Of a stretch of DNA of 64,000 nucleotides, positions 1-64,000 are shown piece after piece. The position numbers and the translations under genes are program-made. The stretch comes from a virus (Duplodnaviria; Heunggongvirae; Uroviricota; Caudoviricetes), in the IMG/VR virus record IMGVR_UViG_3300034082_002445, positions 10,140 to 74,139 of that record; one strand, written 5' to 3'. Under the pieces are notes generated by a model. It worked only from the letters and a program-made list of their open reading frames with translations, did no database searches and was not told where the DNA came from. How positions within the stretch are numbered: the first letter of the stretch is position 1; each line of letters starts with the position of its first letter.

Positions 1-1
1 A

Positions 2-163
2 CAAAAGTTCAATCAGATGGCAAAAGCAAAAACCGGGGCTGCTTCTACAGGATTTAGAGCAACCACAAAAACAACAAGACCAGGAGTTCACTCTAAAAAG
101 AAAAATTCTTCACACAAAAGAAGTAAGAATTATCGTAAGAAGAACAGAGGTCAAGGAAAATAA
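2..163 (+). CDS. 3' end of a partial CDS, or a small 48-aa very basic K/R-rich protein if it starts at ATG 17
   Basis: Open frame from window edge to TAA 161-163; product ...MAKAKTGAASTGFRATTKTTRPGVHSKKKNSSHKRSKNYRKKNRGQGK. Confidence 0.3.
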   Translation, partial: QKFNQMAKAKTGAASTGFRATTKTTRPGVHSKKKNSSHKRSKNYRKKNRGQGK

Positions 164-185
164 TTTAGAAAAAGTTTAAAAAACG

Positions 186-215
186 TTGAAACAAACGATT
201 CGACAGATATATAAT
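186..215 (+). promoter_or_regulatory. sigma70-like promoter, TTGAAA-N18-TATAAT
   Basis: ttgaaa at 186-191 and tataat at 210-215 upstream of the tRNA array. Confidence 0.35.
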
Positions 216-360
216 CCTCAAACAACAATAAAACACAAGATGAAACGCATAGATTTACATAAGAATTATCTACAAGTGATTAGCTGGGCATTTATACCGG
301 GAACTAGTCATGGGCGTGCTTTATCTGTGAGTTGATAAGAAATTATTTAAACTTAAAGTT

Positions 361-393
361 AAAACCCAAGCCCTCAAAAAGCTTGGGTTTTTT
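361..393 (+). terminator. rho-independent terminator
   Basis: cccaagc...gcttggg stem followed by T6. Confidence 0.6.
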
Positions 394-406
394 ATTGGCC
401 CTAAAT

Positions 407-482
407 GGTGCGGTAGCTCAGATGGTAGAGCACAGGACTGAAAATCCTGGTGTCGGCGGTTCGATCCCGCCCCGCACCACCA
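407..482 (+). tRNA. tRNA-Phe(GAA), CCA encoded
   Basis: Acceptor ggtgcgg/ccgcacc, anticodon loop cTGAAaa, T-arm ggttcgatcc. Confidence 0.85.
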
Positions 483-514
483 GAATAAATGTTCTTTGAC
501 ATATTGGTAAATTT

Positions 515-584
515 GTATAAGTTGATCTTGGAGGTCAGTAGGTCTGCAAAATCTACGGAGTTGGTTCGATTCCAACCTTATACT
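515..584 (+). tRNA. tRNA-Cys(GCA)
   Basis: Acceptor gtataag/cttatac, anticodon loop ctGCAaa, T-arm ttggttcgattccaa. Confidence 0.75.
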
Positions 585-685
585 CAATGTCCTGTACCCT
601 TGAGAAACTCGTATCAAGTTAGTATGATTGACTGTGGATAAGCAGGACAGCACGAAATAAAGGGGTAAGAGAATAAGTGCACTAT

Positions 686-761
686 CGGGATGTGGACTAA
701 TTGGCTAAGTCGCCACTTTTGGGAAGTGGACATCATCCAGGTTCGAGTCCTGGTATCCCGA
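686..761 (+). tRNA. tRNA-Pro(TGG)
   Basis: Acceptor cgggatg/tatcccg, anticodon stem ccact/agtgg, loop ttTGGga, T-arm ccaggttcgagtcctgg. Confidence 0.8.
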
Positions 762-876
762 CAAAAATGTTCGTAACTTCTGAAAAATAGTTGCAAATAA
801 ATTTTTTATTGTCAAGTATTTCGTTTATATTTACTGTATAATTAAAAACAAAAGATCTTTGACATATTGGTAAAAT

Positions 877-970
877 AATCATAAGCCCATTGGTTGGGAG
901 CACCCCTCAAGGTTGAATCTTTGGATTCTTTATTGTAAAGCTGGAATTGGTTCGAATCCAATTATGATTA
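877..970 (+). ncRNA. tRNA-like element, 94 nt: perfect 7-bp acceptor stem, canonical T-arm and two short hairpins, but no canonical anticodon arm found
   Basis: aatcata/tatgatt acceptor, attgg-ttcgaat-ccaat T-arm; internal hairpins gaatc-tttg-gattc and cttta-ttg-taaag; exhaustive 5/7/5 search found no anticodon arm. Confidence 0.4.
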
Positions 971-975
971 CAAAC

Positions 976-1072
976 AGTCAGTCTTCAGAATGGTATCTGT
1001 ATGACTACATGATAAACCACAAGGCTCAGAAAGTCAATCTTGTGGCTGTAGGTTCGAATCCTACACTGACTA
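976..1072 (+). ncRNA. tRNA-like element, 97 nt: perfect acceptor stem and T-arm, 7-bp internal hairpin, no canonical anticodon arm
   Basis: agtcagt/actgact acceptor, gtagg-ttcgaat-cctac T-arm, ccacaag...cttgtgg hairpin. Confidence 0.4.
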
Positions 1073-1202
1073 CAAAGTCCAGGAGTAATTAACTTGGTAC
1101 CTGAGGTGTTCGAAAACCTCGATTGATTATGGTGTAAAGGTGCACAGCAGAACGTAATAGGGACGCAAGATTAAGGTTCAATTCCTTTTTAGTCAGCAAT
1201 TT

Positions 1203-1288
1203 GGATCGGTTGAGCAATTGGTTGGCTCAGCGGACTGTAAATCCGCCCTCTTACGAGCATGTAGGTTCGAGTCCTACCCGGTCCACCA
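1203..1288 (+). tRNA. tRNA-Tyr(GTA), type II, CCA encoded
   Basis: Acceptor ggatcgg/ccggtcc, anticodon gcgga-ctGTAaa-tccgc, long variable arm, T-arm gtaggttcgagtcctac. Confidence 0.85.
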
Positions 1289-1421
1289 AGAAAGTTGATT
1301 GGGGAATAGTATACTGTAACCTGATGATGGAGGTGGTATATAAGAGTTTGGAATCATCTTAGTAATGCCAATCGTAAAAACAGATGTCCACTGAACCATC
1401 TTCTGTTTTCTTTCTTTTTAC

Positions 1422-1492
1422 ACGTTTGTGGTGCAATGGTAGCATACCGGTCTCCAAAACCGTTGATGGGGGTTCGAATCCCTCCAAGCGTG
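1422..1492 (+). tRNA. tRNA-Trp(CCA)
   Basis: Acceptor acgtttg/caagcgt, anticodon loop ctCCAaa, T-arm gggggttcgaatccctc. Confidence 0.7.
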
Positions 1493-1497
1493 CAAAT

Positions 1498-1574
1498 GGT
1501 CCTTTAGCTCAGTTGGTTAGAGCGCCGCACTCATAATGCGAGGGTCACAGGTTCAAATCCTGTAGGGACCACCA
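1498..1574 (+). tRNA. tRNA-Met(CAT), elongator type, CCA encoded
   Basis: Acceptor ggtcctt/agggacc, loop ctCATaa, T-arm acaggttcaaatcctgt. Confidence 0.8.
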
Positions 1575-1578
1575 ACAT

Positions 1579-1650
1579 AGTTTATTAGTTCAATGGATAG
1601 AACACTTGACTACGGATCAAGAGATAAGGGTTCGAATCCTTTATAAACTA
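1579..1650 (+). tRNA. tRNA-Arg(ACG)
   Basis: Acceptor agtttat/ataaact, anticodon cttga-ctACGga-tcaag, T-arm aagggttcgaatccttt. Confidence 0.8.
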
Positions 1651-1656
1651 CTAAAT

Positions 1657-1730
1657 TGCGATATGGTAGAGTTGGTTTCTTACGATGCTCTCATAAGGCA
1701 TAGACACTGGTTCGAGTCCAGTTGTCGCAA
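1657..1730 (+). tRNA. second tRNA with CAT anticodon (Met, or Ile2 via lysidine)
   Basis: Acceptor tgcgata/tgtcgca, anticodon atgct-ctCATaa-ggcat, T-arm actggttcgagtccagt. Confidence 0.75.
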
Positions 1731-1739
1731 CAAAAATTT

Positions 1740-1813
1740 GATCTCGTAGCTCAGTTGGCTAGAGCACCTCACTTTTAATGAGGGAGTCAAGGGTTCGAGT
1801 CCCTTCGGGATCA
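1740..1813 (+). tRNA. tRNA-Lys(TTT)
   Basis: Acceptor gatctcg/cgggatc, anticodon cctca-ctTTTaa-tgagg, T-arm aagggttcgagtccctt. Confidence 0.85.
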
Positions 1814-1907
1814 CAAACTTCATTTATAATACTACGATCTCTCAGTTAAAAGCTGTCGTAGAGTAAAGTTATAGTCCGACATGGCTATTGGTTATAATGA
1901 AGTATTT

Positions 1908-1982
1908 GCTCTCTTAGCTCAGTTGGTTTAGAGCGCTGCCCTTACAAGGCAGATGTCGTAGGTTCGAATCCTACAGAGAGCA
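1908..1982 (+). tRNA. tRNA-Val(TAC)
   Basis: Acceptor gctctct/agagagc, anticodon ctgcc-ctTACaa-ggcag, T-arm gtaggttcgaatcctac. Confidence 0.85.
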
Positions 1983-2076
1983 CTCGCCGCACAAAGTGTG
2001 GAGGAACTGGCCAGAGATTTATTCTTGCAAACTCGATGCCGAAAGTCGAGCTGCCCATCTACGGGATGGGCTTTAT

Positions 2077-2150
2077 GGTGGATGTAGCTCAATCGGGAGA
2101 GCGTTGGTTTGTGGAACCAAAGGTAGTGGGATCGAAACCCATCATTCACC
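2077..2150 (+). tRNA. tRNA-His(GTG) with encoded G-1
   Basis: g + gtggatg/cattcac acceptor, anticodon ttggt-ttGTGga-accaa, T-arm gtgggatcgaaacccat, discriminator C. Confidence 0.8.
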
Positions 2151-2155
2151 CAAAT

Positions 2156-2242
2156 GGAAGATTGTCAGAGTGGTCTATCGTATCTCTTTGCTAAAGAGAT
2201 GGTCGCGAAAGCGGCCCAGAGGTTCGAATCCTTTATCTTCCG
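2156..2242 (+). tRNA. tRNA-Ser(GCT), type II
   Basis: Acceptor ggaagat/atcttcc, anticodon tctct-ttGCTaa-agaga, variable arm tggtcgcgaaagcggccc, T-arm agaggttcgaatccttt. Confidence 0.85.
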
Positions 2243-2338
2243 CTTAATTTTGATAAATAATAAATGAAGTTTTGAAACATACAAGCTTTGGTCTGTATAA
2301 CTAACATAACGTTCTTAAAATTATAAACGAATTAAAAT

Positions 2339-2424
2339 GCACTCGTGGTGAAATAGGTAGACACGAGGGACTTAAAATCCCTTGGCCAGTGATGGTCGTG
2401 CCGGTTCGATTCCGGCCGAGTGTA
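2339..2424 (+). tRNA. tRNA-Leu(TAA), type II
   Basis: Acceptor gcactcg/cgagtgt, anticodon aggga-ctTAAaa-tccct, long variable arm, T-arm gccggttcgattccggc. Confidence 0.8.
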
Positions 2425-2432
2425 CAAAAAGT

Positions 2433-3305
2433 ATGGCAAAAGCATTAGTTACAGGTGGAGCAGGTTTTATTGGATCTAATTTGGTCGACTTCTTATTAAA
2501 GGAAGGACACGAAGTTGAGGTTTGGGATGACTTATCCACTGGTAAACTTGAAAGACTTTCTAAAGAAGTAGAATTCAAAAGATTAGACTTAACTAGAGAT
2601 GTTCTACCAGATATTGAAGTTGATTGGGTATTTCACTTAGCAGCACCAGTATCTGTTCAAGAATCTTTGGAAAATCCATCTAAATATATGTATGGTTGTT
2701 TTGGTACAACTTATAGAATGTTAGATTGGTCTAGAAGAAATAGTGCTAAGAGCTTTACGTTAGCATCGACCGCTGCTGTGTATGGAGAAACAGAACAAAT
2801 ACCTGTTAAAGAAACAGATGAATTGAATCCTATTTCTCCATACGCTGAATGGAAATTAAAAGCTGAAGATTGTTTAAGCATGTACAAATCATATTTTACA
2901 TGTACAGCACTCAGATTCTTTAATGTCTATGGCAACGGTCAAAGTAGCACTGGAAGTTATGCTCCAGCTGTTGCAAGATTTTTAGATCAATATAGATCTG
3001 AACAACCAATAACAGTGACAGGTTCTGGCTTACAAACCAGAGATTATGTCAATGTTAATGATATATGTTCAGCACTATATGAATCTGGAAAAAGAATTGG
3101 ACCATTCTTAATAATGAATGTTGGATCAGGCAAAGAAATAGCTATCTTAGACATAGCAAAAGCCTTTGAAACAAATATAACATTCATTGATAAAAGAAAA
3201 GAACCAATGAGATCTGGAGCTGATATTACTTTAATTAAAAGTAAATTAGCATGGAGACCAAAGGAAAATATCTTTGAATGGATCAAACATAATTTAGATC
3301 TTTGA
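2433..3305 (+). CDS. NAD-dependent sugar epimerase/dehydratase (extended SDR; UDP-glucose 4-epimerase-like)
   Basis: Product MAKALVTGGAGFIGSNLV... with Rossmann GxxGxxG and catalytic YAEWK (YxxxK); the ORF-track start at 2382 lies inside tRNA-Leu, so the start is moved to ATG 2433. Confidence 0.8.
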   Translation: MAKALVTGGAGFIGSNLVDFLLKEGHEVEVWDDLSTGKLERLSKEVEFKRLDLTRDVLPDIEVDWVFHLAAPVSVQESLENPSKYMYGCFGTTYRMLDWSRRNSAKSFTLASTAAVYGETEQIPVKETDELNPISPYAEWKLKAEDCLSMYKSYFTCTALRFFNVYGNGQSSTGSYAPAVARFLDQYRSEQPITVTGSGLQTRDYVNVNDICSALYESGKRIGPFLIMNVGSGKEIAILDIAKAFETNITFIDKRKEPMRSGADITLIKSKLAWRPKENIFEWIKHNLDL

Positions 3306-3319
3306 CATATTGGTAAAAT
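3297..3319 (+). promoter_or_regulatory. Conserved motif gatcTTTGACATATTGGTAAAAT (copy 3 of 4); its TTGA overlaps the epimerase stop codon
   Basis: Near-identical copies at 491-511, 854-876, 3297-3319 and 3714-3727, all inside the tRNA array. Confidence 0.4.
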
Positions 3320-3390
3320 AAAGAAATTAGGATGCATACAGCAAATTTAAAAACTTTTATTGGAAAAAGCAAAACTGCATCCTGTTAAAT

Positions 3391-3464
3391 AGACACTTAG
3401 CTCAATTGGTTAGAGCATTCGCCTGATACGCGAAAGGTTACAAGTTCGATTCTTGTAGTGTCTA
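3391..3464 (+). tRNA. tRNA-Ile(GAT)
   Basis: Acceptor agacact/agtgtct, anticodon ttcgc-ctGATac-gcgaa, T-arm acaagttcgattcttgt. Confidence 0.85.
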
Positions 3465-3629
3465 CGCAGAAATCCAACACAACGACGACTTGCAAACAAA
3501 GTATTCTAGTGATAGAAGCAGTCATCCAAGTATGATTTGGAACGTGCACTGGTAGGCAACCAACCTATATTATGATACGAGCTAATACTTGTGGATTAAA
3601 GGTGACGATCAGGAAAGACTGATAATTTT

Positions 3630-3701
3630 GGTCTCATAGTTAATCGGCTATAATATTGCCCTGTCACGGCAAAGTGCCGGGTTCGATTCCCGGTGGGACC
3701 G
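3630..3701 (+). tRNA. tRNA-Asp(GTC)
   Basis: Acceptor ggtctca/tgggacc, anticodon ttgcc-ctGTCac-ggcaa, T-arm ccgggttcgattcccgg. Confidence 0.85.
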
Positions 3702-3749
3702 CAAACGATTGTTGTTCTTTGACATACTAAAAAATAAAAATTAAAAAAT

Positions 3750-4100
3750 ATGGATACAATATCATTTATTTTAGGAATGTCCTCGGTGGTGGTTATCGCA
3801 ATTGCGGTGGTTGCTGTCACAGGATTTTTTAAGGTCAGAAATGTTGAGAAACAATTCAATAACTACGAACAAAACTTTATGGTTGAGTTTGATAGTAGAA
3901 CAAAAGAAATTCACGATAATATAAATTATGTAAATAATGATTTAAATCGTAGAATTGATGAAGAAGGCAATGAATTAAATCGTAGAATTGATAACACAGA
4001 AAGAGAAATCTTTTCCCAATTAGATTCTCGATTAGATAAATTGGAAACTAAATTGACAGACACAATTAAAAACGGTTGTGATCCTGTTAAAAATAATTAA
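3750..4100 (+). CDS. Hypothetical protein with N-terminal transmembrane helix and coiled-coil repeats (NDLNRRIDEEGNELNRRID)
   Basis: ORF track; hydrophobic N-terminus followed by repeated heptads. Confidence 0.5.
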   Translation: MDTISFILGMSSVVVIAIAVVAVTGFFKVRNVEKQFNNYEQNFMVEFDSRTKEIHDNINYVNNDLNRRIDEEGNELNRRIDNTEREIFSQLDSRLDKLETKLTDTIKNGCDPVKNN

Positions 4101-4148
4101 CGAGTCATAAGACATAATAAATAAATCGTTAAAGACAATAATCGTTAT

Positions 4149-4222
4149 TACCCTTTCGTCTAATGGCAGGACAGCTGGTTTTGGTCCAGCTAATCGAGGT
4201 TCGAGTCCTTGAGGGGTAACCA
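4149..4222 (+). tRNA. tRNA-Gln(TTG), CCA encoded
   Basis: Acceptor taccctt/aggggta, anticodon gctgg-ttTTGgt-ccagc, T-arm cgaggttcgagtccttg. Confidence 0.75.
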
Positions 4223-4227
4223 AACAT

Positions 4228-4303
4228 AGCGGGTTGGTAGAAGTGGTATCTCGCGAGCCTCATAAGCTCGAGGTCGGGGGTTCGAATCCCTCACCCGCAA
4301 CCA
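4228..4303 (+). tRNA. third CAT tRNA, probably initiator tRNA-fMet (1:72 A-A mismatch), CCA encoded
   Basis: Acceptor agcgggt/acccgca with unpaired 1:72, anticodon cgagc-ctCATaa-gctcg, T-arm gggggttcgaatccctc. Confidence 0.65.
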
Positions 4304-4305
4304 AA

Positions 4306-4382
4306 TGAAGTGTAGCTCAGTGACATTAATGAGAGCAAGTCGTAAAAGACCGTGACGGTAGGTTGAATTCCTCCCACTTCAT
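4306..4382 (+). pseudogene. Degenerate tRNA-like sequence (acceptor and T-arm present, expanded D-loop, no pairable anticodon stem)
   Basis: tgaagtg/cacttca acceptor and gtagg-ttgaatt-cctcc T-arm with a mismatch; exhaustive search found no 5/7/5 anticodon arm. Confidence 0.35.
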
Positions 4383-4386
4383 ATTT

Positions 4387-4458
4387 GGTCCCATCGTCTA
4401 TCGGTTAGGACATCAGGTTTTCATCCTGAAAAGTCGGGTTCGACTCCCGGTGGGACTA
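4387..4458 (+). tRNA. tRNA-Glu(TTC)
   Basis: Acceptor ggtccca/tgggact, anticodon tcagg-ttTTCat-cctga, T-arm tcgggttcgactcccgg. Confidence 0.8.
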
Positions 4459-4605
4459 CTAAGAATAACTGTCACTCCATTCAATGTGATGTCGACAATC
4501 ACGAATGGATCAAAGTGTTCATCACCCTCAGCCTAGGCCTAGAGAAAACTCTAATGAAGCTGTTAAGATTGGAGCGAGACGGGTACTCCAAAGTTATTCT
4601 TAAAT
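4459..4605 (+). ncRNA. Structured about 147-nt spacer inside the tRNA array, closed by a long-range 9-bp stem (agaataact / agttattct)
   Basis: Internal hairpins ccattc..gtgat-gtcgaca-atcac..gaatgg and ggag-cgagacgggta-ctcc; no ORF; function unknown. Confidence 0.3.
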
Positions 4606-4679
4606 GGGGAATTAGCTCAGCTGGCTAGAGCGCCTGCCTTGCACGCAGGAGGTCATCGGTTCGACTCCGATATTCTCCA
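4606..4679 (+). tRNA. tRNA-Ala(TGC) with the G3:U70 identity pair
   Basis: Acceptor ggggaat/attctcc (G3-U70), anticodon cctgc-ctTGCac-gcagg, T-arm atcggttcgactccgat. Confidence 0.85.
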
Positions 4680-4887
4680 CTATTGATGATGAAATAGTAA
4701 TTAAACGAGTATCCAGAGGGAACACTGCCAGAATCCCACAACAGATAGGACGGAGAAAAGTTAATGAAAGACAATGGCGCATCGGGAACTCACACAGGCC
4801 GCAATCTGTAATCGAGTATGAAGAGTACATACCAATAGCTCTCTTTATCCCGCAATGGTAAGAAAAATGGTCGACTCATCAATAAAT

Positions 4888-4959
4888 TCCTCGGTAGCTC
4901 AGCGGTAGAGCACGCGACTGTTAATCGTGTGGTCGTAGGTTCAAATCCTACCCGGGGAG
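4888..4959 (+). tRNA. tRNA-Asn(GTT)
   Basis: Acceptor tcctcgg/ccgggga, anticodon cgcga-ctGTTaa-tcgtg, T-arm gtaggttcaaatcctac. Confidence 0.8.
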
Positions 4960-5069
4960 CAACTTAAAACCGATTCGGGTTCGACGTAAAATGGATCCTG
5001 CGCCTTGAAATATAGACAAAACGTCATTAAATATCCATCATTGAAGGTGTCATCGGTGACCTTCTAATT

Positions 5070-5145
5070 GCGAATATCGTATAATGGCTTATTACTCCAG
5101 CCTTCCAAGTTGGAGATCTCAGTTCGATTCTGAGTATTCGCTCCA
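5070..5145 (+). tRNA. tRNA-Gly(TCC), CCA encoded
   Basis: Acceptor gcgaata/tattcgc, anticodon ccagc-ctTCCaa-gttgg, T-arm ctcagttcgattctgag. Confidence 0.85.
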
Positions 5146-5169
5146 AATTTTACCAATATGTAAATAAAT

Positions 5170-5251
5170 GCCTGAGTGGTGGAATTGGTAGTCACGCCAG
5201 ATTTAGGATCTGGTGCCGAAAGGCGTGTCGGTTCGAGTCCGACCTTGGGTA
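5170..5251 (+). tRNA. tRNA-Leu(TAG), type II
   Basis: Acceptor gcctgag/cttgggt (G-U rich), anticodon ccaga-ttTAGga-tctgg, variable arm tgccgaaaggcgt, T-arm gtcggttcgagtccgac. Confidence 0.75.
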
Positions 5252-5277
5252 CAAAAATAATAGATATATAAGCCAAT

Positions 5278-5976
5278 ATGTCAAAGTTAAAATCATTTTC
5301 TGAATTCGCTGGATTTAAAGAAGTCGATGCTCTTGGTTACGGCAACGAAGCTAAGAAACATCGCTTAACATATTCCAAAGAAAAACCAGTTATCATTAAG
5401 ATGACCAAAGAAAATGGTGTCTATGAACAACTCTTACACTTTCAAAATCCAAGAAATTCAAGTCAAGAAACTCTTTCTGAAATAGAAGAAAATATATCTT
5501 TGCAAAAAGAATTAAGCGATTCAGAAATTGAGTTTATTAAAAGAGCTGAAACTGACATGTTACTTTTAATCAATGAAAGATTAATTGAACTAGGTGGAAC
5601 TGATGAGATGCTTCTTCTACAAGCAGTAACTGCATTTACAGATCCTTTGCTTTATAAGTTAAAACATTTTTATAATAGACCAAGACCTGCTCAATTAGCA
5701 AGAGCATTAGATTTAGAATTGTATCCTGTAATTCCTACTAATGCCTCAAGTGCAGCTTATCCAAGTGGACATGCTCTTGATTCATATACATGTGGTTGGA
5801 TCATTGGTCAAAAATATCCTGAATTAGCTGATCAAATTTCAACTTTTTGTGAAGAAGTAGCTTTTACCAGAATTCAGGCTGGTGTACACTACAGATCTGA
5901 TGCTGATTTTTCTAAAATCATCTTTGATAAATTAGTAGAATCACAGACAATAACCTTGGATTATTTTTTATTGTAA
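5278..5976 (+). CDS. PAP2-superfamily phosphatase (acid phosphatase / haloperoxidase fold)
   Basis: All three PAP2 motifs: KHFYNRPRP (KX6RP), PSGHA, TRIQAGVHYRSD (SRX5HX3D). Confidence 0.75.
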   Translation: MSKLKSFSEFAGFKEVDALGYGNEAKKHRLTYSKEKPVIIKMTKENGVYEQLLHFQNPRNSSQETLSEIEENISLQKELSDSEIEFIKRAETDMLLLINERLIELGGTDEMLLLQAVTAFTDPLLYKLKHFYNRPRPAQLARALDLELYPVIPTNASSAAYPSGHALDSYTCGWIIGQKYPELADQISTFCEEVAFTRIQAGVHYRSDADFSKIIFDKLVESQTITLDYFLL

Positions 5977-6924
5977 GCCAAAAGCCCAATTCGCTTCATT
6001 ATAAGAAGTCCAATAGCCATTAGCGTTTAATTCAGTTTTGGCAGTTGCTGCGTTAGCTGGACTAACTGTTACTAGAGTTTGTGCTAATTGTAAAAAAGCT
6101 GTATCATTCTTTGCACATCTTAAAAACTTGATATTGGCATTCTTGTTACCAAGAAAGTTAAAGCCATTTGGAACACTGTATTTTGAATTACTTTCAATAG
6201 TCATAACACCGTTTTGAGCTGGAGATAAACCAGGATATATCGCAGCGCCACCTGCGTCTATGCCAAATAAGTTTAAACCACCTGCACCTGCTGGAGATGC
6301 AGTTGGTGAATTATTCCAATTGCCACCATTTACTCTAATCCAACATGCATCATCTGTGGGTGATATTGCCATATCAATAATATCTCCATTTACCCAAGTT
6401 GGAGTACCTGACGACATGCCTAGGCCCGCGAATTGAATTGCGTTGGCATGCCAAAAGTTTCCATTACTAGAAAATCCAATACTAGCTGTATTATTTCCTA
6501 GAGGACTATTAGTCTTTGTTCCATCATTACCAATACCAATATAAGACAATCCAGTTCCGGAAGTACATTTGACACTAAACATTATTGATGATCCATCAAG
6601 TGGGCTTAATGTAAGCACTGATTGAATTACTGTGGTTCCTTGAGTAGCTGTTGTATTAGAATTACTTAATGTAATATTACTACCCATTACATTTGGATCT
6701 AAATAAAGATTATCGACTGGAAATTGAGTAGGTTGATTATTATTGGTATTATATACAGCAATGATATATCCTGGAACTTCATCTGGACCAGCATACCAAT
6801 CTAATCCACCTAAGCCATCGTAATTTTGATTATCCACACCGATAACGATATTTCCCACTACAGATGTTCCAATAGGAGGACTTCCAGGATTTTGTGTGAT
6901 TGCAAAGGGTCTAAATTGTGCCAT
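5968..6924 (-). CDS. Structural protein, probable tail-fibre / receptor-binding protein; the only complete minus-strand gene
   Basis: G/N/S/T-rich 318-aa product; N-terminus (AITQNPGSPPIGTSVVGN) resembles the N-terminus of the 32526-33506 ConA-like (LamG-like) protein. Confidence 0.5.
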   Translation of the reverse strand: MAQFRPFAITQNPGSPPIGTSVVGNIVIGVDNQNYDGLGGLDWYAGPDEVPGYIIAVYNTNNNQPTQFPVDNLYLDPNVMGSNITLSNSNTTATQGTTVIQSVLTLSPLDGSSIMFSVKCTSGTGLSYIGIGNDGTKTNSPLGNNTASIGFSSNGNFWHANAIQFAGLGMSSGTPTWVNGDIIDMAISPTDDACWIRVNGGNWNNSPTASPAGAGGLNLFGIDAGGAAIYPGLSPAQNGVMTIESNSKYSVPNGFNFLGNKNANIKFLRCAKNDTAFLQLAQTLVTVSPANAATAKTELNANGYWTSYNEANWAFGLQ

Positions 6925-6987
6925 TTAATATGATTATTTTCTTCTATATATTCAAAAAGATATATAGAAAAACAAAGTACATCTACC

Positions 6988-8031
6988 GTGGAATTATTAA
7001 CTTACGAATCATTTATAAACAGTTCTAAGATCGTTGAATCTAGAAGACAACTACTAATAAACATCTTTAATCAATTTGAAGATATTAAGCCGATTATGAA
7101 CGAGGCTATTGCTATCATAGAACTTGGATCTTTAGACGAGGCTTTCGAAGGAGAAATCAATGAAGAAAGCATCATGGCTAAAATGAAAGATAAATTAGCT
7201 CAAGCTGTTGCTGTTGCAAAAGAAAAAGGCAAAGAAGCCTTGACTGGAGCTCAACAAAAAATTATTCAATTAGGTGGAAGTATTGGTAGTGTTATTAAAT
7301 TAATGATTGGTAAATTAAAAGAATGGATTTCAGCTGCATTTACAGCTGCTAAAGGATTTTATGCCAAAGCTGCTCAAGCTAAATCAGCTGATATTAAGGA
7401 TATGGTTAGTAAAGCAAGCGATGATACAAAGAATTTAATGATTAAAGAAATAGGACATTTAAAAACAGTTACTTCTTCTACTGCTTCATGGGTAATGAGT
7501 GGATTTTCTAAAGATGCAACTAAAGCTGCGGCTGAAGCTGCTAAAGAAGATGTTAAAGAATCATTTGAATTGGTAATTTTAGAATCTATTAATGAAGCTG
7601 TTTTATCAGGTGAATTGGACTTTACAGATCTTTTAGAATCTGATGGTCACAGTGCTGGAATTCCGTTTGTTAGTGCTATTGCACATAAAATGCACCATAT
7701 TCCTCCATTTAATCTATTAGACAAAGTAAAACAAGGAGCTGAGAAAGTTGCCTCCGGAGTTTTAAATAAACTTTCATATTATGCAACTGAATTAGCAGGT
7801 GCTCCAGGCCCATTTAAATTTGTTGCTCTGGCCGCCATTATTGGTATTATAGCTGAAGTACAGTTTAAAGGTATTGCAAAACATGCAGTTTTACACGCTG
7901 TTCCTGGATTAGGTTTAATGGCTTCTATTATATCTAACGTTGCAATGGCATTAGCCGTTGTTGGTATTGTTGAAGCGCTTATCGCTAAAAAAGATGGCGA
8001 TGAAGAAGGTCACGACAAAGCTGAAGCCTAA
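6988..8031 (+). CDS. Hypothetical protein: A/K-rich helical N-terminal half, two hydrophobic C-terminal helices
   Basis: ORF track; no recognisable catalytic motif. Confidence 0.5.
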   Translation: MELLTYESFINSSKIVESRRQLLINIFNQFEDIKPIMNEAIAIIELGSLDEAFEGEINEESIMAKMKDKLAQAVAVAKEKGKEALTGAQQKIIQLGGSIGSVIKLMIGKLKEWISAAFTAAKGFYAKAAQAKSADIKDMVSKASDDTKNLMIKEIGHLKTVTSSTASWVMSGFSKDATKAAAEAAKEDVKESFELVILESINEAVLSGELDFTDLLESDGHSAGIPFVSAIAHKMHHIPPFNLLDKVKQGAEKVASGVLNKLSYYATELAGAPGPFKFVALAAIIGIIAEVQFKGIAKHAVLHAVPGLGLMASIISNVAMALAVVGIVEALIAKKDGDEEGHDKAEA

Positions 8032-8077
8032 CTGAAACATTATTTTATTAGGGAGTATAACTCTAAAATAAAATTAC

Positions 8078-9172
8078 ATGGACTCAAAAGAATTTCTTTA
8101 CAATTATCTAAACGCATTTTCACCAGTTGGTCAAGAGACCGAAGGACAGAAAATTTGGGCAGATTATATTAGACCATTTGCCGATCAAGTAAAAGTCGAT
8201 GCTTATGGTACTGCTTATGGCATCTTAAAAGGCAGCACAGCTGACCAAGATTTATCGCACAGATACGCTGAGCCATATCGAGTAGTTTTAGAAGCACATT
8301 GTGATGAAATTGCATGGATCATTACTCAAATCGAAAAAGACGGTTACGTTCGAGTTAAAAGAGCTGGTGGATCTGATAATATGATCGCAGCTTCAAAATC
8401 TGTGATCGTACATACTCATAAAGGTCAAAAAGTTAAAGCATTCTTTGGTTCTCCAGCAGTTCATGTTAGAGAAAAATACACCGAAATGGGACCAGATCAG
8501 CATGAATTATGGTTGGATTTTGGAGTTGATTCAGCTGACAAAGTAAAAGAACTTGGAGTTGAAGTTGGCTGTATGGTTACTTTTGACGATCAGTTTAGTG
8601 AGTTAGGTGACTATTATGTTGGTCGTTCATTGGATAATAAGATTGGTGGTTATATCATCGCTGAAGCTCTTTTACGCATTTCAAAAATGAATCATCGTTT
8701 ACCATTTGACTTATATGTAGTTAACTCAGTCCAAGAAGAGGTTGGCTTATTTGGAGCTCGTATGATTGCTCAAACTATCAAAGCTGATATTGCATTAGTA
8801 CATGATGTTTGTCACAATACGAATCATCCAATGATGAATAAAGCCAAAGATGGCGATATTGAAGGTGGCAAAGGACCTTGTGTTGAATATACTGCACAAA
8901 ACCATCGCAAACTGATCAAACTTTATCGCGATACAGCCCATGATCTTGAGATACCACTTCAATTAACAGTTGGATCTTATGGAAATGATACAGTTTCTTT
9001 CTTCTTAGAGAATACTCCGACTGCAATTTTAGCAACACCATTGAAATACATGCACACAACGGTTGAAATGGCACATAAAGATGACGTTGAAAACGCTATT
9101 ACACTATTTGTCAATACTTTATTAAACCTAACGGTTTATGAAATCGAATCTATAAAAAATCCTAGAATCTAA
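8078..9172 (+). CDS. M42-family metallo-aminopeptidase (FrvX / endoglucanase-like peptidase)
   Basis: EAHCDEIAW (HxDEIG-like), RSLDNKIGG, VQEEVGLFGA, and C-terminal H...E metal ligands. Confidence 0.7.
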   Translation: MDSKEFLYNYLNAFSPVGQETEGQKIWADYIRPFADQVKVDAYGTAYGILKGSTADQDLSHRYAEPYRVVLEAHCDEIAWIITQIEKDGYVRVKRAGGSDNMIAASKSVIVHTHKGQKVKAFFGSPAVHVREKYTEMGPDQHELWLDFGVDSADKVKELGVEVGCMVTFDDQFSELGDYYVGRSLDNKIGGYIIAEALLRISKMNHRLPFDLYVVNSVQEEVGLFGARMIAQTIKADIALVHDVCHNTNHPMMNKAKDGDIEGGKGPCVEYTAQNHRKLIKLYRDTAHDLEIPLQLTVGSYGNDTVSFFLENTPTAILATPLKYMHTTVEMAHKDDVENAITLFVNTLLNLTVYEIESIKNPRI

Positions 9173-9354
9173 TGGAAACCTACATTATTGTAAAAAACAT
9201 CACAACTGAAACTGGCACACTTCCAGTCCTAATTCTAGATGGTCACTCTGAAATATTAGAATTTGACGATTTAGAAAAAGCTGAAGATACCAGGCAAATG
9301 CTACAAGAAAATAGTGATTCAGGTCATGTTTATACGATCAGAACTATCAAATGA
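9172..9354 (+). CDS. hypothetical protein (60 aa)
   Basis: ORF track; ATGA overlap with the upstream gene. Confidence 0.4.
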   Translation: METYIIVKNITTETGTLPVLILDGHSEILEFDDLEKAEDTRQMLQENSDSGHVYTIRTIK

Positions 9355-9403
9355 AACAATTCCAAACAGCTTCGTATAAAATCTGTAACTTAAAAAATAA
9401 AGT

Positions 9404-9823
9404 ATGACCGTTTACCATTCATTTAAGAGATTATCACAGAAGTTGGCAATTAGAATGCATAGGGCTATGGATCCTGCACAGCACACTCAGCCAACAGAGT
9501 TTGAATTTGAAACTTTAGCAATTTGCAGATCACTAATTAATAGATCTAATTCAGAATTGTTAATTTCACCATTATCTGGTAAAAGATTTATCAAAAATTC
9601 AGATTCACAAATCTACTTTATTATTCAAGATGGCATGGTTGATATTATTAATCACACTTATTCTTATAATGTCAAAATTACTTTAAAGGCTTATCAGCGT
9701 TTGGTTAATGCCTTTGATATGGAAGTAGAATCTCGTCGCCAAGAAATGGAAGATGAGATCAGATCAAATGTAAAGCATTCATTAAAAACCATTTTTCAAA
9801 CACTTTCAAATGAAGCAATCTAA
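9404..9823 (+). CDS. hypothetical protein
   Basis: ORF track. Confidence 0.45.
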   Translation: MTVYHSFKRLSQKLAIRMHRAMDPAQHTQPTEFEFETLAICRSLINRSNSELLISPLSGKRFIKNSDSQIYFIIQDGMVDIINHTYSYNVKITLKAYQRLVNAFDMEVESRRQEMEDEIRSNVKHSLKTIFQTLSNEAI

Positions 9824-10064
9824 ACTGCTATTCCTAGGAGGCGCATTTACCATATTATTAATTGTTGGCTTTTGTGGCATGATTATTTGGGCATTTATTA
9901 CTAAAAGCGATAATGTACCATTTCAATCAGTCAAAGAAAAGAAAGATTCAGTAGCAATTGAGATCAAAGAAGTAAAAGTGCCAGTTTATGTTCATGACAC
10001 AGTTACAATTAAAATTCCATGTCGTAAACAACACTGTGAAATAAAAACAGACACTGCACAATAA
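9810..10064 (+). CDS. hypothetical small membrane protein
   Basis: N-terminal transmembrane helix LLFLGGAFTILLIVGFCGMIIWAFI. Confidence 0.45.
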   Translation: MKQSKLLFLGGAFTILLIVGFCGMIIWAFITKSDNVPFQSVKEKKDSVAIEIKEVKVPVYVHDTVTIKIPCRKQHCEIKTDTAQ

Positions 10065-10101
10065 TTTTGAAACAAAAAAGAAAACAAATATATAATTAAC
10101 A

Positions 10102-10278
10102 ATGGAAAACTACAACAAAATCATCGCAGTTCTAGAAGAAGCTAGAGCAGATGCAGAAAAATTCTTTGAAAAAGGAAATAAAGCAGCTGGCACACGTGTT
10201 CGTAAAGCAATGCAAGATGTTAAAGCATTAGCACAAGCAGTACGCACAGAAGTTTCTGAAAAGAACAAAGAAGCGTAA
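10102..10278 (+). CDS. Small histone H1-like DNA-binding protein (58 aa); below the ORF-track length cutoff
   Basis: MENYNKIIAVLEEARADAEKFFEKGNKAAGTRVRKAMQDVKALAQAVRTEVSEKNKEA; the GNKAAGTRxRK core matches bacterial histone H1-like proteins as I recall them. Confidence 0.5.
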   Translation: MENYNKIIAVLEEARADAEKFFEKGNKAAGTRVRKAMQDVKALAQAVRTEVSEKNKEA

Positions 10279-10324
10279 AACGCATTAAAGGTTTCTTACA
10301 GCAATAAAACAGCATATAGAACCG

Positions 10325-10346
10325 GTACATTGTAGGTTCGAGTCCT
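10325..10346 (+). other. Orphan copy of the 3' T-arm of tRNA-Tyr, followed by an unrelated small hairpin
   Basis: cattgtaggttcgagtcctacc here versus catgtaggttcgagtcctacc at 1258-1278; no matching 5' half. Confidence 0.4.
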
Positions 10347-10487
10347 ACCTCTTATCGAAAGATAATTGTGGCGAAATTGGTAAACGCGCTGGTAAGCAAA
10401 AACAGAAACCTGACCTTATTGGGATACCTACAGCAACTACACAAAACTTCAATCTATAATGAACCAAAATGTGTATCCCGTTATTTT

Positions 10488-10560
10488 GCCTCCTTAGCTC
10501 AGCTGGTAGAGCAACTGATTTGTAATCAGTAGGTCGCTGGTTCGATCCCGGCAGGAGGCT
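10488..10560 (+). tRNA. tRNA-Thr(TGT)
   Basis: Acceptor gcctcct/aggaggc, anticodon actga-ttTGTaa-tcagt, T-arm gctggttcgatcccggc. Confidence 0.85.
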
Positions 10561-10598
10561 CACCTAACTTTTTTACCTTTTACATAGATATATAGTTT

Positions 10599-11288
10599 AT
10601 GGAAAAGTTAAAAAAGAAACAAGCCACTAGAAGAAAATATCATTACATTTATAAAACAATCTGTATCATTACAAATAAATTTTATATTGGAATGCACTCA
10701 ACTGACAACTTAGAAGATGGTTATATTGGTTCAGGTAAAAGACTTTGGTACTCAATAAACAAATACGGCAAAGAAAATCATACTTGTGAGATATTAGAGT
10801 TCTTAGAATCAAGAGAACTTTTAAAAGAAAAAGAAAAACAATTAGTTAATCAGGATCTTTTAAATGATTCAATGTGTATGAATCTTGCAATTGGTGGAGA
10901 AGGAGGCCATGGCTCTAAATTTTTAACTAAAGAACAATTAGCAAAAGGCGGTAAAAATTCTATGGCTATTATAAAATTACTTAGAGAAACTGATCCAGAA
11001 TATGCTAAAATAAATAGTAAGTCTATATCAAAGTCATATTATAAGGCGATTGAAGAGGGAAGAAGAATACCAAAAGCTTGGGGTAATTGGACTGGTAGGA
11101 AACACAAATTAGAAACTATTGAAAAATTAAAAGGTCATAGTCATCAAGTTGGTTTAAATAATTCCCAATATGGAAAATGTTGGATAACAAATGGAATTGA
11201 AAGCCAAAAGATTTACAAAGGCGATTCTATTCCAGAAGGCTGGAAATTAGGTCGTAAACAAATTTTGAAACAAAATAAAAACAATTAA
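10599..11288 (+). CDS. GIY-YIG homing endonuclease (I-TevI / Seg-like) with C-terminal NUMOD-like DNA-binding repeats
   Basis: YHYIYKTICIITNKFYIGMHSTDNLEDGYIGSGKRL (GIY-YIG core), followed by basic helix repeats; lies directly 3' of tRNA-Thr. Confidence 0.8.
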   Translation: MEKLKKKQATRRKYHYIYKTICIITNKFYIGMHSTDNLEDGYIGSGKRLWYSINKYGKENHTCEILEFLESRELLKEKEKQLVNQDLLNDSMCMNLAIGGEGGHGSKFLTKEQLAKGGKNSMAIIKLLRETDPEYAKINSKSISKSYYKAIEEGRRIPKAWGNWTGRKHKLETIEKLKGHSHQVGLNNSQYGKCWITNGIESQKIYKGDSIPEGWKLGRKQILKQNKNN

Positions 11289-11298
11289 TATAACTATT

Positions 11299-11466
11299 AT
11301 GAACAAAGAACAATTTTTAGGATTTTTACGTCACACTTTAACTGTATTAGGTGGTGTATTAGTAGCAAGAGGTTATATGGATGATTCAATGTTAGCTGAA
11401 GGTGCAGGTATTATTACTGCTCTTGTAGGTTTTATTTGGTCAGCAGCTTCTAAGAAAACAGTATAA
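11299..11466 (+). CDS. Small two-transmembrane protein, holin-like (55 aa); below the ORF-track cutoff
   Basis: MNKEQFLGFLRHTLTVLGGVLVARGYMDDSMLAEGAGIITALVGFIWSAASKKTV: two hydrophobic helices and a charged C-terminus. Confidence 0.4.
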   Translation: MNKEQFLGFLRHTLTVLGGVLVARGYMDDSMLAEGAGIITALVGFIWSAASKKTV

Positions 11467-11547
11467 TTATATGGTGTCTCGGTACGCTCTGACGAAAGTT
11501 AACGACGAGGTCTCGGTTGGCAGACGGCCTCTGATCCAACCCACATT

Positions 11548-11623
11548 GCGAAAGTAGCTCAGCTGGTAGAGCTCCAGTTTACCAAACTGGAGGTCGCGGG
11601 TTCGAATCCCGTCTTTCGCTCCA
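11548..11623 (+). tRNA. tRNA with anticodon loop TTACCAA; anticodon ACC (Gly) if the loop is the canonical 7 nt; CCA encoded
   Basis: Acceptor gcgaaag/ctttcgc, anticodon stem ccagt/actgg, T-arm gcgggttcgaatcccgt; backbone nearly identical to tRNA-Thr at 10488. Confidence 0.6.
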
Positions 11624-11641
11624 CTTTTAATTCAAAACAAA

Positions 11642-11971
11642 ATGACTGAAAACGAAATTTTCAAATTCGGTGAGATTCAATATCTAACAGGACGCTTAGA
11701 TGAACTTTACTACAAAGCATTACCAAATGTCTTAGATCTACATGGTAACAGAGGTATTGATGCCAGAATCGGTAAATACTTAGATAAGTTAAAATCAGTT
11801 GATGAGACAGCTTATTATCTTTACATGGTCGAGCATACTAATAGATCTCATGCCAGAACCAAAAGTCAAAAAGTAATTAAGAATATTTTAACTGAAGTTT
11901 TGGATCACGTGTCAGATGAGCCCTTAAAAGAAAAGATTCAAAGACATTTACATAAATACAGAAATGTATAA
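11642..11971 (+). CDS. hypothetical protein
   Basis: ORF track. Confidence 0.45.
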   Translation: MTENEIFKFGEIQYLTGRLDELYYKALPNVLDLHGNRGIDARIGKYLDKLKSVDETAYYLYMVEHTNRSHARTKSQKVIKNILTEVLDHVSDEPLKEKIQRHLHKYRNV

Positions 11972-12092
11972 GATAATTTTAATGTTTTGTGCAGTTTTCA
12001 TGGTGTTGGTATTTGTAATGGAATATCCAACATGGAGACGAGCAAAAAGAAAAGCCAAAAGAAAAGCAGAACGAGAGAGAAATAAATAAGTC

Positions 12093-12686
12093 ATGAAGAA
12101 ACTATTATTGATAGCACTGCTATTAATTACAAATTTAACATACGCACAACACAGAAGAGACTCAGTTAGAATTAAGACTGATATTTTTGAAGTAGTTTAT
12201 TCAGAAGTTTTAGAACAACCAAGATGGATTCAATATTATGTTGAATGTCCAGATGGAACAGCCCCAAGATCTGGCTTAGAATTTAGATCTTATCCCAAAG
12301 TTAAAACATCTGATGATTCAGATTACGTAAATAATGTTTACGACAAAGGTCACATGGCACCAGCTGCCGATTTTGCATGTGATAGGTTTACAATAGCCAA
12401 AACATTTACTTATATCAATTGTGCTCTGCAACACCAAGATTTAAACAGAGGTGTTTGGAAAAACTTAGAAGTTTTCGAAAGAAATTTAGCTTTACGTGGC
12501 ATAAAGGTAAAAGTTACTATTAAAGTTGATTTTACCAATGCAAAGAAATTATCCACAGGAGCCACAATCCCAACAGGCTTTTGGAAAATGATAGAAGCAG
12601 ACGGAAAGGTTTATGAATTTTACTTTCTAAACGTAACTCCTACAAAATCAGATTTCATGTTATATCAAACTAATTGCTGTAAATAA
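12093..12686 (+). CDS. Secreted DNA/RNA non-specific endonuclease (EndoG / Serratia nuclease family)
   Basis: Signal peptide MKKLLLIALLLITNLTYA; catalytic DKGHMAPAADF (DRGH motif). Confidence 0.75.
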   Translation: MKKLLLIALLLITNLTYAQHRRDSVRIKTDIFEVVYSEVLEQPRWIQYYVECPDGTAPRSGLEFRSYPKVKTSDDSDYVNNVYDKGHMAPAADFACDRFTIAKTFTYINCALQHQDLNRGVWKNLEVFERNLALRGIKVKVTIKVDFTNAKKLSTGATIPTGFWKMIEADGKVYEFYFLNVTPTKSDFMLYQTNCCK

Positions 12687-13309
12687 TGCAATCAAATACA
12701 AACCAAAATCGAGTACTACATATTGTAACTCGATGCAGTAGAATAAACAATATCATAACAGTTGGTCAATCTATTCCAGTAAAAGATGATGGAATACAAT
12801 GGCATATTATCTTTGATGCAAACGTCTTAAAAGATGTTAGTACTGAGATTCTTAGCACATTGCAACGAGATTATAATGCTAAATTATACTTTGAATATTC
12901 TCAAAATGATTATCTTTACACAAGAATGAATAATGTCATTATTGATAATATCAAAGATGGTTGGGTATATTCTTTAGATGATGACAATATTTTACACCAA
13001 GAGCTGTTTGACAATTTTAAATTAAATTTAGATTTTTGTGAACAGTCTAACTTATTTGCAATGATTTTTAATCAAGATGTTTCATACAAAGATTGGACAG
13101 ATCTTGATGTTAGGTTTGCAAAACCAGAGAATATGCGAGTTACTAAAATTGATCTAGCCCAATTTATTTTACACAGAACTGTCTTTAATAATTTTGAGTT
13201 TGAAGCTAGATATGATGCAGATGGTCGATTTATAGAGAGACTGTACGAAAACAACCCAGATAGATTTTTATTCATAGACAAGATTCTATCATACTATAAT
13301 TATTTATAA
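12686..13309 (+). CDS. Hypothetical protein, possibly a nucleotide-sugar transferase-like fold (weak)
   Basis: ORF track; a DDDN acidic motif only. Confidence 0.35.
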   Translation: MQSNTNQNRVLHIVTRCSRINNIITVGQSIPVKDDGIQWHIIFDANVLKDVSTEILSTLQRDYNAKLYFEYSQNDYLYTRMNNVIIDNIKDGWVYSLDDDNILHQELFDNFKLNLDFCEQSNLFAMIFNQDVSYKDWTDLDVRFAKPENMRVTKIDLAQFILHRTVFNNFEFEARYDADGRFIERLYENNPDRFLFIDKILSYYNYL

Positions 13310-13720
13310 ATGATGCAATTATTAAACACACACCCTATTAAGAAGTCCGATTTGGGCTTTCATGGCAATTTATTTGGTGGTAAACTAATGAGCTGGATTG
13401 ATTCAGCTGCAGCTTCTTATGCCATGGAATATTGTCACAATAGAAGAATGGTTACTGTTAGAATCGATGAATGCATCTTTAAAAAACCAGCAAAAGAAGG
13501 CAGTTTATTAAAGATCTACGGCCGAATGGAAAAGATTGGCACTACAAGTTGTGAACTTTACATGGAAGCCAGATCATTTAATGTTTACACTCATGGTGAA
13601 GAGGTGATTCTTGAAACTAATATTACATTTGTTCGTATAGATGAAGATGGCAATCCAATTCCAATCAGTGACAAAGTAAAAAAGCAGTTTAATGAAACAA
13701 AAGTAAAGAATGATATATAA
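13310..13720 (+). CDS. Hotdog-fold acyl-CoA thioesterase (YciA / 4HBT-like)
   Basis: HGNLFGGKLMSWIDSAA and ...VTVRIDECIFKKPA, characteristic of hotdog thioesterases. Confidence 0.7.
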   Translation: MMQLLNTHPIKKSDLGFHGNLFGGKLMSWIDSAAASYAMEYCHNRRMVTVRIDECIFKKPAKEGSLLKIYGRMEKIGTTSCELYMEARSFNVYTHGEEVILETNITFVRIDEDGNPIPISDKVKKQFNETKVKNDI

Positions 13721-14030
13721 ATATCAAAGAAAACGTTCTTAAAGATATTGGACCCAAGGTATACGCTGCACCGATATAAAGTATAATAACAGAGTTGAAT
13801 ACGCAGTCACACAAAGTTATACCTTGCCTACAAGTTTGGAGCAACCTGAGTTTAGCGACTCAGATATGGCCGCGGTAATGATAGAGTAAAGGTAATTTAG
13901 TCGACCTCTACAGGCTTAGTCCCTCTGTACACCACTATCATCGTGCATCATGCTGTGAAGAGATGCTTTATAATGGGTAAGTGCTGAGCTTCAAACTTTT
14001 TTATTTTAAAGAACATTAAACGAAAATAAT
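13721..14030 (+). other. 310-bp ORF-free region of higher GC with several hairpins; candidate ncRNA
   Basis: No ORF of 60 aa or more in any frame; about 45% GC locally against about 33% for the window. Confidence 0.25.
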
Positions 14031-14486
14031 ATGTATTGGTATAAACTGTATAAAGAAATAAGATTGTGGTATATTTTCCGCAAAGTAGCCAAAGCTAATG
14101 AAGAATTCTTAGCTAATAACAATTTGCGAGTTGATTGGATCGGTAGGATCTATACCGTTCTTAATATGCCACCAGAAGTTTTGGCTTCTCCTGAAATAGC
14201 TCAAGAAGGTTGGGTATTTCAACAACTTCCAAAAATGACCAAAGTTTTAATGGAAATGGGTATTGCTGAAGCAGCCTTTCCTTCTATGGAAAAAATAGAA
14301 GGCACTGATGGCTTTTTAGTTGTCTTATGGCCAGAATTCGATAGACTTTCTTTTTGGTCTATTCTAGGTCACACTGTTTTGACTACAGTTATCATCATCC
14401 TTGCAAAATTAGGATTTAACTTAGCTGCCAATCATTGGGAAGCTATTAGTCAAATGTGTTCTAACACCTGGAATTACATTTTTTAA
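14031..14486 (+). CDS. hypothetical membrane protein
   Basis: ORF track; C-terminal transmembrane helix. Confidence 0.45.
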   Translation: MYWYKLYKEIRLWYIFRKVAKANEEFLANNNLRVDWIGRIYTVLNMPPEVLASPEIAQEGWVFQQLPKMTKVLMEMGIAEAAFPSMEKIEGTDGFLVVLWPEFDRLSFWSILGHTVLTTVIIILAKLGFNLAANHWEAISQMCSNTWNYIF

Positions 14487-15247
14487 TGCAAACAATTAAT
14501 AGAAGAGAAATTGGTGGCTTAAGGTTTTATGAAGTCTCAGACGACAATAAAATCATTGGCTTATTTCCATCTATCACAACTGTATTAGGTCAAACAAAAG
14601 ACCAATCAGGTTTAGATAAGTGGAAGAAAAGAGTTGGTGAATCTGAAGCCAATCGAATTTCGACTCTGTCTATGAATAGAGGAACAGTAATGCATCGCTT
14701 ACTTGAACTTTACAAACCAATTCCGGGTACTCAACAGGAAAAACTAGCAGATCTTAAAATATTAGCAGCAACTGATCATGAGGTCAATCAATTCAAAGAT
14801 CATGAATCTGGTGAATTGTTTTTGTCCGAGGGTTGGAAATTCTTTATGAAGTTTTGGTATAATTCATCTAGAACTTTATCCAGAGTCGAAGAGGTCTTAA
14901 CAGCCGAAGAATTCTTATGGACTGCTAGAATGGGTGGTTATGCTGGTACAGTTGATAATGTTTCCAAGACATTTGACAAAGGTGTTTTGATTATTGACTA
15001 CAAAAACAGTCGTAGACCAAAAGAAGAGCAATGGATCCAAGATTACTTTATGCAAGGATCTGCCTATTACATTGCTTATTGGGACAGGACTGGAATTAAA
15101 CCAAATGGGGTTGAAATTTGGATAGCAAACGAAGAGGATGCTATACCCCAAGTATTTTCTTTAGATGACTCTGATGTTAAGTTTTATTTTAAAGAATTTG
15201 TTAAACGCCTAAAACAATTCCACTTTCAACGTGGTACGAATATATAG
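14486..15247 (+). CDS. PD-(D/E)XK-family nuclease (Cas4 / RecB / YqaJ-like fold)
   Basis: GYAGTVDNV...VLIIDYKNSRRP fits D...(D/E)xK. Confidence 0.5.
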   Translation: MQTINRREIGGLRFYEVSDDNKIIGLFPSITTVLGQTKDQSGLDKWKKRVGESEANRISTLSMNRGTVMHRLLELYKPIPGTQQEKLADLKILAATDHEVNQFKDHESGELFLSEGWKFFMKFWYNSSRTLSRVEEVLTAEEFLWTARMGGYAGTVDNVSKTFDKGVLIIDYKNSRRPKEEQWIQDYFMQGSAYYIAYWDRTGIKPNGVEIWIANEEDAIPQVFSLDDSDVKFYFKEFVKRLKQFHFQRGTNI

Positions 15248-15266
15248 AAAAACAAAACCATAAATT

Positions 15267-15575
15267 ATGAATAAATTAAACGATTTCGTAACAAAACATT
15301 TTACTAAGATTGTAGTAATTATGTTAGTAGTATTATTCTTTAGATCTTGCGGAGACGGAGGAACTAAAGGTTTAAACAAACGTATTGACACTTTGACTGA
15401 AAAGGTTGAAGTTCTTGAAAACAAGATCGATGCTAGAGCAACCACAACTGATTTAATGATCGAAGGCCTAAAAGCTGAAAAGAGAATGATTCAGTCAACT
15501 GACAGAAAAATGTTAGATGTAACTAGACAAAGCGTTATTGATACTGAAATAGAAAAATTAGAGAAGTCTAAATAA
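15267..15575 (+). CDS. hypothetical membrane-anchored coiled-coil protein
   Basis: ORF track. Confidence 0.45.
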   Translation: MNKLNDFVTKHFTKIVVIMLVVLFFRSCGDGGTKGLNKRIDTLTEKVEVLENKIDARATTTDLMIEGLKAEKRMIQSTDRKMLDVTRQSVIDTEIEKLEKSK

Positions 15576-15577
15576 TA

Positions 15578-15757
15578 ATGGCTAAAGTAGTCAAATCGAG
15601 AGGATTAGGCGACGATATTGCTAAATTTACATCAGCAACTGGAATTGATAAGTTAGCTGAAAAATTAGCAAAGTTGGCTGGTGCTAATGATTGTGGCTGC
15701 GATGGCAGACAAGACAATTTAAATAAGTTGTTTCCAAAAAAGACAAAGAAAAAATGA
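15578..15757 (+). CDS. small hypothetical protein (59 aa)
   Basis: MAKVVKSRGLGDDIAKFTSATGIDKLAEKLAKLAGANDCGCDGRQDNLNKLFPKKTKKK; its stop overlaps the next start (ATGA). Confidence 0.4.
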   Translation: MAKVVKSRGLGDDIAKFTSATGIDKLAEKLAKLAGANDCGCDGRQDNLNKLFPKKTKKK

Positions 15758-16734
15758 ATCAAAGTAAATTAGTAAATAGATTTGTAATAGGTACTTTTGT
15801 TACCTTATACCTGTTGGTTTCTACCATCTCAACAATTCACGTTATTGACTTCTTCGCGATGTCAAATCCATATTGGTTAGCAGTTACATTAGCAATTGCC
15901 TTTGAAGTTGGTGCAGCAGCATCTTTAGCTTCGTTAGTAGTTTTAGATAAAATGAACAAGGGTTTGATCTGGGCATTGTTTATCACTATTACTTTGATGC
16001 AAATGCAAGGAAACATGTACTACGCATTTAAGAATCTTAATAACTACCAATCATGGGTAGAATTATTTAACTTAGTTGATGAGGATCCTTTATACCAAAA
16101 AAGAATCTTATCATTTGTGTCTGGTGCTATCTTACCTTTGGTTGCTTTAGGATTTATTAAGTCATTGGTTGATTATATCAAACCTAGTGAAGAAAAACCT
16201 GCAATTGCTATAGAAGAGAATGTAGAATCAATGAGAGAGTTAGTTAAAGCTTATGATGATTTAGCTGAAGAAATGAAAGATTGGGAAGAAGCTTCATTGA
16301 CAGATTTTGTTGATGAGTGGGAAGAATCTACATTGACAGATTTACAAGATCTTGTTGAAGAAAAAACAGAGATCGAAGAAGAAAAAGCAGAGATCGAAGA
16401 AATGATTGAAACAGAATCAGCAACTGAAGAGGTTTTAGAAGAAAGAATTGAAGAAGTTTTAGAAAGAGAAGAATCATTAGAATCTAAGATCGAAGAAGTA
16501 ACTGAAGATATGACTAACGATTATATTTTTGGAAAGCAAATCTATCAAGATGCTATTAATAAAACAGCCAGAGCAAATGCTATTCTTAATGCTAGAAAAT
16601 CTAAGATTGAGGATCCAATTGCCAAAGAAGAATCTATCATAGAAGAATCACCATCAGAAAGAGAAATAAGAACCAATAAAATAAGTTCAACAGGTGCAAG
16701 AAGACCTAGTGGTGGATCAGTTGGAATGTACTAA
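15754..16734 (+). CDS. Hypothetical membrane protein with a highly acidic E-rich C-terminal half
   Basis: ORF track; four N-terminal transmembrane helices then EEKTEIEEEKAEIEE repeats. Confidence 0.5.
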   Translation: MNQSKLVNRFVIGTFVTLYLLVSTISTIHVIDFFAMSNPYWLAVTLAIAFEVGAAASLASLVVLDKMNKGLIWALFITITLMQMQGNMYYAFKNLNNYQSWVELFNLVDEDPLYQKRILSFVSGAILPLVALGFIKSLVDYIKPSEEKPAIAIEENVESMRELVKAYDDLAEEMKDWEEASLTDFVDEWEESTLTDLQDLVEEKTEIEEEKAEIEEMIETESATEEVLEERIEEVLEREESLESKIEEVTEDMTNDYIFGKQIYQDAINKTARANAILNARKSKIEDPIAKEESIIEESPSEREIRTNKISSTGARRPSGGSVGMY

Positions 16735-17197
16735 TACATTTGTTATTCCAGATGATTTTATTCTACAAAGCCTTTATATTTCTAATCAATTAGAAAAGAG
16801 TGCTTTTTTAGAAATAGTCAAAGAAAATAGTAGATTTGTTGCAGATAATTTATATCACATCGCAAATGATATAAAAACCAGACAACAGATCATAATCTAT
16901 GATGGTGAATTACCGTATTTCTTTGAAGCTACTATTAATACTGAAACAGCATATATTGGTCAAGCAAGATACCAAGCACAAAGAGTTTATTTTACAAAGA
17001 AGTTATTAACCAGAGGACCTAAATACAAAATTAAAGTTAGAATAGAAGGCAAAGGATTTGATGTTAATCAAACCTATTTTACAACTACTTATGAATCTAG
17101 CAATCCAGTTTTAATCACAAGAAAGATCAATTCACTATTAGAATACTTAAATTCAGGTAAACATTTAGATTTTATCCCGAAACAAATTCAAAGTTAA
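16694..17197 (+). CDS. hypothetical protein
   Basis: ORF track; overlaps the upstream gene by 41 nt; start uncertain. Confidence 0.4.
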   Translation: MQEDLVVDQLECTNTFVIPDDFILQSLYISNQLEKSAFLEIVKENSRFVADNLYHIANDIKTRQQIIIYDGELPYFFEATINTETAYIGQARYQAQRVYFTKKLLTRGPKYKIKVRIEGKGFDVNQTYFTTTYESSNPVLITRKINSLLEYLNSGKHLDFIPKQIQS

Positions 17198-17229
17198 TCA
17201 TATAAAGTAATACATTTAAACTATATAAT

Positions 17230-17457
17230 ATGTCACAAGAACAAACAACACAAGAAGCACCAGTAGCTGTAATGACTGATGGTCAAGCAATTCACTTATT
17301 GATCCAAGGAGTTAAAGCAGCTCAATCTAAAGGTGGAATCTACACATTAAACGATGCAGCTCTTTTAAACAAAGCAGTTGAGCATTTTGATTTTATCTTT
17401 AAGGCTACTGAAGCCGAACAAGCTGAACCAGAACAAGCTGAATCAGTAGAAAAGTAA
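17230..17457 (+). CDS. hypothetical protein
   Basis: ORF track. Confidence 0.4.
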   Translation: MSQEQTTQEAPVAVMTDGQAIHLLIQGVKAAQSKGGIYTLNDAALLNKAVEHFDFIFKATEAEQAEPEQAESVEK

Positions 17458-17521
17458 AAATACTTCACTTTTTCTTAAGCTTACTAGATACATATAGTAA
17501 GTCAAAAATAATTTTTAGATT

Positions 17522-17827
17522 ATGGAACAAAGCGCATCAAAAATAGACGTATTTTTATCTCTATTCAAGGATTTTGATTTAACAGTTACATACAGAGATG
17601 GACACTCTATTCCCAATTTTGAAAAAGAGGCTCTAGAAATTGAAAGAAATAATGTAAAGATTAAAAAAGATCTTGAAAAAGCTTTGAAAAGAGCACAAGA
17701 AGATTATTCTCTCGCAAGAAAAATGTTTAAAACTGGTAAGGTTACCAAAGAAGAACTTATAGACTTTGAATGGAGAATATTTGAGCTTAAAGAACAAATT
17801 AACCAAATTGATCAAGGTGAGTATTAA
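17522..17827 (+). CDS. hypothetical protein
   Basis: ORF track; followed by a terminator. Confidence 0.45.
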   Translation: MEQSASKIDVFLSLFKDFDLTVTYRDGHSIPNFEKEALEIERNNVKIKKDLEKALKRAQEDYSLARKMFKTGKVTKEELIDFEWRIFELKEQINQIDQGEY

Positions 17828-17845
17828 TACTCACCTTTTTTATTT
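17816..17845 (+). terminator. rho-independent terminator
   Basis: ggtgagtattaatactcacc hairpin followed by T6. Confidence 0.6.
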
Positions 17846-17924
17846 TACGAAAGTACCATATTTGTATAGACTGTTACGATAGATATGTAGAAGAGAAGAT
17901 CTTCTAAAAATTAAAACATTAAAA

Positions 17925-18839
17925 ATGTTTACTACACTTAAACTTGATTCTACTGGCGAAAACGTTAGACACTTACAAAGCTTTTTAAAACTTAAAGTGG
18001 ATGGTGATTTTGGCTCAAATACTGAAAAGGCTGTTAAAGAATGGCAAAAGAAAAAAGGTTTGCTTGATGATGGTATTGTTGGTCCTAAAACTTGGGCAGC
18101 AATGGGTCTTAAAGATACGTTATTAACAACAGATCAATCTGAAAAATCATATAAAACAACAGATGGACTCGTTATTAATAAGTTTAGACTAAGTGCTAAT
18201 GAGTATATGCCAGGTCCAACTAAAAAAGAATATATTTTTATACACCACACAGCTGGTTGGAATGATCCTTATAAAACCATCACAGACTGGGAAAAAGATG
18301 ATCGCGGTAGAGTAGGAACACAATATGTTATTGGTGGACCAAATGTTAAGAACGGGGATTTAACATTTGATGGTACGGTGGTAGAATGTTTTGATGACAA
18401 GGCATACGCTGGTCATTTAGGTGCAGTTAACTCTCATTATATGCACACTCACTCAGTTGGCATTGAAATCTGTAACTTTGGGTTCTTAAAGCCATCAGGT
18501 GCAGGTTATATTACTTATACTGGTCAAATCGTAGATGAAGATCAAGTTACTGATTTAGGCTATGAGTTTAGAAGTTACAGATACTGGCACAAATACTCAG
18601 ATGCACAATTAGCTAATCTTAAAAAACTAATTAGACATATTGCAAAGATGCATAATATTGATATGACAAAGGGTCTTTTAGACAGATTAGAAGAAATGGA
18701 AGAGGATGAAGCATTTGAATATGATATTAATATCTCAAATGGTAATGTCAAAGGAATCCTAAGTCATACTAATGTTAGAAAGGACAAAATGGATGTTTAT
18801 CCTTGTCCAAGGCTTATTGCAATGCTTAGAAATCTATAA
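17925..18839 (+). CDS. Endolysin: N-terminal peptidoglycan-binding domain and N-acetylmuramoyl-L-alanine amidase (Amidase_2 / PGRP)
   Basis: DGDFGSNTEKAVKEWQKKKGLLDDGIVGPKTW (PG_binding_1), then FIHHTAG...GHLGAVNSHYMHTHSVGIEICN (amidase zinc ligands). Confidence 0.8.
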   Translation: MFTTLKLDSTGENVRHLQSFLKLKVDGDFGSNTEKAVKEWQKKKGLLDDGIVGPKTWAAMGLKDTLLTTDQSEKSYKTTDGLVINKFRLSANEYMPGPTKKEYIFIHHTAGWNDPYKTITDWEKDDRGRVGTQYVIGGPNVKNGDLTFDGTVVECFDDKAYAGHLGAVNSHYMHTHSVGIEICNFGFLKPSGAGYITYTGQIVDEDQVTDLGYEFRSYRYWHKYSDAQLANLKKLIRHIAKMHNIDMTKGLLDRLEEMEEDEAFEYDINISNGNVKGILSHTNVRKDKMDVYPCPRLIAMLRNL

Positions 18840-18877
18840 TTTGAAACTTTCATTGTTTGGTGTATACAATCTAAACA

Positions 18878-19744
18878 ATGAAACGTATATTGATGTTGTT
18901 GATGCTTTTGGTCTCCTTAGCTACAGCAAATGCAAAATGTGATTGGAGTTCACTCAAGCTTCAACAATGGAATAATCGTAATGTTTATAAATGGTATGTA
19001 AGCGGCAAAGTATTAGATGATACTTGTGTTGATTACAGGTTTATGATTTACGATTTTCAAACCAAGAAAACCGATACTGTATTTGATAACAGAGGTATTT
19101 GTGAAGTTCAATTTAACAAAAAGGGCAAATACAAAATGTATTTGAAAGTTTGGAACAGATGCAAAAAATGTGATACAGCTCTTTATCGTGAAGTAAACAT
19201 CATCTATTTTCCAAAATGTACATTTACCTATGGCATGAGAAGTTCTAAAGGTAATAACTGCGCTGATAGTATGGTCGGTGAAATGAGTTTGGGACCTTGG
19301 ATTAAAGGTGATACTTGTTGGCAGTGGTGGAATTATATTTACAATAGTAAAGAATTAAATGCCTTATCGCAAAGTGATTGGGATTCAATGTCAAATGAGC
19401 AATTATACAACTATTACGATTTTAACGATACGGGCATGATATTTTATCAAGGTCCTGCTAATTCAGCTCGTAGAATTGAATACAAATTTCCACGTGATGG
19501 AAAATACTTAGTGGTAACTCAATGGTATAACAAATGTTTAAGTCAAGATACATTCTTCTTTACGCGCATCACTGTTAAATGCAATAAAGTAACAAGCGTT
19601 GAGACACTTGCCAAAGGAGAACCTAAATTGATTGGTATATTTGATATGATGGGACGTCCAGTTAATAATGCCCGTGACAATGAGATAACTATCTACTTGT
19701 ATGGTGATGGTACAACTCGCAAAATAGTTAGATTGAAAAACTAA
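18878..19744 (+). CDS. Secreted Cys-rich hypothetical protein
   Basis: Signal peptide MKRILMLLMLLVSLATANA; many Cys and Trp. Confidence 0.5.
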   Translation: MKRILMLLMLLVSLATANAKCDWSSLKLQQWNNRNVYKWYVSGKVLDDTCVDYRFMIYDFQTKKTDTVFDNRGICEVQFNKKGKYKMYLKVWNRCKKCDTALYREVNIIYFPKCTFTYGMRSSKGNNCADSMVGEMSLGPWIKGDTCWQWWNYIYNSKELNALSQSDWDSMSNEQLYNYYDFNDTGMIFYQGPANSARRIEYKFPRDGKYLVVTQWYNKCLSQDTFFFTRITVKCNKVTSVETLAKGEPKLIGIFDMMGRPVNNARDNEITIYLYGDGTTRKIVRLKN

Positions 19745-19838
19745 TTGTTCGTAACTTTTTAGAAAATAATTCAGCCCAAATTTTTTAGTTTGGGCTTTTT
19801 TATGTATATTAGCTGTATAATTAAAAGATAAATAACTT
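19745..19838 (+). promoter_or_regulatory. Intergenic cassette: TAATTGTTCGTAACTTTTT, terminator hairpin (agcccaaa/tttgggct + T7), then TGTATAATTAAAAG
   Basis: One of 13 related cassettes (766, 19745, 20658, 24799, 25860, 27962, 28620, 29225, 33508, 33724, 39955, 43386, 46427). Confidence 0.6.
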
Positions 19839-20657
19839 ATGAAAGCAATAAAATCCTATCAACAATTTGTAAATGAGGCAAAAAGCACAGGCTTAATTTA
19901 TACCATCTTAGATGCATTAGAACCAACTGTCTTAACTATGGTTAATGAAGTTGAAGCTTGGTTCATTAAAAAGTTTGAACGTCCTTTTTCTGATTTTGAT
20001 AGAGAAATGACTCATCTTCAGGTTATAGCTGACTTAGTTAAATCAATTGAATATTATACAGAGCCAACAGATACTTTGCTTTCAATCACACCATCTACAT
20101 CTCGTAAAGGTAACATTGAAATCTCTGCTCAAATTCAAAGAGGAACTGAAACATACAGTTTAAAGACAGAAGCTATTATTGCTGGTGGTTATAATATTCA
20201 ACGAGCTCATTATCGTTACCTAACAAGCACAAAATTGCCAAGAACTGGCAGATCAGAAATCAGCAAAGAATACACTGAAAAGATCAAGAAAATGACCAAA
20301 GCTGAAAAGCTAAATTTCGAGATTGAGAATTTGGAAAGAGACATTACACGAGTTAAAGAAAAACTAGCTAAAAACAGTCCAATGACTGATGCTCAAATTG
20401 AACAAGAGCTAATCGATACTCAATATTGGGCTTATAAAGACAATCCAACATGGGACGAATTGATCAAAAGAGATGCTGCTAAAAACTATAATAACTCTGA
20501 AGAAGAATACAATGCAAGTATAGCAAAAAACAAAGCTGGTGGTATTGAATTCTGGAAAACACAAAACGTTCAATGGCCTACCACCAGATTGAAATCTTTG
20601 GAAAAAGATGTTATCAAGCTTAGAGGCAAATTAGAAGTAATAACTGCTTCAATCTAA
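19839..20657 (+). CDS. CTS-family protein (divergent member: MKAIKSYQQFVNEAK)
   Basis: N-terminus related to the MKHIKLFEEFLNEA family. Confidence 0.5.
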   Translation: MKAIKSYQQFVNEAKSTGLIYTILDALEPTVLTMVNEVEAWFIKKFERPFSDFDREMTHLQVIADLVKSIEYYTEPTDTLLSITPSTSRKGNIEISAQIQRGTETYSLKTEAIIAGGYNIQRAHYRYLTSTKLPRTGRSEISKEYTEKIKKMTKAEKLNFEIENLERDITRVKEKLAKNSPMTDAQIEQELIDTQYWAYKDNPTWDELIKRDAAKNYNNSEEEYNASIAKNKAGGIEFWKTQNVQWPTTRLKSLEKDVIKLRGKLEVITASI

Positions 20658-20757
20658 TTGTTCGTAACTTTTTAAGATCCGGGTGAATTTATTTTCATCC
20701 GGATTTTTTTATGTCAAATGTTTTGTGTATATTTACAGTATAATTAAAAGAAAGAAA
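20658..20757 (+). promoter_or_regulatory. Intergenic cassette: TTGTTCGTAACTTTTT, terminator hairpin, TGTCAAA-N9-TATATTTAC-N2-TATAATTAAAAG
   Basis: Hairpin atccgggtgaatttattttcatccggat + T7; compensatory base changes among copies at 24799, 27962 and 43386. Confidence 0.65.
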
Positions 20758-21501
20758 ATGCCACAGATATTTAAAGTAGGAGGATGTGTAAGGGACAAGT
20801 TTCTTGGATTAGAATCCAAAGATATAGATTTTACATTTGTATTGGATGACTTATCCGGATCAGTCCAGGAAGGTTTCGCAACAATGGAAGATCATCTTAA
20901 ACAAGAAGGTTTTGAAGTGTTCTTGAGCACTCCAGACTGTTTTACTATTAGGGCTAAGTTTCCTAAAGGGCACCAATTTAGTGGCCTAGTGGCTGACTTT
21001 GTAATGGCTCGTAAAGAAGTTGGTTACATGGAAGGAACTCGTCAGCCTATTCTAGAACTTGGAACTCTGGCCGATGATTTACTTCGTCGAGATTTTACAG
21101 TCAATGCTTTAACTGAAGACATTGATGGAAACATTATTGATCTTTTTGGTGGTCAAGAGGACCTAAAACAAGGTTTGCTTAGAACACCGTTGCCTGCAAA
21201 AATGACTATGATGGATGATCCATTGAGAATCATGAGGGCTTTGAGGTTTAAAATCACTAAAGGATTTAGCATCCATGATGATATTTGGATGGCAATGATG
21301 CAACCTGAAATCTTAGAAAAATTAAGAACGACAGTTAGTGCTGAAAGAATTCGCGATGAGGTTTTCAAAATGATGAAGCATGACACTGTTGCAACTATCA
21401 AATTGCTACATTTAGTCGATGCTCAATCAATCCCAGGCTTTTTAGACTTGGTCTTTGATCGAGGCATGTGGTTAAAACCAACTTTTGAAAAGAAACAATA
21501 A
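20758..21501 (+). CDS. tRNA nucleotidyltransferase (CCA-adding enzyme, Pol-beta head domain)
   Basis: MPQIFKVGGCVRDKFLG...RRDFTVNAL...DDPLRIMRALRF; the ORF-track start at 20683 lies in the promoter cassette, so the start is moved to ATG 20758. Confidence 0.8.
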   Translation: MPQIFKVGGCVRDKFLGLESKDIDFTFVLDDLSGSVQEGFATMEDHLKQEGFEVFLSTPDCFTIRAKFPKGHQFSGLVADFVMARKEVGYMEGTRQPILELGTLADDLLRRDFTVNALTEDIDGNIIDLFGGQEDLKQGLLRTPLPAKMTMMDDPLRIMRALRFKITKGFSIHDDIWMAMMQPEILEKLRTTVSAERIRDEVFKMMKHDTVATIKLLHLVDAQSIPGFLDLVFDRGMWLKPTFEKKQ

Positions 21502-21539
21502 GATAAGTTGTTATATAATTAAATAAAAACAAGTATTAT

Positions 21540-22076
21540 ATGGCAACTACAGCACAATTAATGGCAGCTCTTGAAAAATTAACCGCAGATGGTGAGAAAT
21601 TTCCAGGCATGCCTTCAGTAAAAACTATTATTGAAAACTATATCAAAAAGAAATACCCTGAGTATGAACAATTTGATACAGCTGCTGAAAGAAAGAAATT
21701 CATCGATGACACTTATAAAGTGGTAGAACAAGAAGTTAAGATGCAAATTTATGTGGTTAAATCTACTTATGCTAATATAAAAGCTGGTATAACACAAGTA
21801 CAAGATACTATTAAAGCTACTATTGCGAGTGCTGCTATTCCTTCGGTTTTACCAAATGCGGGCGGACCTTCATTACCAAATCCTTTAAGTACATTACAAG
21901 AAGCCAGTGCAAAAGTTAATCAAATGTTGGCTATCTTAAATAACTTAGTTAATCAATTTGTTGGCTTGTTAGGAGCAGCAATCAAAATTGAATTAACAGT
22001 ACCAGATGCTGTAGTGGCTTTGATCGATATAATAGCAACACTAAGACAAGCTATTTTAGCAATCCCAAAAGTATAA
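21540..22076 (+). CDS. hypothetical protein
   Basis: ORF track. Confidence 0.45.
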   Translation: MATTAQLMAALEKLTADGEKFPGMPSVKTIIENYIKKKYPEYEQFDTAAERKKFIDDTYKVVEQEVKMQIYVVKSTYANIKAGITQVQDTIKATIASAAIPSVLPNAGGPSLPNPLSTLQEASAKVNQMLAILNNLVNQFVGLLGAAIKIELTVPDAVVALIDIIATLRQAILAIPKV

Positions 22077-22090
22077 TCAAATAAAACATA

Positions 22091-23221
22091 ATGGAAAGAA
22101 AACTAGCATCTGTACAGAGAATCGCTAGCATTAGACCAATTGAGGGTGCTGATGCTATCGAAGTGGCAAGAATCAACAACTGGGATGTTGTTGTTAAAAA
22201 GAACGAGTTTAAAGAAGGAGAACTTTGTGTTTACTTTGAAATTGATTCATTCTTACCAATCAGAGAAGAGTTTGAATTCTTACGTAAGAGCTCATTTAAA
22301 AAGATGGGTGACCAAGAAGGATTTCGCTTAAAGACTATTAGACTAAGAGGCCAAGTTTCTCAAGGTTTAGTAGTTCCTATTACTATCTTAAATGGTGATT
22401 ACATTATTGGAATCTCTCAACAACCACACGGAGATCAATTACAATTAGGACCTTATGATGATGCTTTAGTAATCGAAGAAGGTGCAGATGTAACTGAATT
22501 GTTAGGCGTAGAGAAATATGAACCACCAATTCCAGCTGAATTGTCTGGTAAAGTCAAAGGTTACTTTCCATCATTTATTCATAAAACTGATGAAGAACGA
22601 GTTCAAAACTTGGTTAAAGAATATGCACAATGGAAAGAACAAGATCTGGACTTCTATGTGACTGAGAAATTAGATGGATCTTCAGCAACTTATTACTATA
22701 ATAATGGTGTCTTTGGTGTATGTTCAAGAAACTTAGAACTAGCAGAACCTGAAGAATTTGTAGCAGGAATGGTAATGTGTGATGACGGTATCGAAAGACC
22801 ACGTCAACAAAATTCATTTTGGAAAGTAGCTCAAGAATTAGGACTCAAAGAAAAGTTAGAAGCTTATGGTCGAAATATCTCTATTCAAGGCGAATTGATT
22901 GGTGAAGGGATCCAAGGAAATCCTTACAAAATCAAGGGACAAACTGTTAGATTCTTTAATGTATTTGATATTGATACACAAGAGTACTATGGTTTACCAA
23001 TGTTCTTAGCAACTATGCAACATACTTTAAAATTGGAAACTGTACCAGTATTGGAATTTCCATGTAAGTTACCAGATACTATCGATGAATTATTGGCTTA
23101 TGCTGATGCAAAATCAGTCCTAAATCCTAATTTCGATAGAGAAGGCGTAGTTATTAGAAGTTTGGATCGTAAGATTAGTTTTAAAGCTATTTCGAATAAG
23201 TTTTTAATGAATGAAAAGTAA
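22091..23221 (+). CDS. ATP-dependent RNA ligase with N-terminal OB-fold tRNA-binding (EMAP/Myf-like) domain
   Basis: N-terminus SVQRIASIRPIEGADAIEVARINNWDVVVKK..GELCVYFEIDSFLP is tRNA-binding-domain-like; nucleotidyltransferase motif I TEKLDGSS (KxDG). Confidence 0.6.
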   Translation: MERKLASVQRIASIRPIEGADAIEVARINNWDVVVKKNEFKEGELCVYFEIDSFLPIREEFEFLRKSSFKKMGDQEGFRLKTIRLRGQVSQGLVVPITILNGDYIIGISQQPHGDQLQLGPYDDALVIEEGADVTELLGVEKYEPPIPAELSGKVKGYFPSFIHKTDEERVQNLVKEYAQWKEQDLDFYVTEKLDGSSATYYYNNGVFGVCSRNLELAEPEEFVAGMVMCDDGIERPRQQNSFWKVAQELGLKEKLEAYGRNISIQGELIGEGIQGNPYKIKGQTVRFFNVFDIDTQEYYGLPMFLATMQHTLKLETVPVLEFPCKLPDTIDELLAYADAKSVLNPNFDREGVVIRSLDRKISFKAISNKFLMNEK

Positions 23222-23547
23222 TGGATAACAGGAATATTTTAAAGGCATTGACATTTATCTTATCAGAAAGAGGCGTAGGTAAAACTGAATTGTTAAAAAG
23301 AGGTATTAGTAATTACGATCGACCTTTTATTTATGTGTGCATGAACAAAGAAGCTGGATTAGATGCATTTCATGGTAAACCAAACCCAAATGCTAAGTTG
23401 GTTGCAATAGACAGAATAGAAGAATTGATTGGCGAACACAAACCAGTTATTGTAGATCAAGAGGTTATCAGAAAGATCTGTGCAGATTCGTGGCTGTATA
23501 TGTCCAAATTAGAATTGCTTATTAAACCATCTAATATCGATATATAA
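23221..23547 (+). CDS. hypothetical protein
   Basis: ORF track. Confidence 0.4.
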   Translation: MDNRNILKALTFILSERGVGKTELLKRGISNYDRPFIYVCMNKEAGLDAFHGKPNPNAKLVAIDRIEELIGEHKPVIVDQEVIRKICADSWLYMSKLELLIKPSNIDI

Positions 23548-23566
23548 CTTAAAATAAGTTAAATCA

Positions 23567-24172
23567 ATGAAACATATTAAATTATTTGAAGATTTTTTAA
23601 ATGAAGCAACTCCTTCTGAAATTATAAAAGATTTGGATAAAGTAAGACATGACTTGATTAAAAAAGTAGATGTATTAATTGCTAAAAAGAAAAAACTTTA
23701 TTCTAATATAGATATTGAATCGCCGATGAGTGCTGATGAGAAAGAATTAGAGAAGGATATACAATCTATATTTTCACAGATCCAACAAATAATTCAACAA
23801 AAAAGAAAATTAAAAGAGTCGGTAAACGAAGCTGCAATAACATCTGATAAAATCAAACAATATTATTCTGCAATCTGTAAAGCTGAAGGCGTAGATGAAA
23901 TTCCATTGAGATTCGAATCAGTTAAATTCGGTGGTGCATCAACTACATATAATCCAAAAACAAACAAAGCACTTTACATTTCTTTCGATGTTAGTAAAAT
24001 GCACGATGCTGAATATGCTATTTTGCATGAATTAACACATCAAATAAAATTACAAACCGAAGGTGATCCATATCTTGGTAAAAAAGATCAATCTGCTAAA
24101 TTTAAGAAATTAGAGAATGCCATGATTGATAAATACATGTACTCTAGTTATTCCAATATACTTTGGAAATAA
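23567..24172 (+). CDS. CTS-family protein with an HExxH motif (putative zinc metallopeptidase)
   Basis: N-terminus MKHIKLFEDFLNEA; AILHELTHQ contains HExxH. Confidence 0.55.
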   Translation: MKHIKLFEDFLNEATPSEIIKDLDKVRHDLIKKVDVLIAKKKKLYSNIDIESPMSADEKELEKDIQSIFSQIQQIIQQKRKLKESVNEAAITSDKIKQYYSAICKAEGVDEIPLRFESVKFGGASTTYNPKTNKALYISFDVSKMHDAEYAILHELTHQIKLQTEGDPYLGKKDQSAKFKKLENAMIDKYMYSSYSNILWK

Positions 24173-24192
24173 AAAATTATAAAAATAAATTG

Positions 24193-24795
24193 ATGAAAAA
24201 TATTAGACTATTCGAACAATTTGTTAAGGATCTAGTCGAGAAAAAGGGCGACACATACAATTCAAGTTGTGCTATGTTGTACTTTGACTTTCCACAACTT
24301 GCAGAAATTCATTCCAAAATAGACGAAGAAGATCTTTACACCGAAGAAGAGGACAGAACATTTGGTTTAGAAGATGAACCGCATTGTACATTACTTTATG
24401 GTTTAGAAAACACAGTTACTCCAGATCAAATCGAACAAATAGTTAAGGGTATCAAATTTGGTAAGCTTAGACTTTACAATATGTCACTATTTGAAAATGG
24501 TAAGTATGATGTTTTAAAGTTTGATGTAGGCTATACTGATAAGAAATCTTCATTCTTGCATGATTGTAACGAAGAATTGACTAAGTTACCGTATAAGAGT
24601 GATTTCCCAGATTATCATCCTCACATGACAGTAGCATACTTAAAACCAGGAATGGGAGACAAATATACAATGGCATTTAAAAACGAAGAGCATGAGGTTT
24701 ATCCTAATCACATCATTTTTAGTGAGCCAGATAATACCAAGACTCAAATTGCAATTGATACGCTTTTGCCACCAGACAAAGCCAGAATGGATTAA
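24193..24795 (+). CDS. CTS-family protein with a 2H phosphoesterase fold (LigT / Acb1-like)
   Basis: N-terminus MKNIRLFEQFVKDL; two H-x-T-x motifs, PHCTLLYGL and HPHMTVAYL. Confidence 0.6.
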   Translation: MKNIRLFEQFVKDLVEKKGDTYNSSCAMLYFDFPQLAEIHSKIDEEDLYTEEEDRTFGLEDEPHCTLLYGLENTVTPDQIEQIVKGIKFGKLRLYNMSLFENGKYDVLKFDVGYTDKKSSFLHDCNEELTKLPYKSDFPDYHPHMTVAYLKPGMGDKYTMAFKNEEHEVYPNHIIFSEPDNTKTQIAIDTLLPPDKARMD

Positions 24796-24798
24796 TTC

Positions 24799-24900
24799 AA
24801 ATTGTTCGTAACTTTATTAGATCCAGGTGAATTTATTTTCATCTGGATTTTTTTATGTCAAAAACTTTTTGTATATTTACAGTATAATCAAACAAACAAC
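24799..24900 (+). promoter_or_regulatory. Intergenic cassette (TTGTTCGTAACTTT, hairpin, promoter boxes)
   Basis: Hairpin atccaggtgaatttattttcatctggat: G-C to A-T compensatory change relative to the copy at 20678. Confidence 0.6.
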
Positions 24901-25080
24901 ATGTATAAAGAAGAATTAAAAGCAGAAGCAATCAGAATTATCAAAGCAAATCCTGAACTTAAATCAGAAATACAAGAATTGTATTCGTTAGCCCTTTCAG
25001 AGATTGAAGAAGGTGGATCAGAATCACATGAATGTGATTTAGCTTATAATGATATGTTAGAACTTGAAAGAGAAGCATAA
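24901..25080 (+). CDS. small hypothetical acidic protein (59 aa)
   Basis: MYKEELKAEAIRIIKANPELKSEIQELYS...; the ORF-track start at 24802 lies in the cassette, so the start is moved to 24901. Confidence 0.45.
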   Translation: MYKEELKAEAIRIIKANPELKSEIQELYSLALSEIEEGGSESHECDLAYNDMLELEREA

Positions 25081-25724
25081 TGATAAACAACTTAGATGTA
25101 ATCAAACCATTATTAAACTTCGAAAAGAAGGGTGACTTTTACATGCTTTATGTTTTTAAGCGTAAAAAGGACCAACCTGAAGCCGAACGAGACAATCATC
25201 AATCAGTAAGAACTATTAAGTCTTATTGTATTGAAAGTATTGATCATTTAGAACGTAGATGGGATGAGATCAAACAATTGTGTGAGATGTTTAAAGCTCG
25301 TGCTTATATTCATGTTCAAAAACAAAATCACTTTGATGTTAGTTTAAACATGATGGTTGCACTTGCTCAGAGAATTCAAGATGGTAACACAAATCAAAAA
25401 GGTTTGTTTGATTCAGTTGTTGGTCAGATCAAGACTCAAGAAAAACGTTGGATTGTTGACATTGATACCAAAGATGAGTCATTTAATAGAGAAATTCAAT
25501 TATTCATTAATACTCAGTGTCTGCCATTTGGAATGAAGATTATTGCTAATATTCCAACTAAAAATGGGGTTCATTTAATCACTGAACGCTTTGATGTTAA
25601 GACTTTTAGTGAAAAGTATCCAGAGATTGACATCCAAAAGAAGAATCCAACCCTATTATATTACCCAAACAGTTTAGACTATGAAGAAGACATTAATGCT
25701 TTTGTTAATATTAGCGTTTACTAG
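25080..25724 (+). CDS. hypothetical protein
   Basis: ORF track; ATGA overlap with the upstream gene. Confidence 0.45.
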   Translation: MINNLDVIKPLLNFEKKGDFYMLYVFKRKKDQPEAERDNHQSVRTIKSYCIESIDHLERRWDEIKQLCEMFKARAYIHVQKQNHFDVSLNMMVALAQRIQDGNTNQKGLFDSVVGQIKTQEKRWIVDIDTKDESFNREIQLFINTQCLPFGMKIIANIPTKNGVHLITERFDVKTFSEKYPEIDIQKKNPTLLYYPNSLDYEEDINAFVNISVY

Positions 25725-25872
25725 TTGCGAAAAGGATCAGATTATTGTACCAAAGCAAATAGCAACTGAAACAAGCATCAAAGAAACAAAGAAGCCCAAG
25801 AAAAAACTTGGGTTTTTTAAACGATTGAAGGCCAGAAGGTTAGCAAAAAAAGCTAAAAATGTTCGCAAGTAA
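25681..25872 (+). CDS. Small putative lipoprotein
   Basis: MKKTLMLLLILAFTSC lipobox-like signal, basic C-terminus; overlaps the previous ORF by 44 nt. Confidence 0.35.
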   Translation: MKKTLMLLLILAFTSCEKDQIIVPKQIATETSIKETKKPKKKLGFFKRLKARRLAKKAKNVRK

Positions 25873-25928
25873 ATTTTTTTATGTCAAAACTTATTAGTAT
25901 ATTAGCTCTATAATTAAAAGATAAAGAT
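25860..25928 (+). promoter_or_regulatory. Promoter cassette (TTTTTATGTCAAA...TATATTAGCTCTATAATTAAAAG)
   Basis: Matches the cassette consensus. Confidence 0.5.
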
Positions 25929-26132
25929 ATGGAAAATACATTAGAACAAACCAAAAAATACTACTTCCAAGGAATTAGATGGGTACCAGGATATGACGAT
26001 TTTGACTTTGATGATTGCGAAGTTGATGCAGTTGATGAGAAATCAGCATGGGATAAATTATTCCAATTTACAAAAAAATGGACGTGGAAGAGAGTAAGTT
26101 TAACACACATTGATAACATTAAAATAGTTTAA
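25929..26132 (+). CDS. hypothetical protein
   Basis: ORF track. Confidence 0.4.
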   Translation: MENTLEQTKKYYFQGIRWVPGYDDFDFDDCEVDAVDEKSAWDKLFQFTKKWTWKRVSLTHIDNIKIV

Positions 26133-26133
26133 G

Positions 26134-26775
26134 ATGAAAATAACTTTAGAAAAAGGACAAAGGGTTTTCTTTACTAGTGATACTCATTATAATCACGCTA
26201 ACATCTGTAAAGCTACTTCACAGTGGCCAGATAGTTCAAGTGTGCGTGACTATAATTCATTGTACCACATGAATGCTGTCTTAATTGATAGCATTAACCA
26301 AATTGTTCGTGAAGACGATATTTTATTTCACTTAGGTGATTGGTCTTTTGGTGGTTTTGATTCTATTGCAGAATTTAGAAACCAACTTAACTGTAAGAAT
26401 GTTCACTTGATTTTGGGTAACCATGACCATCATATTGAAAATGACAAAGAAGGTATCAGATCATTATTTGCATCTGTTAACCACTACTTGTTTTTGACTT
26501 TGGTTCAGCAATCTGATAACAAGCACATCAAACATCGTTTTGTTTTGTGTCACTTTCCTATTGCAAGTTGGAATGGAATGGGTGATGGTGTTATACATTT
26601 ACATGGCCACGTCCATTTGCCTGAACACTCTAGGGTTGCTAAAGGTCGAGCAATGGACGTGGGTGTAGATGGAAACGATTTAAACCCGAACAGTTTAGAA
26701 GAGGTCTTAGATCTTTTAAAAGATCGACCTCAGTGTGCATTGAGTTTACCTAAAGATCATCACGAAAACATATAA
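26134..26775 (+). CDS. Calcineurin-like metallophosphoesterase; candidate 3'-phosphatase / 2',3'-cyclic phosphodiesterase half of a Pnkp-type end-healing enzyme
   Basis: SDTHYNH, LGDWSFGG, GNHDHH, GHVHLPEH metal-ligand motifs; immediately upstream of a P-loop polynucleotide kinase. Confidence 0.65.
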   Translation: MKITLEKGQRVFFTSDTHYNHANICKATSQWPDSSSVRDYNSLYHMNAVLIDSINQIVREDDILFHLGDWSFGGFDSIAEFRNQLNCKNVHLILGNHDHHIENDKEGIRSLFASVNHYLFLTLVQQSDNKHIKHRFVLCHFPIASWNGMGDGVIHLHGHVHLPEHSRVAKGRAMDVGVDGNDLNPNSLEEVLDLLKDRPQCALSLPKDHHENI

Positions 26776-26785
26776 ATAAATTAAC

Positions 26786-27199
26786 ATGACAAAAAAATTA
26801 TACATCGTACGCGGAGTGCCAGGATCTGGCAAATCAACATTGGCCTTAAACTTGGTTGGCTCAGACTTTTTAGTTTGTGAAGCTGATAAGTATTTTATGG
26901 TTGATGGCGAATACAAATTTGATGCTTCTAAATTAAAAGACGCACATGAATCTTGTCGAGCTTTAGTAGAAACCTACATGAAAGATTCATTAATGAATGA
27001 CCAATTCTATCGAGAAATTGCAGTTTCAAATACATTCACACAAGAGTGGGAAATGCAACCTTATTTTGATTTAGCTAAACAATATGGCTATATGGTCTTT
27101 AGCATTATTGTCGAGAATAGACATGGTGGATCCAATCAACACGGTGTGCCAGCTGAAGCTATTCAAAGAATGAAAGATCGTTTTAACGTTAAATTATAA
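26786..27199 (+). CDS. P-loop polynucleotide kinase-like protein (candidate 5'-OH kinase)
   Basis: Walker A IVRGVPGSGKSTLA; small AAA_33/Pnk-like size; adjacent to the metallophosphoesterase. Confidence 0.6.
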   Translation: MTKKLYIVRGVPGSGKSTLALNLVGSDFLVCEADKYFMVDGEYKFDASKLKDAHESCRALVETYMKDSLMNDQFYREIAVSNTFTQEWEMQPYFDLAKQYGYMVFSIIVENRHGGSNQHGVPAEAIQRMKDRFNVKL

Positions 27200-27612
27200 T
27201 GAAATCAACTGACTTAAGAATTGGAAACATCATAGATCTAGGCAATAGGATTGCCAAGATCATTGAGATTAGTCATGAATGTTGTACAGTCGTGGACTTG
27301 GAAGAAACTCAAGACACAATGGAAGACTATGAAAGAGTAAAAGGTCTTGTCTTAACTGATGAGTGGTTTGAGCAATGGGGATTCCATAAAGATGGTGAGT
27401 ATTGGTGCAAAGGTATTTATGACTATAAGTTTTGCTTTAGATACAGAGACTGGGCTAAAAACTGGGCTTTCTATCAAGAGTTCACAGATAGTCCTGACTC
27501 AAATGATGATGGCAAGAAATATCCGATCTCATTTGACATTGAATTTGTTCACCAGATCCAAAACTTATGGCATTCATTATTACATTACGAGATAACACAA
27601 ACAGAAGACTAA
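27199..27612 (+). CDS. hypothetical protein
   Basis: ORF track. Confidence 0.45.
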   Translation: MKSTDLRIGNIIDLGNRIAKIIEISHECCTVVDLEETQDTMEDYERVKGLVLTDEWFEQWGFHKDGEYWCKGIYDYKFCFRYRDWAKNWAFYQEFTDSPDSNDDGKKYPISFDIEFVHQIQNLWHSLLHYEITQTED

Positions 27613-27616
27613 AATC

Positions 27617-27961
27617 ATGATAGAAAAAACAAATTGGCCAGAACCAGTAGTTGAATTAACTAATTTAGCTGTAATGGCCTTTAAGGCCGAGGGTTTATTT
27701 GAAGAAGAACCAGAATTACTAGAAGATTGGTTCTATGAAGCACTTGCAGAAATAGCATTTCCTAAGTTCGTAGCTGGCACAGATATGTGGTGGTCAGAAG
27801 ATGAGATTGACAATGCCATCAATCGAGGTTTAGCCTACTCTATTACTCTTAAATTAAAGGAAGAGGGTTTGATGGATTGGATTGAAGACGAGAATGGTGA
27901 TCAAATGATCTTTTTAACAGAAAAGGGCAAGAAAGTCGGCGAGACTTACAAGAAAAAATAA
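27617..27961 (+). CDS. hypothetical acidic protein
   Basis: ORF track. Confidence 0.45.
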   Translation: MIEKTNWPEPVVELTNLAVMAFKAEGLFEEEPELLEDWFYEALAEIAFPKFVAGTDMWWSEDEIDNAINRGLAYSITLKLKEEGLMDWIEDENGDQMIFLTEKGKKVGETYKKK

Positions 27962-28060
27962 AATGTTCGTAACTTTTTTAGGTCTGGGTGAATTTATTTT
28001 CATCCAGATTTTTTTATGTCAAATATTTGTCGTATATTTACTCTATAATTAAAAAACAAG
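27962..28060 (+). promoter_or_regulatory. Intergenic cassette (ATGTTCGTAACTTTTTT, hairpin tctgggtgaa/ttcatccaga, promoter boxes)
   Basis: C-G to T-A compensatory change in the hairpin relative to other copies. Confidence 0.6.
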
Positions 28061-28279
28061 ATGATAAGAAATAAAGAAGAAAAATCAGGACCGATCATTA
28101 TCGATCTTACAGGACCAGAAGGTAATGCATTTGTCCTTATGGGAATGGCAGCTAAATTCGCAAGCCAACTTAAACTTAACAAAGATAAGATCATTGGAGA
28201 AATGATGTCAGGAGATTATGAACATCTCTTACAAGTATTCGATCGTGAATTTGGTGAATTTGTAATCTTAGAACGATAA
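28061..28279 (+). CDS. hypothetical protein
   Basis: ORF track. Confidence 0.4.
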   Translation: MIRNKEEKSGPIIIDLTGPEGNAFVLMGMAAKFASQLKLNKDKIIGEMMSGDYEHLLQVFDREFGEFVILER

Positions 28280-28282
28280 GCC

Positions 28283-28645
28283 ATGGAGATCTATACATTC
28301 CCACGTAGTCGGTTTTATGGTGATGTTTTTGCCATAGTCAAAACCCTATCAGGTACTTATGTATGTCCAGATTGGCACCCAGTGCCCGATGGGACTACTA
28401 GGGATCAGATCAGGTTCTTCGAAGCAGATAATACGTCTAAAAAACAAGTAGCACCATCAGCTCCTAAAGAGTCCAAACCTAAGCAAGAATGGACAGTAAA
28501 TGGATCTAAAGCTGGTGTAACTTACACAGTTTCAGATAATAATGGCTCTTGGAGCTGCACATGTCCATCAAATAGTTTTCATCGAGGTGACTGTAAGCAC
28601 ATTAAGGCTAAAAAAGCAGAATTGTTCGCAACTTCTGAAAAATAA
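28283..28645 (+). CDS. SWIM zinc-finger protein
   Basis: WSCTCPSNSFHRGDCKHI (CxCxnCxH); the 3' end of the CDS encodes the TTGTTCGCAACTTCTG motif as ELFATSEK. Confidence 0.5.
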   Translation: MEIYTFPRSRFYGDVFAIVKTLSGTYVCPDWHPVPDGTTRDQIRFFEADNTSKKQVAPSAPKESKPKQEWTVNGSKAGVTYTVSDNNGSWSCTCPSNSFHRGDCKHIKAKKAELFATSEK

Positions 28646-28702
28646 ATTTTGGGTTGTCAAATAAATCACGTATATTTACTCTATAATTAAAAGCAAAACA
28701 AC
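28620..28702 (+). promoter_or_regulatory. Cassette copy whose TTGTTCGCAACTT element lies inside the preceding coding sequence
   Basis: ttgttcgcaacttctgaaaaataa...ttgggttgtcaaataaatcacgtatatttactctataattaaaag. Confidence 0.5.
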
Positions 28703-29020
28703 ATGCAAAACATCAAATCACAAATCGAATCATGGGTAGCTAACGAAGCTCAAGCTACAATCAACAGCTATTATGCTGCTCATTTATCTAGTTTAAATGT
28801 TCCTAGACTTACTGTCAAGTTTGGCGTAAAGTACGCTCAAGTCTGGAACGGTACTACTATCTGGGCTTTTATAGCCTTATACAATACTCCTGAAAAAGCT
28901 GAAATAGCAGGTGACTTACTTAAACCAGCATCTTGGAGAGCACCAGCTAAACACAGTCGCGGTAACATCTTAGAAGGTACAGCATCTTATGGTCCTTACG
29001 GTCCAGCTTACATTAAATAA
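28703..29020 (+). CDS. hypothetical protein
   Basis: ORF track. Confidence 0.45.
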   Translation: MQNIKSQIESWVANEAQATINSYYAAHLSSLNVPRLTVKFGVKYAQVWNGTTIWAFIALYNTPEKAEIAGDLLKPASWRAPAKHSRGNILEGTASYGPYGPAYIK

Positions 29021-29021
29021 A

Positions 29022-29240
29022 ATGTTTTACGATATAATTAATTTTAAAAAGAATCTTGGTCTAGACGCCGATAAAATAATGGAATTTTGTTTAGGCGAAA
29101 ACTGGAAGAATATAACCGTTATACAGAGTAGAGAAATGTTTAATAAAAAGTTATCATTAAATTTAACAAACGATAATAACTTTGTAGATTCTGCCCTGAT
29201 AATAAAAGATGCATATTATTCAAAATGTTCGCAACTTTAG
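29022..29240 (+). CDS. hypothetical protein
   Basis: In frame with the ORF-track entry starting at 28989; start moved to ATG 29022, just after the upstream stop. Confidence 0.4.
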   Translation: MFYDIINFKKNLGLDADKIMEFCLGENWKNITVIQSREMFNKKLSLNLTNDNNFVDSALIIKDAYYSKCSQL

Positions 29241-29305
29241 TAAAATAAATTTTTTACTGTCAAATAAATCACGTATATTTACATATAATTAATCAGATAA
29301 ACAAC
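29225..29305 (+). promoter_or_regulatory. Cassette copy (ATGTTCGCAACTTTAG ... ACTGTCAAATAAATCACGTATATTTACATATAATTAATC)
   Basis: Matches the cassette consensus. Confidence 0.5.
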
Positions 29306-29707
29306 ATGAAAAATCAAATTAAAAACTTCGACCGTGCCACTGTTAAATCTCTTCGCTCTGAAATTGACATGGCTTTAGCTGCACTTTCTAAAAAGTATGG
29401 CATTGAAATCTCAACTGGTAATGCTTCCTTCACTGGATCTAATGTAACTTTTAAAGTTCAAGCAGCAGTTAAAGCCTCTAATGGTGTAGTAATGACCAAA
29501 GAAGCTAGTGATTTTGCTCGATACGCATCGACTCTTTTACCAGGTGTTAAAATTGGTGATACAGTTTCTATTCAAGGTAACGAATACGTTATCGCTGGTT
29601 GGAAAACAAGAGCTCAAAAGAATCCAGTTATTGTTACTCGCAATGGTAAATCTTACCGAGTTACTGCAAGTATGATTAAATTTTCATCTTTAAATCAAGT
29701 AAAATAA
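29306..29707 (+). CDS. hypothetical protein
   Basis: ORF track. Confidence 0.45.
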   Translation: MKNQIKNFDRATVKSLRSEIDMALAALSKKYGIEISTGNASFTGSNVTFKVQAAVKASNGVVMTKEASDFARYASTLLPGVKIGDTVSIQGNEYVIAGWKTRAQKNPVIVTRNGKSYRVTASMIKFSSLNQVK

Positions 29708-29712
29708 TTAAT

Positions 29713-30060
29713 ATGACAAAGACACAAGCCCTTAAGTTAGTAGAAATTACTAGTCAACGTCAAGCTGACAATGGTACAGTTTGTTATTTTGATCCAATCG
29801 CTAAATGTACTTATATGAGTTACGAATCTGGTTATGTTCGTCGAGCATACCAAACCAGAAATTGGCGAGGACATCTAATCACGACCATTTATCAAGTCAA
29901 TAAAACTCGTCAAGCAAAAAGAGTTTCTGATTGGTCAGGTTGTGAATACTTTCAAACTGAAAGAATCTTGGTTCCATCTCACGAAGATCGTTTAGATCTG
30001 ATCTGTCGTGCAGCTGTTAATTATCGTCAAACTCTTAGAAAATACACAAAAAATGCTTAA
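29713..30060 (+). CDS. hypothetical protein
   Basis: ORF track. Confidence 0.45.
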   Translation: MTKTQALKLVEITSQRQADNGTVCYFDPIAKCTYMSYESGYVRRAYQTRNWRGHLITTIYQVNKTRQAKRVSDWSGCEYFQTERILVPSHEDRLDLICRAAVNYRQTLRKYTKNA

Positions 30061-31348
30061 AAACCTTCAAAACTTTGTTAACGAGTCAAACTCGTCAAAC
30101 TCAAATACAGATAAGTTGAACGTGCTGAAAAAATATGCACATGATGCAGAAATCTGTAAAATACTCGAGTATACATATAATACTTTTAAGCAATATTATG
30201 TTACTTCTAAAAACTGTCAAAACCGCAGCGACTTGGTCGCTCCAGAAAATATGTATAGCAGCCTTTTTGGGCTTTTGGATGATCTCAGTGATCGTAATCT
30301 CACTGGCCACTCCGCTATTCAAGCAGTCAATGCGTTTGTTGGCGCACATCGTGAATCCGAGGACCTAATCTGGAACATCTTAGATCGTAATCTTAAGACA
30401 AGATCGACTGCCTCTATGATTAACACTGCCATTCCTGAGCTTATTCCAACTTTTGATGTTGCATTAGCACAAGCTTATGATGAAAAAACAGCCAAGAAAG
30501 TCAACTTCAAAGATGGTTGGTATATGAGCCGTAAATTAGATGGTGTACGTTGTATTGCCATTCTAAGAAAAAACGGAGATGTTAACTTTTATTCTCGAGT
30601 TGGTAATGAATTTGAAACTCTTGGCAATCTTAAACTAGAACTTACTCGTTTGGCCCAAGACATCGTTCTTGACGGTGAAATCTGTATGGTTGATGAGAAT
30701 GGCAAAGAGGATTTTCAAGGTATTATCAAAGAGATCAAACGTAAAAATCACACTATCAAACGTCCTAAATTCTTGGTCTTTGACGCATTGACTCATACTG
30801 AATTTATTGAGAAAATGTCAGGTCGTAAATTCTCTGCTCGTCAAGAATATCTGCAAGGTTGGTTTGAAAACTACAATTCAGAATTAGTTTTGACAGAGAA
30901 ACTTGAGCAGATCAGAATCGAGAACGAAGAACAAATGAATGCCTTTATTGCTGAAGGAACCAAAGAAGGTTGGGAAGGTATTATGCTTCGCAAAGATACT
31001 TTCTATCGAGGTAAACGTACAGCTGATGTCTTAAAAGTTAAACAATTCCATGATGCAGAATACACTGTCGTTGATATTCAAAATGGTCCATTCAGAGTTA
31101 TTGTTGATGGCAAAGAAGTCGAAGAAGATGTAATGCGCCATGTGGTTGTCGAGCACAAAGGTTATCGAGTTGATGTTGGATCTGGATTTAGTCTTGAACA
31201 ACGTAGACTTTATAAAGCAAATCCAAATGCTATTCTTGGTAAACAAATCACAGTTCAATACTTTGAAGAATCTTTTAATCAGCATGGTGGCATTAGCTTA
31301 AGATTCCCAACAGTAAAGGCTGTTTATGAAACAGAACGTAATTTTTAA
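30053..31348 (+). CDS. ATP-dependent DNA ligase
   Basis: Motif I SRKLDGVRC (KxDGxR), motif IV EGIMLRK, motif V LKVKQF; the ORF-track start at 30008 is probably too early (ATG 30053 overlaps the upstream stop as ATGCTTAA). Confidence 0.75.
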   Translation: MLKNLQNFVNESNSSNSNTDKLNVLKKYAHDAEICKILEYTYNTFKQYYVTSKNCQNRSDLVAPENMYSSLFGLLDDLSDRNLTGHSAIQAVNAFVGAHRESEDLIWNILDRNLKTRSTASMINTAIPELIPTFDVALAQAYDEKTAKKVNFKDGWYMSRKLDGVRCIAILRKNGDVNFYSRVGNEFETLGNLKLELTRLAQDIVLDGEICMVDENGKEDFQGIIKEIKRKNHTIKRPKFLVFDALTHTEFIEKMSGRKFSARQEYLQGWFENYNSELVLTEKLEQIRIENEEQMNAFIAEGTKEGWEGIMLRKDTFYRGKRTADVLKVKQFHDAEYTVVDIQNGPFRVIVDGKEVEEDVMRHVVVEHKGYRVDVGSGFSLEQRRLYKANPNAILGKQITVQYFEESFNQHGGISLRFPTVKAVYETERNF

Positions 31349-31359
31349 ATATAACTAAC

Positions 31360-31581
31360 ATGAAAGAAAAACTAAAAGGATTCCTTAACTTTTTTAACAC
31401 GTACATACTATGGTTTGGTATGGGTGTAGCGACAATATTCGCATTAGATCTAGCAAATTTTTTAATGACATATCCAAATGATATTGCATTCTTCGCTGGA
31501 CTCTTTATTTACACAACCAGTATCGGTGCAATAGGATACTCAGTTTACACAGTAATTACAAACAATCAAAATAAAAAATAA
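31360..31581 (+). CDS. small two-transmembrane membrane protein
   Basis: ORF track; two hydrophobic helices. Confidence 0.45.
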   Translation: MKEKLKGFLNFFNTYILWFGMGVATIFALDLANFLMTYPNDIAFFAGLFIYTTSIGAIGYSVYTVITNNQNKK

Positions 31582-31583
31582 AA

Positions 31584-32429
31584 ATGAAAATTAAAGCAAT
31601 CGTAGTATTATCAGCATTGATCTTTGGATCAATCTTCTTATTTAATTCATGTGAGCGTATTGACGCAGGACATGTAGGTGTAAAAGTTAACATGTATGGA
31701 TCTGGCAAAGGTGTCGGTGATGTAACAGAGTGCACAGGCTGGGTTTTTTATAATCCATTGACAACAAAAATTTATGAGTTTCCAACTTTCATGCAACACA
31801 AAGAGTACAAGAAATTTGAAGAAATTGACAACTCATTTATCGTAAACTCTAAAGATGGATCTGAGTTTCATGTTTCGCCAATTATTAACTATTCAGTTGA
31901 ACGCGAGAAAGTACCTTTTATCTTTTCAAAATATCGTAGAGAATTAGGTGATATTGAAGAAGGATTCTTAAAGACAACTATTTATGATGCTTTTAGAATG
32001 ACAGCCAATGCTTACACAGCCGAAGAACTAATCTCAAATCGTCAAATCTTTGAAACAAAAGTAAGATCTACATTGGACGCTAATTTATTAAAAGAAGGTT
32101 TTGTTATCAGTCAATTGACTTCAAACTTAATCTATCCTGAAACATTTAAACGTGCAATTGAGGCCAAGAACAATGCAGTCCAAACAGCATTAACAGCTGA
32201 AAACCAAGTTAAAACAGCCGAAGCTCAAGCCAAAATCAAAGTGGCAACAGCAACTGGTAATGCAGAAGCTATGTTAACTGCCGCTAAAGCCGAAGCTGAA
32301 GCTAACCGAATGAAGCAAGTAACTTTGACTCCACTATTATTACAACTTGAGTGGATCAACAAATGGAACGGACAATTGCCTAGTACGATGTTAGGTGACA
32401 AATCAAACACTATGTTTGGTATCAAATAA
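31584..32429 (+). CDS. SPFH / band-7 (prohibitin-like) domain protein with N-terminal membrane anchor
   Basis: Signal/anchor then IDAGHVGVKVNMYG (typical SPFH start), A/E-rich coiled coil at the C-terminus. Confidence 0.6.
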   Translation: MKIKAIVVLSALIFGSIFLFNSCERIDAGHVGVKVNMYGSGKGVGDVTECTGWVFYNPLTTKIYEFPTFMQHKEYKKFEEIDNSFIVNSKDGSEFHVSPIINYSVEREKVPFIFSKYRRELGDIEEGFLKTTIYDAFRMTANAYTAEELISNRQIFETKVRSTLDANLLKEGFVISQLTSNLIYPETFKRAIEAKNNAVQTALTAENQVKTAEAQAKIKVATATGNAEAMLTAAKAEAEANRMKQVTLTPLLLQLEWINKWNGQLPSTMLGDKSNTMFGIK

Positions 32430-32451
32430 ATTTAAATAACTAACATTTTAA

Positions 32452-32486
32452 GATCCCTGTGTATTTTTACACGGGGATTTTTTTGT
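32452..32486 (+). terminator. rho-independent terminator
   Basis: gatccctgtgta-ttttt-acacggggatt followed by T7. Confidence 0.6.
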
Positions 32487-32525
32487 AATAAAAAGGGTAA
32501 TATATACAGAAAAAATCTGATTATA

Positions 32526-33506
32526 ATGCCAAATAAATTCAAATATAATAAGACAGGATCTGAAGCTGACTCTATTTTTAAAGGCAATTGGGCCATTGAC
32601 ACAACCCCAAATAATACAGGTGGTGGACCAAGTTCATTAACTGGTTTTTACAACGGAGCTAATATTCCAGACGGGGGTTACGCTTTATATAGTCCTACTG
32701 GAGTTTTTACTGCGATAAACGATAATGATTTAATTGGTATTGCTAAACAATATGGAGGAACAAACATTAATACTGTTTATGATGCTTTAAGTTATTTTAA
32801 TGGGCAACCTAATTATTTGGTTACTAATATAAATTATCCATCAATTGTTACAAGTGGTTTAACATTAATGAATGATACCGCTTATGTTCCATCTTATCCA
32901 AAAACAGGGACAACATTTAATGATTTAAGTAGTTACAACAACAACGGGACATTATCGAGTGGTGTGACATATAATTCAATTAATGGTGGTGTCTTTTTAT
33001 TTAATGGTATTAGTGGTTATGTTAGTGTTCCCGAAACATCGAGTATTGACATTATAACTAATACGATTTCATTTGGCGGTTGGTGTTATCCAACTAGTAC
33101 TGGTAATTTCCTACATATTATTGCCAAAAATAATGGTCTTAATAGACAATATGGGATGTGGTTATACCTTAATAGCCAAATTCAAATATATCGAGCGTTA
33201 AATGGTGTTGTTGGCCAAACTGGTGTTATAATAAGTTCACCTTGGTCACTTAATGCTTGGAATTATATAATGCTTGTTTATAATGGTTCAACTATTAAAA
33301 TTTATTTAAATGGGAATGAAGTTTCTTCTCAGAACGCAACCGGTAATATTACACATACTAATTCAAATGTTAATATTGGTGGTGAACCTGGTAATGCCTA
33401 TACATTTGATGGTCGAATATCTTCAACTCAAATTTATAATCGAGCGTTATCTGCCTCGGAAATCCTACAAAACTTTAATGCCCTAAAATCAAGATACGGA
33501 TTATAA
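32526..33506 (+). CDS. Structural protein with a concanavalin-A-like (LamG) lectin domain; putative receptor-binding / tail-fibre protein
   Basis: ISFGGWCYP...WNYIMLVYNGSTIKIYLNGNEVSS...RISSTQIYNRALSASEI is typical of LamG; N-terminus paralogous to the minus-strand gene at 5968. Confidence 0.55.
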   Translation: MPNKFKYNKTGSEADSIFKGNWAIDTTPNNTGGGPSSLTGFYNGANIPDGGYALYSPTGVFTAINDNDLIGIAKQYGGTNINTVYDALSYFNGQPNYLVTNINYPSIVTSGLTLMNDTAYVPSYPKTGTTFNDLSSYNNNGTLSSGVTYNSINGGVFLFNGISGYVSVPETSSIDIITNTISFGGWCYPTSTGNFLHIIAKNNGLNRQYGMWLYLNSQIQIYRALNGVVGQTGVIISSPWSLNAWNYIMLVYNGSTIKIYLNGNEVSSQNATGNITHTNSNVNIGGEPGNAYTFDGRISSTQIYNRALSASEILQNFNALKSRYGL

Positions 33507-33507
33507 T

Positions 33508-33567
33508 TCTTGTAAAATAATTCAGCCTGCATTTTTTTATGTCAAATATTTTTAGTATATTAGCAGT
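33508..33567 (+). promoter_or_regulatory. Cassette copy (hairpin then TTTTTATGTCAAATATTTTTAGTATATTAGCAGT)
   Basis: Matches the cassette consensus. Confidence 0.45.
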
Positions 33568-33723
33568 ATGAAAAACAAGAAGAAAAACAAGCCAAATGAA
33601 AACTTGAACGGGTTAAGTTTTCGACATGTTGCAAGTATAGTTCGACGTATGATGATTACAAAAGATCATGGAGACAAGAACAAGTACACTCGTAAAGACA
33701 AATCATGGAAGAAGGATTTGTAA
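33568..33723 (+). CDS. small lysine-rich protein (51 aa); below the ORF-track cutoff
   Basis: MKNKKKNKPNENLNGLSFRHVASIVRRMMITKDHGDKNKYTRKDKSWKKDL; flanked by cassettes. Confidence 0.35.
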   Translation: MKNKKKNKPNENLNGLSFRHVASIVRRMMITKDHGDKNKYTRKDKSWKKDL

Positions 33724-33805
33724 ATTGTTCGTAACTTTTAGATAAAAAGCTTTCCTATATCAAAAGAATTTAGTATATTTACAGTATAACTTAAAAACAA
33801 AAACA
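33724..33805 (+). promoter_or_regulatory. Cassette copy (ATTGTTCGTAACTTTTAG ... TAGTATATTTACAGTATAACTTAAAAAC)
   Basis: Matches the cassette consensus. Confidence 0.5.
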
Positions 33806-34135
33806 ATGACAAAATCAATTATTTTTTTAGTAGTAGCACTTATCGTTGGGGGTATTGCATTTGAGATCTCATCTTATGGTCATGTAAGTACAATTGAAGC
33901 CAAAGTTGAAGGTAAAGAACGAATTACTGAATCTGTTGGAAATAACATTGAATCTTATTATTTGGTCTATACAGACAAAGGAACTTTTAAGCTTGAAGAT
34001 GACATGTTTAGAGGTAATTTCTACTCTAGTGATGTTTATGGGAAACTTAAACAAGATTCTACATATAAGTTTAAAACAGCAGGTTACCGAATTGGTTTCA
34101 TGAGTTCATACCCTAACATTATCGAAGTAAAATAA
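33806..34135 (+). CDS. hypothetical membrane-anchored protein
   Basis: ORF track. Confidence 0.45.
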   Translation: MTKSIIFLVVALIVGGIAFEISSYGHVSTIEAKVEGKERITESVGNNIESYYLVYTDKGTFKLEDDMFRGNFYSSDVYGKLKQDSTYKFKTAGYRIGFMSSYPNIIEVK

Positions 34136-34136
34136 T

Positions 34137-34391
34137 ATGAGAGACGCGGCAAAATATGTGATTATAGATGGTTGTGCAATCATCTTCTCACCTGCAATCC
34201 AACACAAAGACATGGTTGGTTACAATGAAAAAGCAACTGGAGCTGGCTTTGTAAGATTTTCAACAGAAGTTGATAGTTGGGGAGAAACAATTATCAAAGC
34301 AAATGCTTATGGTACTTCGATCTCATTAGGAGTTTCTTCTCAAGAAGGTGACTCAGAAATTTTAACTCGTCAAATCACTAATACTTATTAA
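34137..34391 (+). CDS. hypothetical protein
   Basis: ORF track. Confidence 0.4.
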   Translation: MRDAAKYVIIDGCAIIFSPAIQHKDMVGYNEKATGAGFVRFSTEVDSWGETIIKANAYGTSISLGVSSQEGDSEILTRQITNTY

Positions 34392-34392
34392 T

Positions 34393-34782
34393 ATGCAAAA
34401 GAATTATTTCCAACTAGATCTAGTACACTCGATCACATTAACACATGAACGCGAAACTGGTTACGAATGGTACGATGAAATACCTGCAAAACCAAAAACA
34501 TTCTTAGGAATTCAATATGGTATGACTAAAGCTATTCCAGCTGGTTGGTCAGATTATGAAGGTGGCAGATGGCCGGTACCAACGAGTTCCTTTGATGGCT
34601 ATAAATGGTATCGAGTTGACGAAGCCAATAAGAAAATTTACAACAAAGCGCATGTAGATATTCGATTCAGCTACAAAGAAGGTATTGGACACAACTTTAA
34701 TTCAAATGAAGCGGCTCAAAAATGGGTCGATGAACTAATATTATCTTCAGACAAAAAATTTACAGTAATCATAAACAAATAA
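34393..34782 (+). CDS. hypothetical protein
   Basis: ORF track. Confidence 0.45.
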   Translation: MQKNYFQLDLVHSITLTHERETGYEWYDEIPAKPKTFLGIQYGMTKAIPAGWSDYEGGRWPVPTSSFDGYKWYRVDEANKKIYNKAHVDIRFSYKEGIGHNFNSNEAAQKWVDELILSSDKKFTVIINK

Positions 34783-35068
34783 GATGAAACATTTTGCAGT
34801 ATCACTAGTCTTTATAGCTTTCTTCTCTTTGATTGGAGCAGTATGCTATCTTACACAATCAGCGTGGCCCATGTGGGGTCTTTTATTAACACCATCTTGG
34901 TCTTCAAAATCTAATGACGAAGACAATGAGTAAGATTATTTATATGGAACAAACCCTGGCGTTAATTGCCCGACATGATCCAATACGAGTAGAAGAAATT
35001 ATCAAGTCTGGAAAGATTTTACAGACTGAATCAGGAATCAAATACGTTTTAATACAAGAATAAAACAA

Positions 35069-36181
35069 ATGAACAAAGTAACATTAGATAAGTATGTAGA
35101 AGCAGGTTGGTTGATTCGTCAGTCACACCCTACTTTGCCATTGTCAATCTACAATTACTCTCAATCTACACAGTATGAGAAGCATTGGGATGATATTACT
35201 TTGTCTTGTCGTGGAGTTATTACTGATGATGAAAATGGCAAGATTATCGTTAAGCCATTTCCAAAGTTCTTTAACTATGAAGAATTGCCAGCAACTATGA
35301 TTCCATGGTCAAACTCTGACTATGTTTATGTTCAAGAAAAAATGGATGGATCCTTGGGTATTTTATTTAACTATAAGAATGAGTGGATCTTATCAACTCG
35401 TGGATCTTTTACATCAGATCAGGCCATTCGAGGCTTAGAGATCTTAAAGGCCAAATACATCTTAGATGCTTTTGAACCTTCTGTTGCCTATTTATGTGAG
35501 ATTATTTACCCAGAAAATAGAATTGTGGTTGATTATGGCAAAGAAAAGATTACATTTTTAGGTGCAGCCATTAATCGATCTTGGAATTGGAAAGAAGGTG
35601 GAGACGATGAATTACATTGGACTACAGCACAGGCCTATTTTAAAATGTCAGGTATTAAAAAGTCTGATATTGTTAAAACTACTCAAGTCTTTGATTTGGG
35701 TCCAGAATTATACTCAACTTTAAAAGCTTTGAACAAAGCCAACGAAGAAGGTTACGTCTTACGTTTCTTTCCTTCTAACTTAAGGGTCAAAATCAAATTC
35801 GAGGATTACTGTACTTTGCACCGAATCTTAACTAATGTTTCTTCATACGATATTTGGGAAAACTTAATGAAATTTGGTAAATTGCCAGAGCAAATGCTTA
35901 ATGATGTACCAGATGAATTTTATGATTGGGTTCATGCAACTCAAGCCAAAATCACGGCAGATTTTAAACAAGTAATGCACTATCATTTGGCAGTTTGTTC
36001 TTCGATCTTAAGAGATGGTATGATGACTCAAAAAGAATTTGCTGAACAAGTTTTAGCTTTGAGTGATGTTAATCATGGTATCATTTTTGGCATTGCAAAT
36101 GGCAAAGATGTGAGCGAAAAGGCCTGGAAAATGGTTAAGCCAGAATATAGTAAGCCTTTTTCAAATGTCGTTGATATATAA
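35069..36181 (+). CDS. T4 RnlA-like RNA ligase 1 (tRNA-repair ligase)
   Basis: N-terminal SIYNYSQ..CRGVI..KFFNYEE and motif I QEKMDGSLGILF parallel T4 Rnl1 SYNYAS..CRGIMF..KFFNLNE..KEDGSLVSTY. Confidence 0.75.
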   Translation: MNKVTLDKYVEAGWLIRQSHPTLPLSIYNYSQSTQYEKHWDDITLSCRGVITDDENGKIIVKPFPKFFNYEELPATMIPWSNSDYVYVQEKMDGSLGILFNYKNEWILSTRGSFTSDQAIRGLEILKAKYILDAFEPSVAYLCEIIYPENRIVVDYGKEKITFLGAAINRSWNWKEGGDDELHWTTAQAYFKMSGIKKSDIVKTTQVFDLGPELYSTLKALNKANEEGYVLRFFPSNLRVKIKFEDYCTLHRILTNVSSYDIWENLMKFGKLPEQMLNDVPDEFYDWVHATQAKITADFKQVMHYHLAVCSSILRDGMMTQKEFAEQVLALSDVNHGIIFGIANGKDVSEKAWKMVKPEYSKPFSNVVDI

Positions 36182-36214
36182 AGAAATTAATTAAATATAA
36201 AACAAACTAGAACA

Positions 36215-36685
36215 ATGAAGCACATTAAATTATTCGAAGCCTTTATAGCTTCAAAACTAAACGAAAGCGATAACGATCCACATGGTGAAGTTCAAGCAGG
36301 ACTAATTACATTTAAACAAGGTGGACTTAAATTAGTTTCACACAGCGATGACAATGGTTATTCTGGTTATATCTGTAAAGACGGTGATAAAGCAGCTCTA
36401 GTAAAATTCTTATTAGATGGCTTTGATGGTAAACTATCTAAAATTGAAGGAAATTCTACTGCAATGTCTGATGTTTATTCTGAATACAGCGATGATACTG
36501 ATGCAATGGAAGCAAAATGGGAACCAGTAACAAAGTTCTTAAAGTGCAAATTTGATGACCTAATATTCTTAGATCTTTTAATGAATGAGGCTGATTTTTA
36601 CACTGAAGAAGAATATGACTTCGCAGCTGAAACATTAGACAATGCTAAAGCAAACACTAAATCTGTTAAATTAGCAGGTTTCTAA
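36215..36685 (+). CDS. CTS-family protein (MKHIKLFEAFIASKLNE...)
   Basis: Conserved N-terminus, acidic body. Confidence 0.55.
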   Translation: MKHIKLFEAFIASKLNESDNDPHGEVQAGLITFKQGGLKLVSHSDDNGYSGYICKDGDKAALVKFLLDGFDGKLSKIEGNSTAMSDVYSEYSDDTDAMEAKWEPVTKFLKCKFDDLIFLDLLMNEADFYTEEEYDFAAETLDNAKANTKSVKLAGF

Positions 36686-36704
36686 TAGAATTTATACAAA
36701 ATTT

Positions 36705-36734
36705 AAAAAAGCTGCTTAATGCAGCTTTTTTTTT
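36705..36734 (+). terminator. rho-independent terminator
   Basis: aaaaaagctgcttaatgcagc followed by T9. Confidence 0.65.
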
Positions 36735-36790
36735 GAAATAGGTTGAAACAATCAAAAACTAAGCAGTATAACTATCAAATCAAATAAATT

Positions 36791-38221
36791 ATGAAATTCG
36801 TAGACGCTTTAAGACAAGAAGACATGCTAACCGAAAACGGTATGGCAACCAACTCAAGTTCATTGAATGCTTGTGTTGATTTATTCTTTAACATTGGTGC
36901 CATGAGAGGCCAAGACAAACAACGTTTGATCGCCACCTTCTCGAAAGCATTTAATGAAGATCCTAAACGTGCGATGAAACTTTTATTCTGGGCTCGTGAT
37001 GTCAGAGGTGGTGCTGGAGAACGTCAAGTTTTTAAAGACATTATCATTTACTTAGCAGAGGATCATGATTTGGCTTTAAAACCAAACTTGCATTTGATTG
37101 CCGAATATGGTAGATGGGATGATTTATTAGTTCTTACAGGAACACGTCTTGAAAAAGAAGCATTTACCTTAATTTCAGATGCTATCATAGCTGAAAATGG
37201 TTTATGTGCTAAATGGATGCCACGTAAAGGTCCAATTGCTGAAAAGTTACGTAAATTTACAGGCATGTCACCAAAGCAATATCGTAAATCTTTAGTTGGA
37301 TTAACTAGTGTTGTTGAGACTAAAATGTGTGCTAAAGAATGGGACACTATTGAATTTGGTAAATTACCATCAGTGGCCTCAGCCAGATACCAAAAAGCCT
37401 TTGGTAAAAATGCATACGAAAGTTATTCAGCTTATATCGCTTCTCTAGTAAAAGGTGAGGCTAAGATTAATGCAGGTGCAGTTTATCCTTATGACATTAC
37501 CAAGTCATTAAAACAAGGTAACGCAACAGTTGCAAACGAACAATGGAAAGCCCTTCCTAATTATTTAGAAGGCACAAGCGATATGATTTTACCAGTTGTG
37601 GATGTATCAGGTTCTATGTCAACTCCGGCTGGGGGTAGCAAATCTGTAACATGTTTGGATGTTGCTGTCTCATTAGGTCTTTATATTTCTGAAAGAAATG
37701 AAGGTCCTTTCAAAGATGCATTCATCACATTCTCTGATAATCCACAATTACAAGTATTAAGTGGTTCACTAAAAGATCGCTACGCACAGATGTCATCTTC
37801 AAATTGGGGAATGTCAACGAATCTCGAGGCGACTTTTAAATTGATCTTAGATCAAGCCACTAAGCATAATTTGTCTCAAGACGAAATGCCAAATAAGATT
37901 CTTATCTTATCAGATATGGAATTTAATGCGGCAACTGGAGGTGGAGGTTGGAGAAACGAAGATGGAAAATGGAATCCAACTGCACAACAAATGATCGAGA
38001 AGATGTACGATGCAGCAGGTTACACAATGCCTCAGATTGTTTATTGGAACATTCAATCTAGAAATGGTGGTGTACCAGTAGCCTTTGATACTCAAGGCAC
38101 TGCATTGGTAAGCGGATTCTCACCAGCAATTATGAAAAGTTTACTTGGAGGAGATATTGAATCTCCACAACAAATAATGGATAAAACAATCTTAAGCGAA
38201 AGGTACTCACCAATCGTTTAA
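36791..38221 (+). CDS. Ro60-like protein (TROVE-like N-terminal region plus C-terminal vWA domain with MIDAS)
   Basis: C-terminal vWA with DVSGSM..T..D MIDAS and ILILSDMEFN; a roughly 300-aa helical N-terminal region; architecture and size match bacterial Rsr/Ro60. Confidence 0.5.
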   Translation: MKFVDALRQEDMLTENGMATNSSSLNACVDLFFNIGAMRGQDKQRLIATFSKAFNEDPKRAMKLLFWARDVRGGAGERQVFKDIIIYLAEDHDLALKPNLHLIAEYGRWDDLLVLTGTRLEKEAFTLISDAIIAENGLCAKWMPRKGPIAEKLRKFTGMSPKQYRKSLVGLTSVVETKMCAKEWDTIEFGKLPSVASARYQKAFGKNAYESYSAYIASLVKGEAKINAGAVYPYDITKSLKQGNATVANEQWKALPNYLEGTSDMILPVVDVSGSMSTPAGGSKSVTCLDVAVSLGLYISERNEGPFKDAFITFSDNPQLQVLSGSLKDRYAQMSSSNWGMSTNLEATFKLILDQATKHNLSQDEMPNKILILSDMEFNAATGGGGWRNEDGKWNPTAQQMIEKMYDAAGYTMPQIVYWNIQSRNGGVPVAFDTQGTALVSGFSPAIMKSLLGGDIESPQQIMDKTILSERYSPIV

Positions 38222-38631
38222 GATATATAAAGAAAATTGGTTCCGTACAGCAACTTATACAACCATATACTTATATAAACGGAAAACAAGGAACCAGGTG
38301 GATCGGTACAGCAAAAAGTACACACAAACTATGACAGAGTCTGGGATAAACGTGGAGCTAATGATTCGTCCTTAGTTTTGAAGCGGCTAGACAAGGTGAA
38401 GACTAACACTGGAAAATAGGTTACACGTCAAACCACCCCAATAGGTGACTAGTAGGATGAAGTTGAAGATAGTAGACTCTCGCGAAAATCAAAGCCGAAG
38501 ACGTTAAACAGGGTTATTCTGCCGAGAAGAAAATAACGAACAACGATCCCGTTAAACATTAAAAGCCACTTCGGTGGCTTTTTTTATGAAACAAGTTTAA
38601 ATTAAGCTGTATAATCAGTATAGATAATATT
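38222..38631 (+). other. 410-bp ORF-free, structured, GC-elevated region downstream of the Ro60-like gene; candidate Y-RNA-like ncRNA(s)
   Basis: Long-range ggttcc/ggaacc stem, repeated gtacagcaa boxes, several hairpins; ends with a terminator at 38561-38586. Confidence 0.3.
38561..38586 (+). terminator. rho-independent terminator
   Basis: aaaagccacttcggtggc followed by T7. Confidence 0.65.
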
Positions 38632-39345
38632 ATGAGAATTACTCTTATTAGTGATACACACACGAAACACAAGCAGCTAAATGGTGATTTGCCAGGAGGT
38701 GATTTATTAATTCATGCTGGAGATATTATGAACTCTGGTTATAGTCCATACGAGATCGAAGATTTCTGTAAATGGTTTGAAGCTCAAGATTATGACCATT
38801 TGGTTTTTATTGCCGGAAATCATGATCGCTTGTTTGAAAATCAACCAGAAAAGGCAATGGAGATTGTCAATTCTTACAAATTGATTGATTACTTACAAGA
38901 TGATTGGATTGTAGTTGGAGATGCTGATCCACATGATGCAAATGTAAAAACTGCTAAAATTTATGGTAGTCCTTGGCAACCTGAGTTTTACAATTGGGCT
39001 TTTAACTTACCTCGTCAAGGAAAAGAATTAGAAGCTAAATGGGCTGCAATTCCAACTGACACTGATATTTTAATCACGCATGGCCCAGTTCAAGGACATT
39101 TAGATATGAGTGGACCTCCATATAATGAGCCAAACTTAGGCTGTCCATTATTAAGGCATCATATTGATACTGTTTCTAGACCAAAGATTCATGTCTGTGG
39201 ACACATTCATGGTGGTTATGGTTATAAGTTCGACGGACAAACACATTTCTTTAATGCTTCTATTTTAAATGAGGAATATGAATATGTTAATAAGCCTATG
39301 ACATTTGATTGGAACCCAGAAACAAACGAAATACAATTTATATAA
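38632..39345 (+). CDS. Calcineurin-like metallophosphoesterase (second copy)
   Basis: ISDTHTKH, HAGDIMNSG, AGNHDRLFE, ITHGP, CGHIHGGYG. Confidence 0.7.
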   Translation: MRITLISDTHTKHKQLNGDLPGGDLLIHAGDIMNSGYSPYEIEDFCKWFEAQDYDHLVFIAGNHDRLFENQPEKAMEIVNSYKLIDYLQDDWIVVGDADPHDANVKTAKIYGSPWQPEFYNWAFNLPRQGKELEAKWAAIPTDTDILITHGPVQGHLDMSGPPYNEPNLGCPLLRHHIDTVSRPKIHVCGHIHGGYGYKFDGQTHFFNASILNEEYEYVNKPMTFDWNPETNEIQFI

Positions 39346-39348
39346 ATT

Positions 39349-39954
39349 ATGATAGATCAAACTAACCCTAAAATCAAGACCTTTGTCGACCATGTGAAAA
39401 GAGAATGTAGAAGAAAGGGGATCAAGTTTGATCTAAGACCATGTAAGTATGTTAAAATGTCAGAATCAATCAAATGTTCAGGTTGGTTTGACACAGAGAA
39501 CATGGCACTTGTGGTTGCTGGCAAACATTCAATGGCTCTAGATGTCTTAGTCCATGAATATGGTCACTTTACTCAATGGGACGAAAACATTCCAATTTGG
39601 AATGCAGCTGATGTCTCAATGGGATATGTAGACGAGTGGTTGGCAGGTACAGAAGTCAGAAACATTAAAAAATGGTTGGGTTTATCAAGAGATTTGGAAC
39701 TTGACAATGAGAAAAGATCAGTAGCTTTGATTAAGAAGTTTAATCTGCCAATTAACACCAAAGAGTACACCAGAAAGGCCAACGCCTATGTGCAATTCTA
39801 TAATTGGATGTACTATTCAAGACGTTGGTGCAAACCAACTAATAGTCCTTATAAAAACTTAACTGTTTTGGAAGCTATGCCAGATAAGTTTAATATGAAC
39901 TATAAGACTCTTTCTTATAAGGTTTATAAAGCTTTTGAAGCATCTGAAATTTAA
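39349..39954 (+). CDS. Hypothetical protein with an HExxH motif (possible metallopeptidase)
   Basis: LVHEYGHFTQWDE. Confidence 0.4.
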   Translation: MIDQTNPKIKTFVDHVKRECRRKGIKFDLRPCKYVKMSESIKCSGWFDTENMALVVAGKHSMALDVLVHEYGHFTQWDENIPIWNAADVSMGYVDEWLAGTEVRNIKKWLGLSRDLELDNEKRSVALIKKFNLPINTKEYTRKANAYVQFYNWMYYSRRWCKPTNSPYKNLTVLEAMPDKFNMNYKTLSYKVYKAFEASEI

Positions 39955-40015
39955 TTGAAAATAAATTTTTTTATGTCAAAAGAATTTAGTATATTTACGT
40001 AGTAATAAAATTAGA
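39955..40015 (+). promoter_or_regulatory. Promoter cassette (TTTTTTTATGTCAAAAGAATTTAGTATATTTACGTAGTAATAAAATTAG)
   Basis: Matches the cassette consensus. Confidence 0.5.
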
Positions 40016-40372
40016 ATGAAAACAATAGTACATAGAAAACTAGGCAATATCAAGATCCATGTTGAATTCGAAAGATTTCAAGAAGGTCAGCCTATGCCAA
40101 TTCACGTTGCATTAGCAGAATGCACAACTATTCTTAGAGAAAGTGACAAAGGATGGTACAGATCATGGAAAATCAATGCAAGAAATTCAGTCACTACACA
40201 ATATTATTTGTTATGGGGTGATACTAATGATTTTGCAAATAACGGATTTACTCACATGCAAACACCAAGTGGCAGAGCAATGTCATTTAAATCTGCTCTA
40301 AAACAATTCAACGAATTAATCAAGGCAACTGAGTTTGTCAAATTTAACAAAATACAACATGAAGTACGCTAG
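40016..40372 (+). CDS. hypothetical protein
   Basis: ORF track. Confidence 0.45.
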   Translation: MKTIVHRKLGNIKIHVEFERFQEGQPMPIHVALAECTTILRESDKGWYRSWKINARNSVTTQYYLLWGDTNDFANNGFTHMQTPSGRAMSFKSALKQFNELIKATEFVKFNKIQHEVR

Positions 40373-41036
40373 TATTGATATAGAAACAACAGGCATTGAC
40401 AACGAAAGATCTCAAACATTATCAATTGGTATTGTTCTAGAGGACTGTAATGACATCAAGCCAATTAATGAGCTGCCAAAATTAGAAGTAGCTATCATTC
40501 GCGAAAGACTCGATGGAGAAATCTTTGCGCTGAACATGAACCGAGATTTGATCTCAGACATCTTACGTTATAAGTTGGCAAAAACAGACGAAGAACGTAA
40601 GCAAATTGAGGCTGAAACTGGTCGTGAATACTTAAACGAAGAAGATGTAGTTAAACGCATTTTCCAATTTATGTTCGATCATAGTGCTTTAGAAGGTGAT
40701 TATACCTTTGGAGATATGAGAGAAATTGTAAATGGTAAAAGTTACCCAGCTTTGACTTCTAAAATGAAGCCATGGTATTTTAATGCCGCTGGTAAAAACT
40801 TTGCATCATTTGACCAAAAATTCTTGGAAAGACTTCCACGCTGGAAACAGGTTTTTAAGATTAGAGGTCGTGTTTTGGATCCTGCAATACTATTTGTCGA
40901 TTGGACTAATGATAATGCTGCTCCAGGTTTGAGCCTGTGTAAAGAACGTGCAGGTTTATCAAACGTCGTAACCCATAACGCAGTAGAGGATGCACTTGAT
41001 GTTGTAATGTTACTAAGAAAGCAATATATTAAATAA
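40335..41036 (+). CDS. DnaQ-like DEDDh 3'-5' exonuclease (oligoribonuclease / RNase T-like)
   Basis: ASIDIETTG (Exo I), ...HNAVEDALDVVML (Exo III H-x4-D); the true start may be ATG 40359 (MKYASIDIETTG). Confidence 0.65.
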   Translation: MSNLTKYNMKYASIDIETTGIDNERSQTLSIGIVLEDCNDIKPINELPKLEVAIIRERLDGEIFALNMNRDLISDILRYKLAKTDEERKQIEAETGREYLNEEDVVKRIFQFMFDHSALEGDYTFGDMREIVNGKSYPALTSKMKPWYFNAAGKNFASFDQKFLERLPRWKQVFKIRGRVLDPAILFVDWTNDNAAPGLSLCKERAGLSNVVTHNAVEDALDVVMLLRKQYIK

Positions 41037-41224
41037 TGAAATTTGAATTAACAAAGGACCAAATGGTCAAGCTTAAAGAATGGCAAGAAAAGATCAAAGA
41101 TCTTTTTGGTGAATATGGAAACTACACTTATTCATTTACTCCAACAGGAATTGGTGATGGAGTTGAGGTTTGGAGTGACCTAACTAAAACCAAATTAGAC
41201 TTAACAGACGTTGACACATGGTAG
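41036..41224 (+). CDS. hypothetical protein
   Basis: ORF track. Confidence 0.4.
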   Translation: MKFELTKDQMVKLKEWQEKIKDLFGEYGNYTYSFTPTGIGDGVEVWSDLTKTKLDLTDVDTW

Positions 41225-41454
41225 AAGATAGCAATGGCTTGGATCAAGTCAAAAATGATCCATTTTATATTCATGAGGCATTAGATCGTACTCACATGGT
41301 TGCATCGATATTAGAAGATCATTTACTACAGCATCCTTGGGTTAAAATAAATAAATCTGTTAGTGACAAATTAGATGCAGCTTTAATGCTATTAGCTCAA
41401 GCTTATCAAGAAATAGGACAATATTCAGAAACAAAAGACGAGTCAAACATATAA
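41218..41454 (+). CDS. hypothetical protein
   Basis: ORF track. Confidence 0.4.
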   Translation: MVEDSNGLDQVKNDPFYIHEALDRTHMVASILEDHLLQHPWVKINKSVSDKLDAALMLLAQAYQEIGQYSETKDESNI

Positions 41455-41459
41455 TAACT

Positions 41460-41960
41460 ATGGGAACTAATTACGTTAGAGTGCCAACTGAGGCCGAAAT
41501 GATTGAAAGAAAGCAAAAGCTAGAAGAAAGAATAGCGAAGTTGACATTAGATGCACCGATGGTAGCTAATGGATTTAGAACTGTGCAAATTACAGCCAAT
41601 GACTGGGAAAATGCAGATCCATGGGATGAATTTAATGCTGGTATTTGTACACATCTTGGTAAAAGAAGCGGTGGCTGGCAGTTTTGTTGGAACCTAAATA
41701 CTAATTTGTATTACACCAACAAAGAAGAGATGTTGGCTTATATCAGAAGCGGTAGAGTAGTTGACGAATATGGAACTGAAATTCCATGTGAAGAGTTTAT
41801 TGAAATGGCCTTAAATTGGTGCCCTGATGGCCTAATATTTGATCAGGCTCATGAAGAAAAAGCTGCTTTGGAGAATCCAAACTATCATTATTGGGGACCA
41901 AGTGCTCATGACTCTATTATAGATGGTTTAAGATTTAGTTCATCAGATAGCTTTAGTTAA
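41460..41960 (+). CDS. hypothetical protein
   Basis: ORF track. Confidence 0.45.
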   Translation: MGTNYVRVPTEAEMIERKQKLEERIAKLTLDAPMVANGFRTVQITANDWENADPWDEFNAGICTHLGKRSGGWQFCWNLNTNLYYTNKEEMLAYIRSGRVVDEYGTEIPCEEFIEMALNWCPDGLIFDQAHEEKAALENPNYHYWGPSAHDSIIDGLRFSSSDSFS

Positions 41961-41961
41961 G

Positions 41962-42231
41962 ATGAAGAGGATTTCTATAGTTTTTGCAGCCCTAATACTG
42001 TTTTTATGTATGATGTGGTTTTTTATAAGCACTAAAATGCATGAAGAAAATCAATACAAAGTAAAAAGTATTGAATTTGAAGTAGTAGATTCGACTTGGA
42101 TAGGAGAAAAAAGCACATTAGAACCTAATTATCATTTTTATAAAACAAATTCAGGTAGGACTGGATGTTGTAGTGTTCAAAAATATTATGTTGGAGACAC
42201 TATAAAATTTATTCATGTAGACATAAAATGA
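41962..42231 (+). CDS. hypothetical membrane-anchored protein
   Basis: ORF track; N-terminal transmembrane helix. Confidence 0.4.
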   Translation: MKRISIVFAALILFLCMMWFFISTKMHEENQYKVKSIEFEVVDSTWIGEKSTLEPNYHFYKTNSGRTGCCSVQKYYVGDTIKFIHVDIK

Positions 42232-42650
42232 CACGAGAAGAGTTTAATACATATCTTGAAAGCATCGGTGGCTTGGTAAATGGATGGAAGACTCAAGCAC
42301 CGCCAATTACAGATAGTTACTTTATGCAACACGATGCTGGTTGGTATGAATTAGAGAAACATCTTATTGAAGATCTAATTAAATTAGGTTGGAACAAAGA
42401 AGTTTGCCAGATCAAAGAGAAATTTGGAGGTCTTAGATTCTATATTAATGAAGGCTCTGATGAGATCCATAAAAGAATCCAACAAGCTGAATCAGAATCA
42501 TACGAGACATGTGAAGGTTGTGGAACTAAAGAAGAAATAGGAAAGACGAAGGGTTGGATTACAACATGTTGCCAATCGTGCGCAATAAAAATATTTGAAA
42601 ACAAATCAGAACCTAAAGATTTTATTATGTTCTGGACTAAAAACACATAA
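42228..42650 (+). CDS. Hypothetical protein with a C-terminal zinc-ribbon (CEGCG...CCQSC)
   Basis: ORF track. Confidence 0.45.
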   Translation: MTREEFNTYLESIGGLVNGWKTQAPPITDSYFMQHDAGWYELEKHLIEDLIKLGWNKEVCQIKEKFGGLRFYINEGSDEIHKRIQQAESESYETCEGCGTKEEIGKTKGWITTCCQSCAIKIFENKSEPKDFIMFWTKNT

Positions 42651-42656
42651 AACAAA

Positions 42657-42866
42657 ATGGATCAAATTTACAATTACGTATTCTGGCACAATTCTTACGA
42701 ACAGATATGGTATGCAATTCCAAGAGATCAGTACAATGAATTCTTTAGTGGAAACAGAAACTACAAAAACGTTATTAAATCAAGTAAGATTGATACTCTT
42801 ATTATGATTATCGAAAACCCTAACCTAGAAATACAAGAAGATGGCGAGATTATACAAAATCCATAG
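42657..42866 (+). CDS. hypothetical protein
   Basis: ORF track. Confidence 0.35.
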   Translation: MDQIYNYVFWHNSYEQIWYAIPRDQYNEFFSGNRNYKNVIKSSKIDTLIMIIENPNLEIQEDGEIIQNP

Positions 42867-43119
42867 TGATGGATCAGCAGAATTTAAGGAACAAGGTGCA
42901 AGAATAGAAGCTATTGCATGGACAGAAAATGGCAAATTTGACAAAATAGTGGCAAATGTACCAACTGTTGGCTGTTCTTTATTAGTAGGATCTGTGACAG
43001 CAAGAAGTTACTCAGATCAAGACTATTGGTTAACAACCAAAGTGACTGAGATCCTAGTAGAATCAGCAATTAGCATTAAATTTAAAACAGAAAACTCAAC
43101 ATACGAACTAATATTTTAA
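42841..43119 (+). CDS. hypothetical protein
   Basis: ORF track. Confidence 0.4.
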   Translation: MARLYKIHSDGSAEFKEQGARIEAIAWTENGKFDKIVANVPTVGCSLLVGSVTARSYSDQDYWLTTKVTEILVESAISIKFKTENSTYELIF

Positions 43120-43121
43120 TC

Positions 43122-43385
43122 ATGGCAGAAGAAACAATCGAAAACATTACACATGGACTGGTAGCATTTGTAAAAGATGAAGAAAATCCAGAACAAATCG
43201 TTATCCTACACTTTTGTGGGTACTTTCAAGAACCAACAGAAGATGATTACGTAGCTCTTAAGACAGAACTTGCTGGTTCAGAAGACTTTGGTTTACAAGG
43301 CATTGACTTTGAACTTGGCGAGGCAACTCAAGAGATGCTTGATTACTTTAAAGATCCTTCAAGATTTGAGGAAGAAGTAGAGTAA
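43122..43385 (+). CDS. hypothetical acidic protein
   Basis: ORF track. Confidence 0.4.
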   Translation: MAEETIENITHGLVAFVKDEENPEQIVILHFCGYFQEPTEDDYVALKTELAGSEDFGLQGIDFELGEATQEMLDYFKDPSRFEEEVE

Positions 43386-43489
43386 TTGTTCGTAACTTTT
43401 TAGGTCCGGGTGAATTTATTTTCATCCGGATTTTTTTATGTCAAATATTATTAGTATATTTACATATAACAAATTTAAACTAGACAAAG
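43386..43489 (+). promoter_or_regulatory. Intergenic cassette (TAATTGTTCGTAACTTTTT, hairpin tccgggtgaa/ttcatccgga, promoter boxes)
   Basis: Matches the cassette consensus. Confidence 0.6.
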
Positions 43490-43807
43490 ATGACAAAGTT
43501 ACACATTTACAATGACCTCGGAATTTACAAGAACGCTATCAAGCAACAGATCAAAGACTATTTAGATATGCTTAGTACTGATGAAGCTAATGAACGAGGA
43601 TTGACTGGAGCTGCTGAATTAATCAATAAGCGTACTCAAATGTACACTCCAACGGAGGCTGAATGTTTGATCTCATGGTATATTAGTTCTCATGACGAGT
43701 GTGTTGTTGAAAACCCAGAAGACTTTCATCCTTTGCAAATCCATACAGCTACTGCAAAATTAGCAAGATACGATAAAGCCTATAACAAAATTAAAATCTC
43801 TCAATAA
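43490..43807 (+). CDS. hypothetical protein
   Basis: ORF track. Confidence 0.45.
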   Translation: MTKLHIYNDLGIYKNAIKQQIKDYLDMLSTDEANERGLTGAAELINKRTQMYTPTEAECLISWYISSHDECVVENPEDFHPLQIHTATAKLARYDKAYNKIKISQ

Positions 43808-43809
43808 TT

Positions 43810-44121
43810 ATGAAAATAACAGCATTAAACACAGAACAAGCCTCAGGCAAAACAAATGGCTCTAGCCTTAAAGGTTACATAGCTTGCAAATACGCAGATC
43901 TAATCTCATTATTGGGTCAGCCAGCTTATGGTCAATCTGGTGACGAAAAAGTCAATTTTGATTGGGTTGTAGAATTTGGAGGTAATTATTTTACCATCTA
44001 CGATTGGAAAACTTACAATGTCCGATATAGCACAGAGAGTTTAAATCAATGGAATGTTGGAGGTAAAGTTTCTGCTGCAGATTTTATTGAATATATAGAA
44101 AAACAAATTAAAAATAAATAA
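43810..44121 (+). CDS. hypothetical protein
   Basis: ORF track. Confidence 0.45.
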   Translation: MKITALNTEQASGKTNGSSLKGYIACKYADLISLLGQPAYGQSGDEKVNFDWVVEFGGNYFTIYDWKTYNVRYSTESLNQWNVGGKVSAADFIEYIEKQIKNK

Positions 44122-44122
44122 G

Positions 44123-44545
44123 ATGAAGAACGTACAGTTATTTGAACAATTCTTGAATGAAGCTGCCATTTTTGACAATGACACAGTAGACATACAGGCA
44201 GCCATCGATATATTAAAGGATCGATTAGAAAAAGAAAATCCAGGTTATTATTCTCTTAGCAAAGGTGTATTTGGCAATGACACTATTATGTTGCTAGTTT
44301 CCTTGGATCCTAAATCAGAATGGTCTAATGGTTATGTTGAAAACTCTAACTACTTTAGAATGGCTATTTATAAAGATGGTAAAATGGAAACATTTGTACA
44401 AAGTCTTTACTATCCTAATGTTCCTGTAAGTTACGAATCTCGTTTAAAGATTAAATTTAGAAAGTCAACTGCCAAATCTATGAAAGATGCTGCTGACAGA
44501 TTAGTTAAATTTATCAATGAAATTAAAAAAGAAATGGGTAAATAA
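44123..44545 (+). CDS. CTS-family protein (MKNVQLFEQFLNEA)
   Basis: Conserved N-terminus. Confidence 0.55.
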   Translation: MKNVQLFEQFLNEAAIFDNDTVDIQAAIDILKDRLEKENPGYYSLSKGVFGNDTIMLLVSLDPKSEWSNGYVENSNYFRMAIYKDGKMETFVQSLYYPNVPVSYESRLKIKFRKSTAKSMKDAADRLVKFINEIKKEMGK

Positions 44546-45012
44546 TGAAGCACATTAAATTATTTGAACAGTTCATTAGTGAAGCTGTACAATATAAAAC
44601 TTTAGATGATGATAAAATCAAAACTAAAGATATTCATGACTGGTTGACTAAGATCAGATATAATGTTGGTAAAAGATTTCCAGCTACAAATGCAAAAACC
44701 AGAGAAGAAAAGATTGCAATCATCATGAATCCTGGATTTCAAGGAGCTTATACTGATTATCACCAACAATATTTTGATAGTTTATTAGCACAATGGCAAG
44801 GTGTTTGCGATAGCAATTTATCATCTAGAGGCATTGATGCTAATACCACAAAGGCAGAAAAAGAAGACATGTTTGACGCACTAGAATCTTGGATCACTAG
44901 AGAAAACGGAATCCTTGATGCTATTAAAGAACTTGGATTTGAATCTTTTGCTGCTAATGAAATAATGGGTGTATCTCACAAGAAGCCATTAAAATTAAAA
45001 CGTAAATATTAA
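44545..45012 (+). CDS. CTS-family protein (MKHIKLFEQFISEA)
   Basis: Conserved N-terminus. Confidence 0.55.
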   Translation: MKHIKLFEQFISEAVQYKTLDDDKIKTKDIHDWLTKIRYNVGKRFPATNAKTREEKIAIIMNPGFQGAYTDYHQQYFDSLLAQWQGVCDSNLSSRGIDANTTKAEKEDMFDALESWITRENGILDAIKELGFESFAANEIMGVSHKKPLKLKRKY

Positions 45013-45013
45013 T

Positions 45014-45460
45014 ATGAAGCACGTAAAACTATTTGAAGACTTCTTAGATGAATCCTTCTTAAATGAAATCGAACCAATCAATGAAATAGCTATGAGCTCT
45101 GCTGGTGTTAAATCTTTTTTAAGAGCAATGTACACTAATGCAGATGTCTTAAAAAAGATGGGCTTTAATAGTTTTAAAGATTTAGTAGGTTATATTAAAT
45201 CTAATGATTTACGAGATTGGGATGAATTAAGAGACGAGGCTAGAGAATATGGCTTAGTAGTAACTGAAGCTATCATGAACGAATCTAAAGAGTCAGATAT
45301 ATTAGCCAAAGAAATTGACAAAGCAATTGTTAAAATTAATGACTCATTGTCATACGAAGATTTTGCATTAGCAGTAGCTAAAGTACTTAAAGATGAATAT
45401 GGTACACATAACTTTGCACCATTCATGGAAGTATTACACAAAGACTTAGGAATAAAATAA
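45014..45460 (+). CDS. CTS-family protein (MKHVKLFEDFLDES)
   Basis: Conserved N-terminus. Confidence 0.55.
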   Translation: MKHVKLFEDFLDESFLNEIEPINEIAMSSAGVKSFLRAMYTNADVLKKMGFNSFKDLVGYIKSNDLRDWDELRDEAREYGLVVTEAIMNESKESDILAKEIDKAIVKINDSLSYEDFALAVAKVLKDEYGTHNFAPFMEVLHKDLGIK

Positions 45461-45470
45461 AGACATAGCA

Positions 45471-45794
45471 ATGAAAAACGTAAAACTATTTGAAGACTTC
45501 TTGAATGAAGCTAAGATTTTAACAAGAGACGAAATGATGAGCACTATGCGTACAAAGTATGGTCTTGATTTTGTAAAAACAACTGAAGAATTCGACGGTG
45601 AAGAAGGTGGTATCTGGTTAGGTGGTAGTGATGATCTTTTAATGCCAAATGCCAAAGATGAGATGTTTAACTACTATCATGGTGGATCTAAATATCCTCA
45701 AGGTATTCATAAAGATCTTGCTAAGTTTCTTGACAAATGTGGCTGGTATGGTCAATTTGCAGATCCAGGAACAGTAATGTTATGGCCAAAATAA
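45471..45794 (+). CDS. CTS-family protein (MKNVKLFEDFLNEA)
   Basis: Conserved N-terminus. Confidence 0.55.
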   Translation: MKNVKLFEDFLNEAKILTRDEMMSTMRTKYGLDFVKTTEEFDGEEGGIWLGGSDDLLMPNAKDEMFNYYHGGSKYPQGIHKDLAKFLDKCGWYGQFADPGTVMLWPK

Positions 45795-45806
45795 AAATAT
45801 AAAATT

Positions 45807-46022
45807 ATGAAAAACGTAAAACTATATCAAGAATTTGTAAACGAAGAAAACGTTGAAGAGGCTATGGTCCAAGTTGCTGGTAAAAACAAACCATCTGGTG
45901 CTCAAGTTCTTGCTATGTTAATTGTAAAATACCTTGATGATAATCTAATTATGCCTTCAAATGCAAATAAGAAGGCAATCACAGAAGAGATTAAGCAGTT
46001 AATTATGGATTCTACTTATTAA
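45807..46022 (+). CDS. CTS-family protein (MKNVKLYQEFVNEE), 71 aa
   Basis: Conserved N-terminus. Confidence 0.5.
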   Translation: MKNVKLYQEFVNEENVEEAMVQVAGKNKPSGAQVLAMLIVKYLDDNLIMPSNANKKAITEEIKQLIMDSTY

Positions 46023-46027
46023 AAGTA

Positions 46028-46426
46028 ATGAAGAAGATCAAACTATATGAAGAGTTCTTAGCTGAGAAGAATCTACAAAATGTAGAAGAAGCTGTTGGCG
46101 ATATGGTTAAAGGTGCTGTAAAAGCTGGAGCTAAAAAAGCTGGTAATGCTCTTCTTAAAGCTACTGGTTTGGATCAAGTCAAGAACCTTATGACTCAAGT
46201 TAAAAAGAACAAAGAAAAAGCAGCTAAAATTGCAAAGAAAGCTCAAGCTGCGGCCAAATCAAAAAAGCCAGCAGAAGAAGCAAGCTTAGATAAAAATCTA
46301 GCAGCAGTGCAACTTAATATGACTAATCTTGATGCTCAAAAGCTACAGCTAAAAGCCAAAGAATTAAACATCAAAAAGCAAATTGCAGCTGAAAAAGCAA
46401 AACCTGATGAACCAAAGAAAAAATAA
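46028..46426 (+). CDS. CTS-family K/A-rich histone H1-like protein
   Basis: MKKIKLYEEFLAEK then KAGAKKAGNALLKA...KKNKEKAAKIAKKAQAAAKSKKPAEE. Confidence 0.55.
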   Translation: MKKIKLYEEFLAEKNLQNVEEAVGDMVKGAVKAGAKKAGNALLKATGLDQVKNLMTQVKKNKEKAAKIAKKAQAAAKSKKPAEEASLDKNLAAVQLNMTNLDAQKLQLKAKELNIKKQIAAEKAKPDEPKKK

Positions 46427-46513
46427 TTGTTCGCAACTTTATTAAAAATACTTAAGCCCAGATTTTTTTATTTGGGCTTTTTTGTTTATATTTACATAGA
46501 TAAATAAAAGATT
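46427..46513 (+). promoter_or_regulatory. Intergenic cassette (TAATTGTTCGCAACTTTATT, hairpin aagcccaga/tttgggctt + T6, then TATATTTACATAGATAAATAAAAG)
   Basis: Matches the cassette consensus. Confidence 0.55.
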
Positions 46514-47104
46514 ATGGATATTAAACATTATAATGAATTAAACGAAGCTAAACCATACCGATTGGGTAAAATCATGGTCTTTGATCTTGATGACACCTTA
46601 GTAATTACACAAGCTAAAATTAGGGTTTGTGATAAATTAACTGGTAAATGCTTTGAATTAACACCAGAGGAATTCAATGAATATGAAAAGAATCCTAATC
46701 ATGTTCTAGACTTTAGTGATTTCAAGAGCCTAGAGGTGATGAAAGCTGGTAAGCTCATAATGTATTACTTAAAGATATTAGCTCAAGCCTATAAGTCTGG
46801 AATAGCCATTGGTATTGTTACAGCTCGTGACGATAGAGACATGATTTACAAATGGATGAGAGAACATGTTGGATTTAGAATTGACAGAGATTTAATCTAT
46901 GCCGTTAATGATCCTATTCATCGTTTTAAGGGTTCTATTAGTGAACGTAAGAAAGAAGCTTTTGTCGAATTGGCTAAACAAGGTTTTCATAGCTTTCAAT
47001 TCTTTGATGATGATCAAAACAATTTAGATTTGGTTAAAACTCTTGAAGTTGAATACGACATTACAATTTCCACAATCAAAGCCAACAAAAACATCTCTTT
47101 TTAA
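46514..47104 (+). CDS. HAD-superfamily phosphatase (Pnk 3'-phosphatase / 5'-nucleotidase-like)
   Basis: Motif I MVFDLDDTLV (DxDxT), motif II IGIVTAR, motif IV FFDDDQNN. Confidence 0.7.
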   Translation: MDIKHYNELNEAKPYRLGKIMVFDLDDTLVITQAKIRVCDKLTGKCFELTPEEFNEYEKNPNHVLDFSDFKSLEVMKAGKLIMYYLKILAQAYKSGIAIGIVTARDDRDMIYKWMREHVGFRIDRDLIYAVNDPIHRFKGSISERKKEAFVELAKQGFHSFQFFDDDQNNLDLVKTLEVEYDITISTIKANKNISF

Positions 47105-47176
47105 AAGAAACAAAAGATTTTGCGTATATATAAGCTATGGAGAATCACCTTCATAGATCAAAATATTTAGTGCAAA

Positions 47177-47374
47177 ATGGACGATTTCATCACAGAACCT
47201 TCGTCGGCTTCTGAGATGGATCCCCTAAGAGAGATCAACACTACTGGCTCTAAGAAAGAGGCAAAAATCATGGATAAATTAAGATCCATGCCATTTGCAG
47301 AATTAATCGAAGGACTAGATGTAGCTGATGATTGCGCTTATTGGTTCCAGTTCGGCGTCGGCGGCCCAGCGTAA
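47177..47374 (+). CDS. hypothetical acidic protein (65 aa)
   Basis: ORF track. Confidence 0.35.
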   Translation: MDDFITEPSSASEMDPLREINTTGSKKEAKIMDKLRSMPFAELIEGLDVADDCAYWFQFGVGGPA

Positions 47375-47380
47375 AGCATT

Positions 47381-47406
47381 AAAGGAGACGTAAGTCTCCT
47401 TTTTTA
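47381..47406 (+). terminator. rho-independent terminator
   Basis: aaaggagacgtaagtctcc followed by T6. Confidence 0.6.
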
Positions 47407-50369
47407 TGAAGATATATAATGAAACAAAAATAAAGTTAAAAATGAATTACGTAAACTTCAATAACTTCCAACCACTAAACGAGACCGTTTATACAAGAGA
47501 AGAAGCAAAGACTGCCATTCTAATGGTAGAAACCAAAAACACAGCAAAAGCAAATATTTTAGTTGCTAATTTACCAGAAGAAGGAAATAGCATTAAGACT
47601 ATTCTTAGTTTGGTAGAAAACAAACTTGATATGGTTTCTGCTCTTAAAGCAGCAAAAGAATTGCTAGAAAGAAATGCATTTTTAGGTGCATTAGCAAAGG
47701 CAAGAGAAGCCAAAGCAAAAACATTTGAATTTAATGGCAAAGAATATGAAGTATTCGGTGCTGATGTTAGTGAAGAAGAAGCAGTAGAAGAAAAATTCAA
47801 ATACACTGAAGATCAAGTTAATATGGCTTATGGCTTTTATGGTTCTTTAGAAACAGTTTACAAAGAAGCTCAAGTACAGAAAATGTTTACAGATGCTGTT
47901 GCTGATTTAATGAAAGCATTCAAGATTAGCGAAGAAGTAGCATTACTAGTTTTAAATGCTCCAATTGGTCGTCATACAGCTGATATGCTTTATTCTAAGT
48001 TTGCAGCAACTGCATCAGAAGGTATTTTAAAATACTTTGGTGGTTCAGAAGCTAAAGCTAAGAATTTTATTAATCAAATGCACAAAGCAAATGAAGCAAT
48101 GAATCCTAACACCGAACTTAAAGAAGCTCTTACATCTAAAAAGCCAAATGAAGTTGAAACTATTGAACTTGATATGGCATGGGACGATTCAGACAAAGAA
48201 GAAGACAAAGCAGCTAAAGCCGCTTTCAAGAAATATAAACTTACAGTAAAAGGTGCTAATGGCCAACCTGGAACTTATGAAATGACTGGTAAGAAAAAAG
48301 ACATTCTTGCATACTTACAAAGTGAATTCTATGAAATGGATGCAGATACTGTTGAAGAATATTATCCAGAACTTTTAGAAGCAAACTCAAATTATGGTGC
48401 ACCTGCAGGCTTATCAAAAGCAGAAACTAAAAAAGTAGCTGAAACTCTTGCTAAAGCAATTTCTAAAAATGACGGTGTTAAATGCACGGTTAATGTTAAA
48501 ACTCTAGAAGAAGATTCATTTGACTTAGATGTTGACGGCGAAGAATATGATGGTGGTTCTTATAACATCTACGATGATGGATCTGTAAGAAACATGGCTG
48601 TAAGAGGTGAGAAATACGGTACAACTACTTCAACGGTTGAAGATTTTATCAAAGGTTTAAAGAAGCCAGTTAAAGAATCAGTAATTAATGAAGCACTTTC
48701 AAAAGAGCAGAAAATGGTTGAGACTTTCTTAAATAAAATAGCTAAAGAATTTGATTACTCTATTCAAGATGCTGTTAGATTTGTAAAAGAAACTATCTCT
48801 AAAATGGGATTAGATGAGGCTAAAGTTAATGAAGATGAAACTTTAATCTTTGATGAGGTTGGTACAACTTTAACACAATTACAAGATCAAATTATTATGA
48901 TGCTTGGATGGGACATTAAAGATCAAAAATGGATCAATGGTTTAAAAGCTATTCAAAAAGATCTAGACAGAGTAGAAAATACTATTGCTAAATTTGATCA
49001 GAAATTGGGAGCTATTGAGTATAACGAATCAGTTACAGAAGCTAACGATCATGAAGTTGGAATGGCAAATGGTCAATTACTTGATATTGCTAAGAATGCA
49101 GCTGAATTAATGAAAAAGATTGGTGAGACTGAAAAAGATCTTCCAGGTTGGATTCAAGATCACATCTCACAGGCACAAAACTTCTTAAATCAAGCTAACA
49201 CATCTTATCATGAATTAGAAGAATCTACAGAACTAGAAGAGGCTAAGAAATATGATTTAGGTTTTGGTTCATTAGGTAACGGAACGACAGTTTGGAACAG
49301 AGCACAGGAAGTAAATGGTGATTACAAAACAGTAGCACATATTTCAGTTGGTGGTAACATTACTTATTATGATAAGAAAATGCCAGAAGATGTTAAAAAG
49401 CAAATTGAAGACATGGCTGCAAATGAATCTACTATTACTGAAAAAGTTGATATGGCTGAATTAGAAAATACACTAAAAAGAGTTAAAAAAGAAAATCCTG
49501 GTAAAAAAGTAGGTTATATCTTTGTTCAAGATGCTCCAAAGGGTTACAAAATTTCAATTGATGGTAAATATACTAATGAATCTTTCAACGAAGGTGCAAT
49601 GGCTGATATTGACATAATGGCTCAAGAAGCAAAGGACTTTAAAGCATTTGTAAAGGCATTCACAAAAGAACACCATGATCTATCTAAAGCTGGTGAACCT
49701 GGTCAATTTGAATCATGGTTGAAATCAATTTATGATAATGCTAAAGAAAACATGGATGAGTCAGTAATTGCTGAAGCAAAAAAAGTAAAATTTGTTCTAT
49801 ACACAAATCCTGGAAATTCAACTAGCGCAGGCTATGTTGCAATTGGAACTGAAGATGTAAGAGAAGTTTTAAGCGACGCAAAAAGATATTCTGATAGTTA
49901 CAAGATATTATATCAAGGAAGTGGTACACAAGCTGACTTGGTAAAAGCTAAAAACATGTTTAGTGATTATAGTTTCGGTAACGAATCAATTGATGAAAAC
50001 ACAGATGAGTCTTTGGTTACCGAAAAAGATGAAGCGGTTTTTATTGAGTTCTTAAACAAAGACAAAAACTTTAAAAAAGACACTAAGCACTTTAAGTCTT
50101 ATGATGAAGCTGTAAAATGGGCAAAAGCAAACTTTGATAAATTTAGTCCTGATATGATTAAATACGAATCATTAGAAATCAATGAAAAGAACGAAGTAAC
50201 TGTTTCTTTAAGATATGCTGTACAAGCTAATGATATTTTTGATGACATGTATAGAAAATTAGGTGAGAAAGAATCTACAGATGTATTCTCTTTTAAATCT
50301 AAAACATACGCAAATGACTTCATCGAATCATTAATCATGGTTGGTGTTCCCAAGAATGAAATCAACTAA
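47406..50369 (+). CDS. Large (987 aa) acidic K/E-rich hypothetical protein; candidate virion internal or structural protein
   Basis: Longest ORF in the window; predicted largely helical with low-complexity acidic tracts; weak CTS-like start MKIYNETKIKLK. Confidence 0.55.
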   Translation: MKIYNETKIKLKMNYVNFNNFQPLNETVYTREEAKTAILMVETKNTAKANILVANLPEEGNSIKTILSLVENKLDMVSALKAAKELLERNAFLGALAKAREAKAKTFEFNGKEYEVFGADVSEEEAVEEKFKYTEDQVNMAYGFYGSLETVYKEAQVQKMFTDAVADLMKAFKISEEVALLVLNAPIGRHTADMLYSKFAATASEGILKYFGGSEAKAKNFINQMHKANEAMNPNTELKEALTSKKPNEVETIELDMAWDDSDKEEDKAAKAAFKKYKLTVKGANGQPGTYEMTGKKKDILAYLQSEFYEMDADTVEEYYPELLEANSNYGAPAGLSKAETKKVAETLAKAISKNDGVKCTVNVKTLEEDSFDLDVDGEEYDGGSYNIYDDGSVRNMAVRGEKYGTTTSTVEDFIKGLKKPVKESVINEALSKEQKMVETFLNKIAKEFDYSIQDAVRFVKETISKMGLDEAKVNEDETLIFDEVGTTLTQLQDQIIMMLGWDIKDQKWINGLKAIQKDLDRVENTIAKFDQKLGAIEYNESVTEANDHEVGMANGQLLDIAKNAAELMKKIGETEKDLPGWIQDHISQAQNFLNQANTSYHELEESTELEEAKKYDLGFGSLGNGTTVWNRAQEVNGDYKTVAHISVGGNITYYDKKMPEDVKKQIEDMAANESTITEKVDMAELENTLKRVKKENPGKKVGYIFVQDAPKGYKISIDGKYTNESFNEGAMADIDIMAQEAKDFKAFVKAFTKEHHDLSKAGEPGQFESWLKSIYDNAKENMDESVIAEAKKVKFVLYTNPGNSTSAGYVAIGTEDVREVLSDAKRYSDSYKILYQGSGTQADLVKAKNMFSDYSFGNESIDENTDESLVTEKDEAVFIEFLNKDKNFKKDTKHFKSYDEAVKWAKANFDKFSPDMIKYESLEINEKNEVTVSLRYAVQANDIFDDMYRKLGEKESTDVFSFKSKTYANDFIESLIMVGVPKNEIN

Positions 50370-50390
50370 TTAATAATCAATATATTACAT

Positions 50391-50419
50391 GAAGGCCAGA
50401 TATACTGGCCTTCTTTTTG
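50391..50419 (+). terminator. rho-independent terminator
   Basis: gaaggccagatatactggccttc followed by T5. Confidence 0.65.
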
Positions 50420-50475
50420 TTTGAAACTTTTTAAAACTAGTTCATATAAATTATACACTAACTAAATTTAATATT

Positions 50476-51048
50476 ATGATTTACAAGTATTGTACAAAAG
50501 GACTAGAGTTTAAAAGAGTTAAACTGGTCAAACCAACAATCTATACAAGCATCATCTTAGGTGTATTAATAGTAAGTTCTTATTTTATGGGTCGCATGGG
50601 ACAAATTACCAAGTTGACCACATACGAAAGAGAAGTTTTAATGGTTAGATCTGATTCTTCAAGAGTTAATTTTAGCAAAGAAAAGTTTGCTACTATGTTA
50701 AAGGATCTAAATGTAAAGTTTCCACATATTGTAATGGCTCAGTCTATTATTGAAACTGGAAAGTTTAAAAGCACAATCTTTAAAACTAATCACAATCTAT
50801 TTGGCATGAAAGAAGCCAATCGCAGAATTACAACTGCACAAGGCACACAATTAAATCATGCTTATTACAATTCTTGGCAAGAATCTGTCTATGACTATGC
50901 ATTCTTTCAATGTAGGTACTTAGGCCAAATTCAAACAGAAGATGAGTACTATGCATACTTAGGTGCAAACTACGCCGAAGCATCAAATTACGTACAAGTT
51001 CTTAAGTCTACAATAGAACGAGAAGGACTCAAACAACTATTTAATTAA
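50476..51048 (+). CDS. Membrane-anchored peptidoglycan hydrolase (FlgJ-like N-acetylglucosaminidase domain)
   Basis: Transmembrane helix then AQSIIETGKFKSTIFKTNHNLFGMKE, the glucosaminidase signature (ETG...S......NNLFGIK). Confidence 0.65.
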   Translation: MIYKYCTKGLEFKRVKLVKPTIYTSIILGVLIVSSYFMGRMGQITKLTTYEREVLMVRSDSSRVNFSKEKFATMLKDLNVKFPHIVMAQSIIETGKFKSTIFKTNHNLFGMKEANRRITTAQGTQLNHAYYNSWQESVYDYAFFQCRYLGQIQTEDEYYAYLGANYAEASNYVQVLKSTIEREGLKQLFN

Positions 51049-51072
51049 GAAAAGGCCGTAAGGCCTTTTTCT
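51049..51072 (+). terminator. rho-independent terminator
   Basis: aaaaggccgtaaggcc followed by T5. Confidence 0.6.
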
Positions 51073-51103
51073 TTGATATATAAAGCAAAAATAAACCAAA
51101 TTC

Positions 51104-51775
51104 ATGAACATACTGTTTTTTGACAATTTCATAGACTTTATCGGTCCACAAGCCCAGAAAATGGGCATGACTAGAGAAGAATATGTAGCTTACTACTTAA
51201 CTGAATCAGACAAATCTGATAACTCACTAGGACTTATGGCATTCGAAGCTTACCAAACATACGACGATTACAATAAAAGCAAGAAATCATTTGGATCTCC
51301 AGAAGATTTAGAAGCTGATGTTCTAGTTTCAGTTAAACACTTAATTCCAGTAAAATTTGACAAAGCTGACTCTTTTATTAAATCATTTGAAGATCAAAGT
51401 CAAGAGAAAAAAGGAATCAAGTTTGAGATTAAATTGACAACAGGAGATGTTATCCATGCCTATAAAATTGGTTCTTTTAGAGGATCATGGGAATGGTATC
51501 TAAATAAGAAGAAATTAACTAAGGATCAAATCTTAGCTATTTTAACAGATAAGATGTACACACCTTATGAGATTTGGCAAATGAATTTTGATAGATTCGA
51601 TAAGTATCACATGTATTCTGATGACAATAGAGCTTATACTGCTGGTAAATCACACGAAAGAGAGATTGAAAGAATGTACAATGGACTATCAAACAATGAA
51701 AAAACAAAGGCTTACAAATATTATGTAAGTCAATCACAAAGTCCTATTGATTTTGTTAACTTCAAAGGGATTTAA
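51104..51775 (+). CDS. hypothetical protein
   Basis: ORF track. Confidence 0.45.
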   Translation: MNILFFDNFIDFIGPQAQKMGMTREEYVAYYLTESDKSDNSLGLMAFEAYQTYDDYNKSKKSFGSPEDLEADVLVSVKHLIPVKFDKADSFIKSFEDQSQEKKGIKFEIKLTTGDVIHAYKIGSFRGSWEWYLNKKKLTKDQILAILTDKMYTPYEIWQMNFDRFDKYHMYSDDNRAYTAGKSHEREIERMYNGLSNNEKTKAYKYYVSQSQSPIDFVNFKGI

Positions 51776-51793
51776 AATAAAGATACATACTAT

Positions 51794-53161
51794 ATGAAAA
51801 CAACATTTAAAGAATTCGTCGGAGAAGCCTTAATTACAGAAGGTCAATTCTCGTGGATGACACATGATACAGGAAACCAAATTGGTTCTGAAAAGCAAAA
51901 TACCATTGAAGTTACTATGTTTGACAACAAAGGTAACAAATGGACTGAGAAGAAATACGACGGTTACGGAGAATTCAGTGGTAAAGACTACTATGAATTA
52001 CTAGCTCAAATGAATGGTATTGAAAATGCAGGCAGACAAGATGGTATTGATCTAGCGTTTGGTAAACAAAGAATCAAAGGAAAAGTTCTTTTCCCAGCTC
52101 TAATAGAAGATCCAAGAAGCTTTAACTATAAAAAGCACGATTTTACACAAGAAGCACCAAATGATCCAAATCAATCATGGTACCAAGAAGAAGAGGAAGA
52201 TGATTACAATGAATCAATAGTTACTGAATCTGCAGTTACTAAATTAGCTGACAAACTTATGGATATGGATTACACTGTTTTTAAATCATTAGGTTTAAGA
52301 AGTGGTGGAGAATTATATTCAAACAAAATGATGCAGAAAAAGTACACAGATGCTATGAAAGCTGCAATTGACAAAGCTGGTATCGCAGATACAATTACTA
52401 AAAATGGTCAAGCAATCTATGATGAATTAGAGGACAACAACTATCACTCAACAAATGCATTTTTAGTCTTAGGTGGTTATATTTTACCTAAATTAATTGG
52501 CATGTATAAAGAAATAGCTAAGTCAAGTCCTAATTCAACTTTACAACCATTCAATGAATCATTAGTGACAGAATCAAAAGTTACTTTCCACTTTAAAGAA
52601 TTTGACAATTCATTACACTTCTCCGATGGCACAATCGTCAAGATTGACTATGATGGTGATTTTGAATATAGAAGCAAATGGTTTACAATAGAAAGCGATG
52701 TTGAAAAACAATTAAACAAAGCATTTCCAACTGATAAATTTCAACACGCAGCTAGATTAGATGAATCAGTTGCTACTTCTACATCAAGTTCTGATGAATA
52801 TTCTTCGTTTTTTGTAAAGCTTTTAGCAGTAAGAGACCAAGCACATATTTTTCATTGGCAAACCAAAAGTTTTGAAGAACATGATGCATTTGGAGGTCAT
52901 TACGAAGCTTACATTGGTTTAATGGATAATTTAGCCGAAGCTATTATGGGTAAATATCAAAGACCATCTCTTGTTAAAGGAATTATTGAACTAGAAGACT
53001 ATAGTCCTCAAGCAATAGAAACATATTTAGGTGATTGCTATATGTTATTTGTTGAAGATTCAAAGGCGATATTCTCTGAACAAGATTCAGAACTTAACAA
53101 CATCGTTGATGAAATTATCGCTTTACTAGATAAGTTAAAATATGTTTTAACTTTAAAGTAA
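51794..53161 (+). CDS. CTS-like protein (MKTTFKEFVGEA; closest to T4 MKTYQEFIAEA), 455 aa
   Basis: N-terminal similarity; no recognisable domain. Confidence 0.5.
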   Translation: MKTTFKEFVGEALITEGQFSWMTHDTGNQIGSEKQNTIEVTMFDNKGNKWTEKKYDGYGEFSGKDYYELLAQMNGIENAGRQDGIDLAFGKQRIKGKVLFPALIEDPRSFNYKKHDFTQEAPNDPNQSWYQEEEEDDYNESIVTESAVTKLADKLMDMDYTVFKSLGLRSGGELYSNKMMQKKYTDAMKAAIDKAGIADTITKNGQAIYDELEDNNYHSTNAFLVLGGYILPKLIGMYKEIAKSSPNSTLQPFNESLVTESKVTFHFKEFDNSLHFSDGTIVKIDYDGDFEYRSKWFTIESDVEKQLNKAFPTDKFQHAARLDESVATSTSSSDEYSSFFVKLLAVRDQAHIFHWQTKSFEEHDAFGGHYEAYIGLMDNLAEAIMGKYQRPSLVKGIIELEDYSPQAIETYLGDCYMLFVEDSKAIFSEQDSELNNIVDEIIALLDKLKYVLTLK

Positions 53162-53197
53162 CTTTACATATTGTAAGCATTTTACTTTACACATTGC

Positions 53198-53226
53198 GAA
53201 GGGCGTCATTGACGCCCTTTTTTTGT
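53198..53226 (+). terminator. rho-independent terminator
   Basis: gaagggcgtcattgacgccc followed by T7. Confidence 0.65.
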
Positions 53227-53260
53227 TTGATATATAGCCTAAATAAATACATAGTCCAAC

Positions 53261-53980
53261 ATGCGTAATATTCTAACATTAGAACAATTTTTATATGAAG
53301 GTGTACACGATCCTAATATTCTCAAAGCTTTTTTTATGGCTGGAGGACCTGGATCTGGTAAATCTCACGTGGCTGGAGAACTTTTTGGCTTTCCGTATGG
53401 AACATCACAATCAGTTAGCTACTCGACTGGATTAAAAATGATTAATTCGGATCAAGCGTTTGAATTCCAACTTAGAAACGCAGGTATAGATCCAAAGGAT
53501 TTGGCTACTATGGATCCTGAAGAATTTCAAAAGCTAACAAGTGGACCTGATTCATTAAGAGGTATTGCAAAAAGATCTACTGTTGCAAGAAAAAATCTAT
53601 ATGAACAAGGCAAATTAGGCATGATCTTAGATGGAACTGGAGATGATTTTAATAAGATTGCTAAGAAGAAGAAAAAACTTAATGATTTAGGATATGACAC
53701 TTACATGATTTTTGTTAACACATCATTGGAAGTTGCACAATTTAGAAATTCAAATAGATCAAGATCTTTACCAGAAACAATGGTAGAAGAAATTTGGCAA
53801 GCAGTCCAAAATAACTTAGGACATTTTCAAAGAGAATTCGGCAGCAATAATATTATCATTGTCGACAATTCAGAAAATGCAAATGATATATTCGTCTCAA
53901 TTGAAAAAGAAATTAAAAAAATACTAACTCGTCCATTGAAAAACCCAATCGGTAAGAAATGGATAGCAGACAATAGATAA
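53261..53980 (+). CDS. P-loop NTPase / kinase (zeta-toxin / AAA_33-like) with a CTS-like N-terminus
   Basis: MRNILTLEQFLYEG...FFMAGGPGSGKSH (Walker A), MILDGTGDD (Walker B-like). Confidence 0.55.
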   Translation: MRNILTLEQFLYEGVHDPNILKAFFMAGGPGSGKSHVAGELFGFPYGTSQSVSYSTGLKMINSDQAFEFQLRNAGIDPKDLATMDPEEFQKLTSGPDSLRGIAKRSTVARKNLYEQGKLGMILDGTGDDFNKIAKKKKKLNDLGYDTYMIFVNTSLEVAQFRNSNRSRSLPETMVEEIWQAVQNNLGHFQREFGSNNIIIVDNSENANDIFVSIEKEIKKILTRPLKNPIGKKWIADNR

Positions 53981-53981
53981 C

Positions 53982-54377
53982 ATGTCAGAAGAAGCAAAAA
54001 ACCCAAGAGAACTAGTTGACGAAATGATTAGAGCATTTGAGTCATTAAAAACCAAAATTAATGATCCAAATTATAATCAATTAGAGAATTCTATAGCACT
54101 GCTTATAGAAAGTCAAAAGCAAATGAAGGACGATATTTCGGACCTGAAGAAACAGCTATTGAATCCTTATGATGGTGTTGTTGTTGAAACCAGAAAGAAC
54201 TCAGAAATTAGAAAAGAATGGGATGCGTGGCATGATGAGAAACAACTTTTACTTCAAGAACATAAAGAACTTATGTCATGGAAAGCTAACGTCATGAAAT
54301 TATTTTGGATGCTAATAACTGGTATCGGCGGTATTATTGGTTACATGCTTACAAATTGGATAACACATATTAAATAA
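53982..54377 (+). CDS. hypothetical protein, coiled coil plus C-terminal transmembrane helix
   Basis: ORF track. Confidence 0.45.
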   Translation: MSEEAKNPRELVDEMIRAFESLKTKINDPNYNQLENSIALLIESQKQMKDDISDLKKQLLNPYDGVVVETRKNSEIRKEWDAWHDEKQLLLQEHKELMSWKANVMKLFWMLITGIGGIIGYMLTNWITHIK

Positions 54378-54378
54378 T

Positions 54379-54933
54379 ATGACTACAGATAAATTAACAC
54401 TTACATTAATCAATGATTGTTTGTATAGAATCGAACAAAATGTTGGTCATATTACTGAAATAAAGGTTTCAGTTGAAAGGGATGGAGTTAGAAGAAATTT
54501 TAACTTTGCAGATCTTAAAGAACTTAAAGCCAGAATAGATCTGACAAAACCCAACATTAGAATTGATAGTGCATGTAATTGTTATTTGGTTGATGAAGAA
54601 TTTTATCAATTGGTTAATTTTATAGTTGATGCAAGAGATCCTTATAATGGTGGTAAAACTAATAGAATCTTTATTGATACTGCAATTGACTTTTCTAGTG
54701 GAAAAGCATTGGCATTTAATGCCTCACATATTAAAGATCTAAACGATCTTAGAACACAATTAAATAAGATTTATTCATGGTATAAAACTGCAACTTGTTT
54801 GGCTTACGTTGAAGATATTGAAAATTATATTCAAGATCCATGTTATGTAGAAGCAGCAAAAAATCTTAGTTACAAAAATTTAACAAAAGAATATAAAAAA
54901 TACGTATTAAAAAATGACAACACCATCAGATAA
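54379..54933 (+). CDS. hypothetical protein
   Basis: ORF track. Confidence 0.45.
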   Translation: MTTDKLTLTLINDCLYRIEQNVGHITEIKVSVERDGVRRNFNFADLKELKARIDLTKPNIRIDSACNCYLVDEEFYQLVNFIVDARDPYNGGKTNRIFIDTAIDFSSGKALAFNASHIKDLNDLRTQLNKIYSWYKTATCLAYVEDIENYIQDPCYVEAAKNLSYKNLTKEYKKYVLKNDNTIR

Positions 54934-57772
54934 AGGCAGAAGTGATATTCGTCCAGGACAACATCCATTTTCTTCAACTGGAAGAGTAGAAGGGGGCGAT
55001 GAAACTTATGGAGTATATGGCACAAAAGGCTATTACAAATCATTTCAACCTCAATTTAAAGGAAGACCGCTTAGACACACTGAGATGGACTTTAACATTG
55101 ACTTAATTGGTCAAGTAATTAAAGGTTATAGAATCGTTGGTAGTTCAGAAGAAGTACCAGACGAAATTGATTTATCAACTGATCTTGATAAAGTTCTGAT
55201 GTTTGCTGAAAGAGACATGATAGATGTTGAAGGCAATACAGTTTATGAAGAAGATGGAACTACACCTAAAGTGGAATATGTTTGGGAATTATCTAGTTTA
55301 GGTGCTATTTCAGGTACTAAAGGAGATAAAGGTGCAACTGGAACTGGTGGTGCTCAAGGTAGTGCTGGAACTAATGGTGCTCAAGGTGCCAAGGGTGCTC
55401 AAGGATCAACTGGTTTAACTGGTGTTAAAGGTGAAGTTGGTGCTCAAGGATTACAAGGAGGTGCAGGTGCTGCAGCTCAAGCGGCTTTAGTTTATGCATT
55501 CACACACGATACTTTTTCTCCAGCTGCGGTACCAAGTTTACCAGGTTCTGCTGCATTTTATGAACAAAATGGATCATTAGTACTTTCATTTAATGATAAT
55601 GCTGGAGTTGATAATGAAAATAAGTTTTTAGGTCTATTAGCAACAGGTAGTTTTGATATTACGACAGTTTCTCAAACTGGAGGTGCAGGAGTTTATAATC
55701 AATACAGCTTTTCTGAAGTTTATGTAGATTTCTCTGCTTTTTCAGAAAGTAGTTGTGTTGTTGTTTACGCATCAAATATTAATACAGTTGGTGTTGGTAA
55801 TCCTGATGTAAATGCAACAGGTAACATTACTTTTAATGGAAATTTACCAACAGATTTACCTATATTTTCAAATGTTTTTATAGACAAATGGAATGTAGGA
55901 GGTGGTGCTGGTGATGGTGCTCAAGGTGCAACTGGTCCAAGCGGAGCAGATGGTGCTCAAGGTGGTGCTGGAACAAATGGTGCTCAAGGTTCTGCTGGAA
56001 CTAATGGTGCTCAAGGTAGTGCTGGAACAGATGGTGCTCAAGGTGCTGCAGGTACAGACGGTGCTAAAGGTGCTGATGGTATAACAGGTGCTCAGGGTGC
56101 AATTGGAACAGGAACTCCAGGAGCAGATGGTGCTCAAGGTATAAAAGGTACTGCTGGAACAGATGGTGCTAAAGGTGCTACAGGAACAGATGGTGCTCAA
56201 GGTGCTGATGGAGCAGATGGAGCTCAAGGTGCAAAAGGCGACTCAGGTGCTCAAGGTGACAAAGGTGACTTAGGTACAACAGGAGCTCAAGGTGCAAAAG
56301 GCGATATTGGAACAGATGGTGCTCAAGGTTCAACTGGAACTGGAATTCCAGGATTAGAAGGCGCTCAAGGTAGTGCTGGATCTGATGGTGCCAAAGGTGA
56401 TGCTGGTACAAACGGTGCTCAAGGTGCTGATGGAACTCTAGGATTTGACGGTGCAAAAGGCGACACGGGTGCTCAAGGTGCCAAAGGTGACTTAGGTACA
56501 ACAGGAGCTCAAGGTGCAAAAGGTGATATTGGAATAGATGGTGCTCAAGGTGCAAAAGGTTCTTCAGGAATTGATGGTGCTCAAGGTGCAACTGGAACAG
56601 GAACTCCTGGAACAGATGGTGCTCAAGGCGCAAAAGGTGACTTAGGTACTACGGGAGCTCAAGGTGCTAAAGGTGATATTGGAACAAATGGTGCTCAAGG
56701 TGCAAAAGGCGATATTGGAATAGATGGTGCTCAAGGTGCAAAAGGTGACTTAGGTAATACAGGTGCTCAAGGAGCTAAAGGTGATTTAGGTGCAACAGGT
56801 GCTCAAGGAGCTAAAGGTGATTTAGGTGCAACAGGAGCTCAAGGAGCAAAAGGTGACTTAGGTGCAACAGGTGCTCAAGGTGCAAAAGGTGATATTGGAA
56901 TAGATGGTGCTCAAGGTGCAACTGGAACTGGAATTCCAGGATCAGATGGTGCTCAAGGCGCCAAGGGTGAATCTGGAACAGATGGTGCTCAAGGTGATAA
57001 AGGTGAAGTTGGAATCGGAACCCCTGGAACAGATGGTGCTCAAGGTGCTAAAGGTGAAGTTGGAATTGGAACTCCCGGATCAGACGGTGCTCAAGGTGCA
57101 AAAGGTGACGCTGGAACAAATGGTGCTCAAGGTGCAAAAGGCGATGATGGAATAGATGGTGCTCAAGGTGCAACTGGAGCTGGAACTGCAGGTTTATCTG
57201 GAGTTGATGGATCACAAGGTGCATCAGGAACAGATGGTGCTCAAGGTGCATCAGGAACACCAGGAACAGCAGGAGCTCAAGGTAGTAGTGGAACACCAGG
57301 AACTCCTGGAACTGATGGTGCTCAAGGTGATGCAGGTACAGCAGGTGCTCAAGGTGCTGCGGGTATAGATGGCGGTGGTGGTGGATCACCAGACGTTGGA
57401 ATAAATGTAGTTCCTGCTTCTAAATCTCTAACAACATGGTATCCTGCTAATAATTGGCATGATGCTTATGTAACTATTCCACACAGTATGGATGGTATGC
57501 GATTGGTAAGTATATTTGCCTCATACGGTGATTCTTGGCCAGAAGGTTCAGCAGATCAAGAATGGACCTTAGAATTAAGAGATCTAACAAATACTTGGGT
57601 ACATCGTGAAATATGGCAACACACAGACGGTAATAGATACCATGCGCACACTACTCTTGTAAATACGTCGTATGACTTAACAACAGGTTACACGCTTCAT
57701 GTTATACATAAAAACGGTGGTGGATTTACTCCAGCAGCACAAGGTTACTCAGTAACAGCAACATTTCAATAA
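54914..57772 (+). CDS. Collagen-like triple-helix repeat protein (tail-fibre-like) with a globular C-terminal domain
   Basis: About 480 residues of uninterrupted G-X-Y (GAQGAKGDLGTTGAQGAKGDIG...), N-terminal anchor domain, C-terminal roughly 130-aa non-collagen domain. Confidence 0.85.
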   Translation: MTTPSDKGRSDIRPGQHPFSSTGRVEGGDETYGVYGTKGYYKSFQPQFKGRPLRHTEMDFNIDLIGQVIKGYRIVGSSEEVPDEIDLSTDLDKVLMFAERDMIDVEGNTVYEEDGTTPKVEYVWELSSLGAISGTKGDKGATGTGGAQGSAGTNGAQGAKGAQGSTGLTGVKGEVGAQGLQGGAGAAAQAALVYAFTHDTFSPAAVPSLPGSAAFYEQNGSLVLSFNDNAGVDNENKFLGLLATGSFDITTVSQTGGAGVYNQYSFSEVYVDFSAFSESSCVVVYASNINTVGVGNPDVNATGNITFNGNLPTDLPIFSNVFIDKWNVGGGAGDGAQGATGPSGADGAQGGAGTNGAQGSAGTNGAQGSAGTDGAQGAAGTDGAKGADGITGAQGAIGTGTPGADGAQGIKGTAGTDGAKGATGTDGAQGADGADGAQGAKGDSGAQGDKGDLGTTGAQGAKGDIGTDGAQGSTGTGIPGLEGAQGSAGSDGAKGDAGTNGAQGADGTLGFDGAKGDTGAQGAKGDLGTTGAQGAKGDIGIDGAQGAKGSSGIDGAQGATGTGTPGTDGAQGAKGDLGTTGAQGAKGDIGTNGAQGAKGDIGIDGAQGAKGDLGNTGAQGAKGDLGATGAQGAKGDLGATGAQGAKGDLGATGAQGAKGDIGIDGAQGATGTGIPGSDGAQGAKGESGTDGAQGDKGEVGIGTPGTDGAQGAKGEVGIGTPGSDGAQGAKGDAGTNGAQGAKGDDGIDGAQGATGAGTAGLSGVDGSQGASGTDGAQGASGTPGTAGAQGSSGTPGTPGTDGAQGDAGTAGAQGAAGIDGGGGGSPDVGINVVPASKSLTTWYPANNWHDAYVTIPHSMDGMRLVSIFASYGDSWPEGSADQEWTLELRDLTNTWVHREIWQHTDGNRYHAHTTLVNTSYDLTTGYTLHVIHKNGGGFTPAAQGYSVTATFQ
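55300..57380 (+). repeat. Tandem degenerate repeats (9-nt GGTGCTCAAGGTGCAAAAGGYGAY... units) encoding collagen Gly-X-Y
   Basis: Highly periodic sequence; creates artefactual ORFs on both strands. Confidence 0.85.
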
Positions 57773-57785
57773 TAATATTTAATAT

Positions 57786-58730
57786 ATGATAACAGTATTT
57801 TCAAGAGGTTCTGCTGCCGCTACTAGTGGAAACAGTCTAAGATTTGAACCGGGTAATCCTCTTCCATATCCTGCTGCTCCAAGCTCCTCGTTTTTAGATT
57901 CAGGTCAACAAGCAGCCTTAAGAATAAAAGATCTATGTGATGTTGGTGGTGACGGTTTAACTTTCTCAACCTGGGTAAAACCAAATTGGGATAATCAAAC
58001 ACAAGGAGCACCTGCTTACTTTATGGGATTAAATGCACCCGCTCAATCTCCATCTAATCAAAATTATATAGCTAGATTTGGTTATGATTCAGAAACAACA
58101 CAAGATAGTATATTTTTATATCTTTACTTTTATGTTGATGGTAATCCTTTTACAATATGGGTTAATGCTCCTCTTGGCGATGCAACTAATGAAATGATTA
58201 CAGGTCTATATCCTAATATGTTAAGTCAAAGCGGTACTACAAATAGATGGAATAGTGTTAGTTCTTTTGGATTTGTTCATATTGCGGTTGTATTAGATAT
58301 GTTGGAACCTGCTCCAGTATCTGAAACAGTTATTAGTCCTAGAGCTAAAATTTTTTGGAATGGACAAGTTTTAAATACTTATGAAAAGTGGGGAGGAAAC
58401 TCACAAACGTTAGATCCATCATCTTTAAATTTGCGAAGATTTATAGATGTTAATCCTATATTAACCATAGGTCCTGACATTCATCATAGAGACCATTGGC
58501 AAGATCGCCCTATTTATAATCCAGATAGAGTTACTGCTTTGAATGTTTACAATCATTATTATGCAAGTCTAGCTCCAGCTGACCCACCACAAACGGCCTA
58601 TTTTCATTGGAATTTTGAAAACGGAACAGCACCATATACTTCTAATGGCGTAGGAAACACAATTACGATGACTGGACAAGCAGTTTCGCCAGGTGTTCTT
58701 CCGATTCGTGATAGTAATTATTTTGTATAA
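57786..58730 (+). CDS. hypothetical structural protein (possible tail-fibre-associated / ConA-like)
   Basis: ORF track; immediately downstream of the collagen-like gene. Confidence 0.45.
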   Translation: MITVFSRGSAAATSGNSLRFEPGNPLPYPAAPSSSFLDSGQQAALRIKDLCDVGGDGLTFSTWVKPNWDNQTQGAPAYFMGLNAPAQSPSNQNYIARFGYDSETTQDSIFLYLYFYVDGNPFTIWVNAPLGDATNEMITGLYPNMLSQSGTTNRWNSVSSFGFVHIAVVLDMLEPAPVSETVISPRAKIFWNGQVLNTYEKWGGNSQTLDPSSLNLRRFIDVNPILTIGPDIHHRDHWQDRPIYNPDRVTALNVYNHYYASLAPADPPQTAYFHWNFENGTAPYTSNGVGNTITMTGQAVSPGVLPIRDSNYFV

Positions 58731-58923
58731 TTAAGCTAATTAATAACACATTCAGGATCACACCAAGTGATCACCCTCACATTTAAATGCCTTTAGCGTA
58801 TGTAATAATACCTAAAGGCATTTTTTATGTCCAGTGTATCCATTTTAAAAGCTCTTAAATTAAACAAAATGATCGTATCACATAAAAGATATGGATAAAT
58901 AAAACAAAAAATACTGTTTTCTA

Positions 58924-60297
58924 ATGAAACACATTAAACTATACGAAGATTTCGTAAATGAAGCCACAACATCATGGAAGAAAATGATGCAAGGTGTTAG
59001 ATCAAGTGAAACCGGCCCTTGGTCAATCGTAGCAATTCAAGACCGTAAGGTTGTTGGACAATCAATCGATATTAAAATTCAAGACCTAATTCCTGCAAAA
59101 TACGAAGCTCTAAAAAAAGAGTTTCCTAAAGCCAAACTTCATATTGAAGATGGAACTGGTATGGTGGTTTGGAATGAATCATTAGAAATTAACGAATCTC
59201 TTATTAATGAAGATTCATCTATGGCATTTTTTATATTAATGCAAGCTGCAATAGTTAATGGACTTTTAATAGGTCAAATGGCTAATAGTGGTGGTGGAGA
59301 TGGATTTCATCCTATTGATGATTTAAAAGCATGGTGGCAGAAAAGAAAATCTGACAAGGCTCTAAAGTCTATTATTGATAAAATAAAAGATGATGAAGAT
59401 GTTGTTAAATTTATGAAGCTTACGCCTTCTCAGCAACGTGGTAAGTTTAGATCATTAATTGCAACCAAATTAAATGACGAGGAATTAGAATACCTAAATA
59501 GAATTAATAGAAATCATTTTCAAACAGAATCATTAGACCTTAATGAAGGTGGTGGTACTTTAAAGGTTGAAAAAGAAAAAGATGGTAAATATTACTGGAC
59601 TTTTACATTTAATTCTGGTAAAGTCGAAAAATGGCCAAATGGATTTGCTACATCTGCTGAAGCACAAAAAGATTTCATGTACAGATCAAAGCATTTAAAA
59701 GAAGGTACTTTTAATTCTAAAAGAGAAATTGCCATCTATGATGGAGCAGAAGGATTAACTCACATCGAGAAACGTGGAAAAGGTTACTATGGTTACAATG
59801 ACGAATTTGATTTTGTAGCCGATGATAAAGCTGATCTAGAAAAGAAACTAAAATCATGGAAATACAAACTGATTTCAGGTTCTATTGATGAAAATGCTAC
59901 AGAACTTGATGAAGCAGTTAAAATTCAACCAGGCATGGGAGCATTTTACAGTTACACAACAGATCACAAACTAATCGAAAAGATTTTCAAAGAAGCATTC
60001 AAAGGTCAAGAAGACAAGTTGTATCGTGCAAACTTCTTTAACACAGGTGCACCTTGCATTAAATTTGAATTAAAGAATCAAAGCAGTTGGCAATTGGTTT
60101 ATTATCCAGGTCAAACTTATTTAGAAGATCATGGTTTAGGTAGTATTTCATTATACCCTTATGGTCCACAAGACTCACGTTACTTGGTTTTTAAAGTTGG
60201 CGTAAAAGGCAACAGAAGATTCGGTGACACTAAAATGACACCAGCTGAAATCAAAGAAGCTGCAACAGAATTTAAAAATTGGGTAAATAAACAATAA
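58924..60297 (+). CDS. CTS-family protein, 457 aa (MKHIKLYEDFVNEA)
   Basis: Conserved N-terminus. Confidence 0.55.
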   Translation: MKHIKLYEDFVNEATTSWKKMMQGVRSSETGPWSIVAIQDRKVVGQSIDIKIQDLIPAKYEALKKEFPKAKLHIEDGTGMVVWNESLEINESLINEDSSMAFFILMQAAIVNGLLIGQMANSGGGDGFHPIDDLKAWWQKRKSDKALKSIIDKIKDDEDVVKFMKLTPSQQRGKFRSLIATKLNDEELEYLNRINRNHFQTESLDLNEGGGTLKVEKEKDGKYYWTFTFNSGKVEKWPNGFATSAEAQKDFMYRSKHLKEGTFNSKREIAIYDGAEGLTHIEKRGKGYYGYNDEFDFVADDKADLEKKLKSWKYKLISGSIDENATELDEAVKIQPGMGAFYSYTTDHKLIEKIFKEAFKGQEDKLYRANFFNTGAPCIKFELKNQSSWQLVYYPGQTYLEDHGLGSISLYPYGPQDSRYLVFKVGVKGNRRFGDTKMTPAEIKEAATEFKNWVNKQ

Positions 60298-60308
60298 TAA
60301 ATAAGATT

Positions 60309-61253
60309 ATGAAACACATTAAATTATACGAAGAATTCTTAAATGAAGCTAAAGGCAAACCTACAAAAGATTCGTCGATTAAAGATCATTATGGCAAAAC
60401 CATAAAACAAGTTCTTGAAGACGAGGATGGAGAAAATGAATATCTAACTATTCAATTCACTGACAATACAGAAATGTACATCACAGCATATCCTACTGGA
60501 AACGGAGGAGTTGGTTTAGTAGTAGAATCAGTAAATGAAGCTATCGATACTAAATATTGGGCAACTTACAACAAAGACACATCAGGTCAAGGTAATAAAG
60601 ATTTCGCTGACAAAAGCAAAAACTTTGATGACTGTTTTGATTATGCAGTAGAAGCTTGGAACAATGAAGCAGATGGTCCAGAAAACAAGATTAAAGGCGC
60701 TGCTATCGGTAAAATTCAAAAAATGGCTAAAGAATTCTTCAAGAAAGAAGGATGGATTTCAGTTAACGTAATACAAGCAATGATTATGCAAGACGGTGCA
60801 ATGACCGAGTCAACTAACATTAATGAATCATCGATCCAATATTTTAAGCCAACTGTTTTAGACAAGAAAAATGCAGTAGATGCTAAACTTTTCAAAAAAT
60901 TAATGCCAAGAACATCAGGTACAACTGAAGAGGCAATGGAAAGAATCTGGCATTTTGAAGATTCAACTATGTTTGCACATTATCAGTACCATGTAGTAAA
61001 GCCAAATGGCAATAAGCCTGATAGACCAACTTACAGATTACACCAATCACAATATTGGTTATCGAGCGCATACGACAATCAAATCAAAAATCTAGGTTTA
61101 GATCCAAAAGAAGGCGTTAACACAACACTAGTTACTATTTTTGATATTACAGATCCCGCAAACGAAGTTAACTTAGGTAAAGTTTGGGTAGACACTAGAC
61201 AATTCTTAGACGAGATGAACAGAGTCTTTGAAATAATTAAAAGAGCATCATAA
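60309..61253 (+). CDS. CTS-family protein, 314 aa (MKHIKLYEEFLNEA)
   Basis: Conserved N-terminus. Confidence 0.55.
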   Translation: MKHIKLYEEFLNEAKGKPTKDSSIKDHYGKTIKQVLEDEDGENEYLTIQFTDNTEMYITAYPTGNGGVGLVVESVNEAIDTKYWATYNKDTSGQGNKDFADKSKNFDDCFDYAVEAWNNEADGPENKIKGAAIGKIQKMAKEFFKKEGWISVNVIQAMIMQDGAMTESTNINESSIQYFKPTVLDKKNAVDAKLFKKLMPRTSGTTEEAMERIWHFEDSTMFAHYQYHVVKPNGNKPDRPTYRLHQSQYWLSSAYDNQIKNLGLDPKEGVNTTLVTIFDITDPANEVNLGKVWVDTRQFLDEMNRVFEIIKRAS

Positions 61254-61267
61254 AAAAATAAAATACA

Positions 61268-61750
61268 ATGAAACACATCAAACTATACGAAGAATTCGTA
61301 AATGAGTCTAAAACGATTCAACAAAAACACTATGACAGCTTAGTTAAATCAGCAACTAAGGCTCTTAAAAGCTGGGAGCAAGAATTAAAATCAGCACCAA
61401 CAGACAAGAAAGATTACATTGAAGATCGTATTGATACCATTGCTAGAATCTTGGCTAATGACACAAATCTACAAGCACATGCTGATGCAGCTGCTGCTAC
61501 AGAATTAGGCTATGACGATCCTAAAGTAATTCAAATGGATTTAGATGCTGCTGAAGAATTTTTAGCAGACAGAGAAGAAGTAGCAAAAGCTATTCAAGAC
61601 AAAATCAAAAAAGGCGAGTACCAAAGTGTGACTGTGGCTAGTAATTTGGTTGGTTCAGAATCAGATCTAAAATCAAATCTAAAAGAGATTGAGGCAACGA
61701 TCAAAAGCTTAAAAACCAGAATCGCTGACTTGACAAAAAAACTAGGTTAA
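61268..61750 (+). CDS. CTS-family protein, 160 aa (MKHIKLYEEFVNES)
   Basis: Conserved N-terminus. Confidence 0.55.
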   Translation: MKHIKLYEEFVNESKTIQQKHYDSLVKSATKALKSWEQELKSAPTDKKDYIEDRIDTIARILANDTNLQAHADAAAATELGYDDPKVIQMDLDAAEEFLADREEVAKAIQDKIKKGEYQSVTVASNLVGSESDLKSNLKEIEATIKSLKTRIADLTKKLG

Positions 61751-61752
61751 TC

Positions 61753-62136
61753 ATGAAACACATTAAACTATATGAAGAATTCGTAACAGAAGCCACTAAA
61801 TTAAAATCTCTGTATGACAACATCTATAGCACATCTATGGATCAAAACGAAGTTTCCAGTTATGTTGTTTATCTTGATGGTAAAAAACCAATATCAATCG
61901 GTTCATATAAAGATATAACACCTTATTCTGCTCAGGTTACTGGTGATAATGAATTTAAAGTTAGTTTTAGTGATGGTAAGAACAGAACGCAAGTTATTTT
62001 TACAACTAATGTAGATGCAAGAAAAGAGGACAGAGACTCTTATAACAAATACGGTGGACTGATCTATATTTTTGAACCAATAACAGATAAGCTAGCTTCT
62101 GAAATTATGAAGAAAGTGCCTGATTTAAATAAATAA
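61753..62136 (+). CDS. CTS-family protein, 127 aa (MKHIKLYEEFVTEA)
   Basis: Conserved N-terminus. Confidence 0.55.
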   Translation: MKHIKLYEEFVTEATKLKSLYDNIYSTSMDQNEVSSYVVYLDGKKPISIGSYKDITPYSAQVTGDNEFKVSFSDGKNRTQVIFTTNVDARKEDRDSYNKYGGLIYIFEPITDKLASEIMKKVPDLNK

Positions 62137-62141
62137 AACTA

Positions 62142-62534
62142 ATGAAGCATATTCAATTATACGAAGAATTCCTAAGAGAGAATCAGCTAGATAAAGAAAT
62201 GATCTTTAAGCAGAAACAAACGATGGATACTTATTTGGATATGAGAGATTTCTTTAGATCCAAATTGGATGACGAGTTTGATAATCCTAAAAAGCAAGCT
62301 AAACTCTTTGACAAGGCCAAGACTCAAACAGTTAATGTCAATGCCATTATCCCGAACCAAGATTATTTAAGAATGGATCAGGTACTTAGAAATCAAACCA
62401 AGACCTTAACTAAAAAACCATTAGGTGTTAAATTTCCGGATGGTAGAATCATCTTATTTGACGGTCATCACAGAATAGCAGGAGAGATCTTAAAAGGCAC
62501 CCAAGAGGTCGAGATGAAAATCTTAAACGCATAA
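62142..62534 (+). CDS. CTS-family protein with a ParB/Srx-like nuclease domain
   Basis: MKHIQLYEEFLREN N-terminus; C-terminal ILFDGHHRIAGEI (ParB N-terminal DGHHR-type motif). Confidence 0.55.
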   Translation: MKHIQLYEEFLRENQLDKEMIFKQKQTMDTYLDMRDFFRSKLDDEFDNPKKQAKLFDKAKTQTVNVNAIIPNQDYLRMDQVLRNQTKTLTKKPLGVKFPDGRIILFDGHHRIAGEILKGTQEVEMKILNA

Positions 62535-62550
62535 ATCCAAACTCTACTAC

Positions 62551-62583
62551 AAAAGCCGATCCCTAACCAGATCGGCTTTTTTT
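62551..62583 (+). terminator. rho-independent terminator
   Basis: aaaagccgatccctaaccagatcggc followed by T7. Confidence 0.65.
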
Positions 62584-62614
62584 GCGCACTAACCCAAACT
62601 GAATAAATAAGTAT

Positions 62615-63274
62615 ATGATAACATTTATAATACCAACTTTGTGGAAATCAAACAAGATCCACGAGACTATTGAGTTTTTTAAATCTTCAGATAGAAGAGA
62701 CATAGAGCTAATTGTCATAGACAATAGCAATTCAGAATTCTTTGACCATGATCCAAGAATAAATGTTATTAAATTCAAAGAAAATATCTTTGTAAATCCA
62801 GCCTGGAACATAGGAGTTTCTTTAGCTAAAAATCCATTTATTTGCCTATTAAATGATGATATTAGTTTAAACGTACCGTGTCTTTTAAATCAATTTGAAG
62901 AGCTAATAGCCACAGATCCGGATTTTGGTATGATAGGACTTTACAAACACAATTTTATAATCGACAGTAATAATTTAGCGACTGATAAATTAGAAATGAT
63001 TGAATTAGAGACCAGACCATTTGGCTTTGGTTGCATGATGATATTAAAAAAGGCCAACTATCTGGAAATACCATCAGATCTAAAAATCTTTTACGGTGAT
63101 GACTTGTTATGGGCTTATAATAAAACTGTTATGAAAAGAAAAGGCTATTGGTTAAAGGGACTTAAAACCCCGGGCCAGATTTCAGCTACTAGTTCAGGTT
63201 TTAATATTGCCGGCAAACAAGAAAGCCCGATTTATCATGCACACTTAGCTAAACTTCTCGCGCGCAACCAGTAA
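62615..63274 (+). CDS. Family-2 glycosyltransferase-like protein
   Basis: ITFIIPTLW...IELIVIDNSNSE...CLLNDDISL (GT2 IIPT / IVIDN / DD signatures). Confidence 0.6.
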   Translation: MITFIIPTLWKSNKIHETIEFFKSSDRRDIELIVIDNSNSEFFDHDPRINVIKFKENIFVNPAWNIGVSLAKNPFICLLNDDISLNVPCLLNQFEELIATDPDFGMIGLYKHNFIIDSNNLATDKLEMIELETRPFGFGCMMILKKANYLEIPSDLKIFYGDDLLWAYNKTVMKRKGYWLKGLKTPGQISATSSGFNIAGKQESPIYHAHLAKLLARNQ

Positions 63275-63279
63275 ATCTC

Positions 63280-63462
63280 ATGACAATTATCGACCCAACC
63301 GAATGGACCAATTTCATAGACAAGGGAATAGTAACAGATACTAGAGTACAACTTATAGCTAATAAGATTAAAGCAAACAAACCCTTAACCAAGCAAGAAG
63401 TATCCATGTATCAAGAAGCAAGCCAAAGGATAGAATCCCAACTCAAATCCCCCAACCAATAA
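63280..63462 (+). CDS. hypothetical protein (60 aa)
   Basis: ORF track. Confidence 0.35.
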   Translation: MTIIDPTEWTNFIDKGIVTDTRVQLIANKIKANKPLTKQEVSMYQEASQRIESQLKSPNQ

Positions 63463-63768
63463 CGGGTACCCAGAATTAACAAGACTAGATAGAGATCTAC
63501 AAAGACCAAACTAGTCAGATAAACCAGATAGGTAATCTTAAAGCCTTCTAGATCCTAAACTCCTCACAAATCATTACTTAGAAGTCTTAAAGCCTAAACA
63601 AGGCCAATTGGCGCTCCAACGCGCCCGCCCGCGGGGGATATATAAGGGCTTTGTGCATAAAAGGCAACCACTCGTCTGGGGTACCTTAAACCGCACCGCG
63701 AACTGACTCACACCCCATCAGGTCCTCCAGGCCCTCTGCTTCTCGACCACCCGCCGGGCCAAAACGCG

Positions 63769-63800
63769 AAAAAGCCTCAGGGGCTCAATCCTGAGGCTTT
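63769..63800. terminator. GC-rich hairpin (gcctcagg/cctgaggc) flanked by A- and T-runs; possible bidirectional terminator between convergent genes
   Basis: aaaaagcctcaggggctcaatcctgaggcttt. Confidence 0.5.
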
Positions 63801-63849
63801 AAACCCATGGCAGCTCAATTCCACGGGGTACTTATAATTAAAACAGCTT

Positions 63850-64000
63850 TTTATTCAGCTACAGGCTCCTCAACCTCGGTGGTCATCTTACCAAAGATCT
63901 TGTCAAAGGCATTTTCCTCGTGCTCTAGTCTGGCGTTCTCAGAAGCTAGTTGCTCATCGGCCCATAATTCTCTTGAGTATCTGGCCTCGTCAAAACTAAC
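63850..64000 (-). CDS. 3' end of a minus-strand gene in GC-rich sequence (partial; runs off the window)
   Basis: Reverse-strand frame open from the window edge to the stop at 63850-63852; C-terminus ...ELWADEQLASENARLEHEENAFDKIFGKMTTEVEEPVAE. Confidence 0.45.

What the first reader, a model, noticed from the sequence alone, without database searches (positions are those of the whole stretch)
20758..36181. Dispersed RNA repair and tRNA maintenance toolkit
Alongside a tRNA array of more than 25 genes, the window encodes six RNA-repair functions. (1) A T4 Rnl1-like ligase at 35069, with the SYNYS / CRG / KFFN / K-x-DGSL motifs. (2) A second RNA ligase with an N-terminal EMAP-like tRNA-binding OB domain at 22091. 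(3) A polynucleotide kinase split into adjacent metallophosphoesterase (26134) and P-loop kinase (26786) genes, instead of T4's fused kinase-HAD Pnk. (4) A separate HAD phosphatase at 46514. (5) A CCA-adding enzyme at 20758. (6) A DEDDh exonuclease at 40335. Most tRNAs here do not encode CCA. Together this is the full toolkit to heal and seal tRNAs cut by host anticodon nucleases (PrrC/RloC-type). The split-Pnk architecture is unusual.
Basis: partly seen in the sequence, partly recalled or inferred. Interest (0 to 1): 0.72.

Follow-up and report, generated by a model that had tools for sequence, protein, structure and literature searches.

The report
Phage RNA repair gene toolkit
An uncultured large phage carries 24 tRNA genes, two RNA ligases, RNA-end-healing enzymes, a short CCA-adding enzyme and a Ro-like protein followed by a conserved non-coding RNA; toolkits of this kind are already known in big phages, so only the RNA and one co-travelling protein look new.

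Summary
All six ORFs exist at the stated coordinates. Four are well supported: a T4 Rnl1-type ligase, an Rnl5 (NgrRnl-type) ligase, a short class II CCA-adding enzyme, and a metallophosphoesterase plus P-loop kinase pair. The HAD phosphatase and DEDDh exonuclease are real domains but nothing links them to RNA repair. There are 24 tRNAs, not more than 25, and 17 lack encoded CCA.

The "unusual split Pnk" claim fails. The same metallophosphoesterase, Rnl1 and kinase trio lies within about 2.5 kb in 7 of 7 sampled cultured phages from seven genera. Relatives of the kinase are fused to Rnl1, HD or apparently 2H domains, which supports a 5'-OH polynucleotide kinase role.

- a 2H phosphoesterase;
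- a Ro60-like DUF2828 protein;
- a roughly 320-nt structured RNA downstream of it, conserved in 55 of 80 related loci, with covariation and no Rfam match;
- a 214-aa protein, possibly primase-polymerase-like, that travels with the toolkit.

Verdict: a real heal-and-seal and tRNA-maintenance toolkit, and a new member of a kind already surveyed in jumbo phages. Function is inferred from homology and gene context only. The host and its nuclease are unknown.

The parts
407..11623 (+). tRNA array: 22 tRNAs at 407-5252, plus tRNA-Thr at 10488-10561 and tRNA-Gly at 11548-11623. All 20 amino acids are covered. Seven encode CCA and 17 do not.
   Evidence: ARAGORN; Rfam tRNA model finds 24; 3' ends read directly
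20758..21501 (+). Short (247 aa) class II tRNA nucleotidyltransferase (CCA-adding type). It has the head and neck only, with no body or tail domain.
   Evidence: Pfam PolyA_pol 1.6e-18 and phrog_24229 3e-60. PDB CCA and poly(A) enzymes score 1e-28 to 1e-9 and align only to their N-terminal ~220 aa. Motifs GGCVRD/DID, RRD, DDPLR and ERIRDE are present. The start at 20758 agrees with metagenome gene calls.
22091..23221 (+). Rnl5-family (NgrRnl/DraRnl-type) nick-sealing RNA ligase, with an N-terminal OB domain and a C-terminal nucleotidyltransferase domain
   Evidence: PDB 5COT 1.7e-69; Pfam PF21189 2e-42 plus PF09414 1e-23. All nine residues mutated in NgrRnl (R4, D53, K121, R149, K170, D172, E227, E312, K326; PMC7261155) are conserved in the alignment.
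24193..24795 (+). 2H phosphoesterase. It is a candidate RNA 2',3'-cyclic phosphodiesterase, or alternatively an Acb1-like enzyme. It is the last gene of the CCA/Rnl5 transcription unit.
   Evidence: Two HxT motifs, HCTL and HMTV, 80 aa apart. All profile hits are weak: 2_5_RNA_ligase2 9e-6, Acb1 3e-5, TIGR02258 1e-5, phrog_755 4e-9.
25080..25724 (+). Conserved 214-aa protein of unknown function (phrog_14949). In relatives it sits beside the Ro-like gene, the CCA enzyme, the metallophosphoesterase-kinase pair or the DNA ligase. It may have a primase-polymerase (AEP)-like fold.
26134..26775 (+). Metallophosphoesterase, the candidate RNA 3'-end (2',3'-cyclic, 3'- or 2'-phosphate) healing enzyme
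   Evidence: Pfam Metallophos 7e-7 and phrog_547 2e-46; PDB 1XM7 9e-6. All metallophosphoesterase motifs are present: DTH, GDW, GNHD, H, GHVH. It lies next to the kinase and Rnl1 in 7 of 7 sampled phages.
26786..27199 (+). 137-aa P-loop kinase (AAA_33), the candidate 5'-OH polynucleotide kinase
   Evidence: Pfam 8e-10, phrog_2071 2e-39, phrog_505 'polynucleotide kinase' 8e-7. Contains GVPGSGKST, D34 and NRHG. Homologues are fused to Rnl1 (P0363), to HD domains (P0262, P0288) and to a domain that looks 2H-like by its motifs (P0321). It is adjacent to Rnl1 in L007.
35069..36181 (+). Rnl1-family (T4 gp63-type) RNA ligase
   Evidence: Residues aligned to the T4 residues R54, K75, F77, K99, G102, E159, E227, G228, K240 and K242 are R48, K66, F68, K91, G94, E144, E227, G228, K241 and K243.
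36791..38221 (+). Ro60-like RNA-binding protein (DUF2828 + DUF7788): an all-helical N-terminal part followed by a vWA domain with a DVSGS MIDAS motif
   Evidence: Pfam; phrog_850 'RNA-binding protein' 6e-157. 33-35% identical over 97% of its length to mycobacteriophage proteins annotated 'Ro-like RNA binding protein'. The only Foldseek PDB hits with E<1e-3 are Ro60/TROVE structures 9KOP, 2NVO and 9L5Y, but the model is poor (pLDDT 57.7).
38236..38554 (+). Conserved structured non-coding RNA of about 320 nt, immediately downstream of the Ro-like gene. P1 pairs 38237-44 with 38290-97. Long-range P2 pairs 38300-05 with 38544-49. P3 to P7 lie inside. An invariant GCCGAAG sits at 38494-38500.
   Evidence: No ORF of 40 aa or more. 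nhmmer finds it in 55 of 80 Ro-like loci, always downstream on the same strand. RNAalifold predicts 31 pairs. 98.4% of cells are paired, and 13 pairs show double changes against 1-2 in slid controls, with 0 of 500 shuffles reaching this. There is no Rfam match and no match in cultured phages.
38561..38585 (+). Hairpin plus T-run (AAAAGCCACTTCGGTGGCTTTTTTT), the likely terminator that ends the Ro-like gene and RNA unit
   Evidence: Sequence read directly. Relatives have equivalent hairpins with different sequences.
30053..32429 (+). ATP-dependent DNA ligase (30053-31348), a small ORF, and an SPFH/Band-7 protein (31584-32429). These are peripheral genes that also neighbour the cassette in cultured phages.
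   Evidence: Pfam. DNA ligase lies near the cassette in L001, L091, L092 and L093, and an SPFH homologue (35% identity) lies in L091.
40359..41036 (+). DEDDh 3'-5' exonuclease. No link to the toolkit was found.
   Evidence: Motifs by inspection. Profile hits are weak. Seven phage records hold homologues, with generic annotation.
46514..47104 (+). HAD-superfamily phosphatase. No link to the toolkit was found.
   Evidence: DxDxT motif. Profile hits are weak. There is no PDB sequence hit and only one phage record.

Best explanation
The window comes from an abundant, uncultured large phage; related contigs reach 234-256 kb. It carries a multi-operon RNA heal-and-seal and tRNA-maintenance toolkit beside a tRNA set that covers all 20 amino acids.

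Inferred mechanism. Host or competitor ribonucleases cut tRNA or other translation RNAs and leave 2',3'-cyclic-phosphate and 5'-OH ends. The 26134 metallophosphoesterase, possibly helped by the 24193 2H phosphodiesterase, would convert the 3' end to a hydroxyl. The 26786 kinase would phosphorylate the 5'-OH. The Rnl1-type ligase (35069) would seal breaks in single-stranded loops. The Rnl5-type ligase (22091) would seal nicks in duplex stems. The short CCA-adding enzyme (20758) would build or restore the 3' CCA, which 17 of the 24 phage tRNAs lack. A Ro60-like protein (36791) and the conserved ~320-nt RNA next to it probably form an RNP that handles damaged or misfolded RNA, by analogy with Ro60 and Y RNA.

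Shown here: the domain identities, the conserved catalytic residues, the gene linkage and fusions, and the conservation and covariation of the RNA. Inferred: every enzymatic activity, the substrates, the protein-RNA binding and the anti-defence purpose.
For: Ligases. Rnl1 and Rnl5 both keep every catalytic residue checked (PMC7261155).

Kinase. Relatives are fused to a full-length Rnl1 (P0363, 39% identical to the window's Rnl1; Pfam PF09511). Others are fused to HD domains (P0262, P0288), which is the architecture of the characterised end-healing enzyme HD-Pnk (PMC6097658). One relative (P0321) carries an N-terminal part that looks 2H-like by its HxT motifs; Pfam did not call that domain. In the related 253-kb contig L007 the kinase directly abuts Rnl1. 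There, Rnl5 is followed by HAD_SAK_2 and cREC_REC, two families that comparative-genomics work assigns to RNA repair (PMC7824862).

Metallophosphoesterase. Homologues of it and of the kinase flank an Rnl1-like ligase within about 2.5 kb in 7 of 7 sampled cultured phages. These are Aeromonas 2L372X, Vibrio Ceto, Salmonella PVP-SE1, Pseudomonas phiK7A1 and K8, Acinetobacter Liucustia, and the Phapecoctavirus B15.

Shuffled neighbourhoods in relatives. Three arrangements recur: Ro-like gene, RNA, CCA enzyme, x25080; Ro-like gene, RNA, x25080, metallophosphoesterase, kinase; and Rnl1 next to the Ro-like gene.

Operons. Terminators at 20674, 24819, 27980, 32450 and 36705 place the genes in a few transcription units.

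tRNAs. 17 of 24 lack encoded CCA.

RNA. It is conserved in 55 of 80 loci and shows covariation.

Literature. The same combination is described as the standard RNA-repair complement of jumbo phages: tRNAs, ATP-dependent RNA ligases, Pnk, phosphoesterases, 2H, CCA-adding enzyme and ROT/TROVE (PMC7824862).
Against: No activity was measured; everything rests on homology and context.

The kinase gave no PDB sequence match. It lacks the Arg of the D-x-x-R motif that I recall from T4 and Clostridium Pnk.

The metallophosphoesterase's nearest solved relative is an uncharacterised Aquifex protein (1XM7), not Pnkp or lambda phosphatase. No fusion of this kinase to a metallophosphoesterase was seen among the top 150 representatives.

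An ATP-dependent DNA ligase is also a frequent neighbour, and HD-Pnk heals DNA as well as RNA ends. The substrate could therefore be DNA.

The 2H enzyme scores as well against anti-CBASS Acb1 as against RNA cyclic phosphodiesterases. It also carries an N-terminal leader shared with six unrelated ORFs.

The CCA enzyme lacks the body and tail domains that bind tRNA.

T4 Rnl1 has a second, structural role in tail-fibre attachment.

The Ro-like fold rests on a low-confidence model (pLDDT 57.7; TM 0.29-0.35).

The host and any anticodon nuclease are unknown.
Confidence: 0.62

Rival explanations
1. The kinase and metallophosphoesterase heal DNA ends. They would turn 3'-phosphate and 5'-OH nicks, made by host nucleases or arising during replication, into ligatable ends for the neighbouring ATP-dependent DNA ligase. 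The RNA ligases would be co-located but serve other purposes, such as tail-fibre attachment for Rnl1 or sealing of RNA-DNA hybrid nicks for Rnl5.
For: An ATP-dependent DNA ligase lies 3 kb downstream in the window. One also lies within a few kb of the cassette in Aeromonas 2L372X, PVP-SE1, phiK7A1 and K8. HD-Pnk is described as a DNA/RNA end-healing enzyme (PMC6097658). T4 Pnk also acts on DNA (own knowledge). PHROGs names the Rnl1 family 'RNA ligase and tail fiber protein attachment catalyst'.
Against: The kinase family is fused to Rnl1-type RNA ligases, not to DNA ligases, among the top 150 representatives. In 7 of 7 sampled phages the gene between or beside the kinase and the metallophosphoesterase is the RNA ligase. 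The cassette also travels with a CCA enzyme, a Ro-like protein and tRNAs.
Confidence: 0.15
2. The phosphoesterases are anti-signalling enzymes, not RNA-end healers. Under this reading the 2H enzyme (24193), the MPPED2-like enzyme (38632) and perhaps the 26134 metallophosphoesterase destroy cyclic-nucleotide or cyclic-oligonucleotide immune messengers of CBASS, Pycsar or type III CRISPR systems. The rest would be ordinary tRNA maturation for the phage's own tRNAs.
For: The 2H protein hits Pfam Acb1 (3e-5) about as well as the 2'-5' RNA ligase family. It shares an N-terminal leader, MK[HN][IV]xLFExF, with six other ORFs, which may mark proteins packaged in the virion and injected (interpretation from memory of T4 internal proteins). 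38632-39345 matches the cyclic-nucleotide phosphodiesterase-like MPPED2 at 4e-39. Jumbo-phage 2H and calcineurin-like enzymes have been proposed for exactly this role (PMC7824862).
Against: The 26134 family is tightly linked to Rnl1 and the kinase across seven phage genera. The kinase has no role in signal degradation. A relative fuses a domain that looks 2H-like by its motifs to this kinase (P0321), the arrangement used for RNA end healing in fungal and plant tRNA ligases.
Confidence: 0.15
3. The genes are an uncoordinated collection. Large phages accumulate many nucleic-acid enzymes, and their presence in one 16-kb stretch does not reflect a pathway.
For: The genes are spread over at least four predicted transcription units and are interleaved with unrelated genes: a SprT-like protein, a LamG protein and small ORFs. 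The HAD protein and the exonuclease indeed show no linkage.
Against: Adjacency recurs in unrelated phages. The kinase is fused to Rnl1. Different subsets of the same genes are re-joined in relatives.
Confidence: 0.05

Closest known systems
T4 Pnk + Rnl1 tRNA repair pathway, the countermeasure to the PrrC anticodon nuclease
   Same: It has an Rnl1-family ligase with every aligned catalytic residue conserved. It has a P-loop 5'-kinase candidate that hits the PHROG family named polynucleotide kinase. The heal-then-seal logic is the same.
   Different: In T4 the 3'-phosphatase is a HAD domain fused to the kinase. Here the kinase is a standalone 137-aa protein, and the linked phosphoesterase is a separate metallophosphoesterase. 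A second ligase (Rnl5), a CCA enzyme and a Ro-like RNP are also present. The host nuclease is unknown.
Metallophosphoesterase, RNA ligase 1 and kinase ('ATPase' or 'polynucleotide kinase') cassette of cultured phages: rV5/PVP-SE1-like, Pakpunavirus, Saclayvirus, Cetovirus, Plateaulakevirus, Phapecoctavirus
   Same: The three protein families are the same. Metallophosphoesterases are 26-34% identical and kinases 36-51% identical, and the genes lie within about 2.5 kb. An ATP-dependent DNA ligase is a frequent neighbour, and an SPFH homologue lies near the cassette in PVP-SE1.
   Different: In the window the metallophosphoesterase and kinase are adjacent, but Rnl1 sits 8 kb away in another transcription unit. 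The cultured phages' Rnl1-like ligases are shorter (about 300 aa). As far as my searches showed, the cassette has only been annotated, not studied biochemically.
Bacterial Pnkp/Hen1 (Clostridium thermocellum) and Runella HD-Pnk end-healing enzymes
   Same: They combine a 5'-OH kinase, a 2',3'-phosphoesterase and a ligase. Relatives of the window's kinase have the HD + kinase architecture (P0262, P0288; PMC6097658).
   Different: Pnkp is a single polypeptide with a lambda-phosphatase-type domain, an Rnl4 ligase and a Hen1 partner. Here the genes are separate, the metallophosphoesterase has a different nearest relative (1XM7), the ligases are Rnl1 and Rnl5, and the window has no HD domain. Hen1 was not searched for.
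Rnl5 nick-sealing RNA ligases (Naegleria NgrRnl, Deinococcus DraRnl)
   Same: The match runs full length at 1.7e-69. The OB + nucleotidyltransferase architecture is the same and all nine studied active-site residues are conserved (PMC7261155).
   Different: This is a phage copy with a ~30-aa insertion in the linker between the two domains (query 98-128). The physiological substrate is unknown for the whole family (PMC5397189).
Ro60/Rsr with Y RNA (YrlA) RNPs, including phage versions in mycobacteriophages and Thermus phage phiLo
   Same: The protein has helical-repeat and vWA/MIDAS parts. It is 33-35% identical to proteins annotated 'Ro-like' in mycobacteriophages, and its top fold hits are Ro60 structures. 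A structured RNA is encoded next to the gene, with a long-range closing stem and an invariant GCCGAAG that fits the YrlA motif GNCGAAN0-1G (PMC4201824, PMC12135203).
   Different: Pfam files the protein under DUF2828/DUF7788, not TROVE. The RNA is about three times longer than YrlA. It has no detectable tRNA-like domain and no Rfam Y_RNA or YrlA match at E<=5. It lies downstream of the gene, not upstream. Binding is untested.
RNA-repair complement of jumbo phages (Iyer et al. 2021, PMC7824862; Burroughs & Aravind 2016, recalled from memory because the paper is not in the library)
   Same: The inventory is the same: many tRNAs, Rnl-type ligases, Pnk, calcineurin-like, HAD and 2H phosphoesterases, a CCA-adding enzyme and a ROT/TROVE protein.
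   Different: No RlaP nucleotidyltransferase, RtcB, Thg1 or peptidyl-tRNA hydrolase was found among the ORFs scanned. The survey names Rnl1 and Rnl2 as the main phage ligase families, whereas this phage has an Rnl5-type ligase.

Membership tests
Rnl1 (T4 RNA ligase 1) family | Nucleotidyltransferase motifs with the catalytic lysine (KxDG), plus the Rnl1-specific residues R54, K75, F77, E159, E227, G228, K240 and K242 | tested here: met
   The phmmer alignment to 2C5U aligns K91 (EKMDG) with T4 K99. It also aligns R48, K66, F68, E144, E227, G228, K241 and K243 with the T4 residues. Pfam PF09511 scores 61.5 bits against a cut-off of 28.3.
Rnl1 (T4 RNA ligase 1) family | C-terminal all-helical domain that confers tRNA specificity | tested here: inconclusive
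   phrog_562 aligns residues 14-364. The pairwise alignment to T4 Rnl1 stops at residue 252.
Rnl5 (NgrRnl/DraRnl) family | N-terminal OB module plus C-terminal nucleotidyltransferase domain, with the nine active-site residues studied in NgrRnl | tested here: met
   PF21189 143.9 bits and PF09414 84.7 bits; 5COT 1.7e-69 over both domains. R3, the D of EIDS, the K of VEKYEPP, the R of EERV, K193/D195 of KLDGSS, the E of QGEL, the E of DREG and the K of SFKAISN are all conserved (PMC7261155).
T4-type bifunctional Pnk (kinase fused to HAD phosphatase) | Kinase and HAD 3'-phosphatase in one polypeptide | tested here: not met
   The kinase is 137 aa with no second domain. The only HAD gene lies 19 kb away and has no phage relatives apart from one metagenomic record.
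5'-OH polynucleotide kinase (P-loop, Pnk clade) | Walker A GxxGxGK[ST], a nearby catalytic Asp, a lid Arg, and functional linkage to end-healing or ligase modules | tested here: met
   GVPGSGKST(10-18), D34 and R112 are present. phrog_505 'polynucleotide kinase' gives 8e-7. Relatives are fused to Rnl1 and HD domains, and to a domain that looks 2H-like by its motifs. The Arg of the D-x-x-R motif is absent, there is no PDB sequence hit, and no activity was tested.
Bacterial Pnkp (kinase, metallophosphoesterase and ligase) with Hen1 | Three domains in one protein, a lambda-phosphatase-type phosphoesterase and a Hen1 methyltransferase partner | tested here: not met
   The genes are separate. The metallophosphoesterase's only PDB sequence relative at E<=0.01 is 1XM7. 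Hen1 was not searched for specifically.
Class II CCA-adding enzyme | Head-domain motifs A to E (GGxVRD...DxD, RRD, [ED]DxxR, ERxxxE) | tested here: met
   GGCVRD(8), DID(22-24), RRD(110), DDPLR(153) and ERIRDE(196) are present. Pfam head domain scores 67.7 bits against a cut-off of 23.
Class II CCA-adding enzyme | Body and tail domains that bind the tRNA elbow (total length about 370-420 aa) | tested here: not met
   The protein is 247 aa. It aligns to residues 84-289 of a 580-aa enzyme and to 35-258 of a 502-aa enzyme. The PHROG family of the same short type is 245 positions long.
Ro60 / TROVE proteins | HEAT-like helical ring plus a vWA domain with a MIDAS motif | tested here: inconclusive
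   Predicted secondary structure is all-alpha for 1-254 and alpha/beta for 266-420, with DVSGS at 271. The four best Foldseek PDB hits are Ro60/TROVE at E 1.5e-7 to 1.6e-5, but TM is 0.29-0.35 and pLDDT 57.7. The profile search of PDB sequences gives only E 0.8 to the same entries. Pfam gives DUF2828/DUF7788, not TROVE. Homologues in mycobacteriophages are annotated Ro-like.
Y RNA / YrlA | Match to the Rfam Y_RNA or YrlA covariance model, and a tRNA-like domain | tested here: not met
   There is no Rfam hit in 38222-38600 at E<=5. ARAGORN finds no tRNA-like element there.
Y RNA / YrlA | Encoded next to the Ro gene, a closing stem formed by distant 5' and 3' segments, and a conserved GNCGAA(N)G motif | tested here: met
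   The RNA lies directly downstream in 55 of 80 loci. P2 (GGAUCG with CGAUCC, 244 nt apart) has compensatory changes in 9 sequences. GCCGAAG at 38494 lies in a highly conserved block. A single 7-mer is not significant on its own: the window holds 18 against 9 expected.
2H phosphoesterase superfamily | Two H-x-[TS]-x motifs about 80 residues apart | tested here: met
   HCTL at 64 and HMTV at 144 of the 200-aa protein. Profile scores are just below the curated cut-offs: 26.2 against 27 and 25.5 against 65.7. The subfamily (RNA cyclic phosphodiesterase or Acb1) is unresolved.
DEDDh exonucleases (RNase T / DnaQ-like) | ExoI DxE, ExoII NxxxFD and ExoIII Hx4D motifs | tested here: met
   DIET, NFASFD and HNAVED are seen by inspection. 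Pfam scores 20.4 bits, below the cut-off of 24, and aligns the N-terminus only. RNA versus DNA specificity was not testable.

The most novel reading that the evidence does not exclude
The ~320-nt RNA at 38236-38554 may be a new, large class of Y-RNA-like partner for DUF2828-type Ro-like proteins. The resulting RNP would act as the scaffold or substrate selector of the phage tRNA-repair machinery: Rnl1, kinase, metallophosphoesterase, short CCA enzyme and the possibly primase-polymerase-like 25080 protein. This could explain how a CCA enzyme without body and tail domains and a minimal 137-aa kinase find their substrates.
Probability: 0.25. Interest if true: 0.7.

Novelty: new member of a known kind. 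Interest (0 to 1): 0.45.

Why it matters
Phage RNA repair has been shown experimentally almost only for T4 Pnk and Rnl1 against PrrC. This locus belongs to a phage lineage that is abundant in metagenomes: the kinase sequence alone is indexed in 64 blocks of the assembly collection. The lineage shows that the three-gene cassette of metallophosphoesterase, Rnl1-type ligase and small kinase is widespread but apparently uncharacterised, and that it travels with an Rnl5 ligase, a minimal CCA-adding enzyme and a Ro-like RNP.

If the activities are confirmed, the result would give a second, non-T4 model for tRNA healing and sealing. It would provide a set of very small enzymes for RNA end manipulation. 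It would also give a tractable pair for asking what phage Ro-like proteins do: the DUF2828 protein and its conserved structured RNA. The finding as written, however, largely restates a toolkit already catalogued for jumbo phages.

Tried and rejected
- Megablast of 20 kb against 50,697 phage records found nothing. The phage has no close cultured relative. The best protein-level relatives are Flavobacterium phage immuto (metallophosphoesterase 62%, MPPED2-like 56%) and Cellulophaga phages. Immuto lacks the kinase next to its metallophosphoesterase.
- PDB sequence searches found nothing useful for the kinase, the HAD protein or the 2H protein. NCBIfam added only a weak 2',3'-cyclic phosphodiesterase hit.
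- A profile of 33 Ro-like proteins against PDB sequences was not significant. The allowed alignment was shallow (87% identity or more) and gave a poor model.
- The single-sequence fold energy of the RNA is not better than shuffles (z = +0.87). The case for structure rests on covariation.
A model of the 3' domain (R1) found the RNA in L061-L063 but not in the 60-62% identity clade L066-L089. That clade still has ORF-free gaps of about 170-1100 nt after the gene.
- The afdb50 fold library was unavailable.
- Burroughs & Aravind 2016 is not in the paper library, so it is cited from memory only.
- I rejected the 'EMAP-like tRNA-binding' label for the OB domain. I also rejected the HAD protein and the DEDDh exonuclease as toolkit members, for lack of any linkage.
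- I considered whether 38632-39345 rather than 26134 is the healing phosphoesterase. It is MPPED2-like and does not travel with the kinase except in immuto-like context, so I kept 26134.
- Pfam scans of ten ORFs in 2382-16734 found no further tRNA or RNA-repair enzymes.

Full report
**What the window is.** The window has 34.6% G+C, and almost all genes are on the + strand. It has no nucleotide-level match among 50,697 deposited phage genomes. Its proteins are abundant in metagenomes. The exact kinase sequence is indexed in 64 blocks of the assembly collection. Close homologues sit on viral contigs of 234-256 kb. The nearest cultured relatives, at the level of single proteins, are Flavobacterium phage vB_FspM_immuto and Cellulophaga phages. 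I therefore treat it as part of an uncultured large or jumbo phage, probably of a Bacteroidota host. The host assignment is inference only.

**Checking the observation.**
- *tRNAs.* ARAGORN and the Rfam tRNA model both find 24 tRNA genes: 22 at 407-5252, then 10488 and 11548. The count is not "more than 25". They cover all 20 amino acids. Reading the 3' ends shows that 7 encode CCA and 17 do not.
- *Rnl1-like gene (35069-36181).* It passes Pfam's threshold and matches T4 Rnl1 structures. Every residue aligned to the T4 set recalled as essential is conserved: R48, K66, F68, K91, G94, E144, E227, G228, K241 and K243.
- *Second ligase (22091-23221).* It is a strong full-length homologue of Naegleria gruberi RNA ligase (5COT, 1.7e-69), so it belongs to the Rnl5 family. 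All nine active-site residues studied in NgrRnl are conserved (PMC7261155). Its N-terminal OB domain is the Pfam PHA02142 module. In NgrRnl this module contacts the ATP gamma-phosphate and promotes adenylylation. The "EMAP-like tRNA-binding" label is unsupported.
It has motifs A to E of class II nucleotidyltransferases. At 247 aa it has only the head and neck, and lacks the body and tail domains.
- *26134 and 26786.* 26134 is a metallophosphoesterase with all metal-binding motifs. 26786 is a 137-aa AAA_33 P-loop kinase.
- *HAD protein (46514) and DEDDh exonuclease (40359).* Both have the right motifs, but their profile scores are below threshold and they have almost no phage relatives.

**Is the metallophosphoesterase-kinase pair a polynucleotide kinase-phosphatase, and is it unusual?** The kinase family is large: 8,666 cluster representatives at E<=1e-3. 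Most members are standalone proteins of 130-150 aa.

Among the top 150 representatives I found three kinds of fusion:
- fusion to a full-length Rnl1-type ligase (P0363, 39% identical to the window's Rnl1), and to ligase-like N-termini (P0313, P0387);
- fusion to HD phosphohydrolase domains (P0262 and P0288 by Pfam; six more by the HDxGK motif);
- fusion to a domain that looks 2H-like by its HxT motifs (P0321).

HD + kinase is the architecture of Runella HD-Pnk, a characterised 2',3'-phosphoesterase and 5'-OH kinase (PMC6097658).

In a 253-kb relative (L007) the kinase directly abuts Rnl1. There the Rnl5 gene is followed by HAD_SAK_2 and cREC_REC genes. Comparative-genomics work assigns both families to RNA repair (PMC7824862).

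I then sampled seven cultured phages from seven genera that carry the kinase:
- Aeromonas 2L372X
- Vibrio Ceto
- Salmonella PVP-SE1
- Pseudomonas phiK7A1
- Pseudomonas K8
- Acinetobacter Liucustia
- the Phapecoctavirus record B15

In all seven, a homologue of the 26134 metallophosphoesterase (26-34% identity) and the kinase (36-51%) flank an Rnl1-like RNA ligase within about 2.5 kb. Some depositors already call the kinase "polynucleotide kinase".

Two conclusions follow. The functional reading is well supported by context: a 5'-kinase plus a 3'-phosphoesterase serving an RNA ligase. The claim that the split arrangement is unusual is wrong, because it is a common phage cassette. I found no paper that characterises it biochemically. 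No metallophosphoesterase-kinase fusion appeared among the top 150 representatives. The metallophosphoesterase's nearest solved relative is an uncharacterised Aquifex protein (1XM7), not Pnkp or lambda phosphatase.

- *A 2H phosphoesterase (24193-24795).* It has two HxT motifs and weak hits both to RNA 2',3'-cyclic phosphodiesterases and to anti-CBASS Acb1. It ends the transcription unit that begins with the CCA enzyme and Rnl5.
- *A Ro-like protein (36791-38221).* It lies one small gene downstream of Rnl1 and is a DUF2828/DUF7788 protein. PHROGs calls the family "RNA-binding protein" (6e-157). It is 33-35% identical over its whole length to mycobacteriophage proteins annotated "Ro-like RNA binding protein". 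A low-confidence AlphaFold model (pLDDT 57.7) still retrieved only Ro60/TROVE structures at E<1e-3: Thermus phage phiLo Ro60 and Deinococcus Rsr.
- *A non-coding RNA.* The 410-nt gap after that gene has no ORF of 40 aa or more.
  - It is conserved directly downstream, on the same strand, in 55 of 80 related viral loci.
  - A 27-sequence alignment supports seven helices, including a long-range stem (GGAUCG at 38300-05 pairing with CGAUCC at 38544-49).
  - 98.4% of cells are paired. Thirteen pairs show changes on both sides, against 1-2 when the partner is slid, and 0 of 500 shuffles reach this level.
  - G-U pairs fit the + strand.
  - A hairpin plus T-run at 38561-38585 follows it.
  - There is no Rfam match and no match in cultured phages.
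  - Phage Ro60 proteins with adjacent Y-like RNAs are known (PMC4201824, PMC12135203). This RNA shares the closing stem and an invariant GCCGAAG that fits the YrlA motif. It is about three times longer and has no tRNA-like domain.

**Organisation.** Hairpin terminators at 20674, 24819, 27980, 32450 and 36705, and a repeated promoter-like cassette, divide the region into four units:
1. CCA enzyme, x178, Rnl5, x108, a SprT-like protein and the 2H enzyme (20758-24795).
2. A small ORF, x25080, small ORFs, the metallophosphoesterase, the kinase, x137 and x114 (24901-27961).
3. Small ORFs, Rnl1 and x156 (33806-36685).
4. The Ro-like gene and the RNA (36791 to about 38585).

In relatives these blocks are re-joined in different orders. 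Conserved linkage despite rearrangement is what a functional partnership predicts.

**Most likely mechanism.** The order of events below is inferred. Only identities and linkage are shown.
- RNase-cut tRNAs or other RNAs with 2',3'-cyclic phosphate and 5'-OH ends are healed at the 3' end by the metallophosphoesterase, possibly after ring opening by the 2H enzyme.
- The kinase phosphorylates the 5' end.
- Rnl1 then seals breaks in loops, and Rnl5 seals nicks in duplex regions.
- The short CCA enzyme completes or restores 3' ends, which 17 of the 24 phage tRNAs need.
- The Ro-like RNP probably selects or holds damaged RNAs.

This matches the toolkit described for jumbo phages (PMC7824862).

**Rivals.**
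- The end-healing enzymes may serve DNA repair, because an ATP-dependent DNA ligase is a frequent neighbour.
- The 2H and MPPED2-like enzymes may destroy cyclic-nucleotide immune signals.
- The association may be looser than it appears.

Fusion of the kinase to Rnl1, and the 7-of-7 adjacency, argue against the first and third rivals for the core trio. The second remains open for the 2H enzyme. That enzyme also shares an N-terminal decapeptide with six other ORFs.

**Verdict.** The locus is a new member of a known kind of phage system. The fresher items are the Ro-like protein's structured RNA and the 25080 protein.

Noticed in passing
window 38236-38554 (terminator 38561-38585); L010-L065: A conserved ~320-nt structured RNA lies directly downstream of the Ro-like DUF2828 gene. 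It has seven helices with covariation. It has no Rfam match and no match in cultured phages.
   Followed up: yes
window 23567, 24193, 36215, 44123, 44545, 45014, 45471 (ORF starts, + strand): Seven otherwise unrelated ORFs begin with the same decapeptide, MK[HN][IV][KRQ]LFE[DAQ]F[LIV]. From memory of T4 internal proteins, this looks like a capsid-targeting or propeptide leader cut after L-x-E. If so, these proteins, including the 2H phosphoesterase, may be packaged and injected.
   Followed up: no
window 19745-19838, 20658-20757, 24796-24900, 27962-28060, 33725-33805, 43386, 46427: A repeated intergenic cassette has three parts: TTGTTCGTAAC (9 copies against 1.1 expected), a G+C hairpin with a T-run, and TATGTCAAA...GTATATTTACAGTATAAT. 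It looks like a terminator plus a phage promoter with an upstream conserved box.
   Followed up: partly
window 38632-39345: A second metallophosphoesterase is a close homologue of vertebrate MPPED2 (PDB 3RL4, 4e-39), a cyclic-nucleotide phosphodiesterase-like enzyme. It is a possible anti-signalling enzyme. Flavobacterium phage immuto has a homologue at 56% identity.
   Followed up: partly
[not shown]
   Followed up: partly
window 23567-24172: A 201-aa protein has a coiled-coil-like N-terminal half. By eye, its C-terminal half has a SprT-like zinc-protease signature (...YAILHELTHQ...). No profile hit supports this.
   Followed up: no
L090-L094 (Vibrio Ceto, PVP-SE1, phiK7A1, K8, Liucustia): In cultured phages the RNA-ligase, kinase and phosphoesterase cassette sits next to a ribose-phosphate pyrophosphokinase gene. 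In four of the five a nicotinamide phosphoribosyltransferase gene (NAD+ salvage) is annotated there too, and PVP-SE1 also has a Sir2-like gene. The window itself shows no such genes among the ORFs scanned.
   Followed up: no
L014, L015, L017, L023, L034, L038, L047, L064 and others, ~390 nt after the Ro-like stop codon: In many relatives about 390 nt is inserted between the Ro-like gene and the conserved RNA. I did not examine what the insert contains.
   Followed up: no
L066-L089: The more distant Ro-like clade (60-62% identity) lacks a detectable copy of the RNA. It still has ORF-free gaps of about 170-1100 nt downstream of the gene, which may hold a different RNA.
   Followed up: partly
window 54914-57772: A 952-aa protein carries long collagen triple-helix repeats (Pfam Collagen, 2.9e-69). 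It is probably a fibre or structural protein.
   Followed up: no
window 31584-32429; L091 11048-11878: An SPFH/Band-7 protein lies after the ATP-dependent DNA ligase. A 35%-identical homologue lies about 5 kb from the cassette in Salmonella phage PVP-SE1. From memory, SPFH modules have been proposed as RNA-repair cofactors (Burroughs & Aravind 2016).
   Followed up: no

Follow-up and report, generated by a model that had tools for sequence, protein, structure and literature searches.

A shared N-terminal peptide on at least 17 unrelated phage proteins resembles the T4 capsid-targeting sequence and may mark injected cargo

Seventeen plus-strand genes in the window, the 64-kb stretch of DNA from an uncultured giant phage analyzed here, encode proteins with a common 13-residue N-terminus and unrelated bodies. 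We consider it likely that this N-terminus is a capsid-targeting sequence (CTS) of the T4 type, three residues longer than its T4 counterpart and a greatly expanded variant of a known mechanism. The tag probably brings these unrelated proteins, 17 or more, into the virus head, from which they would be injected; if so, it would mark a large hidden set of host-takeover and anti-defense proteins.

The N-terminal tag and its carriers

The 17 open reading frames, 71 to 457 aa long, all start where the initial annotation placed them and open with the consensus MK(H/N)(I/V)KL(F/Y)E(E/D/Q)F(L/V/I)NE(A/S). A regular expression for the motif core has 15 matches in the six frames of the window, each on the plus strand and each directly after an initiator Met; a broader expression yields no additional full matches in the window beyond the known members. 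A chance motif is ruled out by this confinement to N-termini and to one strand. The two looser members are gene 36215 (genes are named by their first nucleotide), which reads MKHIKLFEAFIASKLNES, and gene 51794, which reads MKTTFKEFVGEA, is two residues shorter, and is the closest of all to T4.

Tandem runs of six genes at 44123-46426 and of five at 58924-62534 had been noted, and both are present. The six-gene array comprises the following features, in which an arrow marks a predicted cleavage site:

44090..44097, + strand: AATATATA, one of the [AG]ATATATA elements (probable late promoter), 33 nt upstream of 44123 at the head of the array
44123..44545, + strand: tagged gene, first in the array, 140 aa, MKNVQLFEQFLNE↓A
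44545..45012, + strand: tagged gene, 155 aa, MKHIKLFEQFISE↓A
45014..45460, + strand: tagged gene, 148 aa, MKHVKLFEDFLDE↓SFLNE↓I, a doubled site
45471..45794, + strand: tagged gene, 107 aa
45807..46022, + strand: tagged gene, 71 aa, MKNVKLYQEFVNE↓E
46028..46426, + strand: tagged gene, 132 aa, Lys/Ala-rich, pI about 10, MKKIKLYEEFLAE↓K

The five-gene array contains:

58924..60297, + strand: tagged gene, first in the array, 457 aa, internal linkers ESLEINE↓S and ESLDLNE↓G
60309..61253, + strand: tagged gene, 314 aa, a three-module polyprotein
61268..61750, + strand: tagged gene, 160 aa
61753..62136, + strand: tagged gene, 127 aa
62142..62534, + strand: tagged gene, 130 aa, basic, MKHIQLYEEFLRE↓N

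The remaining tagged genes, with two divergent candidates of low confidence, are:

19839..20657, + strand: tagged gene, 272 aa, MKAIKSYQQFVNE↓A
23567..24172, + strand: tagged gene, 201 aa, internal ESVNE↓A linker at nt 23816-23833, GATATATA 28 nt upstream
24193..24795, + strand: tagged gene, 200 aa, body weakly 2H phosphoesterase/Acb1-like, under the Pfam cut-off
36215..36685, + strand: tagged gene, 156 aa, MKHIKLFEAFIASKLNE↓S, site shifted by 4 residues, GATATATA 42 nt upstream
51794..53161, + strand: tagged gene, 455 aa, tag as short as that of T4 (MKTTFKEFVGE↓A), linkers ESIVTE↓S and ESLVTE↓S inside the protein, C-terminal DUF5856 domain
53261..53980, + strand: tagged gene, 239 aa, MRNILTLEQFLYE↓G, zeta-toxin/AAA_33-type kinase body, GATATATA 32 nt upstream
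5278..5976, + strand: possible 18th member, divergent, MSKLKSFSEFAGFKE.., a PAP2 phosphatase, directly behind GATATATA
6988..8031, + strand: possible 19th member, divergent, GTG start, (M)ELLTYESFINSSKIVE↓S, 29 nt behind GATATATA

The canonical Glu site is missing from a few members: gene 24193, in which the tag ends KD instead of NE (..FVKD), and gene 36215.

The bodies in the window are mutually unrelated, as had been claimed (best E = 0.07 in an all-against-all BLASTP), which rules out a paralogous family with a conserved N-terminal domain. Single-linkage clustering joins genes 58924, 60309, 45471, and 45807 through homologs in other phages, and gene 44545 has a homolog at 82% identity in two related loci (L030/L035). 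The initial annotation also held the bodies to be undescribed; this is correct only in part, and does not apply to the kinase 53261, to the DUF5856 protein 51794, or to 24193 with its weak 2H/Acb1 likeness. Sequence searches of the PDB with 24193 and 51794 were empty. Cargo pI spans 4.3 to 10, and many cargoes are therefore unlike the basic T4 internal proteins (IPs).

The [AG]ATATATA element is found 16 times on the plus strand of the window and once on the minus strand. Four tagged genes (23567, 36215, 44123, and 53261) have a copy 28-42 nt upstream. In related loci, its ATATATA core lies upstream of 95% of portal genes and 97% of protease genes. The element is a probable late promoter.

Register with the T4 capsid-targeting sequence

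The T4 sequence to which the tag was originally compared is correct: the T4 record has MKTYQEFIAEA at the N-terminus of IPII and IPIII, and MKTFKEFTS at that of IPI. The tag is in register with MKTYQEFIAE↓A of IPII and IPIII. When a profile of 162 tagged N-termini was compared with 140 T4 ORFs and 13 named T4 proteins, IPII and IPIII ranked first (E = 0.005 and 0.012; next match E = 0.21), profile positions 5-14 aligning to their residues 2-11. Residues 4 and 7 of the T4 CTS are involved in targeting, and residues 8 and 10 in processing (PMC9026906). Their counterparts in the 162 N-termini are F/Y7 (100%), F10 (100%), V/I/L11 (100%), and E13 (99%); the residues that T4 requires are the invariant ones in the tag.

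The proposed (L/V)NE↓A site is, at the sequence level, equivalent to that of T4 and follows the gp21 cleavage pattern of (L/I/V)-x-Glu and a small residue. In T4, replacing the Glu that corresponds to E13 by Asp blocks cleavage. The motif V/I/L11-N12-E13 is conserved, and conservation collapses after E13-A14, with an information content of 3.4 bits at E13, 1.5 bits at position 14, and about 0.2 bits from position 15. Position 14 is Ala in 54%, Ser in 12%, and Gly in 6% of the N-termini (72% together), and one of these three follows the Glu in 87% of the best library-wide matches. The tag has further hallmarks of a CTS, beginning at Met1 with aromatics at the equivalents of IPIII residues 4 and 7 and occurring independently of its cargo, on the dissimilar bodies of the window, on members of many body clusters, and on Tad3 (see below). 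The likeness ends with the peptide: the mature bodies have no detected homology to IPI, IPIII, or IPII, phmmer with T4 ipI, ipII, and ipIII returning nothing at E <= 0.01 from any ORF of the window and 87 loci.

Internal linkers and cargo

Degenerate copies of the tag (..ESVVNE↓A..) are situated exactly at the module junctions of fusion proteins. In one related locus (L097), for example, the internal stretch SELVKLVESNVNEAKKLDRD aligns to the N-terminal MKYLKLFEQFVNEAKTLDRD of relatives. The linker pattern occurs 17 times in tagged proteins against 4.8 expected (P = 1e-5); the enrichment of a loose site pattern, [LIVF][NT]E[ASG], is marginal (P = 0.04). As in polyvalent proteins, unrelated modules are split by predicted protease sites, here ..ES(V/L/I)xNE↓A.

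Gene 60309 contains two such linkers, ESVNE↓A (aa 73-78) and ESTNINE↓S (aa 167-174), and its second module directly follows the tag in homologs. In the AF2 model (overall pLDDT 79.8), pLDDT is about 60 ahead of the first predicted site and about 89 beyond it, and falls under 50 at residues 165-170, where the second site lies; the model has no significant match in the PDB or a viral structure library. Depending on the phage, the module of gene 45471 stands by itself, forms the second module of a protein, or is joined to the tagged head-module ORF, and in eight homologs ..ES(F/V)(I/V)NE↓A stands immediately ahead of it. Its AF2 model (pLDDT 72.6) has no significant fold match in the PDB. The internal copies suggest a simple rule by which phages could build and dismantle effector polyproteins.

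One tagged gene of a relative (L032:2861-3607) encodes, in this order, the tag, a spacer, SIDSINE↓G, and a full-length Tad3 (PDB 9b7d_B, E = 6e-34; Pfam, E = 4.8e-22). The Tad3 domain in PDB 9b7d is without the tag. The suggestion that the tagged genes form an anti-defense arsenal thus gains a concrete case, a bona fide Thoeris inhibitor as tagged cargo. Cargo identified or suggested by such similarities comprises Tad3 in this relative, the zeta/AAA_33-type kinase and the weak 2H/Acb1-like match in the window, and many small proteins.

Selection on the peptide

The codons of the tag differ synonymously between genes (AAA/AAG, CAT/CAC, TTA/CTA, TTT/TTC, TAT/TAC), and the DNA upstream of the tagged genes is without conservation, indicating selection at the peptide level. 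This bears on two readings in which the peptide would not act as a signal. The 5' end could be mainly a recombination cassette, some 40 nt of near-identical DNA at gene starts that allows bodies to be swapped, with a functionless peptide. Bodies are indeed shuffled, the 168 tagged proteins of the lineage DNA sampled falling into 75 clusters with modules solo or fused, and the IP loci of T-even phages are highly variable between phages. However, the amino acids are fixed while synonymous positions vary freely, conservation ends at a residue boundary that matches the protease site, and the internal degenerate copies preserve the peptide pattern rather than the DNA. A mere cassette is thus very improbable; recombination may be a by-product of the tag and cannot account for it.

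Still less probable is that the N-terminus enhances translation initiation from within the coding sequence, in a host without Shine-Dalgarno-led initiation. No Shine-Dalgarno sequence is visible upstream of the tagged genes, their leaders are A/T-rich, and codons 2-5 are A-rich, but most other genes of the window do without the motif, which moreover is kept inside fusion proteins, far from start codons. Conservation also reaches residue 14, includes hydrophobic and acidic residues, and tolerates synonymous variation.

The head module of related phages

Targeting to a T4-like prohead calls for a gp21-like protease and a T4-like capsid protein, and in related phages a gp21-family protease and Gp23 do share contigs with tagged genes. 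Seven contigs contain both tagged genes and the protease, and three of these (IMG/VR 3300042318_001127, 3300042511_000879, and 3300042563_003307) are 234-236 kb long. The protease of one locus (L155, domain at 9992-10560) scores 44.7 bits against Pfam Peptidase_S77 (MEROPS S77, PF03420; curated cut-off 27), and the capsid protein matches Pfam Gp23 at E = 5.5e-41. The head module of the related contigs is of the T4 type and consists of the portal, a small tagged ORF, the S77 protease fused to the scaffold, and the Gp23 capsid protein. The scaffold part of the protease protein consists of ..EH(I/V)AE↓K.. repeats; in T4, gp23 is cleaved at FLTE↓A. The ORF between portal and protease occupies the position of T4 gp67/gp68. 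Of the 62 loci having both genes, 61 show the tag or a variant of it at the beginning of this ORF; one variant, MKIIKTFEEFTSS, resembles the T4 IPI start MKTFKEFTST.

Protease, scaffold, and capsid genes are found neither in the window nor in its flanks of about 13 kb (L086, L172, L176), so the link to the S77 protease rests on the related contigs, which share with the window the tag and also 3-7 genes, whose products are about 26-71% identical. The flanks, defined as contigs matching genes near both window ends plus one exact 30-mer walking step, encode a sigma factor, a guanylate kinase, an ATPase, and small ORFs. The sole match of the flank RecA-like ATPase is a 484-kb uncultured phage. Several assemblies break close to the right end of the window.

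Distribution of the tag

At least 85 matches to a strict DNA pattern for the tag occur in IMG/VR; the 185,579 representative cellular genomes scanned contain no match. The tag is charged and amphipathic, without a hydrophobic core, and does not conform to Sec, Tat, or T9SS export signals; the concern that it might be a generic signal is not borne out. Two scans of cellular genomes gave no clue to the host, the sole match being a 36-aa ORF in an archaeal MAG, probably by chance. Among 1.84 billion proteins, 285 cluster representatives match at E <= 1e-3, and the match begins at residue 1 in 143 of the best 150 library-wide matches.

Nucleotide and protein searches found no cultured member of the lineage. 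Megablast of the region at 40-50 kb of the window against GenBank phages returned nothing, and tblastn with the 457-aa member (58924) was likewise empty. By portal similarity, the nearest GenBank genomes are LR756500 and Tenacibaculum phage PTm1; the tag is absent from the head region of the latter and from 40-kb samples of LR756500 and LR756508, genomes that are nearest by portal or ATPase similarity. RNA ligase matches are scattered and uninformative as to lineage. A search of the full-text literature for tag peptide strings found no paper, and the motif is unmentioned in the Far-T4 papers.

A different partner for the peptide has to be weighed here. The tag could be a docking or propeptide signal for something other than the prohead, such as a phage chaperone, an intracellular compartment, an export route, or a cytoplasmic protease that activates zymogens. 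The evidence tying the tag to the head comes from sequence, AF2 renders the peptide as a low-confidence short helix that could bind many partners, and acidic enzymes would be unusual as internal proteins. Against this, the tag matches the experimentally defined T4 CTS in register and in key residues, a conserved tagged gene sits between portal and prohead protease in related genomes, and the peptide is charged and amphipathic, lacks a hydrophobic core, and is absent from cellular genomes. We regard such a partner as unlikely.

Proposed role and significance

Under the CTS reading, we infer a sequence of late synthesis, core binding, cleavage, packaging, and ejection. The tagged proteins would be synthesized late in infection, and their short amphipathic helix, MKHIKL(F/Y)E(D/E/Q)F, would bind the scaffolding core of the assembling prohead, so that any carrier is enclosed. 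The scaffold-fused serine protease of the gp21 family would then cut after the invariant Glu of (V/I/L)-N-E↓(A/S/G), freeing the cargo inside the head, and would cut multi-module cargoes further at internal ..ES(V/L/I)xNE↓A linkers. The cargo would leave the head with the DNA and act at the very start of the next infection. At least 17 cargo species, some of them 450-aa enzymes, may crowd one head, and some may enter it only in traces or remain outside.

More tentatively, and with somewhat less than even confidence, we propose that the tag is a readable address label of an injected proteome. In an abundant, uncultured group of jumbo phages related to T4, several hundred unrelated protein families, some of them lone modules and others polyproteins that the prohead protease cleaves, would enter the head, be released by that protease, and travel into the host with the DNA. 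Should packaging be confirmed, the tag would allow injected phage proteins to be predicted by sequence alone, a class enriched in anti-defense functions and otherwise very hard to recognize; the tagged Tad3 gives this idea substance. The label could then serve as a beacon for mining anti-defense and host-takeover proteins, with prepackaged RNA-repair enzymes and inhibitors of signaling immunity like Tad3 as candidates. Once packaging is confirmed, the tag (for example MKHIKLFEDFLNEA) would also give engineers of phage-head protein delivery a second CTS, one of natural origin.

Comparison with known systems

The T4 IPs are the closest parallel. Both systems use N-terminal MK..(Y/F)(Q/E)(E/D)F(I/V/L)xE↓A peptides on unrelated, fast-changing bodies, with a gp21-family protease in the lineage, and T4 IPI is an anti-restriction protein, paralleling the tagged Tad3. 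Unlike the T4 CTS, the tag is three residues longer (MKHIKL..) and strongly prefers Asn two residues before the cut. T4 has three IPs, whereas at least 17 members lie in 64 kb here and the lineage as a whole has at least 75 families of bodies. None of the T4 IPs has a homolog among the bodies, many cargoes are acidic or enzymes, some are multi-module polyproteins with internal sites, and the protease is fused to the scaffold. The small, acidic-tailed protein encoded between portal and protease recalls the T4 core proteins gp67, gp68, and Alt, and its incorporation into the core and trimming at (L/I)xE would be expected. It has no detectable sequence relation to gp67 or gp68 and, unlike them, carries a cargo-type tag and sometimes fused cargo modules.

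PhiKZ-like giant phages such as SPN3US process many head-internal proteins with the prohead protease after Glu and then eject them (PMC5694885, PMC7411985, PMC10052503). Processing and ejection of the proposed cargo would be similar. The phiKZ-like propeptides are long, differ from one another, and are not known to share a short tag recognizable by sequence alone. The polyvalent proteins of phages and conjugative elements likewise combine several unrelated effector modules in a single chain that enters the host with the DNA, and some are released proteolytically (PMC5512222). The modules described here differ in being small, in being split by recognizable copies of the tag's cleavage end, and in also occurring as single tagged genes. 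The Dar proteins of P1 and MuF-fused toxins are comparable effector polypeptides delivered with DNA.

Although familiar for decades, the T4 CTS has, as far as we are aware, been recognized in T-even phages alone and on a small number of proteins. What reads as the same device, with the same key residues, is now found in a distant, uncultured T4-related lineage, and there it is multiplied.

Tagged Genes in the Window

All 17 start coordinates listed in the initial annotation open an ORF on the + strand, 71 to 457 aa in length, and the proteins share the N-terminus MK(H/N)(I/V)KL(F/Y)E(E/D/Q)F(L/V/I)NE(A/S), hereafter the tag. A regular expression for the motif core, run over the window in six reading frames, gave 15 matches, all on the + strand and each immediately after the initiator Met; a broader expression over the window added no full match. 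Looser members are genes 36215 (genes are named by start coordinate), in which the Glu site is shifted by four residues, and 51794 (MKTTFKEFVGEA), which is shorter by two residues. The bodies are unrelated, as had been claimed (the best pairwise similarity among window bodies is no better than E = 0.07), and the tandem arrays are present, at 44123-46426 (six members) and 58924-62534 (five). The analysis confirms the observation. Most conserved positions of the tag show synonymous codon differences, and the upstream DNA is unconserved; selection therefore acts on the peptide.

Two genes immediately following the putative promoter element [AG]ATATATA may be members 18 and 19 of the tagged set: 5278-5976, a PAP2 phosphatase with the divergent tag-like N-terminus MSKLKSFSEFAGFKE, and 6988-8031, with a GTG start and the divergent tag-like N-terminus (M)ELLTYESFINSSKIVES.

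The window has a G+C content of 34.6% and nearly all of its genes lie on the same strand; no Shine-Dalgarno sequences are visible. Its gene content includes 24 tRNA genes, Rnl1/gp63-like and Rnl2-like RNA ligases, an ATP-dependent DNA ligase, a Ro/TROVE protein, a collagen-like tail fibre, an endolysin, a CCA-adding-type nucleotidyltransferase, a metallophosphoesterase and a small kinase. No close relative was found among the GenBank phages searched; many metagenome assemblies and IMG/VR contigs hold nearly identical or related pieces. About 5.5 kb past the right end of the window (flanking locus L086:15900-16189), several independent assemblies stop in a G+C-richer stretch, which could be a genome end or an assembly-breaking repeat.

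Feature groups and promoter-like elements in the window
407-5252, 10488-10561, 11548-11623: tRNA genes, 22 of 24 within 5 kb at the window start, most amino acids covered
10102-10278, 11299-11466, 12093-12686: Chlamydia Hc1-type histone-like protein, holin and non-specific endonuclease, grouped (precomputed Pfam on matching contigs)
20758-21501, 22091-23221, 24193-24795, 26134-27199, 35069-36181, 36791-38221, 53261-53980: dense RNA-repair toolkit of CCA-adding-type nucleotidyltransferase, Rnl2-like and Rnl1-like ligases, metallophosphoesterase plus AAA_33 kinase, Ro/TROVE, and two tagged members (a weak 2H/Acb1-like match; a zeta/AAA_33-type kinase)
206, 5263, 6959, 10087, 10587, 13712, 15239, 23539, 32499, 36173, 38222, 44090, 47411, 51075, 53229, 63637: + strand, [AG]ATATATA

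Distribution and Shape of the Tag

At least 85 IMG/VR stretches matched a strict degenerate DNA pattern written for the tag, and translation of the matched loci yielded 213 tagged ORFs, nearly all at most about 30 codons from an upstream in-frame stop, with tandem runs frequent. The strict pattern had no match in 185,579 bacterial and archaeal species (one genome each), and the single match of a looser pattern in cellular genomes is probably an accident. When a profile built from the 16 window N-termini with the clearest tag was compared with 1.84 billion cluster representatives, 285 were found at E <= 0.001, a threshold that is demanding for a signal of 14 residues; the match starts at residue 1 in 143 of the top 150 of these.

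Among 162 distinct tagged N-termini, F/Y7, F10 and V/I/L11 are invariant as classes, E13 reaches 99%, and 72% have A, S or G at position 14; from position 15 onward the information drops to about 0.2 bits. H3 (64%) and N12 (75%) are conserved as well, although the regular expression that picked these sequences leaves both positions unconstrained. Judged from sequence, this profile is that of a putative short functional peptide ending at a defined bond. The initial annotation read the tag as a capsid targeting sequence (CTS) like that of the T4 internal proteins, and this is still the most likely explanation: the tag is probably a T4-type CTS by which a large number of unrelated proteins enter the prohead, where the prohead protease would remove it after (V/I/L)NE. 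Most of the remaining probability falls to a tag that addresses some other shared partner.

Head Module and Protease

A search of the fetched loci with T4 head proteins identified gp20, gp21 and gp23 homologues immediately adjoining tagged ORFs. In L031, a related locus, the gene order is portal, tagged ORF, 693-aa protein and capsid protein, the 693-aa protein combining a gp21-like domain at its N-terminus with a scaffold-like region after it, made of ..YSEH(I/V)AEKTDQ.. repeats. The protease domain has 398 relatives in IMG/VR; among the contigs listed by this search, seven are also tag-bearing by the strict DNA pattern, three of them 234-236 kb in size, and therefore the protease and the dispersed tagged genes share genomes. 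In L155, a contig of 234 kb, Pfam Peptidase_S77 matches the protease above the curated cut-off, and Pfam Gp23 matches the capsid protein (E = 5.5e-41). Loci from these contigs have 3 to 7 genes in common with the window, at about 26-71% amino-acid identity. The gp21-like protease implied by the CTS proposal is located on related tag-bearing contigs, and not in the window or about 13 kb of its flanks.

An ORF lies between portal and protease in 61 of the 62 loci having both genes; L149 has two ORFs there. The encoded protein is conserved, about 100 aa long with an acidic tail, and its N-terminus is the tag or a tag variant (MKHVKLFEEFLSEE.., MKKVRLYEDFIAE.., MKIIKTFEEFTSSLQE..).

The capsid proteins of the lineage (e.g. 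L155:12073-13605) start MANLINE↓SE..PIIE↓SATG.. (arrows mark predicted cleavage points) and contain ..CHNHKLYEDA.. in the N-terminal region before the Gp23 domain. This stretch resembles MKHIKLYEDF of the tag, and the two may be a shared scaffold-binding element.

Shuffled Modules and Tag Copies within Proteins

In several phages, additional modules are found between the tag and the conserved head-module ORF, with junctions ..VNE↓A.., ..NE↓S.. or similar. One such protein (L097) retains a decayed internal copy of the entire tag, its internal stretch SELVKLVESNVNEAKKLDRD aligning with the N-terminal MKYLKLFEQFVNEAKTLDRD of relatives. Window gene 45471 is related to the module fused to the L031 head-module ORF (46% identity, E = 2e-27), and in eight of its database homologues this module is itself the second one, every time after ..ES(F/V)(I/V)(N/T)E↓A. 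Internal linkers of this type are present in window genes 23567, 51794, 58924 and 60309; for 60309, module 2 comes straight after the tag in some homologues, and in its AF2 model pLDDT climbs from about 60 to about 89 across the first predicted site and is <50 at residues 165-170, the second. The specific linker pattern occurs 17 times in tagged proteins versus 4.8 expected (P = 1e-5), a looser site pattern is only marginally enriched (P = 0.04), and some database proteins contain a complete second tag internally.

This domain-boundary location is as predicted for a cleavage site. Because the peptide pattern is kept far from start codons, the internal element cannot be a translation signal; the internal copies, the synonymous variation and the residue-level boundary contradict both an N-terminus acting as a translation enhancer and a conserved 5' end that is purely a recombination cassette.

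Three homologues of 60309 (P0059, P0061 and P0077) have an N-terminal DUF3008 domain (MPS.S.AQQ.LMGQAYA.KTG..) in place of the tag, and P0077 has a tag-like motif at residue 69, after that domain.

Probable Promoter Element and Timing

The T4 late promoter is TATAAATA, which [AG]ATATATA resembles. The + strand of the window carries 16 copies of this element and the - strand a single one; ten of the 16 + strand copies sit 12-42 nt upstream of a gene start, among them those of tagged genes 23567, 36215, 53261 and 44123, which opens the six-gene array. Across related loci, the ATATATA core stands upstream of the portal gene in 95% of cases and of the protease gene in 97%, but before none of 53 capsid genes. 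This lineage probably uses the element as its late promoter, in which case tagged genes and head genes would share an expression class. The gene for the Hc1-type histone-like protein is preceded by a AATATATA element.

Putative Cargo Bodies

Sampled DNA yielded 168 distinct tagged proteins, whose bodies form 75 clusters; the majority of bodies have no family match. Those with one include a Tad3 Thoeris inhibitor, a zeta/AAA_33-type kinase, a weak 2H/Acb1-like match, cytidylyltransferase-like, ATP-grasp and GNAT enzymes, an RNA 2'-phosphotransferase-like protein, DUF5661 and DUF5824. The predicted Tad3 (L032:2861-3607, from a phage with six genes in common with the window) consists of the tag, a 25-residue spacer, SIDSINE↓G and a full-length Tad3 match; its identity is clear at the level of sequence (E = 6e-34 to PDB 9b7d_B residues 7-190). 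Tad3 binds and blocks ThsB, the Thoeris TIR protein (PMC13402655). Since the window's zeta/AAA_33-type kinase and weak 2H/Acb1-like member sit in an RNA-repair-rich genome, they suggest, speculatively, pre-packaged RNA-end-healing or cyclic-nucleotide-degrading enzymes. Predicted structures of 45471 and 60309, both usable models, gave no significant fold match. If packaging is confirmed, the tag would be a sequence-only identifier of injected proteins, of high practical interest.

Comparison with T4

The T4 sequence given in the initial annotation, MKTYQEFIAEA, is that of both IPII and IPIII in the T4 record; IPI starts MKTFKEFTSTTT, which the interval-ORF variant MKIIKTFEEFTSSLQE.. resembles. 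When the tag profile was compared with 13 named T4 proteins and with all ORFs from 50 aa upward in 58 kb of T4, IPII and IPIII came out at the top, with profile positions 5-14 matching T4 residues 2-11, which sets T4 Y4/F7/I8/E10↓A11 in register with (F/Y)7/F10/(V/I/L)11/E13↓A14 of the tag. T4 gp23 contains FLTE↓A, the same pattern as FLNE↓A of the tag, at its cleavage site. The portal-protease interval ORF occupies the place of T4 prohead core genes 67 and 68, with no sequence relation to their products detectable in the loci searched.

In T4 IPIII, the first ten residues are enough for packaging, residues 4 and 7 direct targeting, and residues 8 and 10 direct processing, which is blocked by Asp at position 10 (PMC9026906). 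Positions 4, 7, 8 and 10 are exactly the invariant positions of the new tag. A full-text search for the tag peptide strings found no paper in the library searched. The CTS mechanism as such is already known; what is new is a probable CTS in a distant uncultured T4-related lineage and its scale, together with a polyprotein architecture with recognisable internal sites and tagged anti-defence cargo.
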